Position numbers and translations under genes: made by a program | IMG/VR virus record: IMGVR_UViG_3300037296_000055 | Location: 1-64,000 of that record | Length of the DNA stretch: 64,000 nt | DNA from: a virus | Reading direction: 5' to 3' (one strand) | The notes under the pieces: generated by a model | The model's input: the letters and a program-made list of their open reading frames with translations, nothing else | Told to the model about the DNA's origin: nothing | Database searches by the model: none | In this document: positions 1 through 64,000 of the stretch, piece after piece | Layout of the letters: each line of letters begins with the position of its first letter | Numbering within the stretch: position 1 is the first letter of the stretch

Positions 1-545
1 AACGCCTCAGCCTTCTTGGGTCCGATACCATCAAGGCCGGGGATCCGGTCCATGTAGTCGCCCAGGAAGAACTGATACTGTAGATAGCGGAATGACTGTG
101 CCACGGTGACATCCTGAAATTCCTGCTTGAGATAGTGCGGATTGTAGTGAAGTCCAGGGACCTGTAGTAGATCCTTGTCAACGGAAAGCATGACACGCTC
201 TGTGCCCTCAGTCTCCGTCATCCAGATGCCCAGCAGGTCATCGGCCTCAAACCCATCCGCGATGAACACGTTCGGTTGTTGGAAGAACCAATCTTTGGCT
301 TCCGCAGCGTGCTCAACTGCGGTCTTCCGACTCTTTACTCTTGCGGGAATGTCTTTGTAGTCAGGATAGAAGTCCTTACGGAAGTTTTTGGGCCCACCCA
401 CAGCCATACGATAGCTGGAGCAGGCAGTTGCGGCTAACCATGAGCTCAGAATGCGCTCGGAGTTTTCCTGGTACATGCCCAGGTCCTCTGACTTCCAGAG
501 AGCAGTATGGTGTAGCACGTCTCCGTCAATTAGTGCCTCTGTCAT
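1..545 (-). CDS. 5'-3' exonuclease (T7 gp6/FEN-like), truncated at window edge
   Basis: Not in the ORF track; manual translation gives MTEALIDGDVL...NFRKDFYPDYK...FEADDLLG...SVDKDLLQVPG...GDYMDRIPGLDGIGPKKA, typical 5' nuclease motifs. Confidence 0.9.
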   Translation of the reverse strand, partial: MTEALIDGDVLHHTALWKSEDLGMYQENSERILSSWLAATACSSYRMAVGGPKNFRKDFYPDYKDIPARVKSRKTAVEHAAEAKDWFFQQPNVFIADGFEADDLLGIWMTETEGTERVMLSVDKDLLQVPGLHYNPHYLKQEFQDVTVAQSFRYLQYQFFLGDYMDRIPGLDGIGPKKAEA

Positions 546-549
546 GGGC

Positions 550-828
550 TTATACCAGCATGCCCATCCGACCTGCTGCCGAGGTGAGCATCTTCTGGGT
601 ATAGAACTTACCCACTGCAGTTTCCATGCCGAAGCGTCGAGCATCCAGGACGTTGCGAGTTTTGGAATACAAGATGTAGTCAGGGTTCCCGTCCGAGAAG
701 AAGAAGGTGTTGTTGCGCGTTGCGTAACGCACGTAACGACCGGACTTGCGGATCTTCTGCAGCATCAGAGAGATGGCGGTTGCGGAAGTCAGCTTACGAG
801 TGGAACCGTTGATACGAATAGTAGTCAT
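550..828 (-). CDS. hypothetical protein
   Basis: ORF tiles in the - strand operon. Confidence 0.6.
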   Translation of the reverse strand: MTTIRINGSTRKLTSATAISLMLQKIRKSGRYVRYATRNNTFFFSDGNPDYILYSKTRNVLDARRFGMETAVGKFYTQKMLTSAAGRMGMLV

Positions 829-846
829 TAGTTTATAGCTTTCAAA

Positions 847-1098
847 TTAGGAGGGGTGTTTAGTGATCCAGTAGACTGGACCTTTTAGTCGATCACGGGT
901 CATGGCCACAGAACCAGACTCCACTGCCCAAAGTTGGTACAGCAGGTCCAGCATCATGTCACGAACCGTCTCTGTCGTGAACCCACTCTTGATGGCCTGT
1001 CGGGCATCGTCGTAGGTCACAACATCAATGATAGTCCCTGATGGTTTCTCATCAAAGTTCTGGATCTCCACAGTGTAACGTCTGGGACCACGGCCCAT
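847..1098 (-). CDS. hypothetical protein
   Basis: Stop/start overlap with upstream neighbour. Confidence 0.65.
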   Translation of the reverse strand: MGRGPRRYTVEIQNFDEKPSGTIIDVVTYDDARQAIKSGFTTETVRDMMLDLLYQLWAVESGSVAMTRDRLKGPVYWITKHPS

Positions 1099-1385
1099 CA
1101 GAAGTTCTCCGGGAGAGAGAAGGCCAGCATGTTGTGCTCTGTATCAAGCATCATGTGAGTGGCCTCCAAAGTAGAACCGTCCGTGAGGTGGAGCTCAGCA
1201 TAGAAGCTGTCTCCGTTCTCGGGGCTTGGTTTCTGGAAGACGATGGAGCGAAGGTCGATCACCTGTTGGGCAGCGTACCCCTGCTGGTAGAGCACCTGGG
1301 TAGTGTCCAGGAACCCTCCAACGTCATCCCGTTCGAAGTGGGTCTTGACAGGCTCAAGGACCCCCGCCATTAGGCGTTCAGCCAC
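1098..1385 (-). CDS. hypothetical protein
   Basis: Tiles in operon. Confidence 0.6.
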   Translation of the reverse strand: MAERLMAGVLEPVKTHFERDDVGGFLDTTQVLYQQGYAAQQVIDLRSIVFQKPSPENGDSFYAELHLTDGSTLEATHMMLDTEHNMLAFSLPENF

Positions 1386-1708
1386 ACGCGACGTTCACCG
1401 GTGCGACGCTCCACCCGGACCACCTGGATCGCCCCGAAGGCTTTTCCCAGCTTGGCATAGTGCAGGTTACGGATCAGCTCCGAGGTCTTCTCAGGGACCT
1501 CACCGCCCAGGAAGTCTTCTGACAGCTCGGTCATAAGCCCGTCATACGACAGGTTGGTCTTGTAGGACTTCAGCTCCTGCTTCGGCGCACCCTCTTCGGT
1601 GCCCTGCACCCCCATCAGCCGGATGTCATAGGCCCAGCGGGTGGAGTTGTCGGAGTTGTAGTTTGCTGTGTTCGAGTACTCAGCTGCTGCTGTCTGTTGA
1701 GTCGTCAT
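1370..1708 (-). CDS. hypothetical protein
   Basis: Start reassigned to MTTQQT after a GGAG RBS. Confidence 0.6.
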   Translation of the reverse strand: MTTQQTAAAEYSNTANYNSDNSTRWAYDIRLMGVQGTEEGAPKQELKSYKTNLSYDGLMTELSEDFLGGEVPEKTSELIRNLHYAKLGKAFGAIQVVRVERRTGERRVWLNA

Positions 1709-1889
1709 GTTGGGTCGCTCCAAGAATTGTGTTGATTTCCCAATCCTGTTCATCCAGGATCTCGTCGTAAGCGCCGGTGCGGAAGAGGAACACTGCCTCG
1801 TCTTCACTAACAGGAATAGCAAAGCTCACCGTGAGCTCCGAAGTAGACTCAGCAGTGATCTTCCACTGCAGAGATTTATCGTTGGCCAT
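1680..1889 (-). CDS. hypothetical protein
   Basis: Tiles in operon. Confidence 0.55.
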   Translation of the reverse strand: MANDKSLQWKITAESTSELTVSFAIPVSEDEAVFLFRTGAYDEILDEQDWEINTILGATQHDDSTDSSS

Positions 1890-2076
1890 GCTTCGCCTCT
1901 CGGGTCATCGCTTGACCGAACCTCACAACCCCTGTGACATCGTCATCGGAGTGGAAGGGGCCTGCGAGAGGCACCCAGCCTGTGCTCAGGTGCTCCGTCA
2001 CACTACTCTCAAGCGTGTGCGCAGCTGCGGAGAAGCCAAAGCCGGATGACCGGATTATCTTGTACTCACTTGTCAT
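1876..2076 (-). CDS. hypothetical protein (DUF1737-like GW.P.GGP pattern)
   Basis: YKII...LESSVTEHLSTGWVPLAGP...QAM pattern. Confidence 0.55.
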   Translation of the reverse strand: MTSEYKIIRSSGFGFSAAAHTLESSVTEHLSTGWVPLAGPFHSDDDVTGVVRFGQAMTREAKHGQR

Positions 2077-2329
2077 AGGTTTCTTTCACCAGCTCCCGGT
2101 AAGTGCGTTGTTCTGCGTGGGCCATGTACAGACCTGCATCTGTCAGGGCACGTTCCGTCCTGGTCGGGTTGCTATGCCGATTGAGCTGGACAGTATAGAA
2201 GTAACCATCCAACTCTTTCGTGTAACCGAAGGCTTGCGCCACTGCCCGTACTTCTTCTTCGAGTTTCTTCAAGGACATTGATTGTTCCTGTTGTGTTATG
2301 TTACGTGAGGTTAGTGGACCTCGGCCCAA
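2066..2329 (-). CDS. hypothetical protein (true start probably MSLKK)
   Basis: Tiles between DNA polymerase and next gene. Confidence 0.55.
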   Translation of the reverse strand: MGRGPLTSRNITQQEQSMSLKKLEEEVRAVAQAFGYTKELDGYFYTVQLNRHSNPTRTERALTDAGLYMAHAEQRTYRELVKETYDK

Positions 2330-4332
2330 TTCTTGCCGATCTTCGCTTCTCCTGCCATTATGGTAATGCCAAAAGCTTTTGGGGCTTCAGCATAGGCCAA
2401 CGCAGCAAGCTCACGAGCTTCCTCAGCATGGGCGTCCTCAATAAGGAACTCCATCTCGTCATGGTAGTTGATCAGCGGTTGCCAATCCCAACCACGGGAG
2501 TTGAGTTCGTCTTGCAGCCACGTTGCCGCAGCAGCACAAGTAACTTTCTCACACGACTGTAACAGATAGTTCAGCGCTTTGTGCTTCGAGTCGCAGTAGA
2601 TGTTGCGTCCGTCAATCGCAGGAATGTAAGCTCGGGAAGCTCCATACCGCGACTTTGTGTTCTGGAACTGTGTTTCCACCATCCCCACAAGACGAGCGAA
2701 CCCAGGGATCCTCTTGGCGAAGATGTCCTTTGCTTTCTTTCCGATCGCGGCGTTACGTGCACCGGTCAGGATCAGCCCGATCTTACCATCGCCACCTCCG
2801 AAGATGTAAGCGTAGAAGAAGGGCTTGGCAGTACCACGCTTGGTATCAGGTACGACTTCAGACAGAATGCTCGCATGGAGGTTGTGGATATCTTCCTCAA
2901 TCCCGACTCGAGTGTACTCCTTAGCGTCTGGCCCTAGGTAGTGGCAGAGTGCTCGAAACTGGTTGCCTGAGCTATCAGCGCCGACCATCTGGTACCCTGG
3001 TATAGTGACAAACAAGGCCCTGATCTGTGGTCCCCAGGCTCGCTCTGCAACGTGCAGCACGGTACCGGCAGGGAGTATCTTTTCAGGAAGCCAGGGTTCA
3101 GGATTTGTCAGATCCGCTTTGATCTTCTTGTCCTTGATCCAGTCCTTACCATCACTCACAAACACCTCGGTATCAGCCTTGGGAATGTTCGCAATGATCT
3201 TGTGGACAGAACGGCCTGTGGGAGTACCGATCACGAAGCACTCTCCGTGCAGTCGGCCCTCAGGTGTCACGCCCTCGATCCAGCCATTCAGAACGGCCAG
3301 ACGAGACTTGGAAGTCAGGTAGTTGTCCACCACGAACCCGTCATGACCCAGCAGGGCCAACGAGGTTGAGGTGATCTTCTCCGAAGTCTTTACAGGTCCC
3401 TTGGGGGTTTTCTTGTAGTTCCAGTCGTCAGGGACCCAGCCAATGCTGTAGAGATAGGCTTTGATCGAGTCCGGGCTCGCCACGTCTGGTTGGACATACG
3501 CGACCCGAGTAAAAGTACCCCATACAGTTCTTCGGTCTTCTTGTCCGTCGGACTGTTCGACTCCGAACCATCGGGCTGTGAAGGCATTGTAATCTCCTTT
3601 CATGGTCCAGACGGGGTCCTTGGTATTGTTTGACTCCTGGTAACCGTCGACCGCAACGGCCTTCAGCATCAGGCGAGGAACCAAGTATTCCTCAAAGCTA
3701 GCACAAGCATCCTGCAGTCGTTTCTGCAGAGCCAGAGCGGCAGGCTTGTCGAAAGGAAAGCCACGATACTGAGCCTCAGACACAAACTCGGAGATACCGT
3801 GCTCGACCCGAAGGCCCTCACGGATACGATCCTTGAACTTGTGCTTGTCGAACTCGGCCATCAGGTGGCGATAAGTCATAACGTTGATTTCGACGTCTTC
3901 AACGCAGCGTGTGATCATCTCGTCTGAGAAGCGATCCCACTCATCATGTTCCGGCTTTGGTTTCTTGAAGAACTTACCCCACATGGCAAGTCCGTGTCCG
4001 AAGCCGAACCTTTTGTAATCCAGGACTTGAGACCAGATCATTGTGTCCACGATGTTGATGTGGAACGGTATCCGGTAGCCCAGGATCTTTCTGAAGAGTT
4101 TGCTGTCATACATGATAATGTTATGACCTGCAAGGGTATCACAAGACGACAAGAACGCGGGCAAGTCTGCCAGAGGAGCAAGAGTGTAGCCCTCCGGAAA
4201 CTTCCCGGTCTCGTCAGAGAAGATGAACCGTTCGTTGTTCGCGATATCCTCAGCGACCACAAGCCAAATCTTCGTTACACCAGGTAACAGGTTATTGGCC
4301 TCGGCGTCGAAAATCACTACACGAGGTTCCAT
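2311..4332 (-). CDS. DNA polymerase, family A (T7-like) with 3'-5' exonuclease
   Basis: ExoI FDAE, ExoII GHNIIMYD, ExoIII RCVEDV; motif A GADSSGNQ, motif B RGTAKPFFYAYIFG, motif C NYHDE. Confidence 0.97.
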   Translation of the reverse strand: MEPRVVIFDAEANNLLPGVTKIWLVVAEDIANNERFIFSDETGKFPEGYTLAPLADLPAFLSSCDTLAGHNIIMYDSKLFRKILGYRIPFHINIVDTMIWSQVLDYKRFGFGHGLAMWGKFFKKPKPEHDEWDRFSDEMITRCVEDVEINVMTYRHLMAEFDKHKFKDRIREGLRVEHGISEFVSEAQYRGFPFDKPAALALQKRLQDACASFEEYLVPRLMLKAVAVDGYQESNNTKDPVWTMKGDYNAFTARWFGVEQSDGQEDRRTVWGTFTRVAYVQPDVASPDSIKAYLYSIGWVPDDWNYKKTPKGPVKTSEKITSTSLALLGHDGFVVDNYLTSKSRLAVLNGWIEGVTPEGRLHGECFVIGTPTGRSVHKIIANIPKADTEVFVSDGKDWIKDKKIKADLTNPEPWLPEKILPAGTVLHVAERAWGPQIRALFVTIPGYQMVGADSSGNQFRALCHYLGPDAKEYTRVGIEEDIHNLHASILSEVVPDTKRGTAKPFFYAYIFGGGDGKIGLILTGARNAAIGKKAKDIFAKRIPGFARLVGMVETQFQNTKSRYGASRAYIPAIDGRNIYCDSKHKALNYLLQSCEKVTCAAAATWLQDELNSRGWDWQPLINYHDEMEFLIEDAHAEEARELAALAYAEAPKAFGITIMAGEAKIGKNWAEVH

Positions 4333-4351
4333 AAGTAGTAGTCCTTAAAAG

Positions 4352-5185
4352 TTAGAGCTTTTTAGCAAGCTCAATGATATAGTCGAGGGCGTTCTCCGGC
4401 CCATCGGTTTCCGCCTCAAGCTTACGCAGCAAGGGCTGGAATGAGTTAGTGTCGACGCCCTTCAGTTGGTCCAGCACAACCTCACGGTCAGACCAGTCAA
4501 ACTTGATGGCGTTCTGCAGGATCAGAAGCTGCTGCAGGGGGTCCAGAGTCCACCCACGCTTGACGAACTTCTTCACCCGTAGCAGGGAGGTAAGGGGAAA
4601 CAAAGACCCCTCGTAGACGAGCTGTTTGGTGGCCAGGGCAGAGAGGCCCACGACCGAGCCCTTGATCTCGTCGATGGCCGGATCGTAGAAGAACCGGCAG
4701 TGAGCAAAGTCGAAGGACTGAAGCACGTCCGTCGGCTGACCGATGAAGCGGAAGATGCACTGGACCTTGGCATCAAGACCCTTGATTTCCATCGTCAGAG
4801 CATTGTCCGAGATGAACACCAGACGGGTCTGGCCCTCCACCGGAGCTTTGTTCCCTGAGGCCACCACGTCCGCCGAGAGGGACATGGTCATGGTGTCAGC
4901 ATGGTAAGGCTCAGGAGCCCGAGGAGTCAGGACGTACGCGCCACCGGTGAAGGGAACACGATCGTTGAGGGCCTGGACGACCAGCGCAGCGACGTGAGCG
5001 TCCTTGAAGTACAGGTCATAGTCGTTGACCTTGCTCTTGGTCAGGAGTGAGGTGACAGCGCCACCGGCAATGAACACCAGCTCGTTGAAGTCCTTGCGGG
5101 AGATCGAGGTGTGGAGCTGGAGCGCATCGAAGACGGAGTCAAGGACCGCTTTGAGCTTGACTTTGGCGTAGGCTTGTGTGGACAT
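4352..5185 (-). CDS. Pol-beta superfamily nucleotidyltransferase
   Basis: IAGGAVTSLL...NDYDLYF signature and FDFAHC motif. Confidence 0.8.
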   Translation of the reverse strand: MSTQAYAKVKLKAVLDSVFDALQLHTSISRKDFNELVFIAGGAVTSLLTKSKVNDYDLYFKDAHVAALVVQALNDRVPFTGGAYVLTPRAPEPYHADTMTMSLSADVVASGNKAPVEGQTRLVFISDNALTMEIKGLDAKVQCIFRFIGQPTDVLQSFDFAHCRFFYDPAIDEIKGSVVGLSALATKQLVYEGSLFPLTSLLRVKKFVKRGWTLDPLQQLLILQNAIKFDWSDREVVLDQLKGVDTNSFQPLLRKLEAETDGPENALDYIIELAKKL

Positions 5186-5475
5186 CAGTTATTTCCTCGA
5201 ACTGCTCGGTTGATTTGGGTTAGTAAGACATCGGAGAGTTCCCCGGCATGTCCCGAATAAACAGCAGTAAGGTATTGAGTGCGTCCCTTCTGGGAGCGAG
5301 AACGTGGGACCTTCAATTTGATCACCAGTTCGAGAGCCAACTCTCCGTCCTTGTTACGGGACTGGATGTTGCGTAGATCAGTCAGTGCTTGATGCGCCTT
5401 ACGGCGTAGATGTCCGGGTTGTTTCTGATGGGGCATACGAATACCGTACTGCACCCGACCCGGTAGTGTACTCAC
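5185..5475 (-). CDS. hypothetical protein
   Basis: Overlapping stop/start on both sides. Confidence 0.6.
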   Translation of the reverse strand: MSTLPGRVQYGIRMPHQKQPGHLRRKAHQALTDLRNIQSRNKDGELALELVIKLKVPRSRSQKGRTQYLTAVYSGHAGELSDVLLTQINRAVRGNN

Positions 5476-5948
5476 CGGAAGTACGACGCTGTTGCTTTGA
5501 GGGCGTCAGCCAGGTTGTCATGGACCTCGGTGGCCATTGTCAGAACGAAGGGATGGTCCATCTTGTGTCCTTCTGGGAAAATCATGATGACAGGGATGCC
5601 AAGCTTCCAGGCCAGGACCATCTCGGAGATGGAGCCCCAGCAACGGAGGTTCAGATCGTTCATCTGTTGGAGGTTGATCAGCACCACACGGGACTGTTCG
5701 ATGTCGTGGATGTCCTGCAGAGTGATGCGCTTAGCAACATTCGCAGGGTTGGCCGCAGCCTGTTCGCGGTAGGACTCGCGGCTGGTGGGGTCACGGACGT
5801 AGATCGGTTCTTCGTACTCTTCGTCGCCTGTGAAGCGAGCGTTGAAGAACTCGGTGGCCTCTACACGCCACTCGGTCATCTGCTCATGGGTCAGACCTTC
5901 CATAGGTCCGGCCAGATAGACGTCATAGCTCAGGTTCTTTACGGTCAT
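5472..5948 (-). CDS. nucleoside 2-deoxyribosyltransferase-like / dNMP N-glycosidase
   Basis: VYLAGPM, DIHDIEQSRVVLINL, GSISEMVLAWKLGIPVI. Confidence 0.85.
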   Translation of the reverse strand: MTVKNLSYDVYLAGPMEGLTHEQMTEWRVEATEFFNARFTGDEEYEEPIYVRDPTSRESYREQAAANPANVAKRITLQDIHDIEQSRVVLINLQQMNDLNLRCWGSISEMVLAWKLGIPVIMIFPEGHKMDHPFVLTMATEVHDNLADALKATASYFR

Positions 5949-6478
5949 ACGTTTCGAGTCCTCTCGATTATTTCGTCGATATTGACAGGTGTGTAGCGTG
6001 AGTGCTCGACACACGCATTGAAGTAGTGAGGGTCTTGAATTAGCTTCCTGTGAATGTGTCCGTGGACGTTCACCATCAGCCCACCATCATCACGCCCACG
6101 ATGGAGCGGAGCGGAGTGCAGGGGACGGTGTGACAGGATCAAAGTGGTCGTGGCAAGCTTGAACGTACGATCTGCCATGACCTGAGAGAAGTAGGGGAAG
6201 AGCTCACCGATGTTGTCATGGTTGCCCACAACAAGCCGCTTACGCCCTCCCAGCCTGTGCCAGTTATGCTTCATCCATTCCTGACGATCCTTCCCCATCA
6301 CGATGTCACCCAGCCAGTACACCTTGTCTCCAGGGCGCACCACCGTATTGTGACGCTCGATGATGGTCTCGTTCATTTCCTCAACAGAAGTGAACTCCGG
6401 TCGCCCGGAAAGTCCCCACCCCAACATGTTACCATGGTTGAAGTGAGGGTCAGAGATTACCCAAATAGATCGGGCCAT
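5945..6478 (-). CDS. calcineurin-like metallophosphoesterase
   Basis: SDPHFNH, LGD, GNHD, SHRP, HGHIH motifs. Confidence 0.95.
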   Translation of the reverse strand: MARSIWVISDPHFNHGNMLGWGLSGRPEFTSVEEMNETIIERHNTVVRPGDKVYWLGDIVMGKDRQEWMKHNWHRLGGRKRLVVGNHDNIGELFPYFSQVMADRTFKLATTTLILSHRPLHSAPLHRGRDDGGLMVNVHGHIHRKLIQDPHYFNACVEHSRYTPVNIDEIIERTRNV

Positions 6479-6487
6479 AGTTATTCC

Positions 6488-6769
6488 TTAGTTGCAGATG
6501 AAGAGTTGGTTATCCTTCGTCTTGCGGAGATTGTTATAGAGCTCAACCTGAACACGGTTGTTGTTGATGTTGCGCACTCGCAGGACCTTGGTGGTCCCGT
6601 TCTGGAACAGCCGGGGCTTGCCCAGAAGCTTGCCCTTGTACAGGAGAGTTAGTTGCTCCCCCATGCAGCCGTCAACACGGTAGACCAGCACAGTGCGACC
6701 CTGCCACCACCATAGCTTCGGCGGGAGACCGAAACTCATGTTGAGGACGTGTGCCGCCAGAGAGCTCAT
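6488..6769 (-). CDS. hypothetical protein
   Basis: Tiles in operon. Confidence 0.55.
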   Translation of the reverse strand: MSSLAAHVLNMSFGLPPKLWWWQGRTVLVYRVDGCMGEQLTLLYKGKLLGKPRLFQNGTTKVLRVRNINNNRVQVELYNNLRKTKDNQLFICN

Positions 6770-7101
6770 TCTTCGAGTCGGGTTTTGAGGCCCATCTTGT
6801 CAGTGGTGGCGTTGAACTTGGCCACAGTGGCAGGCCAGATTTCCAGACCCAGCTGGTTTGCCAGGAGGTCCAGAGTGATCATCACATCACCGATCTCTTC
6901 AGCAATGTTCTGCCAGTCGCCCTTCGCAGTACCGATACCTCGTTGCTCCTTGACCAGCTTCTTCACAGCGTTACAGAGCTCACCGGCTTCCCCGGCAAAC
7001 TCCATAGCCCGGAAGCTAAGGTCGATCTTCCCATCACCAGGATACTCCAGGGAGCGGGCTTGAGAAGCTTCACGGAGCAGTTGTAGGTTGTCAGCATTCA
7101 T
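6766..7101 (-). CDS. MazG-like NTP pyrophosphohydrolase
   Basis: GEAGELCNAVKK...EEIGDV...KFN. Confidence 0.9.
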   Translation of the reverse strand: MNADNLQLLREASQARSLEYPGDGKIDLSFRAMEFAGEAGELCNAVKKLVKEQRGIGTAKGDWQNIAEEIGDVMITLDLLANQLGLEIWPATVAKFNATTDKMGLKTRLEE

Positions 7102-7121
7102 AGTAGTAAGTCCTTACAGAA

Positions 7122-7439
7122 TTAGGAAAGCAGGATACGTTCTAGTTGCTCAAGACGAGCGCGGGTACGCTGCAGCTCTTTGTGCAGCTCCGACTCAGCG
7201 TTCACCACCCGACCTGGGATTTGATGTTCATACAGGCCGATGTTGCGGGAGAGCACTCCACCCAGCTGACGACGCTGTTGCTCACGCCGCATGGTCCAGG
7301 CCTTGTGCGCAAGACCCCTTTCCTCGGCCTGATTGATAGCCCGTGCCAGGTGATCAGACTCCATGTTCCGGTAGCGGATGTAGCCGAAGCGGTTGCGCCA
7401 CATGCCGAGACGGTTCTGATAGATTTCATTAGAAAACAT
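7122..7439 (-). CDS. hypothetical protein
   Basis: Tiles in operon. Confidence 0.6.
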   Translation of the reverse strand: MFSNEIYQNRLGMWRNRFGYIRYRNMESDHLARAINQAEERGLAHKAWTMRREQQRRQLGGVLSRNIGLYEHQIPGRVVNAESELHKELQRTRARLEQLERILLS

Positions 7440-7729
7440 TATACGGCCCTACTCCTAGTTGTAGTTGTGAGAAGTTCTTCGATCAGTTCCTGCTCCTGCA
7501 GGTCAAACAGGGTCATGGCCCCGCGAGAGTAGGAGACGACCGTTACGTCCTCCTCCAACCCAGACTCCACGAACAGGTGGTTCTGAGCTTCTTCAAGAGA
7601 TCCGAATGAGCCGTAAGCACGGGCATCCATATGGAAAGTCCAGTGGTAGGGGTTTGCGTCCCTGTTCTCAAGGAAGTAGAACCACTGGTTGTAGGGTGTT
7701 CCGTAGAACTCAACCTGCCGCAGGGACAT
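7439..7729 (-). CDS. hypothetical protein
   Basis: Start reassigned to MSLRQ after GGAG. Confidence 0.55.
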   Translation of the reverse strand: MSLRQVEFYGTPYNQWFYFLENRDANPYHWTFHMDARAYGSFGSLEEAQNHLFVESGLEEDVTVVSYSRGAMTLFDLQEQELIEELLTTTTRSRAV

Positions 7730-7925
7730 CTTGGCTCCACAGAAAGTTGCAGTCTTTGAGGGCGAAGTCACGATGCGCCTCCTTGTCCAGGTCATAGGCT
7801 TTGAACATCCACTGGTCTTCCGGATGCCACGAGGTCTGACCCCAATAAAAAACCGGATCACTTGCTCGACGTATCGAGAGCTTTCCGGCGTAGTTCTTGT
7901 AGAGGAAGGTTATTGAGGGAGCCAT
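7710..7925 (-). CDS. stand-alone WYL-like domain protein
   Basis: ITFLYKNYAGK..IR...WHPEDQWMFKAYDLDKEAHRDFALKD. Confidence 0.7.
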   Translation of the reverse strand: MAPSITFLYKNYAGKLSIRRASDPVFYWGQTSWHPEDQWMFKAYDLDKEAHRDFALKDCNFLWSQDVPAAG

Positions 7926-8293
7926 GAAGAGGCCTTTCCAATTAGTGCTTTGACCTTGTAGGTCAGTAGTGCCCAGTTCACGGTGACGATAGAGTCAGCG
8001 CGGACGTAAGGGACGTTGTAGACCCGGTTAGGCGACTTGCGCCAGATGCCGGTGGAGACTGAGACCTGCTCACCTGCGAAGATGATGTTGGGGTTCAGCT
8101 CCAGATCGCGTCGTTCTGCTTTGTTGCCGTTCGAAAGATATCCCAAGGCTTGTTGCCTCCTATGTGGGGTGGAGAAGGCCCGAAGGCCCTCCCCGAAGAG
8201 GTTGGTCGTATCAATAGACCAGTGCGGTTTCCGAGTCTTCCTCGTCCACAATGGTAACATCATCAGACAGTACGATGTCCGTGTCGTCTTCAC
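7910..8293 (-). CDS. hypothetical protein (start uncertain, probably shorter)
   Basis: Fills the gap between SSB and the WYL gene. Confidence 0.4.
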   Translation of the reverse strand: MKTTRTSYCLMMLPLWTRKTRKPHWSIDTTNLFGEGLRAFSTPHRRQQALGYLSNGNKAERRDLELNPNIIFAGEQVSVSTGIWRKSPNRVYNVPYVRADSIVTVNWALLTYKVKALIGKASSWLPQ

Positions 8294-8726
8294 GCACAGG
8301 GCGCTTCAACAGCTGACGGACAGCGACAGTCTTTAGTGTCCGGTATTTCTCCTTGCCGTTGACATACAGGCTGAAGGCGATGGTGCCCACAGAACCATTG
8401 CCGATGGCGAAGGGGTCCAGATCGTCGCCATTCCCCAGCATTACCTTGGGCGGCGTACGTGGCTTGTCCTTGTCGTCGATTTGACCGGCGGTATCCTCGA
8501 CAGGATCGTAAGCGCGGGCAGAGATGGTGGAGCGATAGAATACGCCCTCATCATCCTCGTCCATTTTTACCGAGAAGCCATACTCCTTGGCCCACAACTT
8601 GGATTGCTCCTTGTCCCGCGTACGGAACTGCAAGCGCCAGCGGAAAGGACCTTTGTCCTCGAATTGCTCTGGGTGCTCAGGGTGCAGGCGTGGGTAGAAG
8701 ATGGCGACATTATCGATAACTGGCAT
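8211..8726 (-). CDS. putative single-stranded DNA-binding protein
   Basis: IGNGSVG pattern, acidic C-terminal tail ending in an aromatic residue, located next to RNAP in the replication arm; RBS AAGGAAACTACTAC-ATG. Confidence 0.65.
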   Translation of the reverse strand: MPVIDNVAIFYPRLHPEHPEQFEDKGPFRWRLQFRTRDKEQSKLWAKEYGFSVKMDEDDEGVFYRSTISARAYDPVEDTAGQIDDKDKPRTPPKVMLGNGDDLDPFAIGNGSVGTIAFSLYVNGKEKYRTLKTVAVRQLLKRPVREDDTDIVLSDDVTIVDEEDSETALVY

Positions 8727-8745
8727 GTAGTAGTTTCCTTTTGGA

Positions 8746-10908
8746 TTAGCTGAAAGCGAAGTCACTTAGCATGACTTCCTCGATGTCCAGAGTGCCGATT
8801 TCAGGCATTAGGTCCAGAGCACCGAATTGAGTTAGTATCCCCCGGAGAGGATCGGTCTTATAAAGCTCTACGAACTTTTGTCGAACGTGGTAGAACATGT
8901 GGTTCATATTACCAGGCGTACAACCAAAACTGTCATGGATGACAGCGATAGGATACTCCACTGACGCAACCACCGAAGTAAGGTGGGCAGCATCAAGGCT
9001 ATGAATGATGTTGGGTGAAGCAGCGGCACGTTGTGCGGAGCTGTTCAGCGTAGCGTCAAGCCAGGACTCCAGTGTGACCTTGATCTCTTGGTCCGCGAAC
9101 CGGAGTTTCGTGCGCTTGATCTCGGGCTTCTTGTAGCGCTGTGCCACAATGAACCCGGTGACAGAGGTTACCCATGTCATGTATTCCGACCGTTCGTTTG
9201 CACGATCGGCCAGTGTCTCGAACAAGCCAAGCATCCGCGAGGGACCCTTTAGCTCTTCACGACATGTGTCAAAGATTTCTGCTCCGAGCTTTGCGTACCA
9301 GAGTCTCTCGCCACTTGCGATATACTCAGACACGTCAGGAGAGTCGTCAATGATTTGCTGAGAAGCACCGTAGCGCGTCAACCCGTAGCCAAGGGTCATG
9401 GTGTTGCGCTTCGCGATCTTACGCCGCTCCTTGAGGGAGGTCACTCTGTTCCAGAACACCGGGAACAGGGCTTCACGTATTGCGCGGTTATGATTCTTCC
9501 ATTCAGCCAGCTCTTGCCAAGCGTCTGCTTTGGCCTGAGAGCGGTAATCGGCTGTCAAGTAGTTCCGTTCGAGTTGCTCCTGTTGTGCAAGAACTTCGTC
9601 AAATCGGATTAACGTCCCCTGGTCCAGTTCGGCCTCTTGTTGGCCCAAACGTGTCCAAACCAGGCGTGCGACGTAGCTATACAGATCACCAGGTCGTTCT
9701 GAAGGAACAAGGTTGACCAGCCCAGCAAGCTCAGTGTCCCGTGACAAGGCAACAAGGTGTTGTGTCCCGGATACCGTCCCATCAATATAGGTAGGGAGGT
9801 GGCACACGTAATCTTCCGGCGGACCATCATGCTGCGACACTAGCCACAGCTCGAAGCATCCCGCCAGCGTAGACCACGGCTTATCTGAGTTGTGCCAGCC
9901 GGTGTTTACGGTGGGATCTGTCGCGTATCCAAGTAGCTCATCGAAGTGATCCTCTACATATTGTGCTCTGTCATCCAGAGGCAGCTTGTCTTGACCAAGA
10001 CAGTTGGCGATGTGGACGTATAGCCAGTACAGGCCGTTGTCCCCCAGGCGGTCACCCTGGGTCAGGAGGAGCATAGCCTTGCTAAGGTCTGTGCCCATCT
10101 CGTTGAGGTAGGAAGTGTTGTTGTAGATACGACCCCGGAAGTCGCAGTTGTACAGGTGGTAGAAGCTTGCATCTGCGTAGTGGCGGGCCAGCTTGAGGGT
10201 GGAGTTGGTCTCGATCTCCTTGGACGTCTTCCGACGCTGATCGAGCTCCCCTTCAAGATTGATAGGGCTGGGCAGCTCAGGGTTCTGGAGGTAGTACTCC
10301 GCGACCTCAAGCAAGGACTTGTTGATCAGCCAGGGTTGAGCCCCCAGCTTATTCAGGGCCTTGAAGACCATTGGCTGCTTCTCAGGACTGAACTGAGCCA
10401 GCACATCCTTCTCCCCTTTCTTCACGATGGGGAAGCCCAGCGGGTGGTAGCCCGATACCCAGTCACGCGGAGGGACAGCCTTGGGGAACATCTCGACCTG
10501 TCGGGTCTTGATCAGCCCCCAGAGCGAGTCGATGGCCCCTTGATCCGCGATCTCCAGCATGTAGCTGGGGTTTGCATTCTTCTTTTTCTTGGCCTGGTGT
10601 TTGCGTCGGAAGCCAAGAATACCTGCCTCGATGTAGGACACAAGAACGAACCATCCCTGCTGACATGCAGCGATAGCGTCCCGTGCCCAGCCGTATTTCT
10701 GCTGCAGAGAGCGGCCAAGCTTCACCGAGATGGCCACAAGCGACTGGTATTGCTCAATCCCATGGATGATCATGCCGAAGCAGAAGAACAGAACTTCTTC
10801 AGCAGGGGCAGCTTTCATGTCCATCGTATGGATGTGGCGGTCGCTTCGTAATAGTGCTTGACGGCGCTCAAAGTCGCCCACAAGCTTTTCTAGAGTAGTT
10901 GTTGTCAT
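8746..10908 (-). CDS. T7-family single-subunit DNA-directed RNA polymerase (stand-alone, ~720 aa)
   Basis: DFRGRIY, motif A IDGTVSGTQH, motif B RKIAKRNTMTLGYG, PNIIHSLDA, motif C IHDSFG, C-terminal FAFS. Confidence 0.97.
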   Translation of the reverse strand: MTTTTLEKLVGDFERRQALLRSDRHIHTMDMKAAPAEEVLFFCFGMIIHGIEQYQSLVAISVKLGRSLQQKYGWARDAIAACQQGWFVLVSYIEAGILGFRRKHQAKKKKNANPSYMLEIADQGAIDSLWGLIKTRQVEMFPKAVPPRDWVSGYHPLGFPIVKKGEKDVLAQFSPEKQPMVFKALNKLGAQPWLINKSLLEVAEYYLQNPELPSPINLEGELDQRRKTSKEIETNSTLKLARHYADASFYHLYNCDFRGRIYNNTSYLNEMGTDLSKAMLLLTQGDRLGDNGLYWLYVHIANCLGQDKLPLDDRAQYVEDHFDELLGYATDPTVNTGWHNSDKPWSTLAGCFELWLVSQHDGPPEDYVCHLPTYIDGTVSGTQHLVALSRDTELAGLVNLVPSERPGDLYSYVARLVWTRLGQQEAELDQGTLIRFDEVLAQQEQLERNYLTADYRSQAKADAWQELAEWKNHNRAIREALFPVFWNRVTSLKERRKIAKRNTMTLGYGLTRYGASQQIIDDSPDVSEYIASGERLWYAKLGAEIFDTCREELKGPSRMLGLFETLADRANERSEYMTWVTSVTGFIVAQRYKKPEIKRTKLRFADQEIKVTLESWLDATLNSSAQRAAASPNIIHSLDAAHLTSVVASVEYPIAVIHDSFGCTPGNMNHMFYHVRQKFVELYKTDPLRGILTQFGALDLMPEIGTLDIEEVMLSDFAFS

Positions 10909-11056
10909 CAAACCTTTTTCACGGGATGTCACCTAGTGGGTGCCCGTCTATACTGGGGTTTCAGAGATGAGTTTACTCCATTGCTACCTGTCGAAAGACT
11001 TCGAGGAATAGCACAAAGAAGAAAAACCCAATAATAGTAGTAATCCTTAGATCAAA

Positions 11057-11242
11057 TTAGTTGAGGCGCATCCGTGTTACCTGAAGGTTCAGAAGGATTT
11101 CCTCTTGTTCAGCAGGAGTTGGGACGGAGCCCGCTTCCTTTAGTACACCCGAAGGTGCGTAGGTGTGACCCCACTTAGCGTCAATGGCCTGCACCAGCTC
11201 GGTGAAGGTCATGGGAGTTTCACGTGATTGTGTCTTTGCCAA
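11057..11242 (-). CDS. hypothetical protein
   Basis: Tiles in operon. Confidence 0.5.
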   Translation of the reverse strand: MAKTQSRETPMTFTELVQAIDAKWGHTYAPSGVLKEAGSVPTPAEQEEILLNLQVTRMRLN

Positions 11243-11639
11243 GTTGTGTTACTCCTACAGTGTCATAGCGCAAGCCGAGGTTTCGGCAGGCTTTCTGCGC
11301 CATCTCTGCCCGGCAGGACAGGAATGGATCGAAGATCAGAGTGTGAGTCGGCTTCCAGGCATTCAGCACGAAGAAGTCACGGAGGAAGTTACCGGACTCT
11401 TGCGCCTGCTTAGGGATGACGATCACCTCTGCAGTGCCGCTGTCGATTTTGCGACTTGCTAGCCAGGGCTGGAGAAAGCGCTCCGTGCCCGAGGTCAGAC
11501 GCCCCACGTAGATCTTTCGGGGCTTGAGGATCTGGAAGTTCACGTCGAACTCGTAGAACGCTCGCTTCTCGTTAGTGTCGGTCGGGTTGCCGACCAGGAA
11601 CCAGCTAAGCTGAATGTCCTTTGGTACTTGCTGTGCCAC
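11220..11639 (-). CDS. hypothetical protein (GTG start inferred)
   Basis: Tiles in operon. Confidence 0.5.
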   Translation of the reverse strand: MAQQVPKDIQLSWFLVGNPTDTNEKRAFYEFDVNFQILKPRKIYVGRLTSGTERFLQPWLASRKIDSGTAEVIVIPKQAQESGNFLRDFFVLNAWKPTHTLIFDPFLSCRAEMAQKACRNLGLRYDTVGVTQLGKDTIT

Positions 11640-12030
11640 GGTAAATCCCTTGCAATTTTTCCAGTGTGGCGACCCCCTCCAGCTCGTAAGGAGGACGATC
11701 ATCGTTGAACCGTCCGACCAGCATTGCGTCAAGGAGAATGGCGTTGGAGGCCATGTCATGAGCAAGGTGGTGGATCAGCGAGTCCTGGGCGAAATCCTCT
11801 CCGGACCACCAGGACAACGTGTGACGCATCTTGGCGTTGAAGAACACAGAGGCTGTGACCCCTGTTCCACGCCAGTTGAAGGCACCGTACTTGGTGGCAC
11901 CATCTTGCATCGCAGCTCCCAGAGCCATGATGGCCACAGGAGGGATGACAGCGGACGTTGGTTTACCCAGCGCCGCCATCGTCTTCAGGTTCGTATCAAT
12001 AGGCTGGGTCTTCGTCGGGATCAGTTCCAT
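11605..12030 (-). CDS. dATP/dGTP diphosphohydrolase-domain protein (DUF5664-like)
   Basis: GATKYGAFNWR...AKMRH...GED...DS.IHHLAH. Confidence 0.88.
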   Translation of the reverse strand: MELIPTKTQPIDTNLKTMAALGKPTSAVIPPVAIMALGAAMQDGATKYGAFNWRGTGVTASVFFNAKMRHTLSWWSGEDFAQDSLIHHLAHDMASNAILLDAMLVGRFNDDRPPYELEGVATLEKLQGIYRGTASTKGHSA

Positions 12031-12526
12031 AAGTAGCTTTACCTTTGTTCTTGTTAGCAGTCTTCAACGCGGGCGTCACAAGACCATAAATGGAGTAGTA
12101 CTGGGTCTTCCAGAGGCTGACCGAGACCAGAGCGTAGATGCCCTCACGGTCGCCGATTTCAGGGATTTTGGAGTCAGTAGGAACGACAAAGCGTTCGAAG
12201 ATGGGCTGGACGTTGGGGTCCATGTTGTCGTCAGATACCCAGATCAGCAGCAGCTGCATGTCGTCCAGCTCGCTACCGTAGTCATCGTCGTCGTCGTCGC
12301 CTTCCGCCATGCCACCGAACAGATGGTTGTAGAGATCCCCTCGGGACTTGTCCACCGACTCTTCAGCAGGCGTTGTGTTGTCCACGACCACCGTGGGGCG
12401 GCTGGGGATCACCACTTCAGGCATGATCACGTCGCCGTGGATGATCTCTCGCGGATCAACCTCAGGCAGAGTCACCCCGCCAAGTAACGGTTTGTCCTGC
12501 ACTAACACCACCGATGTACCGACCAT
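11996..12526 (-). CDS. acidic hypothetical protein
   Basis: Start reassigned to MVGTS after GGAG. Confidence 0.55.
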   Translation of the reverse strand: MVGTSVVLVQDKPLLGGVTLPEVDPREIIHGDVIMPEVVIPSRPTVVVDNTTPAEESVDKSRGDLYNHLFGGMAEGDDDDDDYGSELDDMQLLLIWVSDDNMDPNVQPIFERFVVPTDSKIPEIGDREGIYALVSVSLWKTQYYSIYGLVTPALKTANKNKGKATYGTDPDEDPAY

Positions 12527-12902
12527 TGTTTTCTCCAATTCGTTTTGGGGATGAGATGTATTCATAGATGGAGGCCTCAACAGGTTCGTCCTGGCCTTCC
12601 AAGTCAAAAGAGCGCACGTAGCGCTGGTACATAGAGCCGTTGCCCTCAAGGCGATCAAGATCGCGCAACAGAGAGGGATCGGTCATCTCATAGAGCTCCC
12701 CGGTAATGTGGGCAGCGTGGCGCTCATCCGCAGGGCGGTCCCAACCATCGACGTTGATGGCCAGGGGGAAGCCCACATCGTAGAGCAAGTAGTCAGGACG
12801 TGCTGTGACGGCCTTTCCGATCAGCCGAGCACGGTTGCCCATGTCCAGCCGATCATAGTTCCAAAATCCGGCCTTCAAAGACCCATATACGAAGAAGTTC
12901 AT
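12462..12902 (-). CDS. gamma-glutamylcyclotransferase (AIG2/YtfP-like)
   Basis: FVYGSLKAG..N, ITGELYE, LDRLEG, YQR. Confidence 0.92.
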   Translation of the reverse strand: MNFFVYGSLKAGFWNYDRLDMGNRARLIGKAVTARPDYLLYDVGFPLAINVDGWDRPADERHAAHITGELYEMTDPSLLRDLDRLEGNGSMYQRYVRSFDLEGQDEPVEASIYEYISSPKRIGENNGRYIGGVSAGQTVTWRGDSA

Positions 12903-13588
12903 CGGCGAGCCACCTTCCGTGGACCAGGTTCCCGGATCAGGAGCTGGAGTGTGTTGTGGGAGCCAGGGTTATACCACTCCGCCATAGGCCGGAAGCCCAG
13001 AGCAATGTAGCAGTGGATGAGGAAGGCAGAGTCATCCCGGTTCAGAACAGGGATCATCTCCAGGGTTTTCGACTCCCACTGACTATCCTTCAGGTCCAGG
13101 ACCCGCTCCAGCGCCCCGATGATCACCGCATAGTCACGGCTCTGACCAATGTCCAGGTCAGGCAGGGCGGTGTGAACACCGTAGACAATGCCCACGCTGG
13201 GTGAGTGGTGGGCGTAGGAACGGAAGTACAGAGTCCCATAACTGATATGGGCTTCCTGCGCTGGGGTCAGCACCACCGGAATATCGTCCCCTGGTAGAGT
13301 CTCTGCCCGTGGGAGGTTGCGACGGACCTGGGGTGGGTTGGGGTTGCGGACCCAAGTGCGGGCCCCTGCAACACGCCCGAAGGCCCAGATGGTGGTGTCC
13401 GTCTCATGGACAACCTCGATGAACTCCTCCCGATCCTCCTTGTAGATCCGGCCCATCGCCTCATAGTTGGCCCGGCTCAGGATCAGCAGACGGGGGTTGA
13501 TCTCCACCGTCCCTGCCATGAAGTGAGCGACTTGTTCGGACGCGCCCATCTGCGATACGCCGCAGCAGCCTGCAATGTGGTTTGCCAT
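12899..13588 (-). CDS. hypothetical protein
   Basis: Start MANHIA after GGAGG. Confidence 0.65.
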   Translation of the reverse strand: MANHIAGCCGVSQMGASEQVAHFMAGTVEINPRLLILSRANYEAMGRIYKEDREEFIEVVHETDTTIWAFGRVAGARTWVRNPNPPQVRRNLPRAETLPGDDIPVVLTPAQEAHISYGTLYFRSYAHHSPSVGIVYGVHTALPDLDIGQSRDYAVIIGALERVLDLKDSQWESKTLEMIPVLNRDDSAFLIHCYIALGFRPMAEWYNPGSHNTLQLLIREPGPRKVARR

Positions 13589-13592
13589 GATG

Positions 13593-13874
13593 TTATGCCT
13601 CCAACCAAGCACGGATTTTCTCAGAGTTCGCAGGCAGACCGACCTTACGGCTCTGCTCCACGTCGTCCTTGAACAGGATCGCTGCAGGAACACCGACAAT
13701 CGCCTTGTCCTGCGCCTCCTGAACGTTCTCCGGAAGGGTGATGTCCTTCACGACCAGGGGGACGCCCAGGTCAGTTGTGATGGACTCATAGTACCCCTGC
13801 GCCTTGGCACAGATGTCAGAGGCCCAGGCACTCGTGTACAGTACCACAGACAGGTTTTTCTTTTCTTCGGTCAT
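13593..13874 (-). CDS. thioredoxin/glutaredoxin-fold protein with atypical active site
   Basis: VVLYTSAWASDIC...IVGVPAAILFKD. Confidence 0.75.
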   Translation of the reverse strand: MTEEKKNLSVVLYTSAWASDICAKAQGYYESITTDLGVPLVVKDITLPENVQEAQDKAIVGVPAAILFKDDVEQSRKVGLPANSEKIRAWLEA

Positions 13875-13896
13875 GTTTGTCTCCATCCGAAATGAT

Positions 13897-13946
13897 AAAA
13901 AAAGAGTTAGAAAGAAGTCGGTCCCCAGCCCCCGAAGGGGCCAGGG
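13897..13946 (-). terminator. putative intrinsic terminator (UUCG hairpin, delayed U-tract)
   Basis: CCCTGGCCCC-TTCG-GGGGCTGGGG, then a pyrimidine run and T7 on the - strand. Confidence 0.6.
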
Positions 13947-13954
13947 TAGAGGGT

Positions 13955-14209
13955 TTAGGACTGAGCCAAGAGGAGCTCGGTCTCGAACAAGTGGTTAGGT
14001 GTGAAGACGACACCCACCACAGCGTCTTCGTTTCGATCGATACGGGCCTCAAGGGAGAGCCGGAACGCGCGACTTTCGTTGGTACGATCAGAAGAGCGAC
14101 GCACCGTGTAGAGTGCATCCTCAAGGGACAAGTCGCCATGCCAGATCTTAGACTCTGGTGTGTTCCGGCGAACCAGCCGCGCAATTCGTAGGACGGGAAG
14201 TTCAGCCAT
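13955..14209 (-). CDS. hypothetical protein
   Basis: Tiles in operon. Confidence 0.55.
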   Translation of the reverse strand: MAELPVLRIARLVRRNTPESKIWHGDLSLEDALYTVRRSSDRTNESRAFRLSLEARIDRNEDAVVGVVFTPNHLFETELLLAQS

Positions 14210-14453
14210 TTTTTGACTTACCTTTCTTGGGCTCGGCCTTTGGCTTCTTCAAGGAGAAGTATAAGACCAGGGCAATCCCTAAAGAAGCTGCGAAGGACAG
14301 CCCATAGGCCACTCCTAACATCAGACATCCGAAGCAGATTACGTCGAACCGGGTTATCTCGGGCCAAACCAGCCCGAGTTTGTTGGAGTTGTTTTCCGCA
14401 GCGGCCTTGCGCTCTCGGAAGTGTCGAGGAAGCTCCCAGAACGGAAGCTCCAT
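14202..14453 (-). CDS. small membrane protein
   Basis: Start MELPFW; hydrophobic stretch and basic tail. Confidence 0.55.
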   Translation of the reverse strand: MELPFWELPRHFRERKAAAENNSNKLGLVWPEITRFDVICFGCLMLGVAYGLSFAASLGIALVLYFSLKKPKAEPKKGKSKNG

Positions 14454-14460
14454 CCAGCTC

Positions 14461-15051
14461 TCAGGAGATGACGCCTGGGGCTGGGGTTTCGGGCGCGGTG
14501 GTTGCTGCAGCGACCTTGGGCCGGACAACGAAGTCTGGCTCTGCTTCGGGCTTCTGGGTTGAGAGATCATCGATCGCGCCTTCTTTCCACTGGAATTCAC
14601 CTTCATGAGTTTTGACCACTTTCCAGATGTGATCAAAGCCCTCCGACACGATCGCGGGGTCACGAACGTAGTGCTCCGTACCCTCGTCAAGGAGAGTCAG
14701 AGACACCATCGTGTAGTCCAGGGGGAACTTGGACATGAAAGCGCGACGTGCCTTCATGGTTGTGTTCTTGCCCAGGATGAGGATCGTTTCGTCACGCTGA
14801 ATGCCGGACGTCACGCCGAACATCATGCGGGACCAGGCCTCGCGCTGCATTTTAGGATTGGCCATGACTTCTTCGCCAGTCTTTTTGACTTCGACGCCAT
14901 AACGTGCGCAGCTTGCGCCCAAGTTAGAGATACGGATGCGGTCCAGGCCCAGCTGCAGGGTCATCTGTGGGACCAACCAACGGTTGACGAACACAGACGC
15001 CTGCTGAATGAAGCCGCCGGGTGTAGTGATGATAAGACCAAGTTTAGACAT
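14461..15051 (-). CDS. hypothetical protein, possibly a degenerate P-loop kinase fold
   Basis: GGAGG RBS; weak AAA_33-like layout (ILILGKNTTMKARR) with no intact Walker A. Confidence 0.55.
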   Translation of the reverse strand: MSKLGLIITTPGGFIQQASVFVNRWLVPQMTLQLGLDRIRISNLGASCARYGVEVKKTGEEVMANPKMQREAWSRMMFGVTSGIQRDETILILGKNTTMKARRAFMSKFPLDYTMVSLTLLDEGTEHYVRDPAIVSEGFDHIWKVVKTHEGEFQWKEGAIDDLSTQKPEAEPDFVVRPKVAAATTAPETPAPGVIS

Positions 15052-15180
15052 GAGTCACCTCCAAGGGTGTTTAGGGTTTTTTCTTAGGCTTCTTGCCTGA
15101 AGAATCCAAGTTAGCCAGACCCTTTAGGGCGGCCAGAACAACAAGCGTCATGATGATCGCTGCTGCAAAATCGGAGACCA

Positions 15181-15591
15181 TTACAGTCCCAGACGTTTTT
15201 GTGGTGGGCTCGGAAAGATGGTTGACAGGTCGCCCTGGCGTTGAACCATTTTCGAGACCTTGTTGAAGCCCATCCGGCGGATCCGCTTGCGCAGACGGAA
15301 CCGGGCGTACTGTCGGTCGTGCTCCGTCACCGACTCGAAGCTACCTTCAGAGTTGACCGGTATACGGAAGGGCCGTACCATCATGGACATGAGGTACTCA
15401 GGCCGCGAAGTCCAGATGTACAGGAACTTCTTGCAGTGTTCCTCAGAGATACCTGCCAAGAGCATCCCCTTCGTGAAGCGATCCCGGAACCCCAGAGGCA
15501 AGGGGCTGCACTCTGCCTTGCGAGCGGGTATGTGCACCGGGAACAGACCGTGAGCAACTGCTCTTACGGTACTGTAGTCGAAGTTATCCAT
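15181..15591 (-). CDS. ProQ/FinO-domain RNA-binding protein
   Basis: LFP...PLPLGF...ISEEHCKKFLYIWTSRPEYL...R...VTEHDRQYARFRL follows the FinO-domain pattern FP..PLKIGI..LRxYTSSxRYL..R..VTEEHxxHA. Confidence 0.75.
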   Translation of the reverse strand: MDNFDYSTVRAVAHGLFPVHIPARKAECSPLPLGFRDRFTKGMLLAGISEEHCKKFLYIWTSRPEYLMSMMVRPFRIPVNSEGSFESVTEHDRQYARFRLRKRIRRMGFNKVSKMVQRQGDLSTIFPSPPQKRLGL

Positions 15592-16057
15592 GTAAGGTCC
15601 TTTCCACAGAGTTCTTTCGCAGGGCAAGCATGCCCCACACACGGCCTGCCCGGTAGTCACCGGACACGCTAAGCGCATGGACACAGGAAGGGATCAACTC
15701 TTCCGGAATGTCATAGTCTTCCAGAGACAGAAGGAGCAACCCAGCTGGATTGAACCCCTTGTCCCGGACGTCCCGCTCGATCGCCACCAACGAGGCATAA
15801 GCCCGCGCCAGTGTCTGCGCTACAGGAAGCGACATTGAAGCTGCGATAGAGTACTCCACCGGAGCATTCTCTTCGACCAACGCGATGACACGATGACCGG
15901 AGGCAGCGTAGAAGCCCATCAGCCCACGCAGATCTTGATCCGAGAGCTTCAGGTCGGTTGCGGCCAGGATGACCTGAACACTGGTTTCAAGGCACTTATC
16001 AATGATGACAGAAGCGGCCAAGAGAGCTTCCATGGACTTGCTTGCGGAGTTTTCCAT
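15584..16057 (-). CDS. hypothetical protein
   Basis: Tiles in operon. Confidence 0.6.
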   Translation of the reverse strand: MENSASKSMEALLAASVIIDKCLETSVQVILAATDLKLSDQDLRGLMGFYAASGHRVIALVEENAPVEYSIAASMSLPVAQTLARAYASLVAIERDVRDKGFNPAGLLLLSLEDYDIPEELIPSCVHALSVSGDYRAGRVWGMLALRKNSVERTLHG

Positions 16058-16075
16058 AGTTCAATACCTTCAGGT

Positions 16076-16561
16076 TTAGTACGCTGAAACCAGCAGTTCG
16101 TTACGGTTCTTCAGGAGCTCAAGGAAGACTCCCTCACTATCGTAGGCGGCGAAGAAGAACCCTTTGTAGGGGTTATTCTCCAGGTCATAGGGCGACATCG
16201 GAATGTGACCGCCAGTGGTGGGGTGTAGCAGCCGGGTCAGCTCAACTTGGTAAGCCAACCGGGCCAGCTCCCACAGAGGTTTCGCGATCTGGATCGCTGG
16301 TACGTTCGGTGGGGACAAGATGAACCCATGAATGTTGTCCTCTTTGCAGCCCAGCTCACCATACATCTCCCGAAGGATCGGCATGCACTTAGGTACAGTG
16401 CTCAAGCGCTGGTAGGTTGCCTGGCCCACAAGCGTAAGCTCCAAATCTATGAGGACCGAGAGCTCCGCCAGCTGCAGGAACATGGGAAGGGTCTTAGAGT
16501 TGTTGAGTCCCATGTTATTGTCCAATCTCGATAACACACAGCTCTTTGTATTCGGGGTCAT
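16076..16561 (-). CDS. hypothetical protein
   Basis: Tiles in operon. Confidence 0.6.
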   Translation of the reverse strand: MTPNTKSCVLSRLDNNMGLNNSKTLPMFLQLAELSVLIDLELTLVGQATYQRLSTVPKCMPILREMYGELGCKEDNIHGFILSPPNVPAIQIAKPLWELARLAYQVELTRLLHPTTGGHIPMSPYDLENNPYKGFFFAAYDSEGVFLELLKNRNELLVSAY

Positions 16562-16749
16562 TCTGAGCCTTCAGCTCTTTGCAGGTCTCGTCAGCAAGAG
16601 GGCTGATGATGAAGACGTAGACCAGAATGATGATCACTAACGCTTTGAACATTACCAATCTCCCTTCCAGCAACCCCAAGCAGAGAAACAAACCACCACG
16701 ACGAGGGCGATCACGACCATTGTTGTATCAGACATCAAAGTCTCCTTGA

Positions 16750-17385
16750 TTAGTTTTTGAAGTTCTTGCACAGCTGCAGAATTGCAGACTGTACACCCTC
16801 ATCCTCGGAAATACTCTGGATGATGGCAGAGTAGTCCTCACACTCCGACTCGGAAGTCGCGTCTGAGAACATGCCCACTGCATCTGACGTCAGGCCAGAC
16901 ACTGTGGACGCGGTAGCGCTGGCTGCGGAGGATACACCATTGATGGTCCCCGTCACCGCTCCTGACACAGCACCCTTGGTACCGTTCCAGGCTCGACCCA
17001 CAAGACCCTCAGCATCATCAGCGATCTCCTCGACCTCTGATTGTGCATCTTCCAAAGCCTGAGCGGCCCTAAGTTGGGCCAGCTGGATCTTTTGTTCCAA
17101 CAGCAGGTTCAGCGCGTTGTCCTCACGGAGCATCGCACCGATCTCACCCCCCGGAAGTGTGGGAGGAGAGGTCATCTCTTTCAGCTGCCAGATGGCGTCC
17201 TGAAGGTTGTAGCTGGGCGTGAGCTCCAGGTCGTAGGTCGTGACGAACTCAGCAAGCTGCTCTGAGCTCATGTAGCGTTGGTCAGCGAAGCCATCGGCCC
17301 AGCCAACAAGGAACAGTGTGCTTGAAGTTGCAACACCGACAGACAGGCCCAGGACGGCGGCGATAGTTGTGGATTTAGACATCAT
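16750..17385 (-). CDS. membrane-anchored coiled-coil protein
   Basis: N-terminal hydrophobic segment, Ala/Ser/Gly-rich region; RBS AGGAG. Confidence 0.7.
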   Translation of the reverse strand: MMSKSTTIAAVLGLSVGVATSSTLFLVGWADGFADQRYMSSEQLAEFVTTYDLELTPSYNLQDAIWQLKEMTSPPTLPGGEIGAMLREDNALNLLLEQKIQLAQLRAAQALEDAQSEVEEIADDAEGLVGRAWNGTKGAVSGAVTGTINGVSSAASATASTVSGLTSDAVGMFSDATSESECEDYSAIIQSISEDEGVQSAILQLCKNFKN

Positions 17386-17408
17386 AGTCTCCTAAGGTTG
17401 TGTTACGG

Positions 17409-17633
17409 TTATACCGACAGGACTTCGTAGGCTGCGACCACATCAAGCAGTGGCATACCGGAGCCGATGATAACCCAGCGGTTGTTAGGGTGGAAGCGAT
17501 TGCGACGCTTGCACTCAACGTTCAGGAACTCACCGTCTTTGGTGCGGACCCTCAGAGGACCCAGGTTGTTGGGCAGCTCTTTGTTACGTGCATTGAAGTA
17601 AGCGACGGATTTGGAGTTGGTGAAGTTGAACAT
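17409..17633 (-). CDS. hypothetical protein
   Basis: RBS AAGGATACTACT-ATG. Confidence 0.65.
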   Translation of the reverse strand: MFNFTNSKSVAYFNARNKELPNNLGPLRVRTKDGEFLNVECKRRNRFHPNNRWVIIGSGMPLLDVVAAYEVLSV

Positions 17634-17900
17634 AGTAGTATCCTTTCAGGATGTGATGATAGCGAGTCCCCAGGCAATAGCGCCGAGGATCAGGATTAGA
17701 GCGAAGATCGTTTTCTCTTCACGGTCCATCAGTAAGCACTCACGGCGAGGGCCACAACGGTTGTGATCAAGATGCCAAGCAAGTTGACAATCTTATGAGC
17801 ATCATCTCGCCCGAAGGCAACGACGACGACTGTCGCGGGGATAGCAACCATTGCGATTACAGCAGGGGTCATGATAATAGTCCTTATCAAAGTTGTTCTT

Positions 17901-17945
17901 AGAAGATCATTCTTCTATTATAGATACACCGTTTTTCTCACTTTT
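17901..17945 (-). promoter_or_regulatory. putative early promoter, motif E copy 1
   Basis: AAAAGTGAG-N7-GTGTATCTATAATAGAAGAATGATCTTCT; 29-bp core identical in 3 copies. Confidence 0.8.
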
Positions 17946-18192
17946 TTGACTCCATTCTGGTCAGAATGTTGTACTCCGCACCACGCCGAAGACGTAGCCA
18001 GAAGCGCCAAGTCCCCTTTGCAGGACGACGGAGGAAGTAGATGTTGTTGTCAGTGTCGACCAGCACGCCACGGGGGCGTACAGTCTTGATACGGGCGGAG
18101 GTTACCGACGAGTTAGTCCGCGTAGAGTTCCCCGTAAGGAAGATCCCAGCGCCTTTACGACATCGAATAGCGTAGTTATCAACAGCTTCCAT
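17938..18192 (-). CDS. hypothetical early protein (paralog family A)
   Basis: Shares a pattern with 18509-18769. Confidence 0.6.
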   Translation of the reverse strand: MEAVDNYAIRCRKGAGIFLTGNSTRTNSSVTSARIKTVRPRGVLVDTDNNIYFLRRPAKGTWRFWLRLRRGAEYNILTRMESKK

Positions 18193-18509
18193 GTAAACCT
18201 ATCCTCCTTGCGTTTACCGATCAGGTAGTGATCCCGGAAGACCTTGTGCAGGCCGGGATCCAAGAGACCGAACATGAAACCGTAGTACAGTGCCCGTAAG
18301 CCCCGGTCCGGGTGGACCAGCCCCCAACGGGTTCCACGATCATCCACCACGTAGCGCGGGAGATGCCATTCTTTCACGATCACAGGCTTCTTGCCCAGGG
18401 GCTCAACAAAGTAGTATATTGAGGTCTTCCCAAAGAACTCTACCCTAGATCGTTCACCACGAAGCTCCTTCTTAAAGGGATCGTAGTAGTAGTCATCCAG
18501 TAAGGGCAT
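18102..18509 (-). CDS. hypothetical early protein (possibly family A)
   Basis: Start MPLLDD; VDDRGTRWGLVHP. Confidence 0.55.
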   Translation of the reverse strand: MPLLDDYYYDPFKKELRGERSRVEFFGKTSIYYFVEPLGKKPVIVKEWHLPRYVVDDRGTRWGLVHPDRGLRALYYGFMFGLLDPGLHKVFRDHYLIGKRKEDRFTWKLLITTLFDVVKALGSSLRGTLRGLTRR

Positions 18510-18769
18510 CACAACAACCCCTGATGTTTGAGTTCCGCGTACCACGCAGGCTCTTGATAGCGCAGCTTATAGCGCCACATGATGCCGAACGAGGGCCGCT
18601 GAAGGAACCACCAATCAGAGTGGTCGTCGTACACCGACATCGCGTTACCGATGGCGGCGATGGGAGAGGAGGTTATTGGCGACCCCTCCCAAAAGCCCGA
18701 AAGGATAAGACCGGGTCCTGAGTTCAAAGCCAGGAACCGATAGTTATCGATCCAGATCTGTGCCATCAC
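18509..18769 (-). CDS. hypothetical early protein (paralog family A)
   Basis: Tiles in operon. Confidence 0.6.
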   Translation of the reverse strand: MMAQIWIDNYRFLALNSGPGLILSGFWEGSPITSSPIAAIGNAMSVYDDHSDWWFLQRPSFGIMWRYKLRYQEPAWYAELKHQGLL

Positions 18770-19164
18770 TCGATACCAAGCAACAGTTTCTTCAGGACCA
18801 TCAGGTCGCCATGAGCAACCTCAGAGTCCAGATCCGACACACGGTCAACGAGCTCGGCATGCTCCTTGGCCCAGGCCGTTTCAACAAAGTAGATGTCACC
18901 ACCCTCGTTGGTTGTTCCGACGAAGAAATAGATGTAAGTCCCATCCTTCGTGGCACCGCAGTTGTCCAGGACCCACTCATGCGAGTAGTCCGAGTAGAGC
19001 GCCTCGTCCAGCGCTTCCCAGTCTTCAGGACCGTCCAGGATGCACAAGTCGCCCCCCATTGCTGCAGGTAGATCTTCGTTCTGGCCCAGGTCCTCGAAGT
19101 AGCTGGCGACCAGAGCACGGATTGCGAACTCGGGGACTTGCTCAAGTTTGGTGTAACGCTGCAT
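18766..19164 (-). CDS. acidic hypothetical early protein
   Basis: Tiles in operon. Confidence 0.7.
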   Translation of the reverse strand: MQRYTKLEQVPEFAIRALVASYFEDLGQNEDLPAAMGGDLCILDGPEDWEALDEALYSDYSHEWVLDNCGATKDGTYIYFFVGTTNEGGDIYFVETAWAKEHAELVDRVSDLDSEVAHGDLMVLKKLLLGIE

Positions 19165-19166
19165 GA

Positions 19167-19373
19167 TCAGGACTCGACTTTCTGGAAGAACAGGACGTTG
19201 GTCTGGAAGAACTCCAGCGATTGGGTCGTGATGACATAGTTAGTGCCAGGATTGAAGATCTCATCCAGTCGGTCAGAGTCCAGGCGAACCTGGGTCATGC
19301 GGTGGTACGGTGTGACCAGGTCTCCGATAGCGAGCTTGGAGTCTTGGTTCAGTGGTGTCGTCGATCCCATCAT
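19167..19373 (-). CDS. hypothetical early protein
   Basis: AAGGAG RBS. Confidence 0.6.
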   Translation of the reverse strand: MMGSTTPLNQDSKLAIGDLVTPYHRMTQVRLDSDRLDEIFNPGTNYVITTQSLEFFQTNVLFFQKVES

Positions 19374-19524
19374 AGGGCTCCTTCGTTATTGTTGTTGTTG
19401 GCTTCTTCGGCCAGGATTGCTTCCCAACGGCATTTCTTTGTGAACCAGTGGGAGGTATACATCGCTCCTGCCAGGACAAGGACGATGATCGATACGGTAA
19501 GATAAGTCATTGGGAAGTTCCTTA

Positions 19525-19758
19525 TTAGGGGTTAGCGAGCCGCAGCTCGTGAGGGTAGCGGTTGAACAGTTCTTGGCTCCAGCTGGTGGAGTACTGTCCG
19601 ACCTTGTTGCCTTTGTTGGAGCCAGACATCAGGCAGACGCCATGGCGACGTTCGTGGAACAAAACCACTAAACCATTCTCCGGAATGTAGCCCAGCCACG
19701 GGTACTTGATAGGTTCTGGTAGAGGCGGGTCTCGCAGGATACGGGTGATCATGATCAT
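19525..19758 (-). CDS. hypothetical early protein (paralog family B)
   Basis: GGAGG RBS; YPWL...ELRLAN. Confidence 0.65.
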   Translation of the reverse strand: MIMITRILRDPPLPEPIKYPWLGYIPENGLVVLFHERRHGVCLMSGSNKGNKVGQYSTSWSQELFNRYPHELRLANP

Positions 19759-19829
19759 ACGCCTGCCTCCTTCAATTGTAGCTGATGTCCTTGTGGCATC
19801 GGCATCTCCTTTTTTTTTTTCCTTTAGAG

Positions 19830-20072
19830 TTACGTACGAACGTTGCTCATGGTCACAACGTCATCGGTCAGGTCCCAGTACTGGTGCTGGAGAGTCTTGA
19901 TCACCGTCCCTACCTCCTGGCAGGTAGCGCTGACACCTTGGGCCACAACAACATACTCGCCGTTGTTGGTGGCCATGACCACAGTCTCATGCTTACGATG
20001 CCGCATCAGATACGGACGCTTTGGGACCTTGCCTGTGGGGGCGGGGGGTAGGCTTGTGCTCACTATAGGCAT
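19830..20072 (-). CDS. hypothetical early protein (paralog family B)
   Basis: RPYLM...VTMSN. Confidence 0.6.
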   Translation of the reverse strand: MPIVSTSLPPAPTGKVPKRPYLMRHRKHETVVMATNNGEYVVVAQGVSATCQEVGTVIKTLQHQYWDLTDDVVTMSNVRT

Positions 20073-20073
20073 C

Positions 20074-20409
20074 TCAGATCCCCACATTCACGATCACACG
20101 GACACACTGCTCAGGGTTGCCCTCGAACAGACGATCGATCAGTGTGGCCTCACCGGTCCAGCAGAGGTTCTGCCAGAACTGAAGTGGTTCCTTCGTCCCT
20201 TTCGGGGTGAAGACGAGACCCAGCATGAACTCTTCAGGCTCAACACACTCGATCGTGTGCGTGGTGCTGGTGAACGGAACAAAGTCATCACAGCTCAGGG
20301 GGGCCGGGGCCTCAAAGTTTGAGAAGGACACCTCAGGGACAGTACCAGCGTCAAGACCTGGAAGTACGGTCATCACGAACATGATAGTGCTAAGTGTTGT
20401 GGACATCAT
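20074..20409 (-). CDS. hypothetical, possibly secreted protein
   Basis: AAGGAGG RBS; hydrophobic N-terminus, 4 Cys. Confidence 0.6.
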   Translation of the reverse strand: MMSTTLSTIMFVMTVLPGLDAGTVPEVSFSNFEAPAPLSCDDFVPFTSTTHTIECVEPEEFMLGLVFTPKGTKEPLQFWQNLCWTGEATLIDRLFEGNPEQCVRVIVNVGI

Positions 20410-20692
20410 AGTCCTCCTTGAATTTGGCCCTGTCTTTGTAAGGGCCATTGATGGGTATGGAACCGGTGAACTTGAGCATCAACGGGAAGTTGTACTCAGA
20501 GTGCAGCCAGCAGTGATGCTTCTCCGACCAGGTTCCGTAGAACGTGTGGCCGTGGAAGTCGAGGTGCATTGGGCCCCAGTGACGTGGGATCCAAGCATTT
20601 TCATAGTTGTACTCAGCGAGTTTTTTCTCGGAGACAACGTGGTGGAAGAGCCAAGCTTTACGCTTGACCCAGGACCAGAGTGAACCGGTCAT
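20390..20692 (-). CDS. hypothetical early protein
   Basis: Tiles in operon. Confidence 0.55.
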   Translation of the reverse strand: MTGSLWSWVKRKAWLFHHVVSEKKLAEYNYENAWIPRHWGPMHLDFHGHTFYGTWSEKHHCWLHSEYNFPLMLKFTGSIPINGPYKDRAKFKEDYDVHNT

Positions 20693-21294
20693 CCAGCCAT
20701 CGATCCTAACAGGAGCGTGGTATCCTCAGCCTTGACCCTTGCCTCAAGGACCTGAGGGTCTTCTGCCTTCCGTACCAGCACACACCAGTCTTCCGGCGCG
20801 TGGAGCAGGATGGTCTTGCTCGCGTCTTCACGATAGAGACCTGCCTTCTCATCCCAGCTTGCGCTGATCGAGCGACCGTCAGGCATTTCCACCATGATCT
20901 CCGGGAACTTGTGCTTGCAGAAGCGATCCCAGGAGCCCTGGATATCAAGGCCAAGATCATCGTCCACACCCAGCAGCCGTTCATCCCGGACACTTGGCTT
21001 TGCGGAGATGTCGACCCAGCGGTTAGGGACTAGGCCAACAAGGTGGTGAGGGTGGTTTGCGAAGCGATACGCATTCCAGGTGTTGTCCCACTCAAGCACG
21101 TGGGGCTCGCCACTCCCTGGGAACTGAACAACCACACGACGACACTTCCTTCCACAGAAGTTCATCCAGGCCAGGTCAGTGTCCACAGCGTCTTCAGCGA
21201 GCTGAGCTTCAGCAAGCTTCTGCAGGGTCTTACGACCGAACACGACAGACAGTAGCAAGAGGGAGAATAGTAGGGGGAAGAAACCATTGTTCAT
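20689..21294 (-). CDS. membrane-anchored early protein with two internal repeats (family C)
   Basis: N-terminal TM; WMNFCGRK and WDRFCKHKFP repeats. Confidence 0.7.
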   Translation of the reverse strand: MNNGFFPLLFSLLLLSVVFGRKTLQKLAEAQLAEDAVDTDLAWMNFCGRKCRRVVVQFPGSGEPHVLEWDNTWNAYRFANHPHHLVGLVPNRWVDISAKPSVRDERLLGVDDDLGLDIQGSWDRFCKHKFPEIMVEMPDGRSISASWDEKAGLYREDASKTILLHAPEDWCVLVRKAEDPQVLEARVKAEDTTLLLGSMAG

Positions 21295-21328
21295 CACAGA
21301 ACTCCTTATGGTAGGTTGGGTTGGGTTG

Positions 21329-21649
21329 TTATACGTTAGCCGCAGCTTCACCGATCAGGTGGTAGGTCAGGTTAGCGGCACCGGGATAAGCCTCACGGGC
21401 CAGCTCTTCTGACGTGTAGAGGACCGTGCTGTAGACGTTGCTGCCCCGCATGATGATCCAGCTCTCCTTGACCTCGGTGTCGCTGACGGAAGTCGCCACT
21501 GCTAGAGAACGGAACTCGCCAGGAGTTCGCTCAGACTCCTTGACCAACCGGCCAGAGGTCTGAGAAATCATGATCCGGCGACCACTGTTCATGGTGTGGA
21601 TCACGTCGAAATTGGCGATGTAGCCGCCGGTGCTTCTGAGCTTAACCAT
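21329..21649 (-). CDS. hypothetical early protein
   Basis: Start MVKLRS. Confidence 0.55.
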   Translation of the reverse strand: MVKLRSTGGYIANFDVIHTMNSGRRIMISQTSGRLVKESERTPGEFRSLAVATSVSDTEVKESWIIMRGSNVYSTVLYTSEELAREAYPGAANLTYHLIGEAAANV

Positions 21650-22058
21650 TGTCAGACACCGGAACATCAGTGGTGGAGCCCTTGAAGTCGACATCAGGGA
21701 TGACCGACTGCGGACGGAACACGACCTTGTAGTGGTACTCGGACACGTCGATAGCATCGATCTGTTCGGCAAAGTAGGTCACGTTGTCAGAGAGACCCAG
21801 GTAGTGTTTCTTGTACTCGTCAGGGCCGACCTTGCAGGTGACCTTCAGGCTGGTGCCGATGTCCAGAGAGCACTTACCCTCGACCACCAGGATGTACGAG
21901 TCGGTGATACCGTTGTAGAACACGATACGCCGTTCAACACCGAAGTTCGATGCGGACTGCGACAGGTTGCGTGAGGCCACTGAGGCAGCATCATCACAGG
22001 CGACCAGAGCGGCCAGAGCGAGCAGGGCAATGCCTGCGTTACGAAGGATCTTCTTCAT
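21642..22058 (-). CDS. conserved phage lipoprotein
   Basis: Signal peptide with lipobox LVAC; RRIVFYNGIT...KKHYLGLSDNVTYFAEQ...YHYKV. Confidence 0.85.
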   Translation of the reverse strand: MKKILRNAGIALLALAALVACDDAASVASRNLSQSASNFGVERRIVFYNGITDSYILVVEGKCSLDIGTSLKVTCKVGPDEYKKHYLGLSDNVTYFAEQIDAIDVSEYHYKVVFRPQSVIPDVDFKGSTTDVPVSDNG

Positions 22059-22432
22059 TTGTAGGACTCTTTCTTTTCCAGTAGAGCATTGAGCTCTTGT
22101 TGATTTTTAGAAGGTGGTCTCGACACGATATCAAACCCCGATGGGATCTGAACTGCTTCAAAGCGGTATGGAGCCTTCGAGAGGTACCTATGACTGTAGG
22201 AGTCATAACCGTCTAGGCGAGGGACCCACATCCACAGGACAGGGTCACAGGTCTTTGTTTCCCACACAAGCACCAGGGGGTGTTTGCGGGTCTGGAACTT
22301 TGCCCACACTTCTTTACGTGTGCGGTATTCCTCGGCCTTCTTCATCTCCAAGAGTTTATACTTGAAGATCTGCTGTCGGATCCAGAGGAAGACGTACAGG
22401 ATGATCAGCAGTGTCCACAGAGCAGCTTCCAT
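22055..22432 (-). CDS. membrane-anchored early protein (family C)
   Basis: N-terminal TM; WAKFQTRKHP. Confidence 0.65.
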   Translation of the reverse strand: MEAALWTLLIILYVFLWIRQQIFKYKLLEMKKAEEYRTRKEVWAKFQTRKHPLVLVWETKTCDPVLWMWVPRLDGYDSYSHRYLSKAPYRFEAVQIPSGFDIVSRPPSKNQQELNALLEKKESYK

Positions 22433-22433
22433 C

Positions 22434-22784
22434 TTACAGGTTACCTCCACGGATGTTGAGCCAGCTCGGAAGTGGGATGTGCTCCCAACGGTAGGGCACC
22501 CGTGTTAGGGCATGGCCGTCGTAGTCCTGGTAGTTGCCGATGGCCACGTTCCAGTAGTAGTGCTCGGGATCAGAAGCCCCGTAGAGCCTGATCTCGATGA
22601 TCGGATGACGGTGCTTACAAAACGTCTTCCAGTTGGCAGCACGTTCTTCGTCCCTCCGTACCTCCGCCCGACGCTCTTCAGCCTCGGACAGTCGGTGTAG
22701 TGTGAGGATGATCCAGAACAACACTGCAAAGAACAGCAGCATCATGGAACCTACCACAAGGTTTATCAGGGTAAGGTCTGTCAT
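22434..22784 (-). CDS. membrane-anchored early protein (family C)
   Basis: N-terminal TM; WKTFCKHRHP. Confidence 0.7.
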   Translation of the reverse strand: MTDLTLINLVVGSMMLLFFAVLFWIILTLHRLSEAEERRAEVRRDEERAANWKTFCKHRHPIIEIRLYGASDPEHYYWNVAIGNYQDYDGHALTRVPYRWEHIPLPSWLNIRGGNL

Positions 22785-22829
22785 CTCACGTTCCTTGTAT
22801 CAAGACTGGTGATGGCGAGTCGCTGGGGC

Positions 22830-23192
22830 TCATGACCCCTTCCCCTCTTTGATGTACCATCCCTCTGTCTGGGACAGTTTGAGGCCAGGGATCCGAATAC
22901 CGGCAATCTCCAACGCGGCAAACTGCTCAGCCCGGAACCGGTTGAACTCCATCCGCTTCTGCAGACGGGGTATCCAGTCAGGAACCAACATCATGGAGAA
23001 GAGGACATCCCCGAACTCCTCGATGATCCGAGCAGTGCCCTCCTGGTTGTCGATTGACTCTCCGAGCTCTCCCAGTTCCTCATCAAGCTTACGACGAGCG
23101 TAGCCTGCCTTACCCAGCCGAGCCTTGCGCTCCTCCTGGGCCTTGCTGAAAGTATAGAGATCCTTGAGGAACTCTTTGTTGAAAGTGTCCAT
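22830..23192 (-). CDS. second MazG-like protein
   Basis: KLDEELGELGESI...IIEEFGDVLF. Confidence 0.75.
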   Translation of the reverse strand: MDTFNKEFLKDLYTFSKAQEERKARLGKAGYARRKLDEELGELGESIDNQEGTARIIEEFGDVLFSMMLVPDWIPRLQKRMEFNRFRAEQFAALEIAGIRIPGLKLSQTEGWYIKEGKGS

Positions 23193-23301
23193 AGTGGGTT
23201 GTACTCCATCAAAGGTGTGTGTGTGTTAGGTAGTGTGGGGTGAGGGCTTTAGCCTCGTTGTCATCGTGTAACCTCATGGGGTTAGAGTTCTTTGTTGGGT
23301 T

Positions 23302-23346
23302 AGAAGATCATTCTTCTATTATAGATACACCCTTTTCCTCACTTTT
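23302..23346 (-). promoter_or_regulatory. putative early promoter, motif E copy 2
   Basis: Same bipartite motif, intergenic. Confidence 0.8.
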
Positions 23347-23351
23347 CTGGG

Positions 23352-23588
23352 CTATTTCCGGGAGTTCCGCAGGACCACCTTGCCGAAGTAGTTCCGCCAG
23401 TGTGGGCCCTCAGCATCCTCCCGCTTGTAGTGGTTGAAGACCTTAGGGAGCGTCAGAGCCTCCGCAGGGGACACCCAGAGCACGAGTCCTGACAGCTTGT
23501 TGAACATGTGCAAGATGCTACCGTCCGGGGTCACCTTGAGGCAGGGGTAAGGTGTTAGGCTGACCTTCAGCTTGACCTTGACGCTCAT
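23352..23588 (-). CDS. hypothetical early protein (paralog family B)
   Basis: YPCL...VVLRN. Confidence 0.6.
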   Translation of the reverse strand: MSVKVKLKVSLTPYPCLKVTPDGSILHMFNKLSGLVLWVSPAEALTLPKVFNHYKREDAEGPHWRNYFGKVVLRNSRK

Positions 23589-23932
23589 CCCAGGAACCTC
23601 CCCAGAATGGTCACATGACGGAGTTCGATCTTTTCGATCGTGTGGACCCCCTCTTGCCCGTGAGGTACTAGGTCGGAGAAGATGTCCAACTCCTCCTCGG
23701 TCAGGGTGGGATACACACTCTCACGGGTCTCACCACCACGGAAGTGGCCCCAGTTGTACAGGTGTGGTTGGTTTACGGAACGCTCCCGGATCAGGTCTGA
23801 GACCTTTTGCACGAGGGCAAGAGTCTCCAGTCCCTCCTTGTTGTCCGGTATCACGGTCTCCTGGGTCACGTAGTCCGCATCGTTCTCGTCGGCTTTCACC
23901 AGAAGGAAAGTCTGTGTTGTCTTGTCGCTCAT
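23585..23932 (-). CDS. hypothetical early protein
   Basis: Start MSDKTT after GGAG; ADENDADYV. Confidence 0.7.
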   Translation of the reverse strand: MSDKTTQTFLLVKADENDADYVTQETVIPDNKEGLETLALVQKVSDLIRERSVNQPHLYNWGHFRGGETRESVYPTLTEEELDIFSDLVPHGQEGVHTIEKIELRHVTILGRFLG

Positions 23933-24270
23933 GTTGTGGGGTTCTCCGTGGTTGTGGGGGTGGGGGTGGACCTGGCGCCGGTGCTGTACCAGGCCCAGGC
24001 CGTAGCAGCGTCCTCGAAAGAAATGGCCGACTCCGGACACTGCCGTAGCCCGTGGGCCTTCTTGAACAGGAGCAGGAGGTAGGCCAACTGTTGGAACTGC
24101 TGGAGGGTATTGACCTCACCGTGCAGGAACAGGTTGATGTGGTTCTCAGGATCGCCCTCGGCAGGTACGAGGGGCTCGCGGGTGTAGGCGTAGTAGCCTC
24201 CCCCGAACAGACCGCCCTGGTCGAAGTAGAGGAACAAACGTCGTGGTGTGTCTTGGCTGATGCTGGTCAT
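23929..24270 (-). CDS. hypothetical protein, first gene of the early arm
   Basis: GGAG RBS directly downstream of motif E copy 3. Confidence 0.65.
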   Translation of the reverse strand: MTSISQDTPRRLFLYFDQGGLFGGGYYAYTREPLVPAEGDPENHINLFLHGEVNTLQQFQQLAYLLLLFKKAHGLRQCPESAISFEDAATAWAWYSTGARSTPTPTTTENPTT

Positions 24271-24312
24271 GGTGTAGGTTACTCCATCAAAGGTGTTGTT
24301 GTTGTTGTGGTC

Positions 24313-24357
24313 AGAAGATCATTCTTCTATTATAGATACACTAAATTCCTCACTTTT
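24313..24357 (-). promoter_or_regulatory. putative early promoter, motif E copy 3
   Basis: Same bipartite motif at the head of the leftward arm. Confidence 0.8.
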
Positions 24358-24368
24358 TACCACGTTTC

Positions 24369-24390
24369 TACCAGGGGACGTTATATGATA
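24369..24390 (+). promoter_or_regulatory. putative late promoter, motif L copy 1
   Basis: TACCAGGGGACGTTATATGATA, identical in 3 copies. Confidence 0.78.
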
Positions 24391-24414
24391 TAGGAGTCCC
24401 AAAACCGGTAGTTT

Positions 24415-24436
24415 TACCAGGGGACGTTATATGATA
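24415..24436 (+). promoter_or_regulatory. putative late promoter, motif L copy 2
   Basis: TACCAGGGGACGTTATATGATA. Confidence 0.78.
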
Positions 24437-24716
24437 AGGGTGCCTCGGTTCCCTCATCGGTGGTCCTGACCATCAAGATAAATCAGGCTCTGTGACCAGA
24501 CTCTTAGGGTAAGGTATCAGAAGAAGTATCTAAGCTCCACGGGGCGAGGGTCTGCCGAGGGTCACCTGAATGACAACTTGGTAAGGCGGGATGACTCAGC
24601 AGAGAGTTGTCCGAGGGAAGTAATGTCAGGTCTACTGTTACCCCGGTCCCCCTCCTTTATGATACTTCTTCTGATGCTTTACCCAGTAGAGAGGGTCATA
24701 TAGGATGTCCGAGGCT
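24437..24716 (+). ncRNA. candidate rod-like structured RNA or late 5' leader
   Basis: 24-bp stem 24507-24530/24661-24684 with two G-U pairs, plus nested flanking stems. Confidence 0.5.
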
Positions 24717-24974
24717 TATGAAGTAACCTCCTCATTCATCCTTCATCATCCATTCCTATACTACATCCTTCATCATACATCATCACCACACATAAGGTAA
24801 TACACCCACATGACTTACTCCACATACTTCGCCGGTGCCAACTCTGCTCCAACAGCCAGCGTTGCACCTGATGAACAACAACAACCCAACACCACAACTA
24901 AACAACCTATCACCAGCTACTCCGAGTACTTCGGTGAAGCGGTGAAAACCATGCTGAAATAAGGAAACCTGATC

Positions 24975-25382
24975 ATGGCACGAGGACTCGACGAAAAAGA
25001 CATCGCTAAGGTGACGAAGCAAGAGAAGGGTAAACGGCTCGGAGGTCGTCCCAAAGGGGGCAAGAACCGGTTTAACTGGAACGCTGTACGCCAGATGGAA
25101 GATGCCGGGTTCGACCCCATTGAGAAGATGATGGAGCTCTATCTGATCCTCCATGAAGAGATCGTGGCAGTCCGTGAGCGGGAGGGTAAACTTACCTACA
25201 CCAGCTCCAGTCTTGTCACCTCAGCACGACAGATCCTTGAGACTCTGGCCCAGTATGGCTACCTCAAACGTCGTCCTGATATCGAAGATCCTGAAGCGAT
25301 GGATCCCCTGTCGATCAAGCTTGTGCTGGTCCAGGAACAACCACGGGTGAAGGCTGAGCCTGACCCTAGCACTGAGGAATAA
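24975..25382 (+). CDS. putative terminase small subunit
   Basis: LGGRPKGGKNR motif, size, position upstream of TerL. Confidence 0.75.
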   Translation: MARGLDEKDIAKVTKQEKGKRLGGRPKGGKNRFNWNAVRQMEDAGFDPIEKMMELYLILHEEIVAVREREGKLTYTSSSLVTSARQILETLAQYGYLKRRPDIEDPEAMDPLSIKLVLVQEQPRVKAEPDPSTEE

Positions 25383-25390
25383 TAAGCATA

Positions 25391-25699
25391 ATGACCATCC
25401 GCCTGATGATACGCCAACCTGACTGGGACGAGCAGACGTTCGTTCCCTTCGACTATGATATTGGTGATGAGGACACGGAGACGAAAGCTCTGGAGCTGTT
25501 CCAACAACGTAAGCCAGGACCGCTGGACCGTCGTGTACAGAAAGACTTTTCGAAGCTGTTCCCTGAGGGTCTCTGGGTGGTCAGTGGCATGATCATGGAG
25601 TTTGATGATGACGGTTATCCGTTGTTTGACCATGACGAAGATACGGGTGAGCGGATTATCCCTGACCCTGTAGAAATTCATAAAGGATACTTTCACTGA
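25391..25699 (+). CDS. hypothetical protein
   Basis: GAGG RBS; tiles. Confidence 0.65.
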   Translation: MTIRLMIRQPDWDEQTFVPFDYDIGDEDTETKALELFQQRKPGPLDRRVQKDFSKLFPEGLWVVSGMIMEFDDDGYPLFDHDEDTGERIIPDPVEIHKGYFH

Positions 25700-25851
25700 T
25701 GAGTAGTAGTAATACAACTGTAAATAAATCAGGCACCTACGCCGCTCTTGCTGCGGGCTTCGTGTTCTGTGTGGGCTATGTTGTGGGCAAAATTGCTCAG
25801 GGCATGATCCTTGGCATCGGGGTGGCTATTACCCTGCACCTACTGGGCTAG
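25699..25851 (+). CDS. small membrane protein (50 aa)
   Basis: Manual translation MSSSNTT...AALAAGFVFCVGYVVGKIAQGMILGIGVAITLHLLG; TGATG coupling to the upstream ORF. Confidence 0.55.
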   Translation: MSSSNTTVNKSGTYAALAAGFVFCVGYVVGKIAQGMILGIGVAITLHLLG

Positions 25852-26106
25852 AGCGCCAACCTCTGACACCAGAGGATAGTACCTCCCCCACCACCATCAC
25901 TCCCCCCATCCTCAAGGAGACTTCTACTGCTATGGCACACTCTCATGCACCATTGTACAGTGAAAGCGAGGTGATCCGGTATCTCCAAGTACGTCTCTAA
26001 AGGACACTACTTGGTCAAGGTGCCGAGCCGTTCCTCTAACGTTGATCCGGCACACCCCCACTCGTCTCTACCCCCATCATAACAACCCCCTTGAAAGAAC
26101 CACATC

Positions 26107-26280
26107 ATGTTTAAAGATAACACACCTGTAGAAGAAGTCGTAGTCGCCAAGACCGCCGCTGTTGCACCCAAGCGCTCCAAGGAAGTCCTTGACGCTGTTG
26201 ATGTTGTGACGCGTGAGCTGTCTGACATTCCTGGTGGGGATAACATCTCCAACCACATCCGAGCCTTGCTGGAAGTGTAA
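26107..26280 (+). CDS. hypothetical protein (57 aa)
   Basis: Manual translation MFKDNTPVEE...; ends 6 nt before TerL. Confidence 0.55.
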   Translation: MFKDNTPVEEVVVAKTAAVAPKRSKEVLDAVDVVTRELSDIPGGDNISNHIRALLEV

Positions 26281-26286
26281 CACACC

Positions 26287-27642
26287 ATGCCCACCGTAGA
26301 ACTTCACCGAGCTCAGTCAGAGATTGTCTATGACATGTTCGGACCCAATCCTGAGTGGACCCTCCGCTACGGCGTTGTTGTTGGCTCACGAGGGTTGGGG
26401 AAGTCCTACGTTGCGGCAACCTCAGCTGTCATGGCCATCGCAGAGCTGGAAACCCTCCCCTCTTCTGTTCCCAATAAAAACATCAGCTTGATTTGTGGGT
26501 CAAACCAACAGGTTGCTGACGTTTATCTTCCTCTTTTCAACTTCGTCTACGGACTAGACCACCCACGACGCTGTGTCAAGCACACGACAGCCCTTGGCCA
26601 GGTCCGCTGGACTTTCAAGAACGGCACCACGCTCTCCCTACGCTCGGCAGAAGTCGCTGAACGGATGCGGGGCACAGGCCAGTACATGGTGATCCTTGAC
26701 GAGATGCCCACCTGGGAACTCAAAGGCTCTAACCACGAGACGGTCTGGGAGTCGATCATCAACCCCACAATCACCACCCGTTGGTCCCCTGAACAAGCCA
26801 CCGCTGTTGGAGCTCCTAGCCCCGGTCGCGCTCTGTTCATCGCCTCGCCCCTCGGCAAGGACTACTTCTACGAGCTCTCCATGAACACTATCGTGGATCC
26901 TCGCTGGAAGACCCGTCAGTATACCTATCGCGACTCTCCTCTGCTGTCCCAGAAGACTATCGAGGAAGAGAAGAAATCCATGGACCCCATGCGGTTCGCC
27001 CGAGAGTACGAGGCCTCCTTCGAAGAGTCTGGTGCTCGTGTCTACCATTCGTTCGATCGTGTTATGCATGTTGAGAAAGACTTGGCCCCCTTCGGAGAGA
27101 CCGAGACTGTCCATGCCGCTATCGACTTCAACGTTCTGAAGAACTGCACAAGCTTCCATGCCATCCGTGGTGGCCAAATTCACACACTGGAAGAGTCCAT
27201 TGGTACAGCAAATACTCAAGAGCTTGCGGAGCTTATCCGTCGTCGCTTTCCTAAGAACAAGATCATCTGTTACCCTGACCCCTCAGGAGTTGCAAGAAAG
27301 ACTTCCGCTGTGGTTGGAGTCACCGACTTTAGTATCCTACGACAGGCAGGCTTCGAAGTTCTAGCAAAGTCTAAGGCCCCTGGTATTACCGACTCTGCCA
27401 ACGCTGTGAACAGGATGTTCCTGAACGCTGCTGGAGAGACCAACTGGTATGTCGCTCCTGTCTGCACCCACTTCATCAAGTCTCTGGAACGTACTGTGTG
27501 GCTAGAGAGCCGCCCTGACTCGGCCATCATTGACAAGTCTCTGGACGTGGAACACTTCGGCGACGGTGCTCGCTACTTCGCTGAGTACATGTTCCCCGTA
27601 AACTCCTATCGTACAGCAACCAAGAGAGGCTTTGTGTTCTGA
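26287..27642 (+). CDS. terminase large subunit
   Basis: Walker A GSRGLGKS, Walker B VILDE, nuclease IDFN, YPDPSG, EHFGDGARY. Confidence 0.95.
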   Translation: MPTVELHRAQSEIVYDMFGPNPEWTLRYGVVVGSRGLGKSYVAATSAVMAIAELETLPSSVPNKNISLICGSNQQVADVYLPLFNFVYGLDHPRRCVKHTTALGQVRWTFKNGTTLSLRSAEVAERMRGTGQYMVILDEMPTWELKGSNHETVWESIINPTITTRWSPEQATAVGAPSPGRALFIASPLGKDYFYELSMNTIVDPRWKTRQYTYRDSPLLSQKTIEEEKKSMDPMRFAREYEASFEESGARVYHSFDRVMHVEKDLAPFGETETVHAAIDFNVLKNCTSFHAIRGGQIHTLEESIGTANTQELAELIRRRFPKNKIICYPDPSGVARKTSAVVGVTDFSILRQAGFEVLAKSKAPGITDSANAVNRMFLNAAGETNWYVAPVCTHFIKSLERTVWLESRPDSAIIDKSLDVEHFGDGARYFAEYMFPVNSYRTATKRGFVF

Positions 27643-28520
27643 TGTCTATTTCCACCTATATGTTCTCGGCTCTGGCCGTCTCCGACCGCGCCTATATCGA
27701 CGGTAAGGATCCTAACGAGTCCTTCAACAGTAACCAGGAGTTCACGGTCCTGCCCAACGTCCGCGCCTTTGACGAGATCAAGTCAGCGGCAAGGAATGCA
27801 GGGGCGCTGCCCGTGTTCGGTCGTAGGGTCATGAAGCCTTACTCCACACAGCCTGAGCCCAGCATCGTCACCGTGACCATCAACCTTGACTCCTCACAGT
27901 GGCGCTACAACTCTGCCTTCGCAGGCCTCTGGACAGGAACCAACAGAGAGCGAGTATTCAAACTTGCCCTGTCTGATGTTCCGTTCGCCGATATCTCATC
28001 AGAGCTCTATGACGGTGATTACATCCTCTTCCGGGGTGTGCCTTCGGGCCACTCCATGCAGCTCTCCACCGCCGATGCTGCGACCGTAAAGCTTGAGATT
28101 GTTCTTACAGAAGAGCTGAGCCCTATCATCCGTAACCGGGTGGCTGAGGCTAACTCCGCTCTGTTCTCCCCCTTGGACATCAACTGGTTCTCCGGAGCCA
28201 CACCCGTCAACTGGACCTCCAACGGCACTCCTGTCCTCTGGTCCACAGGTATCGCCCTGTCAGGTACTCCGAGTATCGACTCCGATGGACGTTATCGCTT
28301 CACCGTACAGAACGTTCCGAGCACTGTGGCAGGTCGAACTGTTATTGCCAGGACCGGTGACTATATCCGTGTCTTCACAGGAGACGACCCCTCCGTCGGT
28401 ATCACAACCCGTGTGAACCAGAACGCAATCTTCTATGGTGGAAGTAACGCTGTGATCTTCGTGGATGACTATATCCCTAAAGCTGGCAACGTCTTCATAG
28501 GTTTCAACAGGAGCTACTAA
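27642..28520 (+). CDS. hypothetical, probably virion-associated protein
   Basis: Coupled to TerL; beta-strand-rich composition. Confidence 0.65.
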   Translation: MSISTYMFSALAVSDRAYIDGKDPNESFNSNQEFTVLPNVRAFDEIKSAARNAGALPVFGRRVMKPYSTQPEPSIVTVTINLDSSQWRYNSAFAGLWTGTNRERVFKLALSDVPFADISSELYDGDYILFRGVPSGHSMQLSTADAATVKLEIVLTEELSPIIRNRVAEANSALFSPLDINWFSGATPVNWTSNGTPVLWSTGIALSGTPSIDSDGRYRFTVQNVPSTVAGRTVIARTGDYIRVFTGDDPSVGITTRVNQNAIFYGGSNAVIFVDDYIPKAGNVFIGFNRSY

Positions 28521-28521
28521 C

Positions 28522-30975
28522 ATGCCAGCACCTATCTTTACGGACCCAAGCTACGCTTCTGGTAGCAACCTTGTCATGGGCTTGGGTTCCTTCAACACGG
28601 CTCTGAACAACACCCTGGAGAAAGTCTGGAAAGACATTCTTACCAAGGGTGTTCAGCACATCGAAAATACCAGCGGTAACACCTCCGGTTCGGCCTACAC
28701 AGGTACCACCGTTGAGACTGCCAACAACAACACTAACGGCGCTTTCTTCACCTGGACCTGTCCCGTAACAAGCGCCGGTGCAACCTCCATCACCATCAAC
28801 GGTAACTCTACCCGTAACCTCCGTTACTATGATGCAGGTAGCGGCTCCTCCAACACCAAGGCAGGCAGCCTCCTTGCAGGTCGCACTTACCTACTGCAGG
28901 TTCGGGGTAGCAGCAACTACTGGATCGTCTCTGAGAGCCTTTCTCTGAGCGAGTTCATGGAGAACCTCACCTACCGTCTTGTTGATGAGGGTGGTACGGC
29001 CTCCGCCTACACCGCCAACACAACCACCTCCACCAACACTGCAGGCTTTGTTCTTACCAACTACAGCACCTTCACCTGGGTCCCCACGCTCGACTGTCTG
29101 GCCAACGCCACCTTGAGCATCAACGGTACCACAGCCCTACCCCTGAACCGTGGCAACAACACCACCGTACAGGCAGGGGACCTCAAAGCAGGTCGTACCT
29201 ACGTGCTGCAGAAGCGTACTAACAACTACACTGTCATGAACTCCGGTCTCAACCAGGGTGACCTCGACATTATCACTGCTGCTGCAAACACTGCCTCCAC
29301 AGCTGCTGCTGCTGCTTCTGCCAAGGTTGACACTCTGCTGGTGCCTGGTACTTCCATGGGTGGCTTCTCTCTGCTGGAAGACGCTGCAGGAAACACTCTG
29401 CTTCGTAAGGACCCTGATGGTCTGAACTTCATTCCTAGCCAGCCCATGTCTGACCGGGTCGGTGTGAAGATAGGCACCTCGGACAAGACCCTCTCTGGCT
29501 TCCCCATGTTCACTGATGGTAACGGCAACATGCTGATGGTCAAGGACCCCACAGGTCTAGACTTCGTGCCTAGCGATACACTCCTGGGCCGTCTGGGCGC
29601 TGTGAGCTCTGCTGCTCCTGCCGGGGCCGCCTACTCTCGCACTGTCGGCAGCCTGTTCGTCTACGCCATCCGTAACGCCAAGAACCAACTGGAAGAGTTT
29701 GTCTCTAACGGTAACTACACCTTCTTCCGTAACGACACCTCCGAGGGTGAGACCCCCACGCCTGTCCTTGACATGATCACCGTACAGGGCCAGTCTCTGT
29801 CGGTCGGTGCTACCTGGACAAACACTGCTACTCCTGACACTATCGACATCGGTAACGAAGATGCCTACATTCTTGTGGGTCTGAAACGTGCGGATTCTCA
29901 GAACGTTGTTATTGACGTCCGTGGTGCCCTGTCCCAGCCTCTGCTCAAGACTGCTGATGCTACTGACATCGGACCTCTGGACTTCTCCGGTAACGGTGCT
30001 AACACCATCTCCTCCGTTGCGGCTCCTATGGCCGGATCCCTGAACCGTCACCGTAAGACTGCAGGGGCTCCTCGCAGCTCTGTCCTTACGATCTCTCATG
30101 GCTACTCAGGTGTTGCCTGGGACCTGATTGACTCGGATCCTGCAACGGGCCCCAGCTCTGACACTACCATCTGGGATAACACTGTGTACTGGACTCAGCA
30201 GGCCAAACGTATGGCCGGTATCCAATCCGCAAGCCTTGCCTGTCCTGCCCACGTCATGGTCCACGGTACCTCAGCAAAGAGCGTTTCCAGCCCGATCTAC
30301 TACAACTTCCTCACCAACTACATGACCGACTACCGGAACATGCTGCTCTCTGAGGGCATCCCTGGTGCTGCTCACCTCTACCTGACGCAGTCTTCTGGTG
30401 ATGCTAATACGGCTAACGATACTAACTGGGATGTTACCCAAGACCAGCTACGGTTCTGCCAGGAAAACAAGGCCACTCTGGCCACTCCTCTGTATCCGTA
30501 TCCTATCTGGGACAACAACGTTCACCCTGATGGTGAGACCACCTTACGGTTCTCCGAAGCCATTGCTAAGGCGATCGCTGAAGAAGCTGCTGGTCGTAAG
30601 TGGACAACTTTGGGCCCTCTGGGCTGGACCGTCCATGGTAACTCTGTGACCATCCAACTGGATCGTCGTCTTGATGAGAACCTGGTGGCTCACGCCTCAA
30701 GCAAGTACGCTGGCGCTGGCATCAGCAACATCGGCTTCGAAGCGACCGGTGCTACCATCTCCTCTGTGGACGTGTTCACTGACCGTGTCCGCCTGAACTG
30801 CTCGGCTGTGCCAACAACCATCAGCTATGCCATGCAGGTACAGGACATGACAGGTGTTTCCGGAAACCAGTACACCGCTCACCGTGGTCTGCTCCGCTCC
30901 AGCTACTCATGGAAATCCCTCTATGATGGCAACCTGATCTACCGTTGGGTTCCAAGCTTCAAAATCACCCTGTAA
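28522..30975 (+). CDS. tail spike/fibre with C-terminal SGNH-type esterase domain
   Basis: Duplicated N-terminal fibre-head domain; GQSLSVG, HGTS and DNNVHP motifs. Confidence 0.75.
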   Translation: MPAPIFTDPSYASGSNLVMGLGSFNTALNNTLEKVWKDILTKGVQHIENTSGNTSGSAYTGTTVETANNNTNGAFFTWTCPVTSAGATSITINGNSTRNLRYYDAGSGSSNTKAGSLLAGRTYLLQVRGSSNYWIVSESLSLSEFMENLTYRLVDEGGTASAYTANTTTSTNTAGFVLTNYSTFTWVPTLDCLANATLSINGTTALPLNRGNNTTVQAGDLKAGRTYVLQKRTNNYTVMNSGLNQGDLDIITAAANTASTAAAAASAKVDTLLVPGTSMGGFSLLEDAAGNTLLRKDPDGLNFIPSQPMSDRVGVKIGTSDKTLSGFPMFTDGNGNMLMVKDPTGLDFVPSDTLLGRLGAVSSAAPAGAAYSRTVGSLFVYAIRNAKNQLEEFVSNGNYTFFRNDTSEGETPTPVLDMITVQGQSLSVGATWTNTATPDTIDIGNEDAYILVGLKRADSQNVVIDVRGALSQPLLKTADATDIGPLDFSGNGANTISSVAAPMAGSLNRHRKTAGAPRSSVLTISHGYSGVAWDLIDSDPATGPSSDTTIWDNTVYWTQQAKRMAGIQSASLACPAHVMVHGTSAKSVSSPIYYNFLTNYMTDYRNMLLSEGIPGAAHLYLTQSSGDANTANDTNWDVTQDQLRFCQENKATLATPLYPYPIWDNNVHPDGETTLRFSEAIAKAIAEEAAGRKWTTLGPLGWTVHGNSVTIQLDRRLDENLVAHASSKYAGAGISNIGFEATGATISSVDVFTDRVRLNCSAVPTTISYAMQVQDMTGVSGNQYTAHRGLLRSSYSWKSLYDGNLIYRWVPSFKITL

Positions 30976-30986
30976 GGAACTACAAC

Positions 30987-31694
30987 ATGCCTCTTAAATT
31001 CCAATTTGCTGAGAACTCTGGGCTGGGCAACCTCGGCCCGAGCACCTCCATCAAGACGACCCTTGCCGGTCTCACTGGCTTCCAAAGCTTCTTCGTTGTC
31101 GGGGAGGGCGAGACCCTCAGTGGTAGCGCCGTTTCCTCCTGGGTAGCTGCTGAAGGTACAGGGGCCTTTGCGGCTCCTAGCACAGTACGTCGCCCTATCA
31201 AGGCTGCACGGGACGGTCTCTCCACCCACCGCTATGACGGTACCATGGTGCAGTCGCTGTCCGGAGTCACTCTGGGAACCAAGACCAACTACACTGTTGG
31301 CATGCGGTTCTACTCCAACGAGTATACCGAAGACGTTCAGATCATCTGTGGTCAGGACACCGCGGCCCCGAACACCCGCATCTTGAGCCGCTTTGCTAAC
31401 GGTGCTCACCGCTTCGAGTCTGATACGGCTCAGGTGCCTGTGGACAACCGTAACGGCTGGCGCACTATGCTATGGTGTATTTCCGGTGGTACTGCGAAGC
31501 TGAGCATCGATGGCTCTCCCTTCGCCACCCAGGCCGTTGCAAGCTTCAACTTCCCTGACTTCCATATCGGTAACGCCCGCCTCTCCGCAGGTGATGCCAA
31601 GATCGACATCCGCTCTGTTCTCCTGATGAACTCTGACGTGTCGTTGGTCCCCGCAAACCTTGCCATCGCCAAGCGCGCTCTTGACGTTGCATAA
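30987..31694 (+). CDS. ConA/LamG-like beta-sandwich protein (spike accessory)
   Basis: GWRTMLW...AKLSIDG...FHIGN pattern. Confidence 0.55.
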   Translation: MPLKFQFAENSGLGNLGPSTSIKTTLAGLTGFQSFFVVGEGETLSGSAVSSWVAAEGTGAFAAPSTVRRPIKAARDGLSTHRYDGTMVQSLSGVTLGTKTNYTVGMRFYSNEYTEDVQIICGQDTAAPNTRILSRFANGAHRFESDTAQVPVDNRNGWRTMLWCISGGTAKLSIDGSPFATQAVASFNFPDFHIGNARLSAGDAKIDIRSVLLMNSDVSLVPANLAIAKRALDVA

Positions 31695-31711
31695 CCCTAA
31701 GGACTATTCTC

Positions 31712-31975
31712 ATGTCTCTACCATCAGACTACTACTCCTCAGGGGGCATCAGTGCTCCCGCCTCCACAGTACTGGCCGTAACGCCCTCTGACACTGTCTC
31801 ATTCGAGAACGTTGCTGTTACCCTGTACATCACAGGTGGTGGGGCTCTACACTTCATCACTCTGTCCGGCTCTGAGGCCACCGTCACCGTCCCTGACAAT
31901 TGTTTCTGGCCCGTTCGGGTCTCGCAGGTCCTGGCCACTGGCACAACCGCAACCGGCATCTTTGCCCTAGTCTAA
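31712..31975 (+). CDS. head-spike base protein, RcGTA Rcc01079-like
   Basis: SAPA..LAVTPSD...LYITGGG...PVRVSQVLATGTTATGIFAL. Confidence 0.82.
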   Translation: MSLPSDYYSSGGISAPASTVLAVTPSDTVSFENVAVTLYITGGGALHFITLSGSEATVTVPDNCFWPVRVSQVLATGTTATGIFALV

Positions 31976-31985
31976 GGAGAGCGAC

Positions 31986-33287
31986 ATGAAACTCGGATTA
32001 GGCCTAGCCCTCACGGCTCAACGTCTGAACCTACGGCGGCTTGTCCCTGTCGATGTCCCTCCCGCCGAGGCACCTGCCGTTGTTACTCCTCTGAGCACCA
32101 GCTCTAGCTCTGCTCTGGTAGGCCAGACCCTTACCGTCACTACTGGGGAGTACAGCGGCGAGCCCGCACCTGGCTTCCGCACTTACCAGTGGTACCGTGA
32201 TGGGGTCACTCCTATCGACAATACCGACAGTACGACCTACACCGTTATCGAAGCGGACAATGGCCATGGTATCAGTGTTACGGAGACGGCCTCTAACCCC
32301 TCAGGTGCTGTAACTTCAAGTCTTGCCTACTGGACCGGTGGTGTTGCCCAAGGGCTCACTGCCATGTCCCCTCCTACTATTGTAGGGACTCCCTCTGTCA
32401 CCCTCTCAGGTACCACAGCGACGCTCAGTGCGGTCTCGACAACCGGCTGGCCAAAGCCTCGCTTGTCCTATGTCTGGAAGAAAGACGGAGTGTCCATTGA
32501 TGGTGAGTTCGGCACGACCCTTACTACCACGGGGGCCGGAGTCTACACAGTAGTCGTCACAGCTCTTTCCCTCGGAACCTCTGTGAACAAGACCTCTAAC
32601 TCTGTGACCTACGTTGCTGCTCCTGCCTATCAGATCCTTGAGTTCAACCCCACAACATCCAACACCTTCACTGATGATGCGGGTACCGTGGCCGCCTCCA
32701 CAGGCGCTGCCATTGCTGTTGCCAAGGGCGACGGTGGTAAGACTTTCCGCCAGACCCTCGCGTCACGCCGACCTACGCTCTCCGGAACCAACGCTATCAA
32801 GTTCCAGAACAGCACTTCTCAGCTGCTGGAGTCTACGGACCCGGCAATCCTGGGTCTCCATGGCAGCTTCACCAAACCTTTCGAGGTTGAGCTGGTCATC
32901 AACTTCCAGGCCATCAATCTGAACACTGCAATGATCAACTGGGGACTATCGAGCTCTAACACACCGTGGTTCAACTTTACGCTGAACTCGTCTAACGCTC
33001 TTGTGACCTCCGTCCGCAACGACGCGTCTTCTTCCACCACGCTGTCCGCAGGCCTCTTTGAGCCTACCCTGAACACGGACTATAACGTGCGCTCTCGTTG
33101 GGTAAGTGGTGTCTGGACAACCTGGATCAACGGCAACATGCTGAACTCTCCTGTGGACTCCTCATCTCTGATTGCTCCCACGACAACCGACCGGTTCAAC
33201 ATCAACGGTCGCTATCTCGGATCTAGCAACCTGTCACAGCAAGGTAACTTCACGCTGAAGTCCTTGATCCTCCGTGATCTATCGTAA
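31986..33287 (+). CDS. head-spike fibre (Rcc01080-like N-terminus, Ig-like and lectin-like domains)
   Basis: N-terminus MKLGLGLAL; YQWYRDG and YVWKKDG Ig motifs; LamG-like C-terminus. Confidence 0.72.
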   Translation: MKLGLGLALTAQRLNLRRLVPVDVPPAEAPAVVTPLSTSSSSALVGQTLTVTTGEYSGEPAPGFRTYQWYRDGVTPIDNTDSTTYTVIEADNGHGISVTETASNPSGAVTSSLAYWTGGVAQGLTAMSPPTIVGTPSVTLSGTTATLSAVSTTGWPKPRLSYVWKKDGVSIDGEFGTTLTTTGAGVYTVVVTALSLGTSVNKTSNSVTYVAAPAYQILEFNPTTSNTFTDDAGTVAASTGAAIAVAKGDGGKTFRQTLASRRPTLSGTNAIKFQNSTSQLLESTDPAILGLHGSFTKPFEVELVINFQAINLNTAMINWGLSSSNTPWFNFTLNSSNALVTSVRNDASSSTTLSAGLFEPTLNTDYNVRSRWVSGVWTTWINGNMLNSPVDSSSLIAPTTTDRFNINGRYLGSSNLSQQGNFTLKSLILRDLS

Positions 33288-33297
33288 GGAACCTATC

Positions 33298-33909
33298 ATG
33301 CAATACGATCTTGATCTGGAAGAAACACATCGCCACACACCTGACGTAGGGCCACCACCGGTCCCTTCGGTGATCACGACTATTGTATCAGTGGACGAGG
33401 GGCTCTCTATAGAAGAGGGCTCCCAGCCACCTATCATACGGGTCCATAGCGGCCACCCTCACCAAGTCCACCACAACCCTATCGTCCTCAACCTACTTGA
33501 GCAAGGACGTGGCCTAGAATGGCTCACCTCGTTCGTTCTTCTATGGTTTGCTATTAGCCTCTGGGTTCCTGGTAATACCTTCGACTCTGTCAACTATAGT
33601 ACCTTCCAATCGATGGGTATTCACGAGACCATCATGGCCATACCCCTCGCAGCTGTTGCGTTCATGCGGATGGTCGGATTACACATCAATGGGCGCTGGA
33701 AGCGTTCCCCTATGCTACGGATGATAGGTGCTATCGCTGGTGCTGGTGCCTTTGCCATGCTTGGTTCCGCCTTCCTTGGACCCTACGTTGCCGGTCTCAG
33801 TCCACTATCCACAGGCCCTGGGGTTTACTTCCTACTCGCGCTCTCTGATACACTTGCAGCTTACAGGAGCGGAACCGATGTTCGAATGGCTAAGTCAGGC
33901 CACGAGTGA
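33298..33909 (+). CDS. multi-pass membrane protein, lysis cassette
   Basis: About 4 hydrophobic segments; upstream of endolysin. Confidence 0.65.
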   Translation: MQYDLDLEETHRHTPDVGPPPVPSVITTIVSVDEGLSIEEGSQPPIIRVHSGHPHQVHHNPIVLNLLEQGRGLEWLTSFVLLWFAISLWVPGNTFDSVNYSTFQSMGIHETIMAIPLAAVAFMRMVGLHINGRWKRSPMLRMIGAIAGAGAFAMLGSAFLGPYVAGLSPLSTGPGVYFLLALSDTLAAYRSGTDVRMAKSGHE

Positions 33910-34147
33910 AGATTGGGTTATCCTTGGTAGTTTTATTGGTACTGTTCTTGCTGCGGCCATAGTGGCTGCTCAAGGCATGCTCAAAGGTAAGGCTCCCCAG
34001 AAAGCAGTTCTACAGACTACGGTTGACAACTACTGCGGTGCGGATAAACTGGTCGCTCTCATTCGTGAGGACCTGAAAGAAATCAAACAAGATCTCGACA
34101 GGCTAGATGAACGCGTCATCAGGCTGGACGAGAGGACAAGGAAATAA
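33878..34147 (+). CDS. single-TM coiled-coil protein (holin/antiholin candidate)
   Basis: Start MFEWLS after AGGAG; TM followed by a heptad tail. Confidence 0.6.
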   Translation: MFEWLSQATSEDWVILGSFIGTVLAAAIVAAQGMLKGKAPQKAVLQTTVDNYCGADKLVALIREDLKEIKQDLDRLDERVIRLDERTRK

Positions 34148-34148
34148 C

Positions 34149-34793
34149 ATGCAAACTACTTCTGACCGAGGCATCGTTCAACTAGTCGGTCTGGAAGGGA
34201 TTGTGCCTGCCCCCTACCTTGACTCCAAGAACATTTGGACTTTCGGTATCGGACACACAGTGAACGCTGGTGGTCTCGATCCTGCCAAGATGCCCCGTGG
34301 TAACCCCACAGACCTAAGCTATGCCCTGAGCACCGCTATCCAAGTATTTGACACAGATCTCCAGAGCTATGAAGAACGAGTACGCTCTGCCCTGAAGGTC
34401 CCCGTGGCCCAGCATCAGTTCGATGCCCTGGTCAGCTTCGACTTCAACACGGGCGGTATCTTCCGGGCCAACCTTACTAAGCTCCTCAATGCCGGAGCCT
34501 CCACCGATGCTGTTGCTGATGCCTTCTATGGCTGGCTCGTACCCCCTGAGATCCGTTCCCGGCGGACTGCTGAGGCTGAGCTCTTCCGTACAGGTACCTA
34601 CCAGAACCGCACCAACATTCCAGTATACGGCGTCAATACTGCAGGAAAGCTGTTGGGGGCAACCTCCACAGTGAGTGCCACGCAACTCCTTGCTATCCTT
34701 CAAAAAAATAACTCCGTGACCAGTCCCTCCAACTTTACCTCCAAGGAGACTCTCGAATGGTCAAAGATTTTCCCGTGCCTTTTCCCAAGCTAA
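34149..34793 (+). CDS. endolysin, GH24 phage lysozyme
   Basis: E-x8-D-x5-T triad LEGIVPAPYLDSKNIWTFGIGHT; QFDALVSFDFN; RRTAE. Confidence 0.93.
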   Translation: MQTTSDRGIVQLVGLEGIVPAPYLDSKNIWTFGIGHTVNAGGLDPAKMPRGNPTDLSYALSTAIQVFDTDLQSYEERVRSALKVPVAQHQFDALVSFDFNTGGIFRANLTKLLNAGASTDAVADAFYGWLVPPEIRSRRTAEAELFRTGTYQNRTNIPVYGVNTAGKLLGATSTVSATQLLAILQKNNSVTSPSNFTSKETLEWSKIFPCLFPS

Positions 34794-35005
34794 AGGGCTG
34801 GCGCACCCGCATCTTCAACATCACTATCGGTCTCGTCACCGTTGGCGTGTCGGTGGTCGGTGCCCTACAAGACAACATCTCCTACCTAGATCTAACTCCA
34901 AATACGCGAAACATGCTGCTGATCGGCATTGTCGTCTTTCAGACTATCGGCAACGTAATCCTACGTGAATTCACAGATAGCGCTCCAGGAACAAATGGTA
35001 AATAA
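34757..35005 (+). CDS. putative holin
   Basis: LKGWRT followed by two TM segments; overlaps the endolysin end. Confidence 0.65.
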   Translation: MVKDFPVPFPKLKGWRTRIFNITIGLVTVGVSVVGALQDNISYLDLTPNTRNMLLIGIVVFQTIGNVILREFTDSAPGTNGK

Positions 35006-35639
35006 ACCGTATAGCTACGTCAAGCCAAAGAACCAAACTCAGATCGATCTCGTTGAGTCGTTGAAAACCAATCCCGTAACCGTTGTACGAGGACCTGCCG
35101 GTACAGGCAAGACCTTCATGTCAATGGCCACTTACGTTGAGATGCTGCTTTCTTCCAATGAGTTCCGTCAACTTGTGTTCTGCCGCCCAAACGAACCTAC
35201 CGGACGAAGCTTAGGCTCCTTCCCAGGCACCCCTGATGAGAAGCTTGAGCTCTGGCTTAAACCTCTCACAGCTAACCTTGTGGAGCTTCTGCCCAGCACA
35301 GAGATCACGCGTCTTCGTACGCAGGGTCGACTTGCTTACCAACCTCTTGAAACAATCCGTGGTATGAGCTTTGAGTACAGTCTGCTCCTTGTGGACGAAG
35401 CCCAGAACCTTACCAAGCATGAACTTATTGCCATCGTAACCCGTCTGGGTGAAGGCTCCCGTCTCGTCATCCTCGGTGACCCGGATCAGTCCGACCGTCA
35501 TCAATCAGGTTTGGAGTGGTTAGCCGACTTCTGCAAACACCATAACCTGTCCAGTGGAAACATCGAGTTCGGTCTTGATGATATTGTCCGCTCCGACTTT
35601 GTTGGACAATTCCTCCGAGCCCTTGCCAAGAAAGAGTAA
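34995..35639 (+). CDS. phoH: PhoH-family ATPase
   Basis: GPAGTGKT, LGSFPG, IRGMSF, DEAQN, GDPDQSD, DIVRS. Confidence 0.95.
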   Translation: MVNKPYSYVKPKNQTQIDLVESLKTNPVTVVRGPAGTGKTFMSMATYVEMLLSSNEFRQLVFCRPNEPTGRSLGSFPGTPDEKLELWLKPLTANLVELLPSTEITRLRTQGRLAYQPLETIRGMSFEYSLLLVDEAQNLTKHELIAIVTRLGEGSRLVILGDPDQSDRHQSGLEWLADFCKHHNLSSGNIEFGLDDIVRSDFVGQFLRALAKKE

Positions 35640-35645
35640 ACCCTC

Positions 35646-37247
35646 ATGGTACAACGCCCTACAAAACCTCTATCCCAATCCCCTGGTGCTGAGAATGCCC
35701 AGTATGAGTCTTTCCTCCCTCTGTGGAAGCGAGCCAGGGCGGTAATGAACGGAGAGCATGCCGTAAAGGAAGCTGATGCACGTATTGATCGCATAAAGTT
35801 TTCTAACCTCCTGCTCCCCTTCTCCCCAATGATGGACGACCAGCAGTACGCCTTCTACAAGGCCGAAGCTGAGCTCCCCGGTCTTACCTCTCAGTATGGT
35901 AAGGTCATTGCGGGTGGCCTCCTGCGCCGCCAGCCCACCATCGAGCTCCCTGAGTCTGTTCCTGAAGACGCTAAGACCTGGTTCACCGACGACTTCACTG
36001 TTGATGGTAAGTCCATGGTCTCCTTCCTGGACGAAGCCCTGTGGGAAGAAGTATGTTCCTCCCGTGCCTGGGTCATTATCGATTATCCTAGCGTGGACAA
36101 TCCTGAAGAGCTGACCTCTGAGCAACGTGCAAAGATCCGCCCCTACCCTGTCCTCTGGAAGGCCGAAGATGTCATCAACTGGCAGACTCAGCTGAGCCCC
36201 TATACCGGTCAGGAGGAGCTCTCTCGCCTGGTCATCCGCTACTACGAAGAAGAGTTCGTGGACAAAGACGCCTTCAGCCCTGAGCTGGTCGAGTACGCTA
36301 TCGACTATTCGCTTGACGCAGAAGGTGATTACCGAGTACGGTACTTCAAACATATCGACAATCAGGCCGTCACCATCACCAACGGCAACATGTCCCGACC
36401 TAACAACCTTGCCGCTAATGGCGTGGGCGAAGACTGGGACCTGGTACGTACTGTCTACCCGGAAATCCGTGGCGAGATGCTGAAGTCTATTCCTGCCTTC
36501 CCTCTGAACGGTTCTCTCCGTCCCCGTGAGCCCATCCTGATGCCGCTGGTTGACCGTGAGGTCTCCCTGTACAACAAGCTTGCTCACCGTAACCACCTGC
36601 TCTACACAGCCTCCACCTTCACTCCTGTCTTGTTCACCGACATCCAAGACGAAGAGTTCCTGGACATTGTGCAGCAAGGTCTGGGTACCTACATCCGGCT
36701 ACGCCCTGATGACAAGGTAGGGGCTCTGAAGGCCCCTGTTGAGGCACTCTCCGGTCTGGAGTCCGCTATCGCAAGCACCATCGACGAGATGGCCCGGATG
36801 GGTATCCGTCTACTGTCTCCTGACGGTAATCAAGGTGACTCCGGTGTTGCTCTGGAAATCCGTAACTCTGCTCAGACCTCTCAGCTCGCAACGCTGAACG
36901 TGAAGATCTCTCAGACAATGCGTGACATCCTGTCCCTGATGATCGACTGGAAGTATGACCTCCAGATCGAGCCTCATGACATCGACTTCACTCTTAGTGC
37001 TGACTTCAACCCTACTCCTATCGGCGAAGCTTGGATGACAATGATCACCGGCTGGTACGATACTGGCAAGATCCCTCGCTCCCTGTGGCTCTCCGTGGCC
37101 AAGCAGAACGACATCATCCCACCTGACTACGATGATGATGAAGGTATGCAGGAGATCGGCAGTGACCCCACCCGGATCGCTGAGACTCCCACAACCCTGG
37201 ATCCTGACTCCTTCGAGAGGCCAGCTCCCAAACCCGTCGCAACCTAA
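35646..37247 (+). CDS. portal protein (DUF4055-like)
   Basis: Size, position, motifs AEDVINW and SGVALEIR. Confidence 0.88.
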   Translation: MVQRPTKPLSQSPGAENAQYESFLPLWKRARAVMNGEHAVKEADARIDRIKFSNLLLPFSPMMDDQQYAFYKAEAELPGLTSQYGKVIAGGLLRRQPTIELPESVPEDAKTWFTDDFTVDGKSMVSFLDEALWEEVCSSRAWVIIDYPSVDNPEELTSEQRAKIRPYPVLWKAEDVINWQTQLSPYTGQEELSRLVIRYYEEEFVDKDAFSPELVEYAIDYSLDAEGDYRVRYFKHIDNQAVTITNGNMSRPNNLAANGVGEDWDLVRTVYPEIRGEMLKSIPAFPLNGSLRPREPILMPLVDREVSLYNKLAHRNHLLYTASTFTPVLFTDIQDEEFLDIVQQGLGTYIRLRPDDKVGALKAPVEALSGLESAIASTIDEMARMGIRLLSPDGNQGDSGVALEIRNSAQTSQLATLNVKISQTMRDILSLMIDWKYDLQIEPHDIDFTLSADFNPTPIGEAWMTMITGWYDTGKIPRSLWLSVAKQNDIIPPDYDDDEGMQEIGSDPTRIAETPTTLDPDSFERPAPKPVAT

Positions 37248-37259
37248 CAGTAGGTACTT

Positions 37260-40200
37260 ATGGAAAATCAAGACATCTTCGATCGGCAGGTAGACCACCT
37301 GATCCGCACTCGTATGTTCACCGAAGAGCTTCAGAACAAAGTCTCGTCCATGTCCGAAGGGCATCGTCGTAGTCTCCTGAACATCTTCCGTACTGGACGA
37401 CCGAGTGAGATCCGCCTGGAAGTCAACCGCTACGTGGAGGAAATGAAGTCCTCCATCCGTGGTGGTATGACCGACTACCTTGGAGCGGAGATCTCTTTCC
37501 AAAAGTCAACAGCTCAGCGTTCTGTGGGGAGCTTCTATTCCCTGCAGGATGTTGACCGTGGCAAGGTGGCCAACCGGCTGCTGAACCAGCCTATCACCTT
37601 CTCGCAGACTTCCTCTGTAGGGACAGGCATCCTTCCTTCCCTGGATGCCATGGCCCCTGCCCAAACCTCTCGCCTGAACACCGTGATCCAGAAGGGTCTG
37701 TTGGAAGGCAAGTCAAGGGCCGAGATCGAAGCCTCTCTGCTGAAGACCACCAAGCTGACCGAGAACCAGGCCCGCACCCTGGTCACCACCGGTATTACCC
37801 ATGCGCAAGAATTGACCACCCAAGAGTTCTGGGACGCTAACCCTGATGTTCTGTCAGGCTTCGTCTACACAGCAATTCTGGATGGTAACACCACTCGCAC
37901 CTGCGGCTCCTTGGATGGCACTGTGTTCCCTGCGGATGCTGTCACCCATCGCCCACCCCTACACTGGAACTGTCGTTCTAGTCTGGTGCCTGTCCTGAAG
38001 GACTACGACGCTCTGGTTGCCACTGACAGCCCACGCGTCACACAAAGCGCCCTTGCTGACATTCCTCCGAGCAGGTTCAATGGCCAACCACCACTCCGCG
38101 AGAACTTCGAAGAGTGGTTGCGTCGTCAGCCCTTCAAGCGACAACAATCCTTACTCGGCTCCGAAGATGCTGCCACTCTGTTCCAGAACGGTACGCTCCG
38201 GATGAACGAGTTCTTCACTAAGCTGAAACGTCCTATCTCTATCGGCCAACTCCGCACACTGGATGCCAAGTCCACCTTCTCGTATTCAAAAGACTCTCTG
38301 GATGCTAAGGTACGTGTTGCGGCCACCCGTCCTGCAGATCTTGTTCGTAGCCCTGGCTTGGCCAAAGATCTAAAGGCCCTAATTCTGGCGGACGCCCGAG
38401 ATGCCTCTCAGTCAATTTCTCTCACTGACTATCGCGGTGTTACCCTTGGAGGTAAGCGCAGCGTACGTCGTGCTACTTACAATGAGTACGATCCTCGCAA
38501 CCACCAGTATGATCCCTACACCGGCGAGGTTAGAAGTTCATACTACTACAACCCCGACTATGTCTTACTTACAGAGCGCCTTGATGTTATCCAACGATCC
38601 CAGGTACTCTCCAAGCCCCAACGAGAATGGATCACGAAGTTCGTAAACTCTCTGGAGGATGACGTCTCCGTGAACCAGCAGTCCGTGATTGCTGAGACAC
38701 TACGTCTTACCTTCGAGCGTGCTGCCCGTGACACCTCCATGGGCTGGAGCGACTATGCCGGTGTTTTCCGGGCCGAGTCCAAGTTTGGTGTGACCAACGT
38801 CTCCCGTATCCTTGACCGACGCTCTCGTGCCGGTGACGAGATGTTCACCCGCTTTGCTGATGTTGATGAGCCTGCCGCTATCCAGATCCTGGGTGAGTGG
38901 AAGACCTTTGAAGACCTCACTTCTAATCGGAACCGGAACCAACAGTTCATTAGGGACTGGGACAAGCAAGAGGGCCGCGCTCTGGCACGGAGGGTATACT
39001 ACGGGCGTGCAGTTGACCTTGCGAAGGGTCGTGTAATAGACGCTCCTGGTGCTCCCACACGGGCCTATTTGCTGGGCCTCCGTCCGAAGGTCAAAGGACC
39101 TAACAAGGACATTGTCAAGTGGGTCGAGGCCAACATCCCTGGCATCAACACTTTCAAGTTCGGAGCTCTGAAGGGCTCTAACACTGTGGCTGGCTGGATC
39201 GAGTCGGTCCCCGGAGTGAAGCAGTGGAACTCGTTCATGAAGGAATGGGCTAAGCCTTACGATCCGATCCTCTACCGTCTGAAGAATGGACTGAGTGCCA
39301 AGGTACGTAACATCCTTGACCTTGAGTTCCTGAAGATGAGTGACCGACGTGGTCTGGTTGACCGCTTCATAACTTCCCGAGTTCTTGGGGACAACGAAGA
39401 CATTCAGGTGCTGCAGAAGGTGATGAAGACCATCGCCGGAGGGACCATGACTGACTATGACGGTCTTGCCATCACCATCGGTAAGGAACTGTACAAGCAG
39501 TATCGCCCTCTCCGTCCCTGGTACAAGCCTACTCTGCAAGACTACCACCGGGATGGTGCGGGTATCCTTGAGTCTCTCCGTGAGAACGGTACGCTCCGAG
39601 TGATGTCCCGTGGCGTGAACCGTCGTGGAGTTCTTGACCTTGATACAGGTCGTGTAGGACCACCTTTCCGAGACACCGTGTCCCGTGAGGTGACCATCCT
39701 TGATAAGGACCTGGTTCAGCTCCAGCGAGCTAACCGTGAGATCATCGTTGCTGACCGTGTGGGTATCACAGGTCCCTCCAACGAGTATCACGTTCGTGTG
39801 GGTAAGAAAGAGTACTTCGACGCTTACGGCAACAACACTGGTCGTTCTGTGATCACCAGGTCTGCAGCGCCGTTCTACGATGAGAACCTGATCGATAAAG
39901 ACTTCGCTGACATGCTCAATCATACCATGTCTTCCAAATACCAGACCGATAACGACTTCTCCCGGTTCATGCTGGACCTTGCCCGCTTCCGCGATGTTCG
40001 TGGTCGTGTGGACTACTATGACGACCTCAACCTGTTCCGCCACGACATCATCAAGCGAGGAGAGCAAGGCTTTGGGCTTATGGAAACTGTAAAGTTCCAC
40101 AATGCTCGACAGAAGCCCTTCTCCGTGATGGCTCGTATCGACGGTCGAGGCCGTGTCTACTACAATGGCTATCTGACCCCCACAGGCGGTGAGATGGTCC

Positions 40201-41780
40201 GACCCTTCCTGAACTCTGCCAAGGCTGTGCCTATGACGCCAGGGGGACTACAACAACTTCGTGCTACCATCGGTGTTCTGACAGGTAGCTCCACTGAAAC
40301 CCTAACAGATGCTGGACGCTACGCCTCCTTCTACAAGAACGAGAAATCAATCTTGGAGATCGGTCGGCTCATGCAAGCAACCACTCAGCGAGATCGTCGT
40401 ATCCGTGAGTTCCTCGAACATCCTCTCATCCGCGCAACGGACGGTGAGGAGGTGGCCAAGCTAGGCCGCTTTGCTCTGGAATACGCACGTATCCACGATC
40501 ACATGGGCGGTGACTTCACGGATCTACGCAGGCTCTCGTTGTACGAGACGCGTCTGATGTCCGAGGTCGATGCCAGTGCCAGCGCACTACAAATGATTTC
40601 ACTTGCCACAGGTGACCGCCAAGCAGCACTCTTGTCTAACGTTCTTCCCACAACTCGGAAGCAGCGGATCTATGACATTGTTGCTCAGGAAGTTGCCAGT
40701 GACCCTCGGTTCCTGAAGATCATGGAAGAAACCGGACTTGACCTGAACTGGGAAGACCTTCAAAAGGCTGCCAAGTATCACGTCCTTGTTTCCTACTATG
40801 GTGCCGGGAGCACAGGCCAGCGTGCCCGTGTTACTGCCGAACTTGTGAACATCCTGAAGAAACGAAACGTGGGCTACATTACACGTTCTGAACAGCTTGC
40901 GGTGAACCGCGCCCTTACTGACAACATCAAGACAGCAACCGCAATGGGAGCTGAGGAGACTGTTGATGCCCTTACCTCGTTCAAGCGTGAGCTGAATGAT
41001 CTGGTCAAATCAGGAGAGCGTCCGTCCACAGCAATGTTCACTGAAGCGGCTGAGATGCATCCAGACGTCTTCAACTTTCTTGATAAGCTGTCCCGTCCAA
41101 CGGCAGATCCCTTCGTCGGTCCCGAGACCTTCAAAGATATCGCTGTCCTGTTGTCCGAGAAGCTGGAAGAACAAACCCCGAGGGCTTCCCAGTACATCAA
41201 ATTCTGGAAGAAGGCTGCCCAGCGGTTTGCAGAAGAGACCAACACGGTCGACGTCCCCTGGGTTACTTTCGACGGAAAGCAGCTATGGCAGAGGTATCGT
41301 CCTAAGGTCCAAGAGTCAATACGTTTCCGTGATCCTGTGTCGAACCGCTTCGTGCGGAACGTGTATCAGGAGGCAGCGGAGAGCGCCACACTGCTTGGCA
41401 AGGGTTCCATCGGCGATGTTCGCCTAGGGGCTGGAGTCAACGGTACCCACATGAATGACGCCTCGATCGTGAGGATGTTCCACCTGTGGGGTAAGAAGAA
41501 CGGTATCCAGACGGGCACCATTCATGACGCTTTCTTCGTGAACCTAAATCACCTTGACGACTCTGTCCAGACGCTTCTTGAGATCTACGCTAAGGCCTCT
41601 CAGGCCCACCAGATCGAGAACACGATGCTTGCCATGCTTAAGGAAGGCATGACCAAGTCCTCGTACAACGAACTGCTGGCGACCGCGAGAGAACTCGGTT
41701 TGATAGGTCAAACTCTTGACCCGAACGAGATCTTACGTATCCCGAACGCTAACGAGTCCCGCTACGGTTTCGGCCCCTAA
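37260..41780 (+). CDS. MuF (SPP1 gp7-like) head protein fused to a T7-family RNA polymerase; putative virion RNAP
   Basis: N-terminal YTAILDGNTTRTCGSLDG...PPLHWNCRS; C-terminal DGRGRVY, EVDASASALQ, KAAKYHVLVSYYG, NGTHMNDA, TIHDAFF. Confidence 0.9.
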   Translation: MENQDIFDRQVDHLIRTRMFTEELQNKVSSMSEGHRRSLLNIFRTGRPSEIRLEVNRYVEEMKSSIRGGMTDYLGAEISFQKSTAQRSVGSFYSLQDVDRGKVANRLLNQPITFSQTSSVGTGILPSLDAMAPAQTSRLNTVIQKGLLEGKSRAEIEASLLKTTKLTENQARTLVTTGITHAQELTTQEFWDANPDVLSGFVYTAILDGNTTRTCGSLDGTVFPADAVTHRPPLHWNCRSSLVPVLKDYDALVATDSPRVTQSALADIPPSRFNGQPPLRENFEEWLRRQPFKRQQSLLGSEDAATLFQNGTLRMNEFFTKLKRPISIGQLRTLDAKSTFSYSKDSLDAKVRVAATRPADLVRSPGLAKDLKALILADARDASQSISLTDYRGVTLGGKRSVRRATYNEYDPRNHQYDPYTGEVRSSYYYNPDYVLLTERLDVIQRSQVLSKPQREWITKFVNSLEDDVSVNQQSVIAETLRLTFERAARDTSMGWSDYAGVFRAESKFGVTNVSRILDRRSRAGDEMFTRFADVDEPAAIQILGEWKTFEDLTSNRNRNQQFIRDWDKQEGRALARRVYYGRAVDLAKGRVIDAPGAPTRAYLLGLRPKVKGPNKDIVKWVEANIPGINTFKFGALKGSNTVAGWIESVPGVKQWNSFMKEWAKPYDPILYRLKNGLSAKVRNILDLEFLKMSDRRGLVDRFITSRVLGDNEDIQVLQKVMKTIAGGTMTDYDGLAITIGKELYKQYRPLRPWYKPTLQDYHRDGAGILESLRENGTLRVMSRGVNRRGVLDLDTGRVGPPFRDTVSREVTILDKDLVQLQRANREIIVADRVGITGPSNEYHVRVGKKEYFDAYGNNTGRSVITRSAAPFYDENLIDKDFADMLNHTMSSKYQTDNDFSRFMLDLARFRDVRGRVDYYDDLNLFRHDIIKRGEQGFGLMETVKFHNARQKPFSVMARIDGRGRVYYNGYLTPTGGEMVRPFLNSAKAVPMTPGGLQQLRATIGVLTGSSTETLTDAGRYASFYKNEKSILEIGRLMQATTQRDRRIREFLEHPLIRATDGEEVAKLGRFALEYARIHDHMGGDFTDLRRLSLYETRLMSEVDASASALQMISLATGDRQAALLSNVLPTTRKQRIYDIVAQEVASDPRFLKIMEETGLDLNWEDLQKAAKYHVLVSYYGAGSTGQRARVTAELVNILKKRNVGYITRSEQLAVNRALTDNIKTATAMGAEETVDALTSFKRELNDLVKSGERPSTAMFTEAAEMHPDVFNFLDKLSRPTADPFVGPETFKDIAVLLSEKLEEQTPRASQYIKFWKKAAQRFAEETNTVDVPWVTFDGKQLWQRYRPKVQESIRFRDPVSNRFVRNVYQEAAESATLLGKGSIGDVRLGAGVNGTHMNDASIVRMFHLWGKKNGIQTGTIHDAFFVNLNHLDDSVQTLLEIYAKASQAHQIENTMLAMLKEGMTKSSYNELLATARELGLIGQTLDPNEILRIPNANESRYGFGP

Positions 41781-41803
41781 AAGTGATGATTTTATGTCAT
41801 TTC

Positions 41804-41825
41804 TACCAGGGGACGTTATATGATA
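41804..41825 (+). promoter_or_regulatory. putative late promoter, motif L copy 3
   Basis: TACCAGGGGACGTTATATGATA upstream of scaffold/capsid genes. Confidence 0.8.
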
Positions 41826-42001
41826 GGGGTGGAGTATTTATGCTCCCCCCTGCCCCCGGTTGATCGATGCTGATGATCGAAACTTCATCATTCATCCTTC
41901 ATTCCTCCCCCAAGATTATCTAATGATGATAATCATGAAACCCTTCCTTGGGACTGTGTCCCTAACCTTGTCAATAGCTGTGCTACTGGAGAACTACTAC
42001 T

Positions 42002-42664
42002 ATGCCTGACGATATTGAAAACACCGAAACTGATACCGGTAACGAAGAGACTGAGCTGGAGCTTTCCGAAGCCCAACTGGCCATGTTCGATAAGCTTGTC
42101 AAAGCCCGTTCTGAAGAGAACCTGTCTAAGATGAAGACTAACATGGACCGTATGTCTGAAGAGCGTGATCAAGCGATCCGCGAGAAAGCCCGTTTTGAAG
42201 AAGCTGAAACTGTGCGCAAGCAAGAACAGCTCGAGAAGGACGGTAAGATCCAAGAGTCCCTGGAGATGCAGCTGACTGCTCTCAAAGAGAAAAACAAGCT
42301 GCTCAATGACCGTATCTCAACAGAGAGTCGTTCCCGAAACCTTAGCTCTGCCCTACGCAGCGTTGACTTCCGAAATGACCGTGCTGCTGAGCTGGCAGAG
42401 ATGGCAATCGTTCCCCAACTGATCCAAGACAAGGACGGTAACTGGGTTCACAAATCGGGTATTTCAATCAGTGAATTCGTCAAGACTTACTTCTCTGACG
42501 AAGACAATGAATACCTGCTGAAACCAAAACAATCACGTGGCACTGGCGACGTACCCAACCCCGGAACCAAGTCGGACAAAGCTCCCGCTTCTCTCTCCGG
42601 TGTTTCAAGCTCCAAGATGCTTGAGCTCGTTCGAGCAGGTAAAGTCGGTCGTGGTGTCAAGTAA
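42002..42664 (+). CDS. capsid scaffolding protein
   Basis: Charged coiled coil directly before the MCP. Confidence 0.8.
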   Translation: MPDDIENTETDTGNEETELELSEAQLAMFDKLVKARSEENLSKMKTNMDRMSEERDQAIREKARFEEAETVRKQEQLEKDGKIQESLEMQLTALKEKNKLLNDRISTESRSRNLSSALRSVDFRNDRAAELAEMAIVPQLIQDKDGNWVHKSGISISEFVKTYFSDEDNEYLLKPKQSRGTGDVPNPGTKSDKAPASLSGVSSSKMLELVRAGKVGRGVK

Positions 42665-42688
42665 CACACACACCTAAGGAAATAACAA

Positions 42689-43786
42689 ATGGTTATCACC
42701 AACACAGCCTTCCAAGACATCGAAGTCGCGATCACCGCGTATTCCGATGAGCAGTACACGGAAGCCCGTAAACTAAACTCCACCGGTCTGGTGTCCAGCT
42801 CTGCTGACATCGACACGACCATGGAGTCGTTCATCGGCCAAATGCGCTGGTACAAGACGATCGACGCGAACTTCAACACTCCGTCGCTCGTAACTCCAAC
42901 TGACGGTACCGTGACTGACGTCTCGACCGAAGTTGCCAAGTACATCAAGTCCATGCAGAGCTTCGGTGCTCGCCAGGTCAACCTGCAGAAGGTTGTTACC
43001 CAGGAAGATGGTCTTGAGAAAGTCGCACGTGACTTCTCCGAACTGCAATCGCAGAACGAAGACGCTGCTGTTAAAGCCGTCCTGACAGGCGTTGCTGGGG
43101 CTGAGACTGGCACTGGTATCACCGGTGGCATCGTCGGCTTCGACACTGAGGCCAACGCAACAACCGGTATGTTCGTGGACATGAACGCTGCTGGCGCTTA
43201 CGGCGCTGTGGTTGCTTCTGCCGCTAACGGTCGTCGTTTGTTCGACAGCTCGGTCGCCGGTGCTGCTCGTGGCGAGCGTCTGTTCCGTGCCATCGGCATG
43301 GGCTTTAAAGACTATGAGCCTGATTGGGCTTACATGGTCACGACCCCTGAGACAATGGCTGACCTCCGTGCAGCTAACCTTGTGGACGACACGACCGTCA
43401 CCGACGGTAACCTGGAATTCGCAACCATCTTCGGTGGCAAGTTCCGTCTGATCCAGTCCCGCTGGAACCAGGGTGACTTCTCCTCGGCCAGCTCGCTGAA
43501 CACCTACTCCAAGCGCACAACCTTCATCGTGAAGCCCGGTGCGATCGTCTGGAACCCAATCCAGCTGGAGATGCCTACCGAAATCGACCGGAATGCCAAA
43601 GCCTATCTGGGCGGTGGTACGACCGAGATTTGGTACCGTTGGGGCTACGTCGCACACCCACGCGGCTATAGCTGGTCCGGCGCTGAGAACGTCTTCGCGA
43701 ACCCTGCCTCCCTGGCAGCTGGCGCAAGCTGGGAGCGTAAGTACGACCCTCTGAACCTGTCGATCCTGCCAATCTTCCACTCCTAA
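42689..43786 (+). CDS. major capsid protein
   Basis: Strong RBS, position, C-terminal GGGTTEIWYRWGYVAHPRGYSW. Confidence 0.9.
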   Translation: MVITNTAFQDIEVAITAYSDEQYTEARKLNSTGLVSSSADIDTTMESFIGQMRWYKTIDANFNTPSLVTPTDGTVTDVSTEVAKYIKSMQSFGARQVNLQKVVTQEDGLEKVARDFSELQSQNEDAAVKAVLTGVAGAETGTGITGGIVGFDTEANATTGMFVDMNAAGAYGAVVASAANGRRLFDSSVAGAARGERLFRAIGMGFKDYEPDWAYMVTTPETMADLRAANLVDDTTVTDGNLEFATIFGGKFRLIQSRWNQGDFSSASSLNTYSKRTTFIVKPGAIVWNPIQLEMPTEIDRNAKAYLGGGTTEIWYRWGYVAHPRGYSWSGAENVFANPASLAAGASWERKYDPLNLSILPIFHS

Positions 43787-43803
43787 GCTCGAGGTGACCG
43801 ACC

Positions 43804-44304
43804 ATGACTATCACACTGTTTGAGAACTCTTACGTGTCGGTCGCTGAAGCGGATGCTTACCTGAGCCCCGTGTCCACTCTCTGGAACTCAGCCACTCTCG
43901 AAGAGCAAGAACGCTTTCTCATTGTGGCTTCCAGGGAACTGGATGCTCTTCCTTGGTTAGGGACTTCTGTCTCTGACACACAGCCGATGGCTTGGCCTCG
44001 CCAGGACGTGGTGTATCATGACCGTAAACTCGGTCGGATCATCATGGTTCCTGACGGGACGCTCCCCCGTCCTGTGAAGGAGGCTCTGTTTAATCAGGTT
44101 CAGCACTTGATGGCGTATCCTCAGCTGGTGACCATGTCACAACAGCAGGATTTCGAAAGCATCAAGGTTGGGCCGATTGAGATCGTGGACTCAGACTCGA
44201 ACACTGTTCGCTCTGTTCCTCGCATCCCCACCCGCTCCGTACACAGTCTGATCAAGGACTTCTTGTCACAAGGATCCTCTAACGTGTACTGGAGGGCGGG
44301 ATGA
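43804..44304 (+). CDS. head-tail adaptor (DnaT-like family)
   Basis: NSYVSVAEADAY, QPMAWPR, IKVGPIEI. Confidence 0.85.
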   Translation: MTITLFENSYVSVAEADAYLSPVSTLWNSATLEEQERFLIVASRELDALPWLGTSVSDTQPMAWPRQDVVYHDRKLGRIIMVPDGTLPRPVKEALFNQVQHLMAYPQLVTMSQQQDFESIKVGPIEIVDSDSNTVRSVPRIPTRSVHSLIKDFLSQGSSNVYWRAG

Positions 44305-44651
44305 GTCTCTCAATCGCCACGCTTGAAGCTGCCGTGAACTCCGCGTTTGCGGCGGCAGGAGAGTTGGTAAAGACCGCGCAGTTGGTGAACAAAGATCCTT
44401 CAGGCTTCAGCTGGACTCAACAAGAGCTCACTGATGCCCAGGAAACCCCCACCGGTGTCCAGGTCATCCTTTACGAACAGAAGAAGTTAGACGGCTCCGG
44501 AGCTATGACCTCCGCAATCATCCGTTCCAACCAATACAACCCAAGTGTCTACAGCAAGATCATCATTGATGGTGTTACCTACGGTATCATCGACTATGTT
44601 GAGAGCGTTGTTGTGACCGAGCTGATATTGGAGCGCACGAATGCTGTCTGA
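44301..44651 (+). CDS. putative head-closure protein
   Basis: Synteny and size. Confidence 0.6.
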   Translation: MSLSIATLEAAVNSAFAAAGELVKTAQLVNKDPSGFSWTQQELTDAQETPTGVQVILYEQKKLDGSGAMTSAIIRSNQYNPSVYSKIIIDGVTYGIIDYVESVVVTELILERTNAV

Positions 44652-45027
44652 AATCTATGAACGTCTAGGCCCATCACTCGACACAATTTCTGCGGTAGCC
44701 CCTGTGCTGCCTGCAGGGTACAACGGTGACCTTCAGTCTCCACCCTTCATCTACTTCAACCTGGTTGCCCCTAAGGGTGAGTTGCAAGGTTATGATGGCT
44801 CCGGCTCTCTTGAAGGTGTACTAACATTCGCGATCTATGCTGACAAGGGAACTCCTCATGGCTTTTTGCCCATTGTGGACGTTCTGGATCAACAGCTCAC
44901 TAATCGTACCTTCGGTCAACTAAAGACTTACATCCCTGGCTTCCAGGAACTAGGTCTGGACTCAGTGAACAAATCACTGCTTCGCTTTGACTGGGTGCTT
45001 CCCTTCAAATTCTTCGGAGAACCATAA
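44641..45027 (+). CDS. putative tail terminator
   Basis: Synteny directly before the tail tube gene. Confidence 0.6.
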   Translation: MLSEIYERLGPSLDTISAVAPVLPAGYNGDLQSPPFIYFNLVAPKGELQGYDGSGSLEGVLTFAIYADKGTPHGFLPIVDVLDQQLTNRTFGQLKTYIPGFQELGLDSVNKSLLRFDWVLPFKFFGEP

Positions 45028-45029
45028 TC

Positions 45030-45569
45030 ATGGCACTACAAACTTCCATTGGCGCAGGTACCTTTTCGGCCCTGACGTACGCAAACGTTGTCGTCCCGAC
45101 GACTCTTCCCAGCTCGGCCGCTTCCTGGCAAGCGCTGTTCGCCACCATCGGCGACTTTACGGAGATCAAAGACATTCGCGAGATGCCGACTTTCGGTACT
45201 CCTGCGAACATCGTCAAGGTCCCACAGTTCGGCGTGGCTCAGTCCCTGTCGATCGGTGCTCAGTCCGACGCTCCTGACCTGGAGCTGACCCTGAACTACA
45301 TCCCAAGCCGTTTCGCAATTGGTCAACAGATCAAGACCGACTTGGACTCGAAAGCCTCGCGTATCTTCCGCTTCTCGCTGCTGTACGCAAAGCCAACCAA
45401 CCTGGCCGACGCAACGACCGGTATCGGTACTGTCCAGAACTCCTCGATCTACTTCGTAGGTAAGATGGAGTCGCTGCAGATCATGCCATCGCTGTCTGAC
45501 TCGAACACTGCCACTCTGGCTCTGTCGATCCAGTCCGACTTCTTCGGTCCATACACCGTCGACGCATAA
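45030..45569 (+). CDS. major tail tube protein
   Basis: IREMPTFGTPANIVKVPQFG...QSDAPDLELTLNY; synteny. Confidence 0.82.
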   Translation: MALQTSIGAGTFSALTYANVVVPTTLPSSAASWQALFATIGDFTEIKDIREMPTFGTPANIVKVPQFGVAQSLSIGAQSDAPDLELTLNYIPSRFAIGQQIKTDLDSKASRIFRFSLLYAKPTNLADATTGIGTVQNSSIYFVGKMESLQIMPSLSDSNTATLALSIQSDFFGPYTVDA

Positions 45570-45596
45570 TCCCCTCACTGATGAGATAATTCCAAC

Positions 45597-45839
45597 ATGA
45601 CAACCCATATCCCCTTTACGCAGGCGTTCGTACTGGACGTCACGATGAAGAACATGAAGGGGGCGGTTGATCTTTCCATGCGAAAGACTGCCGCTCGCCT
45701 GATTGACTTCGCTGAAGACCAGGATAAGAAGATGGAGATCCTTGCGACGCTATCGTCCTTGGATCGTCTCCATAAGCTTCTTGCCGAAATTGAACAAAAT
45801 AACCCCCACCTATTCCAGGATACCCACACACATGCGTAA
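45597..45839 (+). CDS. hypothetical protein
   Basis: Tiles between tail tube and chaperone genes. Confidence 0.6.
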   Translation: MTTHIPFTQAFVLDVTMKNMKGAVDLSMRKTAARLIDFAEDQDKKMEILATLSSLDRLHKLLAEIEQNNPHLFQDTHTHA

Positions 45840-46176
45840 GCTGCTTGCACAAGACCGTATCACCGTAGAAGTTCCTTTTCAGGGCGACACGCTGCAGGTC
45901 AAAGAACTCTCCGTGGCCGAGATCAAGACGTTCCAGAAGACTGTAAAGACTCTGAACGACGATAAGAAGGCCGACAACGAAGACAAGGCCCTGGGCACCC
46001 AGCGTGAGCTGATCCGCCTGGCCGTGGTCGACGCAAACGACATGACAGATGAAGAGCTGGACACGTTCCCTCTGAAAGCTCTGTCCGCACTGTGTAACCG
46101 CATTCTCGAAATCAACGGTCTGGCCTCAAACATGAATGACGAGCCTGACGCTGACGGAGAGGTGGGAAACGCCTAA
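45832..46176 (+). CDS. tail assembly chaperone (lambda gpG-like)
   Basis: Synteny; ends at a GGGAAAC slippery site. Confidence 0.8.
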   Translation: MRKLLAQDRITVEVPFQGDTLQVKELSVAEIKTFQKTVKTLNDDKKADNEDKALGTQRELIRLAVVDANDMTDEELDTFPLKALSALCNRILEINGLASNMNDEPDADGEVGNA

Positions 46177-46493
46177 GCAGCGAAGAGCTTGAGCTCTACG
46201 AGATCGCTTTTGTGCTCAACCGTACAGTCTACGAAATTGAGCACGAAATGTCTAACAGAGAACTCCTCGGTTGGGTCGAATATTTTCGACGTCGACCTCC
46301 CGGCTGGAAGGACGATCAGCGTACCTCGATGATTGTCTCAGCTTTCGGCTCTAAGGCTAAGCCTGAGGAGCTGTTCCCTTCAATAGCTGCTATCAAGAAA
46401 GACCTAGAACGTAGCCAGAAGAAGAAGTCTGTAGCACAAGCGTTCATGGAGAAATTTGGCCATCTATTCCCACAATTGGAGCTGGAAGAATGA
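46164..46493 (+). CDS. tail assembly chaperone -1 frameshift extension (gpGT-like)
   Basis: G GGA AAC at 46164-46170; the -1 frame is open through ORF 46212-46493. Confidence 0.8.
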   Translation, partial: GKRLSSEELELYEIAFVLNRTVYEIEHEMSNRELLGWVEYFRRRPPGWKDDQRTSMIVSAFGSKAKPEELFPSIAAIKKDLERSQKKKSVAQAFMEKFGHLFPQLELEE

Positions 46494-46819
46494 GTATACT
46501 CTCAGTCCGCTTCCGAGGGGACATCAAAGGCCAAGTCAGCAGAGAGCTCTCCGATAATCAGGAGAAGGAGCTGAAACAAGTTCAAGCAGAGTCCCTGCAA
46601 TCAATGATCGCTGCGACCCCTATTGATACAGGGGAAGCACGATCGAACTGGCGAGTTCAGGACATCGGTCCTGACGGTTTTACGCTGGTGAACGACTCAC
46701 CCTATATCGGTGTCCTCAATGCAGGGCACTCGGGTCAAGCACCCGCACGATTTATTGAAGGCGTTGCCCTACGTTACGGTAGAGCCTTCGGAACAATAGT
46801 CAACTACTTCCGCTCGTGA
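46490..46819 (+). CDS. HK97 gp10-like neck/tail completion protein
   Basis: TPIDTGEARSNW...NDSPYIGVLNAGHSGQAP. Confidence 0.8.
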   Translation: MSILSVRFRGDIKGQVSRELSDNQEKELKQVQAESLQSMIAATPIDTGEARSNWRVQDIGPDGFTLVNDSPYIGVLNAGHSGQAPARFIEGVALRYGRAFGTIVNYFRS

Positions 46820-46825
46820 GATAAC

Positions 46826-46864
46826 AGCCCCGTTATGACGTCTGTGTCACTTCGGGGCTTTTTT
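46826..46864 (+). terminator. putative intrinsic terminator before the tape measure gene
   Basis: AGCCCCG...CGGGGCT stem followed by a T-run. Confidence 0.65.
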
Positions 46865-46877
46865 ATGGAGTAAGTCC

Positions 46878-49800
46878 GTGGCAGTCACCATTGAATTCGA
46901 CGCTAACGTACTCCCTGCACAGCGGGGAATACGAAACCTTGATCGTTCCATGGACACCCTCATGTCCTCGGCCAATAAAGCAACACGCTCTACTGGCAAG
47001 CTGAACGACCTTAGTACCCTGAAAGCTCAGCGCTCTCTCGATACTATGAACAAATCTTTGAAGAGCATGGAGAAGCAAGCTTCTTCAACCAAACGTATGA
47101 TGATGGGCATGATTGCCAGCGTCGGTGCCGGTATGTCCGTCACAGCGCTCGCACGTACCGCCGACTCATACAAGAACATGACCAACAAGCTGATGTCCAT
47201 GGGGCAATCCACCGGCGAAGCTCGGGATACTCTCCTGGACCTCTCTGACGTGGCAGCTCGTACCCGTACACCTCTGGCTGACATGGCCTCCCTGTATGCC
47301 AAGGCTTCCCTCGCAGCTAACGACCTCGGAGCCTCGCAGGCTGACATCATGCAGTTCACCGAGAACATCGGTAACGCCCTTGGTTCCTCCGGTACTTCCG
47401 CAACCTCCGCAGCTGGCGCACTCTTGCAGCTGGGTCAGGCTCTGGGCGGTACTCTGGTTCAGGCCGAGGAATTCAACTCGATCCTTGATGGTTCGTTCGC
47501 CGTGGCTCAGGCCGCTGCTGACGGTATCGAAGCAGCTGGTGGCTCCGTTGCCAAGCTGAACCGTATGGTCAAGGACCAAAAAGTCACTCCCCAGATGCTC
47601 TATCAGGGCATCATGTCTCAGTCGGAACAACTTGCTGAGAAGATGGGTAAGACGACTTCCACCATCGGTCAAGCCTTTGAAGTTCTACGCAACCGCTGGA
47701 CCCTGTTCATTGGTACTCTGGACCTCACCTATGGCGTGTCCACCGGTGTCTCCAACATCATTCTCAGGATCGCTGACGCGGTCAACTACCTCGCACGGAA
47801 CATGGAGCTGATCGAGATCCCGATCAAGACGTTCCTGACCCTGCTCGCTGTCATCCCCCTCATGCTGGGCTTCATGGTCGTTGATCCGATCAAGGCCAAG
47901 ATCGCAGAGATGCGGGAAGCCTTCGATAGCTTCCTGGGCGGTAACGGCATCAGCTTCGAGGGGCTGAAGTCTGCCTTCTCTAACCTGAAAGCCTCGTTCC
48001 CTGGCACGATGGACTTTGCCGGAAACCTGTTCAAGCAGCTCTGGGAAACCATCAAGCTCTACGGCGCTGGAATTGGCGACTCTGTCAAGGTACTTGGGGC
48101 CTACGTCAAGTTCGAGTTCCAACAGCTCTGGGCGTCCTTCGCCCTGAAGTTCCCTGACTTCTCCATCAAGGTCAAGGAGTACGCCACCAAGACGGTCGAG
48201 TACGTCAAGTGGATGGTCGAGATGCTCAAGTCCCTTGCTGTGGGTGTCAAGGACTCCATCGGTGGGTTCTTCGCTGACATCGACTTCGACGCCGCCTTTG
48301 GTCTGGACGAAGGTGTCTTTGACTCCATCACCGGCAAGGTGACTTCCAAGGTCAAGGGTATCCGTGACGCCATCTCCGGTCTGTTCGGTCCTGCGCGTGA
48401 AGCGCCGAGAGGTAACTTCCTGGAAGTAATGGCTCAGCGGATCAAGGAGTCCAAGGAAGACCCTCTACTGCAGAAGTCCAACTTCATCAAGGACACGATC
48501 CTGGATGCTACTGGCTTTTCCATCGGTGAGATCGAGAACGCTGAAGGTCTGGGCATCCAGATCGACAAAGTCCTTGGTAACGCTGAAGGCCAAACCAAAG
48601 TCCTGGACCTGATCTTTGACCGTAGTGGTGCCAAAGCTCGTCTGAACATGCTGCTGATCCAGAACGCTCTGATCTCGTTCGGTCAAGCCATCATCCACCC
48701 TATCAAGACCATTTCCGAGGGCTTCTCGAAAGCCTTCAACTCGACCGAGCGTGCCTTTGATACTGGCATGTTCGCCATCGGCATCAAGAACTTCGCAGAG
48801 TCCCTGCGTAACTTGTCTATCGCTTCCATCGTCATGACCCACTACAAAGAGTCCCTGCGGGCTCTGACCATGACCTTTGGCTCTTCTATCCGTGGTACCC
48901 TGGCCGTTCTTGGTCTGGTCGTCATGGGCATCATGCAGCTCCCTGGCCTGTTCGGTCACGTTCTGGCAACCCTGAAGGTTGTCGGCGAATACGTGGGCGA
49001 GATCCTGGGCGGTATCTGGGAAGGGTTCGCCCTCACAGACATCGGCGAGGCTGTCAAGGATAGCTTCAAAAGTGTCAAAGACTTCGGTGCTGATCTCCTG
49101 GACGCCATGGGTCTGGAGCGTCTGAAGGACGGCTTCAGGTCTGTCAAAGAAGCCATGGAGAACATCTTCGGTGACTTCTCCGGCACTGTCGGTATCACCA
49201 GCCTTGTTGCTCTGGGTTCTGCCCTGGCAATGGTGGTCTGGCGTACCGGTGCTCTGGGCATTGCCTTCAAGCAAGTCTCCCTGGGTGCTACCGCGCTGAT
49301 GACCGGTAACTCTCTGCTGACCCGCTCCCTCCGGGGTGTGGCCAGTGGTTTCTTCCTCTGGATTTCTGTCTTCAACCTCCTACCTGACCTGATGCGCTTT
49401 GCCGCAAAGTTCTTGCCGGAAGAGATGGCAACGATCGTGAAGGACGCGGCTGAGGAACTGTCTGACTTTCCGATCCTGATCAAAGACCTGTTCCTGAAAG
49501 GCTTCAAGAACCTCGAAGATATCGAGTGGGGCGAAGTCGGAACTAACATCGCTGAGCAACTGTCCAAGGCCCTTCAGAAGGGTGCTGAGGCGCAGGGCTG
49601 GGTCGATGACCAAGGTCAGAAGATCTGGGAAAAGCTGATGAACTTTGATGGTCGGTCCGCGCTGGCCAACATCAAGGGCAAGCTGCGTAGCCTGTATCAG
49701 GGCATCGTGAGCCTTGTCAAAGGTATCTTCTCGGTAATCACGTTCCCCGCAAAGATCTTCCAGTTCGATGCTAACGTTATCCTGGCTGCTGCTTCTGCTC

Positions 49801-52800
49801 TGGGTCTCTTGTTCATCAAGGGCTTCCGGGACGGTCTGCTGCGTGCTGCCAAGGTCACTATCGGTCTGGGCATCCTGCTTCCGATGTTTGACAGTGGCTC
49901 CATGCGTCGAGTGGTTTACGGCTATGCTTCTGGCATCGTCGGTATCCTGTTCGAAGCTCTGGGCAAAGAGTTCGAGTCGGTTGGCTGGGATGAAATGAAC
50001 TCACGGGTGCTTGACAAGATCCTGACTCCTCCGAAAGAGGGAGACACGATGGTTGGGAACTACATCCGTAAAGTCGGCAACATCATGAAGAACATCGGCG
50101 CTACGCTGATCCTCTCCGTGATGGACAACCTGGGCTTCAGTGAAGAAACTGGCAACTGGGTGGCCGAACAGTTCTCCGGCTCCATCGGTGGTGGTCTTGT
50201 TCTGGGTGCAGCAATGCTCCTGTCCGGCACTGCTCGTGGTGTTATCTTCGGAAGTCTGAAAGCACTCTTCGGTGCCAAGATGATGAAGATGGCCTTCGAA
50301 CACTGGGGCGACACTACTGAAGATGGTATGAAGCACTTCGCACGGGGTATCCGTGGTAGTGTGATCCGTCTGATCGGTGTTGCTGGAGGCATGCTAGGTT
50401 ACGGTATCGGTCAGCACATCGCTGATCGTATGGACCTTAGCGGCGTCGAACGTATGTTCACTGTGGGTCTGTCCACTCTGTTGGGCTTCATCCTTCCGCA
50501 GATGTTCGGAACTGCTCTCTTCGGCATGATGGCAACCCGCTGGGCCGCTGTCATGGCTCGCTTCGCCACTTTCGGTGCGAGTTCCTTCGGCCAAGTTCTG
50601 GGTCGTATCTTCTCCCTCAAGGGCGCTGCTCTTGCTGGTGGTACGTTCCTGACTCTGGACGGTCTGTTCGGTGGAATGACCGGGCTCTCCGAGCAGATGG
50701 AGAAAGGCCTGTTCGCCGCAATCTCCATCGGTCTCGCAGGTGCTTCCCGCTTCATGCCTGACCTTCTGGGTCGTTGGTGGCGTCAAGTTGGTCTCTACAT
50801 GTCCATCAGCCTCTACGGCATGCTGGCACCTCTGGGAGCCGCTCTGCAACGTCAGCTCACAACCACTCTAGGTCGCGCATTCCTGAATGCGGGTCCTGCT
50901 CTAGGTTCCCTTATCGGTGGCGTGTTCCGAGGCCTAAACCTTGGCTCCGTGATCGGTATGATCATTGGTCAGAACCTCCAAGACGCAAGCATCGGTGACA
51001 TCATCCAACGGGTGCTGTATGCCACTGTTGCGGGTATGGTACTAGGTGCAGGCTGGAAGAAATCTCTGGCCCTGTCCGTGGTCTACGCAATCATCGAAGC
51101 GTGGAACAACCCTGAGATCCAGAACGCCGTTTCAGGTCTGGAAGGTATCCTGCAAGGGTTCCTGAACGAGATGGGCTTCGACGTTGAGCTCTCTGGCTTC
51201 ACCAACAACATCGGCATGACTATCACGGACGCGCTGTCCGAGAACAAGCTGGGTTCCTTCATCCTGAAGAACTGGCAGACCGTCTTGCCCGCAATGTTGA
51301 GCAGTGCAGTCCGTAAGATGTCCTTCCCCGCACTAGGGGCGGCGCTGCTTGACGGCTTGGCAAAGTCCTTCGTTGGTGACTCCAACCTCCCTGCTGAATT
51401 GCAGGCTGAGCTGGATGACGTCTTCTCTGACGCGACCCTTGCTATGGGTGTTGCTGGTACTGTTGGTACGGCTGTCGGTGGTCCATTCGTGGGCATCGGC
51501 ATGGGTATTGCTGCTGGTATCATCACTGGCATGATGTCCTACTTCAACTCAGGTCTTCCTGGTTCCATGGTTTCCGACGCGATCGGTAACATGGTTGCCA
51601 AGGGCCTCCGTGGTACTATGGGCGATACTGTTGCGGACGCTATGCTCCGTGCAGGTAACCTGATGAACTCCGGGAAGGACGGTCCCGTCAATGACTATGA
51701 GCTGGCAATCCAGCCCTACATTGACCAAGACTACATCACTCCTGAGATCGAGGCCACCGCTAAGGCTGCGATGGAGGCTCTGCAAGCCACGCTTGACCGT
51801 CGCTCCGATGGCTACGCTGGTCTGGAAGTGTTCGACTCGATGGTCGCCAACCTGGCCACCACTCGTGCCGCGATCGAAGGGTTCACCAACGACATCGGCG
51901 CAATGAATGCTGCTGCAGACCTTGCTGCTAGCCGGATTGCTGGTCTGGGTGAGAACCTTGCCGCTCGTCCTGCAACCTCAGACCGTCAGAGCGATCGTGC
52001 TAATGACGTCCTGGGTGAGATCCAGCCTAAGGTTTCTCCGGACGCCTTCGCTGATCTTGTGCAGCAAGCCCTTGACGCTAAGCTGGAGATTGAGCAAGTC
52101 TTCATCGACGCGTTGGACACGACCTCTATCACTACCGGGCTGGAGACTTCTGTCTCTGTTGCGGACATGACACCTGACACTTCTCCGATCACGAACGCGT
52201 TCGGTCAGATGTTCGGTGACTTGGCAACTCGCTCTATCGCTGAGGGCGCGGGCTTCGCTCGTAACCTTACCGATCCTCTGCCTCCTGCGATGCAGGGCGC
52301 GGCTGACTCTGCCATCAACATGGTCGAGACCTCTCTGAACAGCAACGCTCAGCGTCTTGGTCAGGACTTCGCCAACACCCTCGTGACTGGCATCAAGGGC
52401 GTCTTTGGTTCCACAACCATCGCGGCTCCGACCATCTCGGCCCCCAAGCTGAGCTATGGTGCAACGACCTCGAAGGCCCCTCCCGCAGGTGGTCGTCCGA
52501 GTGAGTTCTCCACAGGTGGTTCCGTCTTCGGCCCTGGCACAGGCACCTCCGACAGCATCCCCGCGCTGTTGTCCAACGGTGAGTTTGTGATCAATGCCAA
52601 GGACACTTCCAAGAACCTGGCTCTGCTGAAAGCGATCAACACCGGGAAAGACATCTCTCGGTTCGCTGCTGGAGGTATGGCCGGTCAACGTCGTCAGGTT
52701 GTACAACGCTTCAAGACGGGCACTGATGAGCCTGCCAAGGCGAAGTACTCCTACACTGAGGACTTTGAAGGTCCGGCTGCTGGCTGGGCTGACTGGATCA

Positions 52801-53924
52801 GTGACAAGTCGACCAAGGCCGCAGAAGCTCTCCGTCAAACGGTTGAGACTGGTGCTGCCAACCTTCTGCGTATCAACAGAGAGGGTAACGACTCCGCAAG
52901 CGATACCCGGAAGAACACCTCCGGTATCACTGACGCTGTCGAGAAGAGCAAGAAGGACGCCGCAAACTCCGGTAAGAAGATCGTTGATGCGATCGAGAAG
53001 GAGAAGGAGCTGAAGCCGCTGAACGCGACGGATGCTGCTGCTGCGGAGATGAAAGAACAGACCGACCTGTTGAAGGGCATCCAAGATGCGCTGCTGCAAC
53101 AGACCGGCTCTGGCCGTATTCGTCTGGCTGACAAGATCGTAACAACGATCGACCAGTATGGCGAAGAGCAGAAGTCTATCGAACCTCAGTACCAGTACAC
53201 CGGTATGATGAACGAGGTTGACTTTGCTCAGGCAGGCGCTGATGGCGCTCAAGAGATGCTGAACGGTTTCAAGACTCAGATGTCTGGTTTCCTGTCAGGT
53301 GATCTGAGCTTCGGAGACGCTATCGATGGCTTCCTTGATCAACTGACCAACGGGATCATCAACTCCTTCGTCAACTCCTTCTCCAACTCCATGTTTGGTC
53401 CTGGTGGTTTGAACCTCAGCTCCATGTTCTCCGGCTTGTTCGGTGGCATGAGCTCTCAGGGTGCAAGCTCCGGTCTCGGCGCTTCGGGCATCATCGGCAC
53501 TATCGGTGGTTTCCTGGGCTTCGCAGACGGTGGTCCGATCTCTGGTCAGGGTGGTCCTCGTTCGGATGACATCCCTGCCATGCTGTCCAACGGTGAGTAC
53601 GTCATCAATGCTTCAGCAACCCGCAAGAACCGTGACCTTCTGGACGCGATCAACTCTGGTCGTCGCCCTGCAGGGTTCGCAAACGGGGGACTCGTGGGAC
53701 CTGCTGCCTTCAAGGCTGCTGCTGTCGGTACCATGGCCGACATGGCCTCAATGGTCTCAGGTAGCCAAGCCGGTGGTAGCGCTTCCGCCCAACCCGCCTC
53801 GCAGACTACGGTCAACCTGGGCATCACCGGAGATGTCTCTGACGCAACCCGTCAGCAACTCCGTCGGATGATCCCCGAGCTCGTATCTCAAATGGACTCC
53901 TACAAAAGAAATAGGAACAAGTAA
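46878..53924 (+). CDS. tape measure protein (2348 aa)
   Basis: LLQLGQALG...AEEFNSI tape-measure domain; Ala/Gly-rich; follows the chaperone frameshift. Confidence 0.95.
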   Translation: MAVTIEFDANVLPAQRGIRNLDRSMDTLMSSANKATRSTGKLNDLSTLKAQRSLDTMNKSLKSMEKQASSTKRMMMGMIASVGAGMSVTALARTADSYKNMTNKLMSMGQSTGEARDTLLDLSDVAARTRTPLADMASLYAKASLAANDLGASQADIMQFTENIGNALGSSGTSATSAAGALLQLGQALGGTLVQAEEFNSILDGSFAVAQAAADGIEAAGGSVAKLNRMVKDQKVTPQMLYQGIMSQSEQLAEKMGKTTSTIGQAFEVLRNRWTLFIGTLDLTYGVSTGVSNIILRIADAVNYLARNMELIEIPIKTFLTLLAVIPLMLGFMVVDPIKAKIAEMREAFDSFLGGNGISFEGLKSAFSNLKASFPGTMDFAGNLFKQLWETIKLYGAGIGDSVKVLGAYVKFEFQQLWASFALKFPDFSIKVKEYATKTVEYVKWMVEMLKSLAVGVKDSIGGFFADIDFDAAFGLDEGVFDSITGKVTSKVKGIRDAISGLFGPAREAPRGNFLEVMAQRIKESKEDPLLQKSNFIKDTILDATGFSIGEIENAEGLGIQIDKVLGNAEGQTKVLDLIFDRSGAKARLNMLLIQNALISFGQAIIHPIKTISEGFSKAFNSTERAFDTGMFAIGIKNFAESLRNLSIASIVMTHYKESLRALTMTFGSSIRGTLAVLGLVVMGIMQLPGLFGHVLATLKVVGEYVGEILGGIWEGFALTDIGEAVKDSFKSVKDFGADLLDAMGLERLKDGFRSVKEAMENIFGDFSGTVGITSLVALGSALAMVVWRTGALGIAFKQVSLGATALMTGNSLLTRSLRGVASGFFLWISVFNLLPDLMRFAAKFLPEEMATIVKDAAEELSDFPILIKDLFLKGFKNLEDIEWGEVGTNIAEQLSKALQKGAEAQGWVDDQGQKIWEKLMNFDGRSALANIKGKLRSLYQGIVSLVKGIFSVITFPAKIFQFDANVILAAASALGLLFIKGFRDGLLRAAKVTIGLGILLPMFDSGSMRRVVYGYASGIVGILFEALGKEFESVGWDEMNSRVLDKILTPPKEGDTMVGNYIRKVGNIMKNIGATLILSVMDNLGFSEETGNWVAEQFSGSIGGGLVLGAAMLLSGTARGVIFGSLKALFGAKMMKMAFEHWGDTTEDGMKHFARGIRGSVIRLIGVAGGMLGYGIGQHIADRMDLSGVERMFTVGLSTLLGFILPQMFGTALFGMMATRWAAVMARFATFGASSFGQVLGRIFSLKGAALAGGTFLTLDGLFGGMTGLSEQMEKGLFAAISIGLAGASRFMPDLLGRWWRQVGLYMSISLYGMLAPLGAALQRQLTTTLGRAFLNAGPALGSLIGGVFRGLNLGSVIGMIIGQNLQDASIGDIIQRVLYATVAGMVLGAGWKKSLALSVVYAIIEAWNNPEIQNAVSGLEGILQGFLNEMGFDVELSGFTNNIGMTITDALSENKLGSFILKNWQTVLPAMLSSAVRKMSFPALGAALLDGLAKSFVGDSNLPAELQAELDDVFSDATLAMGVAGTVGTAVGGPFVGIGMGIAAGIITGMMSYFNSGLPGSMVSDAIGNMVAKGLRGTMGDTVADAMLRAGNLMNSGKDGPVNDYELAIQPYIDQDYITPEIEATAKAAMEALQATLDRRSDGYAGLEVFDSMVANLATTRAAIEGFTNDIGAMNAAADLAASRIAGLGENLAARPATSDRQSDRANDVLGEIQPKVSPDAFADLVQQALDAKLEIEQVFIDALDTTSITTGLETSVSVADMTPDTSPITNAFGQMFGDLATRSIAEGAGFARNLTDPLPPAMQGAADSAINMVETSLNSNAQRLGQDFANTLVTGIKGVFGSTTIAAPTISAPKLSYGATTSKAPPAGGRPSEFSTGGSVFGPGTGTSDSIPALLSNGEFVINAKDTSKNLALLKAINTGKDISRFAAGGMAGQRRQVVQRFKTGTDEPAKAKYSYTEDFEGPAAGWADWISDKSTKAAEALRQTVETGAANLLRINREGNDSASDTRKNTSGITDAVEKSKKDAANSGKKIVDAIEKEKELKPLNATDAAAAEMKEQTDLLKGIQDALLQQTGSGRIRLADKIVTTIDQYGEEQKSIEPQYQYTGMMNEVDFAQAGADGAQEMLNGFKTQMSGFLSGDLSFGDAIDGFLDQLTNGIINSFVNSFSNSMFGPGGLNLSSMFSGLFGGMSSQGASSGLGASGIIGTIGGFLGFADGGPISGQGGPRSDDIPAMLSNGEYVINASATRKNRDLLDAINSGRRPAGFANGGLVGPAAFKAAAVGTMADMASMVSGSQAGGSASAQPASQTTVNLGITGDVSDATRQQLRRMIPELVSQMDSYKRNRNK

Positions 53925-54499
53925 TGGCTGACTACACCTTCCAAGACATGACTATCATAGCCCCAGTCTCTTTCGAGTCGGAACAAAAGATCCTCTCAAC
54001 CAAAACGTGGGGATCTTCCGAGGAACGTGTTGTCATGGATGGACAGCGTTGGAAGGTGACTTTCAACGTTGAGCCACATGAGGGGGCTTCCCTGCTCCCC
54101 CATCTGGTCTCCAGCTTTGGCGATACCTTCGACTTCGAAATGCCTCAAGCAGAGGACCCGACACTGGACCATGAATTCCGGCATGTCTACTCAACCTCCG
54201 CAGCCCTCGCGGGCACCAACGCAATTCAGATCTCTGATGATGATCGGATGCTGGTGGCCAAGGGCCGCTTCATCAAGTTCAACAACCATACCAAGGTCTA
54301 CATGATCATCAACCTTTCAAGCAATACGATGTACATCTATCCTGAGCTACAGTCGGACATCTCGACTGGTCAGTACATCCCTTGTGGGCGCAACGTTACC
54401 ATGAAGTGTCGCTACGATACCAACATGGTCCGTGGCATCACTTTCTCCGACGGTCTACTCTCAGACCCCGGCTCAATTACTCTGGTGGAGGCAGTATGA
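53924..54499 (+). CDS. putative distal tail protein
   Basis: Directly after TMP; GQRWKVTF, GRFIKFNNHTKVYMI. Confidence 0.7.
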   Translation: MADYTFQDMTIIAPVSFESEQKILSTKTWGSSEERVVMDGQRWKVTFNVEPHEGASLLPHLVSSFGDTFDFEMPQAEDPTLDHEFRHVYSTSAALAGTNAIQISDDDRMLVAKGRFIKFNNHTKVYMIINLSSNTMYIYPELQSDISTGQYIPCGRNVTMKCRYDTNMVRGITFSDGLLSDPGSITLVEAV

Positions 54500-55062
54500 A
54501 GGACGTACCACAGTTTATCCGTAATCGCCTTGCTGACACCGACGCAAAGATGTTCGCCAAGGTCTACATCGGGGCAACGGGTGGGGGCTACTACGCTTCC
54601 ACTCTTCCCTACGACTTCACCCACGCAGGAAAAACCTGGAAGGGCAAGTCAGGCCTCAAAGAGATCGACACCACGACCCAGGATGATCGCGTATCCCGCG
54701 ACCCCTACAGCATCTCTATCGTGGACGACGCTAACAGCTCTCTGGAGTTCCGTCTCCAGGTCGGCCAACCCATGACCATCGCGGTAGGGTTCTACGATCC
54801 CAATCGTAACCAGCCGAACACTGAGGATTTCCTCACTCTCTACAACGGAAGAATTGACTTCTGGAGCCGTTCAATCGGTTCTGACAACCAACGCATACTA
54901 CAGATCCAGGGTGTATCTCCCTCAGGCGTTCTGTCACTAACTCGCGGCGTGTACACAGACATTGTCTACACACGTCAAATCGACTCAACAGACACCTCAA
55001 TGCAGACCATCGGGCGAATGCGCTCTGATGATATCGTTCTGGATTGGGGCAAGCCGAGGTAA
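54496..55062 (+). CDS. putative tail tip/hub protein
   Basis: Synteny; C-terminal LDWGK. Confidence 0.65.
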   Translation: MKDVPQFIRNRLADTDAKMFAKVYIGATGGGYYASTLPYDFTHAGKTWKGKSGLKEIDTTTQDDRVSRDPYSISIVDDANSSLEFRLQVGQPMTIAVGFYDPNRNQPNTEDFLTLYNGRIDFWSRSIGSDNQRILQIQGVSPSGVLSLTRGVYTDIVYTRQIDSTDTSMQTIGRMRSDDIVLDWGKPR

Positions 55063-55066
55063 ACCC

Positions 55067-57544
55067 ATGGGACTATTCACACTAGGCATTTCGATTGCCT
55101 ACCAGTGGTATACTGGAAACAAGGCCAAGAAGGCCGCTCAGAAGGAAAAGGACAAGAACACTGGCTTCGAGGTTGAAGCCTACTTCGAGTCTCGCCCTCT
55201 CTCCGTCATCTACGGTCAGCAGTTGGTACCCTCTGTGGTTACATGGGCCCAGGTCTCTGATGACTTTGTCCAGACCAATATCGCGACCGTGGGCAAGATG
55301 CTCATTGACTACAAGACCCCGGACACCGCAAGGGACGTCTGGGATCTGCTCTACGTGGCAAGGGTGCCTGTGGGTACCTACATCAACTGGTCAGGTCTGC
55401 TCTTCTGCATCGACACGACCATCAGCTCTCGGAGCAACGCCCCCTCTTTATCATCGTACGCCGCGATCGACGACCTCTACAGGAACTCTGACCCCAACAA
55501 GACGTATGACGACAGCGTTCTGAAGCTCCCTCTGGGCGAGATCCCCAGCCGACTCACGGTGAACATCGCCCCTATCCTGGGCGGCGTATCGGACGAGAAT
55601 GGTATCTTCTACACCTTCAACGAGAACACCAGAGATCGCTCTTTGTTCTTCTCCAAGTCAACCACCGCCAATGTTGACTGGATACACTCCACTCAGAACA
55701 GGTCACATTCTGCCAGGAAAGACGACAGCCCTTTCCTCTACCAGGAGATCGCGATCTGCGCAGGTCCTGTGAACCGTGTGGTAACCGCCATCGTTGATGG
55801 TAAGCCCGTGAACCACGAGGACTTCAACTACGGTCAGCGGCTCCATGTGGGCTACAACAAGACCGCAACCGATCCAATGATCCTGAAGAACTTCCCTGCA
55901 CGGACAGGAAAGAAGTTCTCCAACATGACCTCCGGCTCCTGTGTGTTCAAGCTGAAGCCAGACGACCCCCAGTACGGCAACGGAATGGTTGACGTGGAGT
56001 GGTTGGTCGAGGGCGCTCCTGTGAAGAGGCTCACCTACAACAACACTGACAAGTTCACTCTTACGGACTATACAGGGTACTCCAACAACCCTGCCGAAGT
56101 GCTTGTGGACTACATGACCAACGCGGACTATGGCATGGGACTCCCTGTGTCCAGCCTGGACCTCAAGTCCTTCTACAAGGCCCACGAGGTCTGTGAGATA
56201 GACGTTCCTGCAATCGTTGTTGGAGGTCTGCTCGGGCACTTCTACGGGACTGAGGATGAGGACGACGAGGTCTCCATCCAGACTCAGCTCTACACCTGCA
56301 ACATCTCGCTGGACACTTCCGAGAACTGCTGGGATAACGTGGTCAAGATCCTGGACACGATGAACGACGCAAGCCTTGTCTGGACCCCTGAGGGCTACAA
56401 GCTGCACCTGGACTACCACACTTCCACGGCAGAAGCTGAGGAAGCTGTCGTTGCAGAGCTCACATCTCTGGACATCCTGGACACTGACTGGTCCTTCTCC
56501 GTAGCAAGCCAAGACGACCGTCTGAACCAGGTCACCGTCCGCTTCGACAACCTCTGCCTTGATGGTGGTCAAGACTCCCGCACGTGGCCAGACCGTAGCT
56601 CCAATCAGTACAAGAACTATCTTGCTGAAGACTCAGGCGTAATCCTTTCCCGTGAGATCACGCTGGACGGGGTAATCGATCCTTACCATGCCACTCACAT
56701 CGCCCAGTTCGAAGTGAAGAACTCTCGGGGTTCTCCCACTCTGACCATGTCCGTAAGGCGCCGTTGGCTCATCCTTGAACCAGGGGACATTATTAGGGTG
56801 ACGATTGGTACAGAACGTATCAACGGGTTGTTCCGGGTGCAAGAAGTTGAGATGAGTGACGAGATGACCGTCCAGCTCACCCTGAAGAAGTATGTTGTGG
56901 GTCATGACTCCTGGCCTGTCCTTGTGGATGATCTGAGCGTGAAGGGTACTCGTATCCTCTTCAACGCTGAGAAACCCTCTAACGTCTACGTGGAAGAGTT
57001 CACCCGGTCTAACGCTGGCATTTCCTACGCCACGGTGAACTGGGACTACAACTACAACAACAAGCCCACCTTCAACATTTGGTTCTCAAGGACCTCCGTG
57101 GACAAGTGGACCAAGGCAGGATCCACCCAAGCGAACAGCTTCGTCATTCCTACCCCTCTGGGGAACGACTCCTACACCTTCGGCGTGAGCACGACTCACC
57201 GGGGAAAGCAGTCTGTGAAGGTTATCGCTCCGTTTGACGCCTCTGTCATCGTGGCCATTCCCGCATCGCGAGAGGCCATCTGGGTCAAGAACACCGCTCT
57301 GGTACGCTTCAACTGGACAGCCCCACCAGGCTACCCTGAGCCAGACTCCTACCACATCATACGACGGAAGATCGGGTCCGCCAACAACGCTCCCTGGACA
57401 GACATCACCTACCTGTACAACGGTGCGGCGACCACGTGGGTCTGGGACTACGGTAACTTGAAGCCTGACGAATGGAACTACAAGATTGGCGCAAAGGTCG
57501 CTGGCTCCGGTGGTTACTCTTACACCAAAGCAACCTACGTCTAA
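55067..57544 (+). CDS. tail tip attachment/central fibre protein (gpJ-like) with FN3-like C-terminus
   Basis: LSVIYG, SNNPAEVLVDYMTNADYGMG, LEPGDII. Confidence 0.85.
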   Translation: MGLFTLGISIAYQWYTGNKAKKAAQKEKDKNTGFEVEAYFESRPLSVIYGQQLVPSVVTWAQVSDDFVQTNIATVGKMLIDYKTPDTARDVWDLLYVARVPVGTYINWSGLLFCIDTTISSRSNAPSLSSYAAIDDLYRNSDPNKTYDDSVLKLPLGEIPSRLTVNIAPILGGVSDENGIFYTFNENTRDRSLFFSKSTTANVDWIHSTQNRSHSARKDDSPFLYQEIAICAGPVNRVVTAIVDGKPVNHEDFNYGQRLHVGYNKTATDPMILKNFPARTGKKFSNMTSGSCVFKLKPDDPQYGNGMVDVEWLVEGAPVKRLTYNNTDKFTLTDYTGYSNNPAEVLVDYMTNADYGMGLPVSSLDLKSFYKAHEVCEIDVPAIVVGGLLGHFYGTEDEDDEVSIQTQLYTCNISLDTSENCWDNVVKILDTMNDASLVWTPEGYKLHLDYHTSTAEAEEAVVAELTSLDILDTDWSFSVASQDDRLNQVTVRFDNLCLDGGQDSRTWPDRSSNQYKNYLAEDSGVILSREITLDGVIDPYHATHIAQFEVKNSRGSPTLTMSVRRRWLILEPGDIIRVTIGTERINGLFRVQEVEMSDEMTVQLTLKKYVVGHDSWPVLVDDLSVKGTRILFNAEKPSNVYVEEFTRSNAGISYATVNWDYNYNNKPTFNIWFSRTSVDKWTKAGSTQANSFVIPTPLGNDSYTFGVSTTHRGKQSVKVIAPFDASVIVAIPASREAIWVKNTALVRFNWTAPPGYPEPDSYHIIRRKIGSANNAPWTDITYLYNGAATTWVWDYGNLKPDEWNYKIGAKVAGSGGYSYTKATYV

Positions 57545-57545
57545 C

Positions 57546-57592
57546 AAAAAAAAAAAAAGAAGAGAGGACGCCGCCACCCGAAGGTGACGACG
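57546..57592 (-). terminator. terminator of the leftward amidoligase operon
   Basis: CGTCGTCACC-TTCG-GGTGGCGGCG, then a pyrimidine run and T13. Confidence 0.7.
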
Positions 57593-57597
57593 CCCAA

Positions 57598-57634
57598 ACC
57601 CTCTATCAGCATCGCGCTGGTAGGGGGCTTTTTT
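57598..57634 (+). terminator. terminator of the late operon
   Basis: CCTCTATCAGC/GCTGGTAGGGG stem plus T6. Confidence 0.75.
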
Positions 57635-57650
57635 CGGTTCTTAGACCTGG

Positions 57651-58709
57651 TTACCAGAGTTCCCCTTCAGGAAACTCTTCTTCAGGAGCAGGTGGCGCTT
57701 CACCACGACGGCCACGTGCCATCGCTTCCACACGTTCTAGCGTAGCACGCCAGTCACGCGTCGCGTTGTCACGTAGCGCCTGGCGACCGCCCTCCGGCAT
57801 GGGGGCAGCACCCGCCACCTCCATCTCAGGCTCAGGCGTGATAGCCCCAGGTCGGGCGTCCAGAGCTTCATCAGCAGCGACCCACTCAGCGCGGTCACCA
57901 AAGGCCCGCATGGTGTTGAGGCCGTAGCGAGGCATTGCTCCGGTCGTGGCGTTGTTGCGGCCACCCCCGTACGCTGCCATCATCTGATCCCTCTTCAGGT
58001 AACTTGAGCCCTTCTTCTTAGGAGCAGCTTCCATCGGTGGAGTCCGATCATACAGGAACGGACCCTCCGACTTTGCCAGCTGAGCCAGCCACAGCACCGG
58101 AAGCTCGTGCCGCCTCATGGCCTCCATCCAGTAGTCCACACCCCAAGGCATCTTCATGATGTTCACAGCATCAGTCAGAACGTTCAGGGTGGGGTCAGCC
58201 TCTGTCATGGCAACAGCGCCCTTCAGATCCTCGGCCTTGGCCCAGGGTTGAAGAACATCCTCCAGAAGAAGAGTGCGAGACAGAGCCACAACAAGCTCCT
58301 GGCACATCACCTCCAGACGGGAATGGACCCGCATGGCGTTGGCCGTACTCATGGTCCACCCGCTGTCACGAGTGAAGTAGTTGTTCAATCGTTCCCAGCC
58401 ATGCTGACCGGGGAAACAGCTCGACCAGTGGAGTGAGAAGTTCAGAATACGACCCAGGCTCAGGGAGCCGTGCTGCGCCAGGTCCCGAGCGGAGGAAGTC
58501 CGGGTGGACCGCCGCTGCTCAAAGCTCTCGTAGTACTCCCGCCCGGCATCCCGGACAGAAGCTTCAACAGACTCGGCCACGAAGGCACGAGCAGAGAGGA
58601 ACTGACGACGTAGCTGTGCCGGTGTTCGACCCTGTGACTCAGGTGGGATCTCTTCCAGGATTTCTCCCATAGCTCGGATAACAATGTCTGCGGCTGCGCG
58701 AGTATCCAT
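57651..58709 (-). CDS. hypothetical protein
   Basis: RBS AAGGAACCACTACT-ATG. Confidence 0.75.
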   Translation of the reverse strand: MDTRAAADIVIRAMGEILEEIPPESQGRTPAQLRRQFLSARAFVAESVEASVRDAGREYYESFEQRRSTRTSSARDLAQHGSLSLGRILNFSLHWSSCFPGQHGWERLNNYFTRDSGWTMSTANAMRVHSRLEVMCQELVVALSRTLLLEDVLQPWAKAEDLKGAVAMTEADPTLNVLTDAVNIMKMPWGVDYWMEAMRRHELPVLWLAQLAKSEGPFLYDRTPPMEAAPKKKGSSYLKRDQMMAAYGGGRNNATTGAMPRYGLNTMRAFGDRAEWVAADEALDARPGAITPEPEMEVAGAAPMPEGGRQALRDNATRDWRATLERVEAMARGRRGEAPPAPEEEFPEGELW

Positions 58710-58728
58710 AGTAGTGGTTCCTTCCTTC

Positions 58729-59565
58729 TTAGTACAATTGCGAGAGGGCCTCGACATAGTCAGTCAGTGTCGAACCCTCCATGCCAGGCGCGGTGTTCAC
58801 TTCCAGGATGTACGCCTCTTGACGGCGCTCATTCCAGATAACGTCCACAGCACAGAAGTCCAGACCCGACGCTTCGAAAGCGCGGAGGGCCTGAGCACGG
58901 ACATCTGCGGGGACTTCCACCCCATCGTTACGTGCGAAGATGAAGCCGTTGGCATGGCTCCGGATCTCATAGTTTACAGTGCCCTCAGCCGCCCCGGTCT
59001 GGGTGGCCTTGCGCTGGGTTAGGAACTGGTTCACAGGGTTCCCATCAAGACGCTTGGCAAAGTGCAGACGGAACTCAGTCCGCTTACGAACATACTCCAC
59101 CAGCAGAACGCCAGCACGCAGAGCACGGAGCTCCGCAATGTTGGACGCGTCATACCGGACGATACCCTCGCCGGAGTGGCCGTTCAGTTCGGTCCGGGCG
59201 AAGATCACGTTGCACCGGTCATCACCGTTCTCGATCCAGCCTGCAGCCTCGGTCGGGCTTGTGGTGAAGCGTGGCATCCGAGGACGCTGGGTCTCTTCCA
59301 CCGCCGCCATTGCCTGGAAGAACGACAGCTTGTTCGAAGCGGTCTCGACCCGCTCAGGAGCGTTCAGAACCCGGCCCGAGGAAGTCACGGCCTCAGGAAG
59401 ACGACGGCAGCCCCAGTTGATGACCGCGTGGTGCGCCTTACCGGCGAAGTTAGAACCCTCGCGACGGATGCGACGGATGCCTAGGGCCGAAGCCAGAGCT
59501 GCTGCGGAGTTCGAACCTGTGGAGTAAGGGTACAGGTACGCGATTGTTTTCTTAGCGGTTGCCAT
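58729..59565 (-). CDS. ATP-grasp (RimK-like) peptide ligase
   Basis: ASNKL, GHSGEGI, EFRLH, GLDFCAVDV, ILEVNTAPG. Confidence 0.92.
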   Translation of the reverse strand: MATAKKTIAYLYPYSTGSNSAAALASALGIRRIRREGSNFAGKAHHAVINWGCRRLPEAVTSSGRVLNAPERVETASNKLSFFQAMAAVEETQRPRMPRFTTSPTEAAGWIENGDDRCNVIFARTELNGHSGEGIVRYDASNIAELRALRAGVLLVEYVRKRTEFRLHFAKRLDGNPVNQFLTQRKATQTGAAEGTVNYEIRSHANGFIFARNDGVEVPADVRAQALRAFEASGLDFCAVDVIWNERRQEAYILEVNTAPGMEGSTLTDYVEALSQLY

Positions 59566-60502
59566 TTGTGGTGCTCCAGTTTGTGTTGTATGCGAAGGAT
59601 TGGACGAGACGAACGCCACGGAAGACTTTCGACTCGATGTCAGGCGTATTCAGCTGAGCCAGGATGTTGGGCTCATCAGCAAAGATCTGCTGTAGAAGTT
59701 GGGTAGCACCACCACCCGAAATAGCGTTCAAGATCTCCTGTGGGTTCTCATAGCCCATAGCAGTCGTACGAACAGCGTTCAGAGCCCGCATCCAGTCAAG
59801 GATAGGCTGGGCAGCCTGGGGAGTACGCAGAGTACGGAACTCCAGGGTACCATACTTCCCAAGACTTGTCAGGTTCAAACCTGCGTAGCGAAGGTTGGAA
59901 GAGTCACCGACCCCACCCCAGCGACCGTTTCCACGGCGACCGCCTCCATTCAGGTTCCGGAGAGAGTTCTCCAGTTCCATGATAGGGTATTCTGCATCCA
60001 CAAGGCGGAGACAGAACATGTTACCTGCACGTTCCTCACCGCACAGAGCATCGACCATCGCCTCTTCCAGGATCCAGAAGAGGAAAGCAAAGTTGACGGT
60101 CTCCAGCAGCGTACGGTCACGCTGGTTGATGTGGACGTGGACGCCAGCCCGCACCGAGTCCTTCACCCGGATGTAGGGGTTACGCTCGTTGACATGGCCG
60201 TCCATCCAGTCATAGAGAGCTGTGACGTCTGCCAGAGCGCGGTCCATAGGGGTAGGACCTCGGAAGACGAATTCCACAGCATGGCCACGGAGAGAACCGT
60301 CAGACTCGCTACGCCAGTTGGCGCAGTTTCCTGGACGGGTGCGGATACTTGCCCGATCACCTGCAACCCGCCCACGTGCGGGATCCCAAGTGTCGAATTC
60401 CATTTCCACTTCAACCCCCATCAGGGGATTGTTGACTGTTGCACCTGTTGTCGCCCCAGTGTCCGGAAGCGAAAGCAGTCTATCGATTGATGTTGACAGC
60501 AA
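59552..60502 (-). CDS. amidoligase (Amidoligase_2-like); TTG start inferred
   Basis: GVEVE, DGSLR..EFV, GVHVHIN, RYAGLN, GTLEFR. Confidence 0.88.
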   Translation of the reverse strand: MLSTSIDRLLSLPDTGATTGATVNNPLMGVEVEMEFDTWDPARGRVAGDRASIRTRPGNCANWRSESDGSLRGHAVEFVFRGPTPMDRALADVTALYDWMDGHVNERNPYIRVKDSVRAGVHVHINQRDRTLLETVNFAFLFWILEEAMVDALCGEERAGNMFCLRLVDAEYPIMELENSLRNLNGGGRRGNGRWGGVGDSSNLRYAGLNLTSLGKYGTLEFRTLRTPQAAQPILDWMRALNAVRTTAMGYENPQEILNAISGGGATQLLQQIFADEPNILAQLNTPDIESKVFRGVRLVQSFAYNTNWSTTNGNR

Positions 60503-61094
60503 GGATATTTTCCCCCATTTCTTGCAGAAGTTGTTCACGAAGCCAGCCAAAGCGCTCGAATAGCTCGATCGTGTCGTTATGAAGGATGCGACCAACGTGT
60601 TGGTTCCCCCGGTAGTAAACGCCGAACTCAGCATTCACAAAGAAGTTAGGCGAGATCGCCCGGAACGTTGCCCACTCCTCGAGAGCAGCCAGCGTCTGTT
60701 GTAGTGGGTCGTACTGCCCCCGGAGGGAACGGTTGACCTGCGCCCAGTGGTTCCGGATCCAATCCCCGCCGGAATTGAACCCCATCTGCCGGTCCGAAGT
60801 GCTCAGCGTGAACTGAGACGACCGCAGACCCTGACGATAGCCCTGTCCGCGAACGGCCATCCGGGTTGCGTAGAATGCAGAGCCCCGATCCGTGTTGACC
60901 GCGTTGAGACGAGGTGTTGCGAAGGCAAGATCCGCGAACGGAAGGTTTACCGGCATACCATCGAAAGGAGTAACAGAACAACGATCACCGCTGTAGCTGT
61001 CGGAGACATAAACGAGCTCCGCACGCCCAGGCGCAAACACATACGTGCTACGGATGCGCGAGTGCGCGTGATCAAAGTCGCCATCATACCGCAA
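60480..61094 (-). CDS. hypothetical protein within the amidoligase cluster (TTG start inferred)
   Basis: Overlaps both neighbours; RBS AAGGGGAACTACG-TTG. Confidence 0.65.
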   Translation of the reverse strand: MRYDGDFDHAHSRIRSTYVFAPGRAELVYVSDSYSGDRCSVTPFDGMPVNLPFADLAFATPRLNAVNTDRGSAFYATRMAVRGQGYRQGLRSSQFTLSTSDRQMGFNSGGDWIRNHWAQVNRSLRGQYDPLQQTLAALEEWATFRAISPNFFVNAEFGVYYRGNQHVGRILHNDTIELFERFGWLREQLLQEMGENILAVNINR

Positions 61095-61959
61095 CGTAGT
61101 TCCCCTTATTGTCCATGGTTTTGGTTGGCATGATGCCAACGTGTTGTTGCACAGCGTACCGTGCTGCGACAGAAGCCCGACGGTTGGTCCGAAGAGCAGT
61201 GCTCATCGCGCCCCCGTTGGCCAGACGACGTTCGGCCCAGAACTTGCCAGCATGCAAGTCCCGGATAGCTCCCTGAACACCGTCGATAGCGGCCCGGATG
61301 AACCGTTCTTCAGACATCCAGGCAGACGACAGCGACCGATACTCCATCCCGTAGGACTTGGTCCGGAAGGCACCGGGAGCCCCATACAAGGTCCGGCGCA
61401 TGTCGTCGTTATCCCACAGAGAAGACAGGGGAAGAATAGTACCGTCCAGCTGCTGTGACAGCAAACGGCATTGCATGAACAGATCAGGATCCGACATGTC
61501 AAACTCAGAACCCCACCCGATATGGATGTGACCGCCGGAAGTCCGGAAGTAAGGGTTCTGCGGAGCGGGCCGGGGGTTGGCCTCCCCGCTGTAGGCGTTG
61601 AAGTCAGGCTCACAACCCAGGATCAGTTGTTCCGGGGGCTGGGCCTCGATGACCTCACGGTCGAACGTCACGGAAGGCTGGGCCTTCAGAATGTAACGAT
61701 CGGTGTCGAAGAGCTGGCGGATACGGCCCATGACCGCATCAATGTTCGCCACGAACTCGTCGGTGGTACGTGCCGGTGGGATGCCGAATTCCAGCGCCAT
61801 ACCGTCGACCTGAACCATGCCACCTTCGTCGAAGATGTACGGCTCATCTTTGGTTCCGGGAACGATCCCATGAGCGCCGACGAAGCGCTCTGCATGAGTG
61901 TCCCAGATGAACAGCTCGGGGTCACAGCCAAAGACGTATTCGATGTTGTCAAGTTTCAT
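61084..61959 (-). CDS. phiEco32-like COOH-NH2 ligase type 2
   Basis: GCDPELF, QVDGMALEF, GCEPDFNAY, RTSGGHIHIG, RRTLYGAPGAFR, GMEYRSLS. Confidence 0.93.
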   Translation of the reverse strand: MKLDNIEYVFGCDPELFIWDTHAERFVGAHGIVPGTKDEPYIFDEGGMVQVDGMALEFGIPPARTTDEFVANIDAVMGRIRQLFDTDRYILKAQPSVTFDREVIEAQPPEQLILGCEPDFNAYSGEANPRPAPQNPYFRTSGGHIHIGWGSEFDMSDPDLFMQCRLLSQQLDGTILPLSSLWDNDDMRRTLYGAPGAFRTKSYGMEYRSLSSAWMSEERFIRAAIDGVQGAIRDLHAGKFWAERRLANGGAMSTALRTNRRASVAARYAVQQHVGIMPTKTMDNKGNYVAV

Positions 61960-61964
61960 GTTGG

Positions 61965-63077
61965 TTAGCCTTCAATCGTTGTTTTCAGAACGCAAGCAGT
62001 GCAGATGGCGGTTTCTTGATTGATCAGGAACCGGAGGCTCCCGCTCTGAAACTCTTCGAAGGAGATGCCGTTGCTGCAGAAAGCACACTGACACCCTGTT
62101 TTTTGGTCGAACTCGCTCTTGCCGGAGAACTTGGGAGCAAACCAAGCATCACGAGACGACTTAGGATTAGGAACCCCCAGAACGGGAGACCGTACCGCCG
62201 GGGACCCTTTCCCATGACGGTTCTGCGCGTAGTTAGGCCGGTTGTTGCCGTAACCGGTGTTGTTGCCGTACTGCCCACCGGGCCTATACGCCGAAGCACC
62301 CGTCCCATTGTTCCCAACCGTCGAGGTAAAAGGGGGGCGTTTCTCGAAGCTCGACACCTTGGCGGTCTTGAACACCTCAAGGCCCCGCTTGTTGAAGTCG
62401 AATTCCCACTGGGTAAAGGCCTCCACTTCCTTCGGCTCTTCCCAGTTAGCGCCACACTTCATGGCACCGACAGCGGCATAGAGGATCCAGGGCATGGAAG
62501 CAAACATCAGAGTGGTGTGGCTCTTGTTCCACGTATACCACATCGGACGAGCCGAGTTCCGGCCAATAGTGAAGATCTTTGTCTTCGCGTTGTAGAAGAC
62601 CAGAGCCATGTCCAGATCGACTTCTTTCTCGATCCGGGCCATGTCCCAGCCCTCGTTGAGCGCATGCATCACAGCCTGCGAGTCAACTTCATACTCGGCA
62701 CCCTTAGGGAGAGCGCGAGGTGTGCCACGGGTTGTACCGTTGTGAACCCCGATCACGTCACCCTCAAGGAAGGGGTGAGCGTTCTTGGAGGTGTTAGCGC
62801 CGCGCGTCTTGGCACGGTTGTGGCCGACCAGGACCCGCAGGTTGTGGGCCTTGAACTCGCCGTCGATGTCCATCAGAGCGCGGGAACCAGGATTGGTCCA
62901 CAGGTCCTGCGGGGAGCCAACGCCCTTGATGTAGCTGGCGTTGTTAGTCTGGTCAACCCAGAAGTAGCCGGTGGCGTCAGTACCCCGAGGATAGTCGAAG
63001 TATGACAACCAGCGAAGAAGATTGCGCTCTTGAATGGAGAGCGAGGTTGTCGTCATGATGCCTACGATGCCACACAT
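61965..63077 (-). CDS. class II (Ntn) glutamine amidotransferase
   Basis: MCGIVG, RGTDATG, GHNRAKT, NAHPF, HNGT, VDS; C-terminal CxxC...CxxC. Confidence 0.93.
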   Translation of the reverse strand: MCGIVGIMTTTSLSIQERNLLRWLSYFDYPRGTDATGYFWVDQTNNASYIKGVGSPQDLWTNPGSRALMDIDGEFKAHNLRVLVGHNRAKTRGANTSKNAHPFLEGDVIGVHNGTTRGTPRALPKGAEYEVDSQAVMHALNEGWDMARIEKEVDLDMALVFYNAKTKIFTIGRNSARPMWYTWNKSHTTLMFASMPWILYAAVGAMKCGANWEEPKEVEAFTQWEFDFNKRGLEVFKTAKVSSFEKRPPFTSTVGNNGTGASAYRPGGQYGNNTGYGNNRPNYAQNRHGKGSPAVRSPVLGVPNPKSSRDAWFAPKFSGKSEFDQKTGCQCAFCSNGISFEEFQSGSLRFLINQETAICTACVLKTTIEG

Positions 63078-63823
63078 TATTTGGCTTCCTTTTCAGTTAC
63101 TTCGGAGGGGGTGGGTGTGGTCGACGCGGGTGTGGTCACCTCTGCCGTCGGTTCTTTGAGGATCTGGAAGTGAGTCAACATCTTCTGGAAGAAGTTGGCC
63201 CCCTCACTGTCCTCATCGAATTGGGTCACGTCAGGCATGGAGCCGAACGCGTTGTAGCGGGAAGAATAAGCCATCTCGACCTGACGAGACAGCCCTGCAC
63301 AGCGCGAGTCCTGTTCCCGGATAGCGACCGGAGACCAAGACGGTGCGGTCTGACGACCGGAGATCACCTGCGAGTGTTCGGAGCGGAAGGAGAGTGTCAG
63401 GATCTGTTCCCGGAGCTCCGCTTCCTTCAGGGTGTTAGTGAACGCGTTGTGGTAGCTCGGAACGTTCAGGCGAGCCCGATCCAGGATCGGTACCACCTTC
63501 TGCAGAGAGCCGCCGGTCGCGACGGTCAGAAAGTTGAACCCATAGCCAAAGCCGACCATGGGCAGGTTGCGTAGATAGGCTTGACGGAAGACGGTGAACT
63601 GCTGGAAGTACTCCAACAGGTCCCCTTCGATCCGATCGTCACCTGCAGTCCACGAGGCCGCGACCTGGTGTGTGCTGTCAATGAAGGTGTCCAGGTGGTT
63701 CTCACCGAACACCACAACATCGATGGTGGGGTCGAGGATCTTGTTGGTCGTGTCGTGTCCCCAGTTCTCGAACATGTCGACAAGCAACGGACGTGTATCG
63801 CACTGATTAATAAAGACTTTCAT
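63077..63823 (-). CDS. class I glutamine amidotransferase/peptidase C26-like protein lacking the catalytic Cys
   Basis: LPMVGFGYGFNFLTVATGGSL aligns by eye to the P..GICRG.Q.LNV..GG.L elbow. Confidence 0.6.
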   Translation of the reverse strand: MKVFINQCDTRPLLVDMFENWGHDTTNKILDPTIDVVVFGENHLDTFIDSTHQVAASWTAGDDRIEGDLLEYFQQFTVFRQAYLRNLPMVGFGYGFNFLTVATGGSLQKVVPILDRARLNVPSYHNAFTNTLKEAELREQILTLSFRSEHSQVISGRQTAPSWSPVAIREQDSRCAGLSRQVEMAYSSRYNAFGSMPDVTQFDEDSEGANFFQKMLTHFQILKEPTAEVTTPASTTPTPSEVTEKEAK

Positions 63824-64000
63824 TGATCAGGACCTCCCAGTTCAGTGATGCTGTTGATGTCTTCCCACGAGAGGAACCACCGGACTTTGGTTTGTCTTGG
63901 ACGAGCGCACCCATGCTTATTGCGGGCCAGGGCAGAACACTTTTGTTCTTACCCCCCGGTTCGGGCATGTCGACCACTTCCGCCAGAACTGCTGCCGCTT

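Follow-up and report, generated by a model that had tools for sequence, protein, structure and literature searches.

A predicted transcription relay of two T7-type RNA polymerases, one fused to a MuF head protein, in a salt-lake siphovirus

In the N4 programme of the Schitoviridae, transcription passes from the virion RNA polymerase (RNAP) gp50 to RNAPII (gp15/gp16) and then to host RNAP. In phiKZ and in AR9/PBS2, the two polymerases transcribe one another's genes, independently of host RNAP, and AR9/PBS2 carry dU in their DNA. T7 places the host promoters A1-A3 ahead of its early genes and its RNAP gene. The Thermus phage P23-45 is a siphovirus with a virion RNAP fused to the tape measure and a subsequent non-virion RNAP, gp64; the virion enzyme leaves the particle with the DNA and transcribes pre-early genes including that of the second polymerase, and of its two promoter motifs the one for the virion RNAP occurs only in relatives with the fusion (PMC10770324). 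Virion RNAP modules of the N4 kind are said to be confined to N4-like phages, and MuF-fused effectors (polymorphic toxins and polyvalent proteins) join an N-terminal MuF domain to C-terminal enzymatic cargo for which packaging and injection are predicted (Iyer et al. 2017, PMC5512222).

The window analysed here is a 64-kb stretch (positions 1 to 64,000) of a complete genome, the 82,504-bp IMG/VR record IMGVR_UViG_3300037296_000055, which has a 127-bp terminal repeat. It comes from a salt-lake metagenome and belongs to a Naomviridae-like siphovirus. The sole sequencing run listed as holding the phage is a salt-lake DNA metagenome, perhaps its source; RNA runs are absent from that listing. The reading that we consider best, and on balance probable, is a relay of two T7-type enzymes. 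A polymerase fused to a MuF (SPP1 gp7-like) domain would be made late, taken by that domain into the capsid beside the portal, and carried into the cell with the DNA. There it would start at copies of a motif E, driving small early genes and, further downstream, the gene of a free polymerase, RNAP2. RNAP2 would in turn start at T3/T7-like promoters, motif L, which head a second leftward block as well as the packaging and structural arm with its MuF-RNAP gene.

By analogy, the predicted design resembles the N4, phiKZ and P23-45 systems as a new variant with a MuF carrier; a literature search found no paper on this two-RNAP relay design. Like N4, the phage encodes two T7-family polymerases, one packaged in N4 and predicted to be so here, and has few (about three) special putative early promoters, often with a hairpin nearby, whose transcripts would encode the second polymerase. 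In contrast, N4 is a podovirus with a 3500-aa gp50 that is not a MuF fusion, whereas this siphovirus has a 1506-aa fusion with an N-terminal MuF domain. N4 RNAPII is a heterodimer whereas RNAP2 is a single 728-aa chain, which places it outside the N4 type, and the late genes that host RNAP reads in N4, including that of the vRNAP, lie here behind T3-like L promoters. With P23-45 the phage shares siphovirus morphology, an RNAP fused to a structural protein and two distinct motifs, but the P23-45 enzymes are two-barrel (cellular-type) RNAPs, the partner is the tape measure and host RNAP serves the late genes, whereas the enzymes here are of the right-hand T7 type with MuF as the carrier. As in the phiKZ/AR9 and P23-45 relays, there are two motif classes, and the second polymerase gene lies behind the class that we assign to the putative virion enzyme. 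The phiKZ and AR9/PBS2 polymerases differ in being multisubunit two-barrel enzymes of giant myoviruses, with no head-protein fusion. If true, the relay would be a third structural solution for genome-coupled polymerase delivery, after N4 gp50 and the tape-measure/multisubunit systems, with the widespread MuF domain as carrier of a compact T7-like enzyme.

The free polymerase and the MuF-fused polymerase

The earlier note on this DNA had claimed two T7-family RNAP genes, and both are present, each with a PF00940 match:
8746..10932, minus strand: RNAP2, a stand-alone T7-like single-subunit RNAP of 728 aa (PF00940, E=2.9e-74, 251 bits)
37260..41780, plus strand: MuF-RNAP fusion, the candidate virion RNAP, 1506 aa (PF04233 and PF00940)

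As judged from its sequence, RNAP2 is a T7-like single-subunit RNAP with all catalytic motifs intact, namely DFRGR, motif A (YIDGTVSGTQH), motif B (RKIAKRNTMTLGYG), motif C (IHDSFG) and the C-terminal SDFAFS. It matches T7 RNAP at E=1e-61 (phmmer), and its specificity loop aligns to T7 residues 739-770.

The fused protein comprises a MuF region at about residues 50-345 and a T7-like polymerase at about residues 540-1506. PF04233 is matched at residues 139-242 with 37.7 bits (cut-off 29.6) and phrog_241 at E=1.7e-49; the gene starts 13 nt past the end of the portal gene, with the scaffold gene on its other side. The match above the Pfam threshold and the adjoining portal gene identify the N-terminus as a predicted MuF / SPP1 gp7 minor head protein. 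PF00940 is matched at residues 1093-1443 (E=1.3e-8, 34.6 bits, cut-off 22), and the catalytic residues are in place (DGRGR at 961-965, D1104, K1172/Y1180/G1181, H1422-D1423). An AF2 model of the fusion (pLDDT 84.6, pTM 0.81) superposes on T7 RNAP with Z=31.2, 548 residues being aligned at an rmsd of 4.0 over chain range 30-882; on N4 mini-vRNAP it reaches Z=17.5, so that the fused polymerase, unlike the N4 virion enzyme, stands nearer T7 RNAP. The model thus indicates that the C-terminal part is a T7-like single-subunit RNAP with the right-hand fold including the N-terminal domain. The cargo here would be a complete T7-like RNAP, which distinguishes the protein from described MuF-fused effectors; the combination is absent from the MuF-effector literature that we searched.

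A search of 1.84 billion proteins returned 115 matches to this family, in which the fusion is the rule; full-length relatives are 1400-2070 aa long, with the polymerase at about residues 540-1500. Both RNAPs are 40-42% identical over their full length to those of DSS3_VP1, whose MuF-RNAP is gp108 (1463 aa), and homologues of the Naomviridae core genes for DNA polymerase, primase-helicase, exonuclease and dCMP deaminase are also present, placing the phage with DSS3_VP1 and DSS3_PM1. These cultured relatives have dU in their DNA (PMC8323127), a likeness to AR9/PBS2. A direct test is within reach, as both DSS3_VP1 and its host, Ruegeria pomeroyi, have been cultured. The relay, if true, would also explain how infection starts in an abundant, poorly sampled group of marine and saline phages, some members of which have dU DNA.

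The two arms and motif L

The phage encodes a tape measure protein and a tail-tip J protein, and the principal landmarks of the two arms are as follows:
24437..24810, plus strand: long structured leader (RNA fold) from L copy 2 to the first rightward genes
26287..27642, plus strand: terminase large subunit, with which the late/structural arm begins (PF03237, phrog_2)
35646..37247, plus strand: portal protein (phrog_145, E=3.8e-58)
42002-42664, plus strand: scaffold
42689-43786, plus strand: major head protein (scaffold and major head pair at 42002..43786: phrog_206 and phrog_247)
57545..57650, no strand: convergence of the arms, with hairpin and T-run terminators in both directions (from sequence and gene map)

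It follows from the record length and the terminal repeat that the leftward arm continues round the genome until it reaches the rightward arm at 57545-57650. The leader folds at -130.6 kcal/mol (z=-3.56; 0 of 100 shuffles equally stable), and Rfam has no family match anywhere in the window, the leader included. Pfam yields only a weak MazG match for ten left-arm proteins (the nine between E copy 1 and RNAP2, plus that of 4352-5185 beside the DNA polymerase).

Two motifs, E and L, are the sole significant repeats shared among 39 intergenic regions; a third repeated motif that might serve a virion polymerase is absent from them. L (TACCAGGGGACGTTATATGATA) has three exact plus-strand copies (24369-24390, 24415-24436 and 41804-41825), where dinucleotide shuffles lead one to expect 0.00. 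The copies, a fourth outside the window and two L-like matches are:
24366..24390, plus strand: L copy 1, TTCTACCAGGGGACGTTATATGATA, exact repeat, aligning with annotated T3 promoters
24412..24436, plus strand: L copy 2, exact repeat, in tandem with copy 1
41801..41825, plus strand: L copy 3, exact repeat, 21 nt past the MuF-RNAP stop codon and before the genes for scaffold and major capsid protein
genome 74160-74181, minus strand, outside the window: L copy 4, TACCAGGGGACGTTAAAGCAGG, sequence match
13275..13296, minus strand: L-like site TACCAGGGGACGATATT, sequence match at 15/17 positions, inside ORF 12899-13699 and 2.3 kb upstream of RNAP2
9603..9624, minus strand: L-like core ACCAGGGGACGTTAA within RNAP2 itself, matching the L/L4 core exactly over 14-15 nt

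Aligned with the annotated T3 promoters phi9, phi10 and phi11, nearly all rows have C at -7, TA at -4/-3 and A at -1. The L forms of the family and of VP1 have T3's (C/T)TAAA-G at -5 to +1; unlike these, the three exact copies of the present phage read TTATA-T. The consensus is ACCAGGGGACG-Y-TA-W-A-K. Taking a T7-group promoter to be an element of about 23 bp with (C/T)TA(A/T)A at -5 to -1, a purine start and several copies at middle and late operons, we predict L to be such a promoter. It occurs 4 times in the present genome and 3-16 times in relatives, where copies are spread across middle and late genes and are often followed by a stem-loop. A contrast between a variable L and an invariant E does not hold, since L too shows conservation throughout clade 1, the clade of the present phage, as ACCAGGGGACGCTAAAG.

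Because L aligns with annotated T3 promoters, its predicted reading by the free RNAP is well supported. RNAP2 with all T7 motifs, promoters like those of T3 and leaders that often begin with a stem-loop recall T7, T3 and SP6 (Autographiviridae); those phages, in contrast, have one polymerase, made by host RNAP, and package none.

The gene layout fits the proposed relay: the small early genes and the gene of the free RNAP always follow E or, in a sister clade, E', and the structural genes, that of the MuF-RNAP among them, follow L. The earlier note had made the relay reciprocal, each polymerase transcribing the gene of the other. The layout that it described holds and is conserved across two large phage clades, but strict reciprocity is too neat in view of the L-like sites upstream of and inside RNAP2. 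From the site 2.3 kb upstream, RNAP2 may also feed itself; the arrangement recurs in DSS3_VP1, whose analogous L copy lies at 38536, upstream of the RNAP gene. The core at 9603..9624 is a possible weak internal promoter of the RNAP2 gene, and in two related genomes (G003 and G011) the RNAP2 gene likewise contains an L variant.

Motif E, its sister form E' and their reader

Motif E has a 29-nt exact core in three minus-strand copies (17901-17929, 23302-23330 and 24313-24341; 0.00 expected in dinucleotide shuffles), which a AAAAGTGAG block lengthens to 17945, 23346 and 24357:
24313..24357, minus strand: E copy 1, exact repeat, heading the leftward arm, whose first gene is 23929-24270
23302..23346, minus strand: E copy 2, exact repeat, followed by a leader/RBS block ACACCTTTGATGGAGTA and the gene 22830-23192
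17901..17945, minus strand: E copy 3, exact repeat, AAAAGTGAGAAAA-N7-ATCTATAAT plus the hairpin TAGAAGA-ATGA-TCTTCTA

The two distinct promoter-like motifs of the earlier note are thus real, as is the divergent control region of about 120 bp at 24313-24436, in which E1 and L1 stand back to back about 8 bp apart. As a pattern, E is a bipartite element of about 38 nt, AAAAAGTGAGAAAA-N7-ATCTATAAT-RR, usually with a stem-loop directly after it. It is found in at least 119 IMG/VR contigs, in 1-4 copies per genome, and has one match in 596 Gbp of cellular genomes, itself in a phage-like contig. About 28 positions are invariant across genomes of 33 to 55% G+C; A13, G19, R30 and R31 are invariant although the search pattern did not force them. 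DSS3_VP1 has E at 35791 and 36238, beside 16 copies of L.

Motif positions relative to the second polymerase were checked in the present genome and 68 related loci. In loci with an RNAP2 homologue, 53/53 E copies are co-oriented with RNAP2 and lie 1.2-7.3 kb upstream of it, and the fused polymerase is encoded by 5/5 near-complete E-bearing genomes. In a sister clade (clade 2), both polymerases are present in 11/11 genomes and E is replaced at the same place by E' (GCGGAAAA-N5-GTATCTTATATGA), a diverged version found at no fewer than 119 places in IMG/VR, with 46/46 copies upstream of RNAP2. The last part of E' is TTATATGATA, which is also the initiation region in the L of the present phage; exact k-mer searches for a late clade 2 motif, L', in two of these genomes (G026 and G029) found none.

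Rather than being promoters, the motifs might act in replication or packaging or as regulatory RNA, or might be leaders of recent duplication; we hold this to be very improbable. The leader block downstream of both E2 and E1 does suggest duplication, and the hairpin of E might have a regulatory role at the DNA or RNA level. Against this, every copy is intergenic and has the orientation of the gene that follows it, E lies 40-60 nt before the ribosome-binding site and L at operon heads, L aligns with annotated T3 promoters, and well over a hundred divergent contigs keep the motifs in the same position and orientation.

A second alternative follows T7: host sigma-70 RNAP would read E through its TATAAT and make the early proteins including RNAP2, which would then read L. 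The conserved upstream block and hairpin would then serve as operator, as activator site or as a 5' element of the mRNA, and the fused polymerase would pull DNA into the cell, prime replication or read undetected sites. All 89 unique E copies do contain a perfect TATAAT, with conserved A residues 6-7 nt downstream, where a sigma-70 start would fall; the position ahead of early genes and an RNAP gene mirrors A1-A3, there are only 1-4 copies per genome, and E' still offers a hexamer, TATCTT, matching at 4/6. Yet the -35 position reads AAAAGT, there is no extended -10 TG, and a sigma-70 consensus scan neither flagged E nor found sigma-70-like sites in excess. The invariance of E over so wide a G+C range appears to exceed by far what sigma-70 requires, and the motif is essentially absent from cellular genomes. 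In E' the site homologous to TATAAT is TTATAT. In 61% of the 89 E copies (3.8% in shuffles), a perfect stem 5 bp or more in length begins at the last T of TATAAT, and a sigma-70 start 7 nt on would cut it. An intact, conserved candidate packaged polymerase would, moreover, be left without any promoter. We therefore regard reading by the host as unlikely, though a serious contender.

The assignment might also be reversed or shared, the packaged polymerase reading L or both motifs and RNAP2 reading E or a subset of sites. Both enzymes are T7-like, E, E' and L have a common core of the TATA-N-TGA type, and the specificity loops of the two enzymes vary similarly, the near-invariance of E being mirrored in neither. 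RNAP2, however, lies downstream in 99/99 E and E' copies scored in two clades, and the reader of E cannot be an enzyme first made from E. The present genome has no full L copy upstream of RNAP2 on its strand. L is close to T3 promoters, and RNAP2 is far nearer T7/T3 RNAP (E=1e-61) than is the fusion (profile E=3e-7). Such a reversed or shared assignment seems to us quite improbable.

Every complete genome of either clade encodes the two polymerases, so co-occurrence cannot tell which enzyme reads E. Elimination, the phage-specific conservation of E and its T7-like core point to the candidate virion RNAP as the reader in the relay. The broader proposition, that two large Naomviridae-like siphovirus clades, each with at least 119 motif places, transcribe their whole genomes without host RNAP, strikes us as evenly balanced; there, a MuF-carried T7-type RNAP would read the unusually long bipartite E/E' and switch on a second T7-type RNAP reading T3-like promoters. 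The relay from virion to non-virion polymerase would then have arisen independently for a third time, perhaps as an adaptation to dU DNA. Two new orthogonal single-subunit RNAP-promoter pairs with sharply defined promoters, useful as tools, would follow if the relay is true.

In keeping with the relay, Pelagibacter phage Kolga has an RNAP2 homologue, a MuF protein without a polymerase domain, and no E. The partial record of EBPR siphovirus 1 has neither motif. We also considered E-bearing fragments as natural knock-outs, which proved uninformative: the six that lack the fused polymerase have no MuF of any kind either, which means only that their head module is absent.

An N4-like hairpin promoter is a possible reading of E, though not the one adopted. 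N4-type early promoters have a DNA-hairpin stem of 5-7 bp, whereas here the conserved block precedes the stem, which is weak in clade 2 (at least 5 bp in only 13% of E' copies), and the candidate enzyme is structurally nearer T7. The E stems comprise 17 different sequences, and the stem-loop covaries in clade 1.

The two polymerases and their genomic setting

The 127-bp terminal repeat at the ends of the 82,504-bp record makes its map effectively circular, and the stretch is present in a public DNA run from a salt-lake metagenome. Judged by its predicted gene content (terminase large subunit, portal, scaffold, major head protein, a 2348-aa tape measure and a J-like tail tip), the phage is a siphovirus. 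The tape measure gene has a 90-nt internal repeat (72% identity; window positions 52556-52645 and 53570-53659, plus strand) close to the end that encodes the C-terminus. Its nearest relatives in culture are two roseophages, DSS3_VP1 and DSS3_PM1 (Naomviridae), in which both polymerases are matched full-length at 40-42% identity and which also share a DNA polymerase, primase-helicase, exonuclease and dCMP deaminase. The dCMP deaminase homologue (genome 67206-67613, minus strand, outside the window) is 43% identical to that of the dU-containing DSS3_VP1; the genome that carries it came from an ordinary salt-lake metagenome run.

Both T7-family RNA polymerases claimed in the earlier note are present:

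8746-10932, minus strand: RNAP2, the stand-alone polymerase, 728 aa, PF00940 E=2.9e-74
37260-41780, plus strand: MuF-RNAP fusion, the candidate virion polymerase, 1506 aa, starting 13 nt past the portal gene

The alignment of RNAP2 with T7 RNAP spans DFRGR, motif A (YIDGTVSGTQH), motif B (RKIAKRNTMTLGYG) and motif C (IHDSFG), and extends to the specificity loop and the C-terminal FAFS. The MuF domain of the fusion scores 37.7 bits with PF04233 (cut-off 29.6) and matches phrog_241 at E=1.7e-49, and the PF00940 match of the fusion is distant; RNAP2 is far more T7/T3-like (E=1e-61 vs 3e-7). Aligned with seven relatives, the fusion retains as invariant DGRGR 961-965, D1104, K1172, Y1180-G1181 and H1422-D1423. 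Residues 540-1506, modeled with AlphaFold2 (34-sequence alignment, mean pLDDT 84.6, pTM 0.81), superpose on T7 RNAP residues 30-882 with Z=31.2, compared with Z of about 27-28 for mitochondrial RNAPs and about 17 for N4 mini-vRNAP. The modeled cargo is thus a whole T7-like polymerase, including its N-terminal domain, and not an N4-type enzyme.

The fusion family is small, with 115 matches in 1.84 billion proteins and full-length members of 1400-2070 aa, and within it, to judge from these sequences, fusion to MuF is the norm. Full-text literature searches turned up no account of a MuF-RNAP fusion; according to Iyer et al. (2017), virion RNAP modules are confined to N4-like phages (PMC5512222), and the two Naomiviridae papers make no mention of an RNA polymerase (PMC8323127, PMC12669031). 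In G020, a complete relative reached through locus L099, both polymerase genes (6449-9409 and 49193-54394) are broken by insertions of about 780 nt, and an HNH endonuclease gene splits the MuF-RNAP of EBPR siphovirus 1; mobile introns or homing elements seem aimed at both polymerases.

Motifs E and L in this genome

The two distinct promoter-like motifs of the earlier note were recovered, as was its single control region from which the arms diverge. Motif E (minus strand) occurs as three exact copies of 29 nt and motif L as three exact copies of 22 nt; shuffles expect none of either, and the two are the sole significant repeats in the 39 intergenic regions compared. E1 and L1 stand back to back, about 8 bp apart, within 24313-24436. 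The leftward arm, about 49 kb in total, covers 24270 to 1 and then, past the ends of the record, 82504 to 57651. It converges with the rightward arm at 57545-57650, a segment with hairpin plus T-run terminators in both directions. All E copies fall within 6.5 kb of the start of the leftward arm; a further L copy, L4 (TACCAGGGGACGTTAAAGCAGG, genome 74160-74181, minus strand, outside the window), heads the last 16 kb of that arm. Two further near-complete L cores lie in the window:

13275-13296, minus strand: near-complete L core inside a gene, 15/17 positions, 2.3 kb upstream of RNAP2
9603-9624, minus strand: near-complete L core inside the RNAP2 gene

At motif E of this phage, a 7-bp stem (TAGAAGA-ATGA-TCTTCTA) begins with the last T of TATAAT. 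Among the matches listed, 61% of 89 foreign E copies form a perfect stem of 5 bp or more from that point, compared with 3.8% (maximum 9%) of shuffled copies, and these include 17 different stem sequences with loops of 3-8 nt. Such covariation and variable loop length point to a base-paired element rather than a fixed protein operator. Transcription from T7-type promoters starts right after TATA(A); if it does so here, a 5' stem-loop would stand at the head of all E transcripts. The same appears to hold for many L transcripts. A 16-nt G/C block, ATGCTCCCCCCTGCCC, follows both L3 (window 41840-41855, plus strand) and L4 (genome 74131-74146, minus strand, outside the window) and pairs with the GGGG(T)GGAG or GGGAGG run before it, likely forming a 5' stem-loop in the transcripts.

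Downstream of E2 and E1, the leaders (23173-23218 and 24251-24296) have in common a 17-nt block, ACACCTTTGATGGAGTA, that includes the ribosome-binding site, and the first genes behind them begin similarly, which suggests duplication of a promoter-plus-leader cassette. The first gene behind E2 (22830-23192, minus strand) has a weak match to MazG nucleotide pyrophosphohydrolase (E=2e-4, 21.9 bits against a cut-off of 22). On the other side, a leader of about 370 nt (24437-24810, plus strand) links the tandem L promoters to the first rightward genes; a near-perfect 24-bp stem closes its multibranch core, its fold of -130.6 kcal/mol (z=-3.56) was equaled in stability by 0/100 shuffles, and it has no Rfam family match.

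Early and late motifs in relatives and in a sister clade

The E search pattern, AAAAGTGAGRAA-N8-ATCTATAAT (about 20.5 specified bases), occurs in at least 119 IMG/VR contigs, from genomes of 33 to 55% G+C. Across 596 Gbp of bacterial and archaeal genomes it occurs in one contig only, which is phage DNA, since an RNAP2 homologue lies just downstream of E there. Among the matches listed, 37 of 80 E loci hold an RNAP2 homologue, and all 53 E copies in those 37 loci are co-oriented with it, 1.2-7.3 kb upstream (median 2.5 kb). The fused polymerase is found in 14 of the 20 larger E-bearing records among the matches listed, and in 5/5 of those at least 90% complete; five of the six without it were examined and have no MuF either, so the head module is simply absent from them. 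Motif E is conserved well beyond the positions forced by the pattern: in 89 unique copies among the matches listed, A13 is invariant, G19 is kept in 88, and every copy has a pyrimidine at position 20 and purines at positions 30-31. In DSS3_VP1, two E copies (AAAAGTGAGAAAACTAAGGCATCTATAAT) lie upstream of the RNAP gene at a distance of 6 kb. That phage (locus L017) also carries, at 67770-67810, a partial E (CACGCATCTATAAT) that lacks the upstream block and comes right after a terminator-like hairpin, before the conserved gene gp032.

L-type copies are likewise widespread, with at least 16 (ATAGGGTGCGTTAAAGAGGGG) throughout DSS3_VP1 and 3-6 copies of TTTACCAGGGGACGCTAAAGAGAGA in each of the relatives G002, G003, G006, G011 and G020, four of which place one L variant right after the RNAP2 stop codon. 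With the annotated T3 promoters phi9, phi10 and phi11, every L form has C at -7 and TA at -4/-3 in common. Those of the family and of VP1 further match T3 in having A-A at -2/-1 and G at +1, where the three exact copies of this phage differ (T-A at -2/-1, T at +1).

The most informative comparison is a second MuF-RNAP group of 79 loci, whose polymerase domain is about 31% identical to the one described here:

IMG/VR loci L248-L253 and L262-L341, 66-97 kb: sister-clade MuF-RNAP siphoviruses

All 11 near-complete genomes examined from this clade hold an RNAP2 homologue (32-38% identity), and E is absent from all 11 with up to 3 mismatches allowed. They carry instead 1-3 copies of a diverged early motif, E' (consensus tGCGGAAAA-N5-GTATCTTATATGA), 0.9-5.0 kb upstream of RNAP2. 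The E' pattern occurs in at least 119 stretches of IMG/VR DNA, some contigs giving more than one stretch; among the matches listed, 46/46 copies in RNAP2-holding loci are upstream and co-oriented. The two clades do not share an early motif, E and E' being mutually exclusive between them. Exact k-mer searches of two sister-clade genomes, G026 and G029, found no late motif.

E' and E have a common architecture, a G-rich/A-tract block and a 6-7 nt spacer followed by GTATC, TATA and TGA, and E' ends (TTATATGATA) in the same sequence as the initiation region of L in this phage (ACGTTATATGATA). On these grounds E, E' and L look like members of a single promoter family that differ in their upstream specificity regions, the manner in which T7, T3 and SP6 promoters are related to one another. 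The stem is weak in E' (13% vs 4% among the matches listed), and is therefore taken as supportive, not as defining.

Proposed assignment of motifs to polymerases

The relay proposed in the earlier note, in which the fusion, as the candidate virion polymerase, would read E and RNAP2 would read L, is the best reading, and we hold it with somewhat better than even confidence. Two T7-type enzymes and two T7-type promoter classes make this the most economical pairing. As the RNAP2 gene always lies behind E, some other enzyme must read E first; RNAP2 is favored as the reader of L because L is T3-like and RNAP2 is by far the more T7/T3-like enzyme. The relay is also favored because the fusion occupies the MuF slot in a family where fusion is the norm, and because no third repeated motif is left for it in the 39 intergenic regions. 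Pelagibacter phage Kolga, which has an RNAP2 homologue and a plain MuF with no polymerase, does not contain E, a further point in favor; the authors of the P23-45 study applied the same comparative logic of motif versus polymerase presence (PMC10770324).

Alternatively, host sigma-70 polymerase could read E, which has a perfect TATAAT and conserved A residues at the expected sigma-70 start. The layout also mirrors that of T7, whose polymerase is made by host RNAP. If sigma-70 set the start 7 nt past TATAAT, that start would sit inside the 5' arm of the stem. E' does not keep the perfect TATAAT, its best sigma-70-like hexamer being TATCTT (4/6), shifted by 5 nt. The TATAAT and the T7-like layout keep our confidence in the relay modest, as does the similar degree to which the specificity loops of RNAP2 and the fusion vary. 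Both polymerases occur in every complete genome of both clades, and co-occurrence therefore cannot tell the E reader from the L reader.

The strict reciprocity of the earlier proposal, each polymerase transcribing the gene of the other, is too tidy, since this phage, VP1, G003 and G011 all have L-like sites upstream of or inside the RNAP2 gene. These sites suggest that RNAP2 may also boost its own gene.

As a concept, a relay from a virion polymerase to a second polymerase is established. In N4, the virion RNAP is followed by RNAPII and then host RNAP, and phiKZ and AR9 use a reciprocal relay of virion and non-virion RNAPs. In P23-45, a virion RNAP fused to the tape measure turns on gp64 (PMC10770324). 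The hardware here differs from all of these, in that a complete T7-like polymerase is the MuF cargo of a siphovirus, the second enzyme is a single-chain T7-like polymerase, and the late genes lie behind T3-like promoters.

Follow-up and report, generated by a model that had tools for sequence, protein, structure and literature searches.

Three copies of a bipartite motif, here called E, lie on the minus strand of the window (the 64,000-nucleotide stretch of viral DNA that was analysed), and E is probably an early promoter of a phage-type RNA polymerase, most likely the MuF-RNAP fusion that would travel in the virion, with transcription predicted to start at the purine that follows TATAAT. The family conservation of E, its fixed spacing, its place at the start of the early arm and the ribosome-binding site and ORF found about 48 nt downstream strongly support the view that it would serve as the early promoter class in a large family of phages, comprising Naomviridae (DSS3_VP1) and relatives. 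The window belongs to an 82.5-kb genome of a long-tailed phage related to roseophage DSS3_VP1 (Naomviridae), and this genome encodes two RNA polymerases, one fused to MuF and one stand-alone and T7-like. The features discussed below are collected in Table 1.

Table 1. Motif copies, predicted transcript features and polymerase genes in the window
Feature	Coordinates	Strand	Remarks
E copy 1	17901..17945	-	29-bp core 17901-17929; distal box 17937-17945; proximal box 17917-17929; predicted +1 A17916; hairpin 17901-17916
E copy 2	23302..23346	-	29-bp core 23302-23330; distal box 23338-23346; proximal box 23318-23330; predicted +1 A23317; hairpin 23302-23317
E copy 3	24313..24357	-	putative first promoter of the leftward early arm; 29-bp core 24313-24341; distal box AAAAGTGAG 24349-24357; proximal box GTGTATCTATAAT 24329-24341; predicted +1 A24328; hairpin AGAAGA-ATGA-TCTTCT 24313-24328
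First ORF behind E copy 2	22830..23192	-	120 aa; weak MazG-like match
First early ORF after E copy 3	23929..24270	-	113 aa; no family match
Leader/RBS block ACACCTTTGATGGAGTA	24280-24296; recurs at 23202-23218		17 nt; precedes ORF 23929..24270
Putative L promoters (TACCAGGGGACGTTATATGATA), two tandem copies	24369-24390, 24415-24436 (span 24369..24436)	+	
L copy 3, exact	41804..41825	+	ahead of scaffold/capsid genes
5′ hairpin immediately after L copy 3	41826-41850		
MuF-RNAP fusion	37260..41780	+	1506 aa; Pfam MuF and RNA_pol; PHROGs; Foldseek
Stand-alone T7-like RNA polymerase	8746..10932	-	728 aa; phmmer match to T7 RNAP

The 29-bp core, GTGTATCTATAATAGAAGAATGATCTTCT, is matched exactly in each copy, and the distal box is found 7 nt upstream of it in all three, the spacers being AAAAACG, GAAAAGG and GAATTTA. 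In each of the three leaders, the minimum-energy fold is the inverted repeat AGAAGA-ATGA-TCTTCT. No fourth site for the 29-mer was found at up to three mismatches (none expected from 100 shuffles), and the rest of the 82.5-kb genome holds no further copy, even at 8 mismatches in 29 positions or 12 in 38. The sequence-only reading had described three minus-strand copies with an identical core, a spacer constant in length and variable in sequence, and an embedded inverted repeat, all of which was borne out. Its placement of the copies between genes holds with one small exception: in copy 1, the AAGTGAG box contains the TGA stop codon of ORF 17938-18192.

Copy 2 lies 6 nt beyond the stop codon of ORF 23352-23588, and a hydrophobic ORF of 47 aa has its start codon 44 nt downstream of copy 1. 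Copy 3 stands back-to-back, across a gap of 12 nt, with two tandem rightward copies of a second putative promoter class, L, which diverge from it and are directed toward the terminase genes. L is contiguous, starts with G and is distinct from E; it is present in about 15 copies in DSS3_VP1.

A scan of related phages, which had been proposed beforehand, retrieved AAAGTGAG-N11-ATCTATAAT in at least 119 IMG/VR contigs, with one to four copies in each. The spacing was invariably 11 nt among about 160 unique sites. Relaxed scans gave 128 exact, 25 one-mismatch and 10 two-mismatch unique sites, again with a spacing of 11 throughout, and only noise at other spacings. E is thus carried nearly unchanged by more than a hundred related phages from marine and salt-lake settings, and the same bipartite motif is present in DSS3_VP1 and in two further genomes, G001 and G002, with a protein identity of only 40-45% and a GC content of 35-55%. 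The distal and proximal boxes conform to the consensus sequences AAAAAGTGAG(A/G)AAA and G(C/T)ATCTATAAT, respectively, and the strict 11 nt places them about two helical turns apart. In total, some 30 nt of primary sequence are invariant. GYATCTATAAT is followed by a purine (G in 85% and A in 15% of sites) and then by another purine, and positions +6 and +7 after TATAAT are A in 87-89% of sites. No conserved sequence was detected 3′ of the stem among E sites, and no recognizable E was found in the more distant MuF-RNAP phages G030 and G031. A search of 596 Gb of bacterial and archaeal genomes (185,579 species genomes) returned only one mis-binned phage contig and one chance match in a coding sequence.

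A same-strand Shine-Dalgarno sequence, start codon and ORF follow 107 of 113 E sites at a median distance of 48 nt. In each of the 11 genomes that were mapped, every copy of E shares its strand with the stand-alone RNAP gene and precedes this gene by 1.7-16 kb. The copies head the early arm, the first one often directly after a terminator or at the point where the two arms diverge, and none precedes structural genes in these genomes. An early class located upstream of the gene for a second polymerase, which has its own promoter class, was therefore seen in 11 of 11 cases. Both the MuF-RNAP fusion and the stand-alone RNAP are encoded by all seven E-bearing genomes that are at least 90% complete, and no natural example of a genome with only one of the two was found. 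Since E co-occurs equally with the stand-alone RNAP, its co-occurrence with MuF-RNAP is not selective for the latter enzyme.

The MuF-RNAP gene sits in the head module, and its product combines an N-terminal MuF minor-head domain with a C-terminal divergent single-subunit RNA polymerase of the T7/mitochondrial type. T7 and mitochondrial RNAPs are the top Foldseek matches of the model (E 1e-15). N4 mini-vRNAP is not among the top structural matches listed, and the N4-like RNAP family is represented by a weak PHROG match only. At the sequence level MuF-RNAP matches T7 RNAP with E 0.007 and is far more divergent than the stand-alone enzyme. No DNA-binding module could be made out in the fusion, because its linker region is modelled at a pLDDT of 51. 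Judging from the MuF domain and the head-module position of the gene, MuF-RNAP would be a virion protein that is injected; the paper on DSS3_VP1 (PMC8323127) reports neither virion proteomics nor transcription or promoter mapping, and no RNA run was found to contain the region.

The stand-alone RNAP gene is on the minus strand, like the three E copies, and downstream of each of them. Its expression is presumed to result from E-driven transcription, and its enzyme is presumed to be the reader of L. A close relative of T7 RNAP (E 1e-61) fits the contiguous, G-starting L motif, and the far more divergent MuF-RNAP fits an atypical promoter. Together with the absence of E from bacteria, its position upstream of the second polymerase gene, a hairpin register that implies a start directly after TATAAT and the concerted TATAAC change described below, this makes MuF-RNAP the most likely candidate reader of E and the best-supported assignment.

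We propose that E is read by a phage-encoded single-subunit RNA polymerase rather than by the host σ70 holoenzyme, and that MuF-RNAP, the likeliest reader, would sit in the capsid by way of its MuF domain and be delivered together with the DNA. Transcription would begin at the purine next to TATAAT, and this AT-rich hexamer would be the melting region, like the TATA of T7-class promoters. RRWANAAU would be the first bases of the RNA, which at most copies would fold at once into a blunt 5′-terminal stem-loop (here AGAAGA-AUGA-UCUUCU). This structure would take no part in promoter recognition; most plausibly, by analogy with the 5′ hairpin of T7 phi10 and ompA, it would shield early mRNAs from 5′-end-dependent decay. 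The transcripts would span small early orphan genes and extend into the gene for the stand-alone T7-like polymerase, which would then read class L in front of replication and structural genes.

The position of the hairpin argues for a transcription start directly after TATAAT. In 69 of 125 unique sites (55%), the longest perfect stem begins exactly at the first base after TATAAT, a register seen in 3.4% of shuffles, and stems starting at offsets 1-6 were found at no more than two sites each. The stems covary: the 5′ arm takes 13 different forms, all five pairs show substitutions on both sides, and the loops measure 3-8 nt. The non-Watson-Crick pairs include three that are G-U-compatible on the sense strand, and none is A-C. 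When covariation was tested in a fixed 5+4+5 register, the signal was only marginal (5-6 of 500 shuffles scored as high). In about a quarter of the sites (31 of 125) a stem of 4 bp or more is lacking. The palindrome is not the same in different phages, and even within one genome its spacing varies. L promoters, too, have a hairpin directly after the block, so that a promoter block with an immediate 5′ hairpin is a habit of the phages that carry E and L.

Transcription of E by the host σ70 holoenzyme, with a start at the A located 6-7 nt after TATAAT as in an early promoter of the T7 A1-A3 type, appears unlikely to us. In that case the distal box would be UP-like or bound by an injected helper protein, and MuF-RNAP would have another task. 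TATAAT is a perfect σ70 -10 hexamer, present in all three copies here and in almost all copies in the family, and the conserved A at +6/+7 is where a σ70 start would fall. Two boxes with a fixed spacer look σ-like, the distal one is A-rich, and the clustering of several copies where the early region begins is reminiscent of T7 A1-A3. However, the sequence at the -35 position for a 17-bp spacer is AAAAGT (agreeing with TTGACA at one of six positions), and TATAAT is preceded by ATC, not TGn. A σ70 consensus scan of positions 17000-26500 called none of the three E sites and revealed no σ70-like site at all on the minus strand, in agreement with the initial judgement that E, despite its TATAAT, is a poor σ70 promoter. 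The distal box is invariant across phages with GC contents of 35-55%, yet absent from the 185,579 bacterial and archaeal species genomes. All three copies in the deeper relative G029 read CCCTCTATAAC, i.e., TATAAC, and some other E copies do as well, while the close relative G035 has TATAAT in all three. The change in G029 is concerted and affects what would be the -7T of a σ70 -10 element; the last T of this element is among the bases most critical for σ70, and its loss speaks against this factor. A start 6-7 nt downstream would also halve the covarying hairpin and leave its exact register unexplained. Finally, dU replaces dT in DSS3_VP1 DNA (PMC8323127) and other dU phages, such as AR9, have their own virion and non-virion polymerases (PMC5449584), which we likewise count against σ70. 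The sequence-only reading had offered a MuF-RNAP promoter or, alternatively, a host promoter with a phage operator. The promoter part of this proposal stands, with MuF-RNAP as the best-supported candidate; the operator is disfavoured, given that -35 and TGn elements are lacking, that the palindrome varies between phages and that a dimeric repressor would not tolerate a palindrome spacing that differs within one genome.

The stand-alone T7-like RNAP might itself read E, for example as a self-amplifying early/middle class, with MuF-RNAP having another target or being non-specific. It co-occurs with E as tightly as MuF-RNAP does, and the proximal box with its GAAGAA start resembles the end of the SP6 promoter, CTATA-GAAGAG, a likeness that we treat as a lead only. 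We nevertheless consider this improbable: in all 11 mapped genomes the gene is downstream of E with no other promoter class ahead of it (the only other candidate is a weak, in-gene L-like site in DSS3_VP1), so the enzyme would need to precede its own transcription, and the natural match for a close T7 relative is the contiguous, G-starting L. That E is no promoter but an RNA processing or regulatory site, or a binding site of a phage regulator, before early cistrons is very improbable. Some copies, including copies 1 and 2 here, do lie between genes of one apparent operon, and the hairpin is a possible target of an RNase or another protein. But where the first copy follows a terminator or marks the divergence of two arms, no upstream transcript would arrive; the long invariant sequence with its fixed spacing and a hairpin register tied to the end of the conserved block do not suit such a site, and the conserved part is AT-rich and unstructured, unlike an RNA motif.

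The sequence-only reading had also drawn an analogy with the hairpin promoters of N4, in which the virion RNAP recognizes a hairpin extruded from supercoiled DNA; this is the least probable of the readings considered and is hardly tenable. E does resemble N4 P1-P3 in its few copies (three here) close to the start of the early region, its inverted repeat, a presumed virion single-subunit RNAP and a relay (PMC4496689). In N4, however, the hairpin is the recognition element and lies upstream of +1, so that transcription starts 3′ of it; the conserved region spans -17 to +1, the GC-rich heptamer has its centre at -11, and the hairpin consists of a 5-7 bp stem and a 3-nt loop (PMC4496689). The conserved blocks of E are upstream of its hairpin, the stems are AT-rich and free in sequence, the loops vary in length, nothing is conserved 3′ of the stem, and the hairpin is dispensable, being absent from about a quarter of sites. 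Neither an upstream hairpin with conserved bases nor a gp50-type polymerase was found, the polymerase model matching T7/mitochondrial RNAP instead.

The early promoter of a virion-borne phage polymerase that we favour for E has its closest parallel in Thermus phage P23-45, in which an RNAP fused to a virion protein reads AT-rich promoters before pre-early genes, and these genes include a second RNAP that reads GC-rich promoters (PMC10770324). In both cases a long-tailed phage encodes a polymerase joined to a structural protein of the virion, an AT-rich motif stands in front of the first genes, motif and fusion co-occur in relatives, and the first genes include that of a second phage polymerase with a GC-richer promoter class of its own. 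The P23-45 enzymes, however, are two-barrel (cellular-type) RNAPs rather than single-subunit T7-type ones, and the fusion partner is the tape measure, not the head protein MuF. E also differs in being bipartite, with a fixed spacer and a 5′ hairpin after it, and the P23-45 assignments come from ChIP-seq and cappable-seq, whereas E is known from sequence alone.

Like T7- and SP6-class promoters, E occurs in near-identical copies per genome and has an AT-rich stretch directly before the predicted purine start; the genome encodes two polymerases of the T7 fold, MuF-RNAP being one according to its model. The conserved initial transcribed sequence GAAGAA is reminiscent of SP6, and a stem-loop opening the transcript of T7 phi10. 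T7 promoters, in contrast, are contiguous from -17 to +6 and need no element further upstream of the -17 to -5 recognition region, while E is free at -17 to -12 and has its second box at about -30 to -22. This distal box, some 22-30 bp upstream of the predicted start, is beyond the known footprint of T7-type enzymes. Also unlike the T7/SP6 class, E is conserved even between phages with polymerases that are only about 40-50% identical.

Stem-loops at the 5′ end stabilize bacterial and phage mRNAs such as ompA and T7 phi10. E transcripts would resemble these in having a short stem at or within one base of the predicted 5′ end, with the structure kept and the sequence not. They differ in that their 5′ end is a predicted one and that the AA at +6/+7, where the loop starts, is unusually conserved. 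The latter may be due to the demands of initiation and not to those of the hairpin.

The sequence-only reading had described a bipartite element, here called E (a distal box and a proximal box ending in TATAAT), and its main features were recovered. The 29-mer GTGTATCTATAATAGAAGAATGATCTTCT is present in three exact copies, on the minus strand only, and upstream of each lies AAAAGTGAG, separated from it by a 7-nt spacer that is different in each copy. No more sites were found at up to three mismatches (shuffles expect none), and the whole 82.5-kb genome contains only these three copies even with very loose matching. The leaders of all three fold into a hairpin from the base after TATAAT, there is no -35 element and no TGn, and a σ70 consensus scan (17000-26500) retrieved zero sites on the minus strand, leaving all three copies uncalled. 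The intergenic location described earlier holds for the three sites, except that at copy 1 the TGA stop of an upstream ORF lies inside the distal box.

The source record (IMG/VR, salt-lake metagenome) has a 127-bp overlap between its termini. Leftward genes run from ~24.3 kb through the record start to ~57.6 kb, and rightward genes from ~24.4 kb to 57.5 kb. The rightward arm contains terminase and portal genes, a MuF + RNA_pol fusion (MuF-RNAP), located within the head module, capsid genes, a 2348-aa tape measure and tail proteins; the leftward arm contains small orphan ORFs followed by a stand-alone T7-like polymerase. The nearest relatives in culture are the roseophages DSS3_VP1 (MN602266; VP1), grown on Ruegeria pomeroyi DSS-3, and DSS3_PM1, both of the Naomviridae (~40% identity across the full MuF-RNAP); in VP1, MuF-RNAP is gp28 and the stand-alone RNAP is gp56. 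A megablast of positions 17000-25000 against GenBank phages gave no match. Of the sequencing runs listed, one of DNA, probably the source itself, contains the region, and none of RNA does. Both roseophages have dU-DNA (PMC8323127), and according to published work Naomviridae-like phages are abundant marine phages that infect roseobacters and possibly SAR11 and replace dT with dU (PMC8323127, PMC12669031). The phage studied here encodes a homologue (44% identity) of Dcd, the dCTP deaminase of the VP1 dU-DNA pathway; a YfbR-type dTMP phosphatase was looked for and not found.

Positions of E, L and associated features (L, second repeat class; "record", numbering of the whole source record)
Feature	Sequence	Position	Strand	Remark
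E copy 1, 29-mer	window	17901-17929	-	
E copy 2, 29-mer	window	23302-23330	-	
E copy 3, 29-mer	window	24313-24341	-	back-to-back with two tandem L copies
ORF upstream of E copy 1	window	17938-18192		
Leader/RBS block ACACCTTTGATGGAGTA	window	23202-23218	-	exact, 17 nt; ahead of first ORF after E copy 2
Leader/RBS block ACACCTTTGATGGAGTA	window	24280-24296	-	ahead of first ORF after E copy 3
Early ORF	window	22830-23192		weak MazG-like match
Stand-alone polymerase	window	8746-10932		728 aa; T7 RNAP match, E 1e-61
MuF-RNAP	window	37260-41780	+	1506 aa
L (TACCAGGGGACGTTATATGATA, then G-run)	window	24369-24390	+	tandem pair, pointing rightward
L	window	24415-24436	+	tandem pair, pointing rightward
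L	window	41804-41825	+	ahead of capsid genes
L	record	74160-74181	-	beyond window
Hairpin behind L	window	41826-41850		folds from first base, z = -3.2
Leader repeat ATGCTCCCCCCTGCCC	window	41840-41855	+	exact, downstream of L
Leader repeat ATGCTCCCCCCTGCCC	record	74131-74146	-	exact, downstream of L
Leader repeat TCATTCATCCTTCAT	window	24732-24746		exact, downstream of L
Leader repeat TCATTCATCCTTCAT	window	41888-41902		exact, downstream of L
dCTP deaminase homologue	record	67218-67616	-	beyond window
Large terminase gene	G008 (IMGVR_UViG_3300042323_000705)	47709-49064	+	
E, deeper clade	G029	59825, 61099, 63067	-	
E, deeper clade	G035	11750, 14238, 15469	+	
Proximal half of E	VP1	67795		directly after terminator, before gp104

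Related phages were scanned for the motif. A repeat survey of VP1 and two 57-59-kb IMG/VR relatives, G001 and G002 (GC 35-47%), revealed the same bipartite element, as AAAAAGTGAGAAAACTAAGGCATCTATAATGA in two copies in VP1, at 35792 and 36239, and as AAAAGTGAGAAAAATGACGTATCTATAATGAAGAAA in the other two. The form found in the phage under study, AAGTGAG-N7-GTGTATCTATAATA, had no matches in IMG/VR, so that a looser anchor was needed; AAAGTGAG-N11-ATCTATAAT was found in at least 119 IMG/VR contigs. Among the matches listed, there are 1-4 copies per contig with a median separation of 407 bp, and 125 unique exact sites remain after one coding false-positive class is taken out. The consensus reads aAAAAAGTGAGaAAa-N6-G(c/t)ATCTATAAT, then RRWANAAT; E is a ~35-bp element, nearly invariant over more than 100 contigs. 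When matching was relaxed at the same set of loci, extra copies with one or two changes (AAACTGAG, TATAGT, TATAAC) appeared, all with a spacing of 11; other spacings were noise or a shifted reading of known sites. When one genome per species (185,579 bacterial and archaeal species) was scanned with the same pattern plus four extra fixed bases, only two matches were retrieved: a phage contig that had been mis-binned and a coding sequence matching by chance. E therefore belongs to phages and is not a type of bacterial promoter.

In the deeper clade of G029 and G035 the element takes the form (A)AGTGGGG / AACTGGGG ... CCC(C)TCTATAA(C/T), directly followed by GAAGAAA. The three G029 copies all read CCCTCTATAAC, whereas TATAAT is present in each of the three copies of G035, a close relative of G029. 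The G029 and G035 sites are without a 5'-terminal hairpin, and a conserved AGTCTT-GAA-AGGACT stem overlaps the RBS instead. No recognizable E was found in the more distant G030 and G031 (~30% identity), and neither CTATAAT nor an E-like repeat occurs in the first 50 kb of EBPR siphovirus 1, which has a MuF/RNAP homologue (~30% identity). A third VP1 site consists of the proximal half only (CACGCATCTATAATGAACC) and, having no distal box, could be a promoter that is weaker or acts at another time.

A Shine-Dalgarno sequence, a start codon and an ORF are located downstream on the same strand at 107 of 113 E sites among the matches listed (median 48 nt). In 11 mapped genomes (this one, VP1, G001, G002, G007-G010, G029, G035 and G036), every E copy and the stand-alone polymerase gene are co-oriented, the gene lying 1.7-16 kb downstream; the copies head the early arm, and none lies ahead of structural genes. 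The first copy adjoins the downstream side of a terminator in many genomes, and in this genome and G008 the early arm begins where the two arms diverge. E is thus very probably a promoter, and, as a sequence tag, it can show where the early region begins when only metagenomic fragments of a family member are at hand. The large terminase gene of G008 lies isolated on the plus strand: the early arm around it is otherwise minus-strand, and the portal gene is far away.

Hairpins were scored as the longest perfect stem of at least 4 bp with a loop of 3-11 nt. Among the matches listed, this stem starts exactly at the first base past TATAAT in 69 of the 125 unique sites (3.4% in shuffles), at offsets 1-6 in no more than two sites each, and at offset 7, as a second class, in 14; 31 sites, VP1 copy a among them, have no such stem. 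With so exact a register, the hairpin is anchored to the 3' end of the conserved block, while the stemless sites indicate that it is not required for recognition of E. At least 13 distinct 5' arms are found (GATAC, GATAAA, GATATA, GAACGA, GAACT, GAACC, GATAGA, GGAAA and, in this genome, AGAAGA of AGAAGA-ATGA-TCTTCT, included), and among the matches listed five of five stem pairs have changes on both sides. Non-Watson-Crick pairs are few: three are G-U-compatible on the sense strand and none is A-C. Such diversity with paired changes argues that structure, rather than sequence, is under selection. Loops range from 3 to 8 nt and differ even among copies within one genome; as expected from this, a fixed-register covariation count (5 bp + 4 nt + 5 bp; 98 ungapped sites) was marginal (44.7% paired versus 40.9%; 5-6 of 500 shuffles as high), and loop-free analyses were used instead.

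Stem-loops at the 5' terminus, such as those of ompA and the T7 phi10 leader, protect mRNA against 5'-end-dependent decay. In the simplest reading, the RNA 5' end would be the purine directly after TATAAT, the nascent transcript would fold into a blunt 5'-terminal stem-loop, and this would shield early mRNA from such decay. The natural series of covarying hairpins is material for testing the protection of phage mRNAs.

The perfect TATAAT and the conserved A at +6 and +7 would suit the host σ70 holoenzyme. However, of the hallmarks of a σ70 promoter E has just one, the TATAAT, with both -35 and TGn missing. The distal box does not vary among phages that differ widely in GC and probably in host, yet bacterial genomes lack it. 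A σ70 start 6-8 nt past TATAAT would also cut the covarying hairpin, and the concerted change in G029 falls on the would-be critical -7T of the -10 element; read as a T7-type promoter, E has this base at -1, where T7 promoters tolerate changes. Recognition by σ70 is therefore disfavored, and the reader of E is likely a phage polymerase. The host promoter with a phage operator proposed earlier suffers from the same lack of -35 and TGn, and a dimeric operator is unlikely since half-site spacing is not fixed. As to the phage enzymes, the stand-alone polymerase cannot start the programme because its own gene sits behind E, and, as a close T7 relative, it is suited by the contiguous, G-starting L. 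MuF-RNAP, the other polymerase available, would read E and start the programme, with the stand-alone enzyme reading L.

MuF is a portal-associated head protein, and MuF fusions are thought to enter the host (PMC5512222). Though very divergent by sequence, the C-terminal 800 residues of MuF-RNAP model as a T7/mitochondrial-type RNAP (pLDDT 65; Foldseek E 1e-15; N4 mini-vRNAP absent among the top matches listed). Against this enzyme stands the conserved box 22-30 bp upstream of the predicted start, for which we know of no precedent among T7-type enzymes. The AlphaFold model of its linker (aa 340-720; pLDDT 51) was too poor for use. Both polymerases are encoded in each of the seven genomes with E whose completeness is rated at 90% or more, and no natural genome separating E from either was found; a search for the stand-alone RNAP without the fusion returned only fragments and ~43-kb genomes (RNAP 30-31% identical), in which both E and MuF-RNAP are missing. 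Of the earlier assignment to MuF-RNAP, the promoter part stands (family-wide conservation, spacing of 11, early-arm position); that MuF-RNAP reads E, starting at the purine after TATAAT and giving a protective 5' hairpin, is the reading we favor on balance. The segment at residues ~350-550, past the MuF domain and ahead of the polymerase core, is 39-51% identical to relatives, with invariant stretches SRILDRRSR and SVNQQ, and is a candidate distal-box binder; residues ~551-700 form a poorly conserved linker.

In Thermus phage P23-45, a tape-measure-fused virion RNAP was shown experimentally to read AT-rich promoters of pre-early genes, among them a second RNAP gene whose product reads GC-rich promoters (PMC10770324). 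The arrangement of E, MuF-RNAP, the second polymerase gene and L matches this relay, and E resembles the early promoter of the virion to non-virion RNAP relays of N4, P23-45 and AR9/phiKZ. N4 promoters are conserved from -17 to +1, and their GC-rich hairpin with a 3-nt loop is itself recognized (PMC4496689). The N4 parallel drawn earlier fails at the hairpin, and E is not of the N4 type: in E the conserved blocks lie upstream of it, loops are variable and some sites are stemless. Near-identical copies, an AT-rich end and an inferred purine start are shared with T7-class promoters, but E is not contiguous, since -17 to -12 are free to vary and a second box exists.

Literature searches revealed no promoters or transcription programme described for Naomviridae or MuF-fused polymerases, and nothing relevant for the motif strings. 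The present analysis adds that E is conserved across the family with a fixed spacing, that its hairpin keeps a register and covaries, that bacteria lack it, that its position follows a rule and that copies changed in concert to TATAAC. If the assignment is right, E would be the first promoter to be defined for any MuF-fused RNAP and would exemplify bipartite recognition by a T7-fold enzyme working without accessory factors; E also supplies a defined in vitro template, a direct handle on the workings of the fusion. Evenly balanced is the broader proposal that E and a novel type of virion polymerase, the fusion of MuF with a single-subunit T7-fold RNAP, are cognate, with bipartite duplex recognition, boxes two helical turns apart and possibly dU-DNA. 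If true, the pair would be a new orthogonal polymerase-promoter pair and, with the stand-alone RNAP and L, would free this abundant marine family from any need for host RNA polymerase.

L is probably the promoter of the stand-alone polymerase. It reads TTTACCAGGGGACGCTAAAGAGAGA in G002, ATAGGKKRCGTTAAAGA followed by GGGGGA in VP1 and AAATAGGGCGGAATAATGA in G029; in VP1 it is contiguous and G-starting, with ~15 copies spread over replication and structural genes. A 5' hairpin lies directly behind L, and VP1 copies have GGGGGA...TCCCC stems there. Leaders downstream of L contain exact 15-16-nt repeats. Early leaders are also repeated: the block shared behind E copies 2 and 3 is replaced by CTTTGATAAGGA behind copy 1 and by ACCAAGTGGAAACCAAGAGGA in many relatives, and these blocks may be conserved translation-initiation signals.

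Follow-up and report, generated by a model that had tools for sequence, protein, structure and literature searches.

A MuF minor head domain joined to a T7-family RNA polymerase (RNAP) with an intact active site occupies the MuF slot of a siphovirus genome, and this combination is real, conserved and, in the literature searched, undescribed. It was studied in a window of 64,000 nucleotides (positions 1 to 64,000 of IMG/VR record IMGVR_UViG_3300037296_000055), which belongs to a phage genome of 82.5 kb. The protein is proposed to be a virion RNAP built in a new way, from a MuF capsid-incorporation module, a basic helical linker and a T7-type RNAP. The phage probably packages this RNAP of its own in order to turn on the early genes, among them that of a second, canonical RNAP.

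The window ORFs follow the order portal, MuF-RNAP fusion, scaffold and major head protein, and the matches of the neighbours to phrog_145 and phrog_206 confirm the position between portal and scaffold that had been assigned to the fusion gene from the sequence in an earlier note:

35646..37247, + strand: portal gene, directly 5' of the fusion gene (phrog_145, E 3.8e-58; PF13264 in homologues)
37260..41780, stop codon included, + strand: MuF-RNAP fusion gene (P0001), a single open frame of 1506 aa
42002..42664, + strand: scaffold gene, directly 3' of the fusion gene (phrog_206, E 1.7e-8)
42689-43786: major head protein gene, downstream of the scaffold gene

From the portal stop codon to the start of the fusion gene there are 13 nt. 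The true start of the portal gene is probably near 35745, because its called product (P0121) has 500 aa. The tail of this phage is long and non-contractile, with a tape measure of 2348 aa. In phage DSS3_VP1 the fusion gene is likewise located between portal and scaffold.

MuF and RNAP domains do occur in one protein, as the same note had read it, since both Pfam families score above their curated cut-offs: PF04233 (Phage_Mu_F) with 37.7 bits against 29.6, and PF00940 (RNA_pol) with 34.6 bits against 22 (36.8 bits in a six-frame search of the genome). Three regions can be distinguished:

37260..38294, + strand: MuF / SPP1-gp7-type minor head domain, aa 1-345 (Pfam core aa 139-242)
38295..38900, + strand: conserved Arg-rich helical linker domain of high pLDDT, aa 346-547
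38901..41777, + strand: complete T7-type single-subunit RNAP module, aa 548-1506; its AF2 model shows an N-terminal domain as well as thumb, palm and fingers

The first region matches PHROG 241, head morphogenesis, over aa 50-345 (E 1.7e-49) and contains TAILDGNTTRTCGSLDG at aa 204-220 and PPLHWNCRS at aa 232-240. The MuF signature residues are invariant in alignments of 49-60 homologues, which places the domain under selection. Its AF2 model (pLDDT 86) produced 101 BFVD matches (E <= 1e-3) to predicted phage minor capsid and head morphogenesis proteins, among them the Xp12 MuF-ADP-ribosyltransferase fusion; the BFVD matches are to predicted structures only, and no match was obtained to solved structures. 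By analogy only, that with SPP1 gp7, the fusion protein may be tethered to the portal. The linker (aa 346-547) has no Pfam match and contains many invariant residues, for example G393, K399, N472, R482, R487 and W496.

The RNAP had been estimated at the C-terminal ~550 residues, preceded by a long unassigned middle region. Modelling of the domain boundaries with AF2 (pLDDT 82.5, pTM 0.79) corrected this to ~960 residues (aa 548-1506) with a T7-type fold and N-terminal domain; most of the supposed middle belongs to that domain, and only aa ~346-547 remain as an intervening region. Foldseek returned E 1.7e-18 with probability 1.00, T7 RNAP and mitochondrial RNAPs being matched at ~1e-18. VIA-align superposed aa 548-1504 of the model on residues 34-882, nearly all of T7 RNAP (Z 28.6, rmsd 4.3 A, 539 residues), with Z values of 24-26 for mitochondrial RNAPs and ~16 for the N4 mini-vRNAP. 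At the sequence level the fusion matches phrog_414, RNA polymerase (E 1.9e-25), and the fused module finds T7 RNAP among the PDB sequences with a phmmer E of ~0.03; judged on this basis, the module is a deeply diverged clade. Its N-terminal domain bears an insertion of low pLDDT at aa ~585-715.

All of the motifs quoted previously are present in the 1506-aa frame, in the order given and well beyond chance:

40140..40154, + strand: DGRGR, aa 961-965, corresponding to T7 D421-x-R-G-R425 in the HMMER alignment to T7 RNAP
40569..40592, + strand: motif A, DASASALQ, aa 1104-1111, with the catalytic Asp1104 aligned to T7 D537
40758..40802, + strand: motif B (O-helix), K-x7-YG at aa 1172-1181 (Lys1172, Tyr1180, Gly1181)
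41439..41534, + strand: His1397 (T7 H784), Asp1400 and motif C His1422-Asp1423 (T7 H811-D812), from the alignment to T7 RNAP

NGTHMNDA spans aa 1394-1401 and HDAF aa 1422-1425. Conservation was assessed in 59 homologues with overall identities of 25-60%. Invariant in all 59 are the Asp and both Arg of DGRGR (its Gly in 57/59), Asp1104, the Lys, Tyr and Gly of motif B, and His1397, Asp1400, His1422 and Asp1423. Whereas motif B of T7 reads R-x3-K-x7-YG (R627, K631, Y639, G640), the Arg position of the fused enzyme, four residues before Lys1172, is Gln1168, the replacement originally noticed. This -4 position is A, Q, S, R or N across the family, while a Lys at -3 (K1169), kept in 58/59 homologues, may substitute for the Arg. 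The invariance of catalytic and NTP-binding residues demonstrates selection for polymerase chemistry, and the fused RNAP is apparently complete and active.

The database search proposed in the earlier note recovered the two-domain architecture in at least 216 homologous protein clusters. An exhaustive phmmer search of 1.84 billion representatives gave 115 matches; in nearly all of the near-full-length ones the RNAP part begins ~550-700 residues into a protein of 1400-2070 aa. The fusion is carried by hundreds of uncultured relatives and by the cultured uracil-DNA roseophages DSS3_VP1 and DSS3_PM1, where the annotation names nothing more than a head protein. The DSS3_VP1 paper nowhere mentions an RNA polymerase, and no published description of a MuF-RNAP fusion was found in the searchable literature. 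In some relatives a homing endonuclease is situated exactly at motif B of the fusion gene.

The phage does not depend wholly on the fused enzyme, since its genome also encodes an ordinary T7-like RNAP. This gene and two classes of promoter-like elements, termed E and L, are arranged in the window as follows:

8746..10932, - strand: canonical T7-like RNAP of 728 aa, candidate non-virion RNAP (PF00940, 251 bits; phrog_414, E 1e-124)
24313..24341, - strand: class E, copy 1, at the head of the leftward early arm
23302..23330, - strand: class E, copy 2
17901..17929, - strand: class E, copy 3, ~7 kb upstream of the canonical RNAP gene and on the same strand
24369..24436, + strand: two tandem class L elements, at the start of the rightward late/structural arm, to which the fusion gene belongs
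41804..41825, + strand: class L element, 24 nt past the fusion stop codon and ahead of the scaffold and major head genes
13282..13296, - strand: weaker class L core
9610..9624, - strand: weaker class L core, inside the canonical RNAP gene

The canonical RNAP accompanies the fusion in the window genome, DSS3_VP1, the relative G002 and all four complete relatives tested. It shows only ~23% local identity to the fused enzyme, so that bulk transcription does not require the latter.

Class E has a family-wide consensus of ~37 nt and is represented in the window by a 29-nt exact repeat (3 copies, 0 expected). In each of the seven genomes examined it occurs 1-3 times on the strand of the canonical RNAP gene, at 2.4-7 kb upstream, and the early block downstream of it contains that gene. 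Phages with GC contents as different as 39% and 55% share the consensus, and six of the seven near-complete IMG/VR records carrying class E possess the fusion gene. Downstream of the class E core lies, in the window, an inverted repeat with a 6-bp stem; short inverted repeats of varying sequence are found 3' of the core in many relatives, not clearly in DSS3_VP1. As DNA hairpins they would recall the early promoters of N4; because of their position downstream of the conserved core, they may equally well be 5' RNA stem-loops. In the DSS3_VP1 record class E is found mid-genome, so that transcription-driven DNA entry from the leading end, in the style of T7 or N4, is unsupported. Class L is T3/T7-promoter-like, stands in front of middle and late genes, and forms a 22-nt exact repeat in the window (3 copies, 0 expected); related elements are present in G002 and DSS3_VP1. 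Both classes are conserved across the fusion-carrying phage family.

The account which we consider probable, though well short of certain, is that the fusion protein is a late product which enters the capsid by means of its MuF domain, accompanies the DNA on ejection and transcribes class E before the canonical RNAP takes over. As the fusion gene belongs to the late structural operon, downstream of class L elements, its product would be made during prohead assembly, and the MuF domain would draw a small number of molecules into the prohead at the portal, in the manner of SPP1 gp7. At the next infection the protein would exit together with the DNA by way of the long tail, recognise the ~37-nt class E elements and transcribe the early block, including the gene for the 728-aa RNAP; the latter would then read the middle and late genes from class L. 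Since both enzymes and both promoter classes always co-occur, it is by parsimony that class E is paired with the fused RNAP and class L with the canonical one. Packaging, ejection, polymerase activity and which RNAP reads which class are all steps that we infer. A packaged and injected enzyme giving host-independent early transcription, as the earlier note had suggested, would best explain the anatomy, and this functional reading is strengthened by the second, canonical RNAP and the two conserved promoter-like classes. Speaking against it are that a protein of 1506 aa must unfold for passage through a siphovirus tail, that the canonical motif-B Arg is missing, and that class E contains a perfect TATAAT, compatible with initiation by host sigma-70 RNAP as at T7 A1-A3.

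From this TATAAT a T7-style scheme can be constructed, in which host RNAP starts at class E, the canonical RNAP does the rest, and the packaged fused RNAP has some other job, such as replication priming, opening or pulling in the DNA, or synthesis of a short regulatory or anti-defence RNA. T7 A1-A3 are promoters ahead of the RNAP gene used by the host RNAP, and class E is likewise placed one to three times ahead of an RNAP gene. Replication priming is known for T7-type and mitochondrial RNAPs, and the fold of the fused module is as near to the mitochondrial enzymes (Z 24-26) as to T7. This scheme is nevertheless rather unlikely. Class E has neither a -35 hexamer nor a TG extension, its conserved span is much longer than a sigma-70 -10 element, it persists at both 39% and 55% GC, presumably in different hosts, and sigma-70-like sites in its region are not above chance (4 found, 6.0 expected). 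The DNA of cultured relatives, moreover, contains dU in place of dT (PMC8323127), so that the host enzyme would be expected to meet a changed T-rich -10 element.

The location of the fusion gene with the late genes, behind class L, would also suit an unpackaged, second intracellular late RNAP, with MuF as a remnant or as a tether coupling late transcription to head assembly. That is improbable, however, given the invariant MuF signature residues in the 49-60 homologues and the occupation of the exact MuF gene slot, no other MuF gene being found among the head-module ORFs scanned; further, an enzyme made late cannot start its own late operon, and the canonical RNAP and class L already explain the late genes. 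The absent motif-B Arg and the very low sequence similarity to T7 RNAP (E ~0.03, PDB sequences) might instead indicate an inactive structural or DNA-binding domain, co-opted as a head-internal or ejection protein. We regard this as very improbable, because no residue required for catalysis varies among the 59 homologues (the two Asp that bind metal, Lys and Tyr of motif B, and the His counterpart of T7 H784), and because the homing endonuclease at motif B of some relatives is typical of essential catalytic sites. The chance that assembly or sequencing error joined a MuF gene to an RNAP gene is negligible: this reading, listed in the earlier note among the grounds for rejection, is refuted by the same single ORF in the 216 or more clusters, from many samples, and in cultured DSS3_VP1 and DSS3_PM1, and independent IMG/VR records hold matching stop-free frames of ~1470-1510 aa.

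T7-type RNAPs are free early-gene products of ~730-880 aa. The T7, T3 and SP6 enzymes and the phage's own 728-aa RNAP share with the fused module the fold, motifs A, B and C and DxRGR, and class L resembles T3/T7 promoters; the fused module is unlike them in its N-terminal-domain insertion and in lacking the motif-B Arg.

A precedent for a virion RNAP is that of phage N4 (PMC13492108). Like the fusion, N4 gp50 is a right-hand, T7-family single-subunit enzyme encoded among late genes; its few, unusual early promoters recall class E, and the N4 relay, in which a packaged RNAP serves the early genes before a second phage RNAP acts, is like that proposed here. However, gp50 has ~3500 aa, with N- and C-terminal domains of its own and no MuF, as against 1506 aa with a MuF N-terminus, and N4 is short-tailed (Schitoviridae) whereas this phage has a long non-contractile tail. 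In structure the fused module resembles T7 and mitochondrial RNAPs (Z 24-29) more closely than it does the N4 mini-vRNAP (Z ~16). Assignment to the N4-like vRNAPs was rejected, since phrog_2166 is matched only with E 1.4e-4 over 55 residues, and size and MuF differ.

In P23-45 the tape-measure-fused vRNAP gp96 transcribes pre-early genes, including that of the non-virion RNAP gp64 (PMC10770324). That phage, too, is a long-tailed siphovirus with an RNAP fused to a structural protein and a second RNAP, but its enzymes are two-barrel and related to cellular RNAPs, with the tape measure as carrier, whereas the present enzyme is T7-type in fold and is carried by the MuF head protein. The two-barrel vRNAPs (P23-45 gp96, crAss-like gp66, phiKZ-type), whose catalytic fold is a double-psi beta-barrel, were likewise rejected as a class, since the top structural matches are without exception T7 or mitochondrial enzymes with the right-hand fold.

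A study of polyvalent proteins (PMC5512222) deals with MuF as a vehicle for effector domains that are injected; N4-like RNAP and MuF figure in it as separate starting points, and no MuF-RNAP fusion occurs in its text. MuF-effector fusions, including Xp12 MuF-ART, resemble the present protein in having a portal-adjacent N-terminal MuF and a C-terminal enzymatic cargo that is believed to be passed into the host. In the fusions described, that cargo is a toxin or a host-modifying enzyme (RNases, ADP-ribosyltransferases, RelA/SpoT and others), whereas here it is an RNAP.

The gene at 37260..41780 (plus strand) is a single open frame of 1506 aa, which starts 13 nt past the portal gene. Two Pfam domains score above their cut-offs in its product: Phage_Mu_F at aa 139-242 (37.7 bits against 29.6) and RNA_pol at aa 1093-1443 (34.6 bits against 22). 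In PHROGs it matches families for head morphogenesis (E 1.7e-49) and for RNA polymerase (E 1.9e-25). Every motif quoted in the earlier note was found in the protein, in the order stated.

The fold was predicted with AlphaFold2. For aa 345-1506 the model, based on 49 homologs, has a mean pLDDT of 82.5 and a pTM of 0.79, and Foldseek matched it to T7 RNAP and to the human and yeast mitochondrial RNAPs (E ~1e-18, probability 1.00). Using VIA-align, model residues 204-1160 (protein aa 548-1504) superpose on residues 34-882 of T7 RNAP (Z 28.6, rmsd 4.3 A, 539 residues); the Z scores were 24-26 for the mitochondrial RNAPs and only ~16 for the N4 mini-vRNAP. Since the superposition covers T7 residues 34-882, the polymerase module comprises ~960 aa, the T7-type N-terminal domain among them. 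It carries a low-confidence insertion at aa ~585-715. The middle of the protein, which the earlier note had left unassigned, thus belongs mostly to the polymerase, and only aa ~346-547 still match no family. This stretch between the two modules is a conserved Arg-rich helical domain with neither a Pfam match nor a usable protein-atlas match.

The N-terminal 560 aa have a confident predicted fold (pLDDT 86) with 101 matches to predicted phage minor capsid or head morphogenesis proteins, among them the MuF-ADP-ribosyltransferase fusion of Xanthomonas phage Xp12. Foldseek on the PDB returned nothing at E <= 1e-3 for this part, and a wide VIA search of the PDB with aa 1-260 gave generic helical bundles only (best Z 11.8, below the meaningful level for helical proteins). 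A complex prediction for the portal (500 aa, 43-row alignment) and MuF aa 1-345 (49 rows) gave a score of 0.00 and a mark of 0.32, which counts neither way.

The active site was compared with that of T7 RNAP by HMMER alignment, and conservation was read from an alignment of 59 homologs, some of which are only ~25% identical in the N-terminal part. D961-x-RGR965 pairs with T7 D421-x-RGR425, D1104 with D537, H1397 with H784 and H1422-D1423 with H811-D812, while the spacing of K1172-x7-Y1180-G1181 equals that of T7 K631-x7-Y639-G640. These residues are invariant (59/59), with the sole exception of the Gly of DxRGR (57/59). The Arg of motif B is indeed replaced by Gln (Gln1168), as the earlier note had claimed; across the family this position holds A, Q, S, R or N, and the Lys one residue later (K1169), which may stand in for the Arg, is present in 58 of the 59 homologs.

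The IMG/VR virus record, of which the window makes up the first 64 kb, is 82,504 bp long and carries a 127-bp end repeat. It comes from a salt lake metagenome and, among the sequencing runs listed, only the source DNA run contains the stretch; megablast of 35-45 kb of the window against phage records gave no match. The fusion gene lies in a siphovirus-type late module, being followed by genes for the scaffold, major head protein, Ad1 head-tail adaptor, tape measure (2348 aa), distal tail protein and a J-like tail fiber. The very long tape measure gene (46878-53924, plus strand) implies an unusually long tail and contains an internal pair of 90-nt repeats (52556-52645 and 53570-53659; 72% identical). 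A PhoH-like gene (34965-35639, plus strand) lies within the structural module directly 5' of the portal gene, and the late region of roseophage DSS3_VP1 has one too. Between the genes for the large terminase and a Hoc-like decoration protein, three ORFs in a row (292, 817 and 249 aa; 27642-31694, plus strand) have no PHROG or Pfam match. The minus-strand arm has at its far end a cluster of genes for an amidoligase, a COOH-NH2 ligase and a glutamine amidotransferase (59552-63077, minus strand, and 2587-3192, minus strand, of stretch L004).

Using tblastn, full-length homologs were found in the cultured roseophages DSS3_VP1 and DSS3_PM1 (40.5% identity, 100% coverage), where their sole annotation is "minor head protein-like" or "head morphogenesis". 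A word-indexed search revealed at least 216 homologous clusters, nearly all of 1450-1600 aa with both Pfam domains, the name, where there is one, being "SPP1 gp7 family putative phage head morphogenesis protein". An exhaustive phmmer search with the RNAP module against 1.84 billion representatives gave 115 matches at E <= 1e-3. In nearly all of the near-full-length ones the RNAP part begins 550-700 residues into a protein of 1400-2070 aa, and canonical T7-like RNAPs hardly appear among the matches. A few representatives with the RNAP part alone (785-968 aa; P0241, P0249, P0031 and P0040) could be contig-end fragments or stand-alone forms. The closest homologs (P0002-P0005) are 60-66% identical, and a metagenome scan for close relatives gave only homologs of ~40-54% identity. 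A sequencing error joining two genes, which the earlier note had named as a possible undoing of its reading, is ruled out by the clusters and cultured phages with full-length homologs, and the MuF-RNAP fusion is a conserved family trait rather than an artefact.

In EBPR siphovirus 1 (6040-11413 of stretch L005) the fusion gene is split exactly at motif B (~aa 1177-1183), with an HNH endonuclease gene between the halves. Many metagenomic representatives (P0245, P0251, P0252, P0256 and P0268-P0280) break at motif B too, which suggests recurrent insertion of a homing endonuclease or intron in the catalytic core; alternatively, these genes may specify a truly split enzyme.

The genome specifies a second, canonical T7-like RNAP of 728 aa (8746-10932, minus strand; PF00940, 251 bits; phrog_414, E 1e-124), the gene for which shares its arm with those for DNA polymerase I, primase-helicase, exonuclease and ribonucleotide reductase, that is, with replication and nucleotide metabolism. 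Local identity between the canonical and fused enzymes is only ~23%. DSS3_VP1 has the same pair (gp108, the fusion, and gp080), and both RNAPs are present in the relative G002 and in all four complete relatives tested.

Two classes of promoter-like element were found. Class E, with a consensus of ~37 nt (AAAAAGTGAGRAAAA-n3-YGTATCTATAATRRRR-AAT), comprises candidate early promoters; its family-wide consensus is also written AAAAAGTGAG...GTATCTATAAT, of which the window copies are the core. Class L has the form TTACCAGGGGACGYTAWA, then GAGA or GGGG, is also written TACCAGGGGACGTTA... and always has the orientation of the local genes. It resembles the T3/T7 promoters. The copies are as follows:

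17901-17929, 23302-23330 and 24313-24341, minus strand: class E, three copies with 29 nt exactly identical
24369-24390 and 24415-24436, plus strand: class L, two copies heading the rightward late arm
41804-41825, plus strand: class L, 24 nt past the stop codon of the fusion and before the genes for the scaffold and major head protein
9610-9624 and 13282-13296, minus strand: class L, weaker copies in the replication arm
74167-74181 of genome G000, minus strand: class L

Each window copy of class E is followed by an inverted repeat with a 6-bp stem (AGAAGA ATGA TCTTCT), and a start codon lies ~30 nt further on. Two copies of class E occur in G002 (39% GC) and three of its core in DSS3_VP1. In IMG/VR it was found in 55 stretches, giving 39 distinct instances after alignment. 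Six of the seven records with class E that are >=90% complete encode the fusion; the remaining one differs in spacing and lacks any single-subunit RNAP. In all seven genomes examined for position, 1-3 copies share the strand of the canonical RNAP gene and lie 2.4-7 kb upstream of it, often directly preceded by a terminator-like hairpin.

DSS3_VP1 has at least 12 sites related to class L. In G002 clearly related elements were recovered by word counts of upstream regions, an exact-repeat search giving none. A leader word, TCATTCATCCTTC, is common to three class L copies and lies 3' of each (24732, 41888 and G000 74091-74103). A small hairpin (41950-41962) occupies the short leader before the ribosome-binding site of the scaffold gene, and abuts that site in most relatives. 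It has a stem of 4-6 bp, of varying and compensating sequence, and a 3-nt loop of TGT or CGT, and was present in every relative looked at (same position in L006-L015; ~25690 in DSS3_VP1). Hairpins with a YGT loop were rejected as genome-wide promoters: five TGT loops were counted against 1.6 in shuffles, mostly inside genes, which is not an enrichment. In the rest of the genome such hairpins show no enrichment, so the one in the leader may act in RNA processing, RNA stability or translation.

Two active-looking T7-type RNAPs and two promoter-like classes are kept together, class E only heading the early block with the canonical RNAP, so that a relay is the most economical reading. The fusion gene, in the MuF slot of a late operon driven by class L, would be expressed during head building; the MuF part would load the T7-type enzyme into the capsid, from which it would be ejected through the long non-contractile tail. 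The packaged MuF-RNAP would then read class E, leading to synthesis of the canonical RNAP, and class L would drive the middle and late genes. We consider this relay probable, with packaging, ejection, activity and promoter assignment all inferred. The chances are about even that it extends to the Naomviridae and hundreds of uncultured marine, freshwater and salt-lake relatives as a host-RNAP-independent system in which a MuF-loaded RNAP reads class E.

The main rival is that host RNAP starts at class E through the TATAAT that this element contains, as at the A1-A3 promoters of T7, and that the fused RNAP has another job such as priming. Class E lacks both a -35 hexamer and a TG extension, and the sigma-70-like sites in 16-27 kb (4 found, 6.0 expected) are not above chance; we regard this rival as unlikely. 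It is less likely still that the fusion protein is a late RNAP which is not packaged; it cannot start the late operon that encodes it. An inactive, structural role for the RNAP part is highly improbable, the invariant active site speaking against it, and that the ORF is an artefact is refuted by its conservation across the family.

Other phages with dU-DNA are known to bring their own transcription enzymes. In the cultured relatives dU replaces dT (PMC8323127; PMC12697855) and, taking these two points together, host independence would make sense. The relay through a virion RNAP may be an adaptation allowing dU-substituted genomes to be transcribed without the host enzyme and, if confirmed, may explain transcription in the dU-DNA roseophages. 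The present genome has a gene of the dCMP-deaminase family (67293-67613, minus strand, of G000; 3098-3664 of L004) but neither a thymidylate synthase of the ThyA or ThyX type nor a dTMP phosphatase like YfbR.

Virion-packaged RNAPs are known from a handful of lineages, the N4-like, phiKZ/AR9-like jumbo and crAss-like phages and P23-45, each of which is informative on how large proteins leave the capsid and how phages escape host transcription. In the present family the enzyme is compact and of T7 type, and its carrier appears to be MuF, the standard head-incorporation module of a siphovirus. If so, there would be a third, independent way of bringing an RNAP into the virion, and the first with MuF as the carrier of a polymerase. 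Virion RNAPs and fusions of MuF to cargo are each already known; the open papers searched contained no description of a MuF-RNAP fusion, which public databases file only as "head morphogenesis protein". The paper on DSS3_VP1 never mentions an RNA polymerase, nor does that on dU biosynthesis mention transcription. The proposal is directly testable, since DSS3_VP1 and DSS3_PM1 are in culture on Ruegeria pomeroyi and candidate promoters are defined for both polymerases. Confirmation would provide a natural cargo system in which to study MuF-mediated protein delivery, and an RNAP-promoter pair that is new and orthogonal, its promoter being long and specific.

In the text of a survey of polyvalent proteins, MuF and the N4 RNAP are listed apart, with no MuF-RNAP fusion (PMC5512222). 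The same survey views MuF as a carrier of injected cargo, which the proposed relay fits, and in its overall course the relay would parallel those of N4 (PMC13492108) and P23-45 (PMC10770324).
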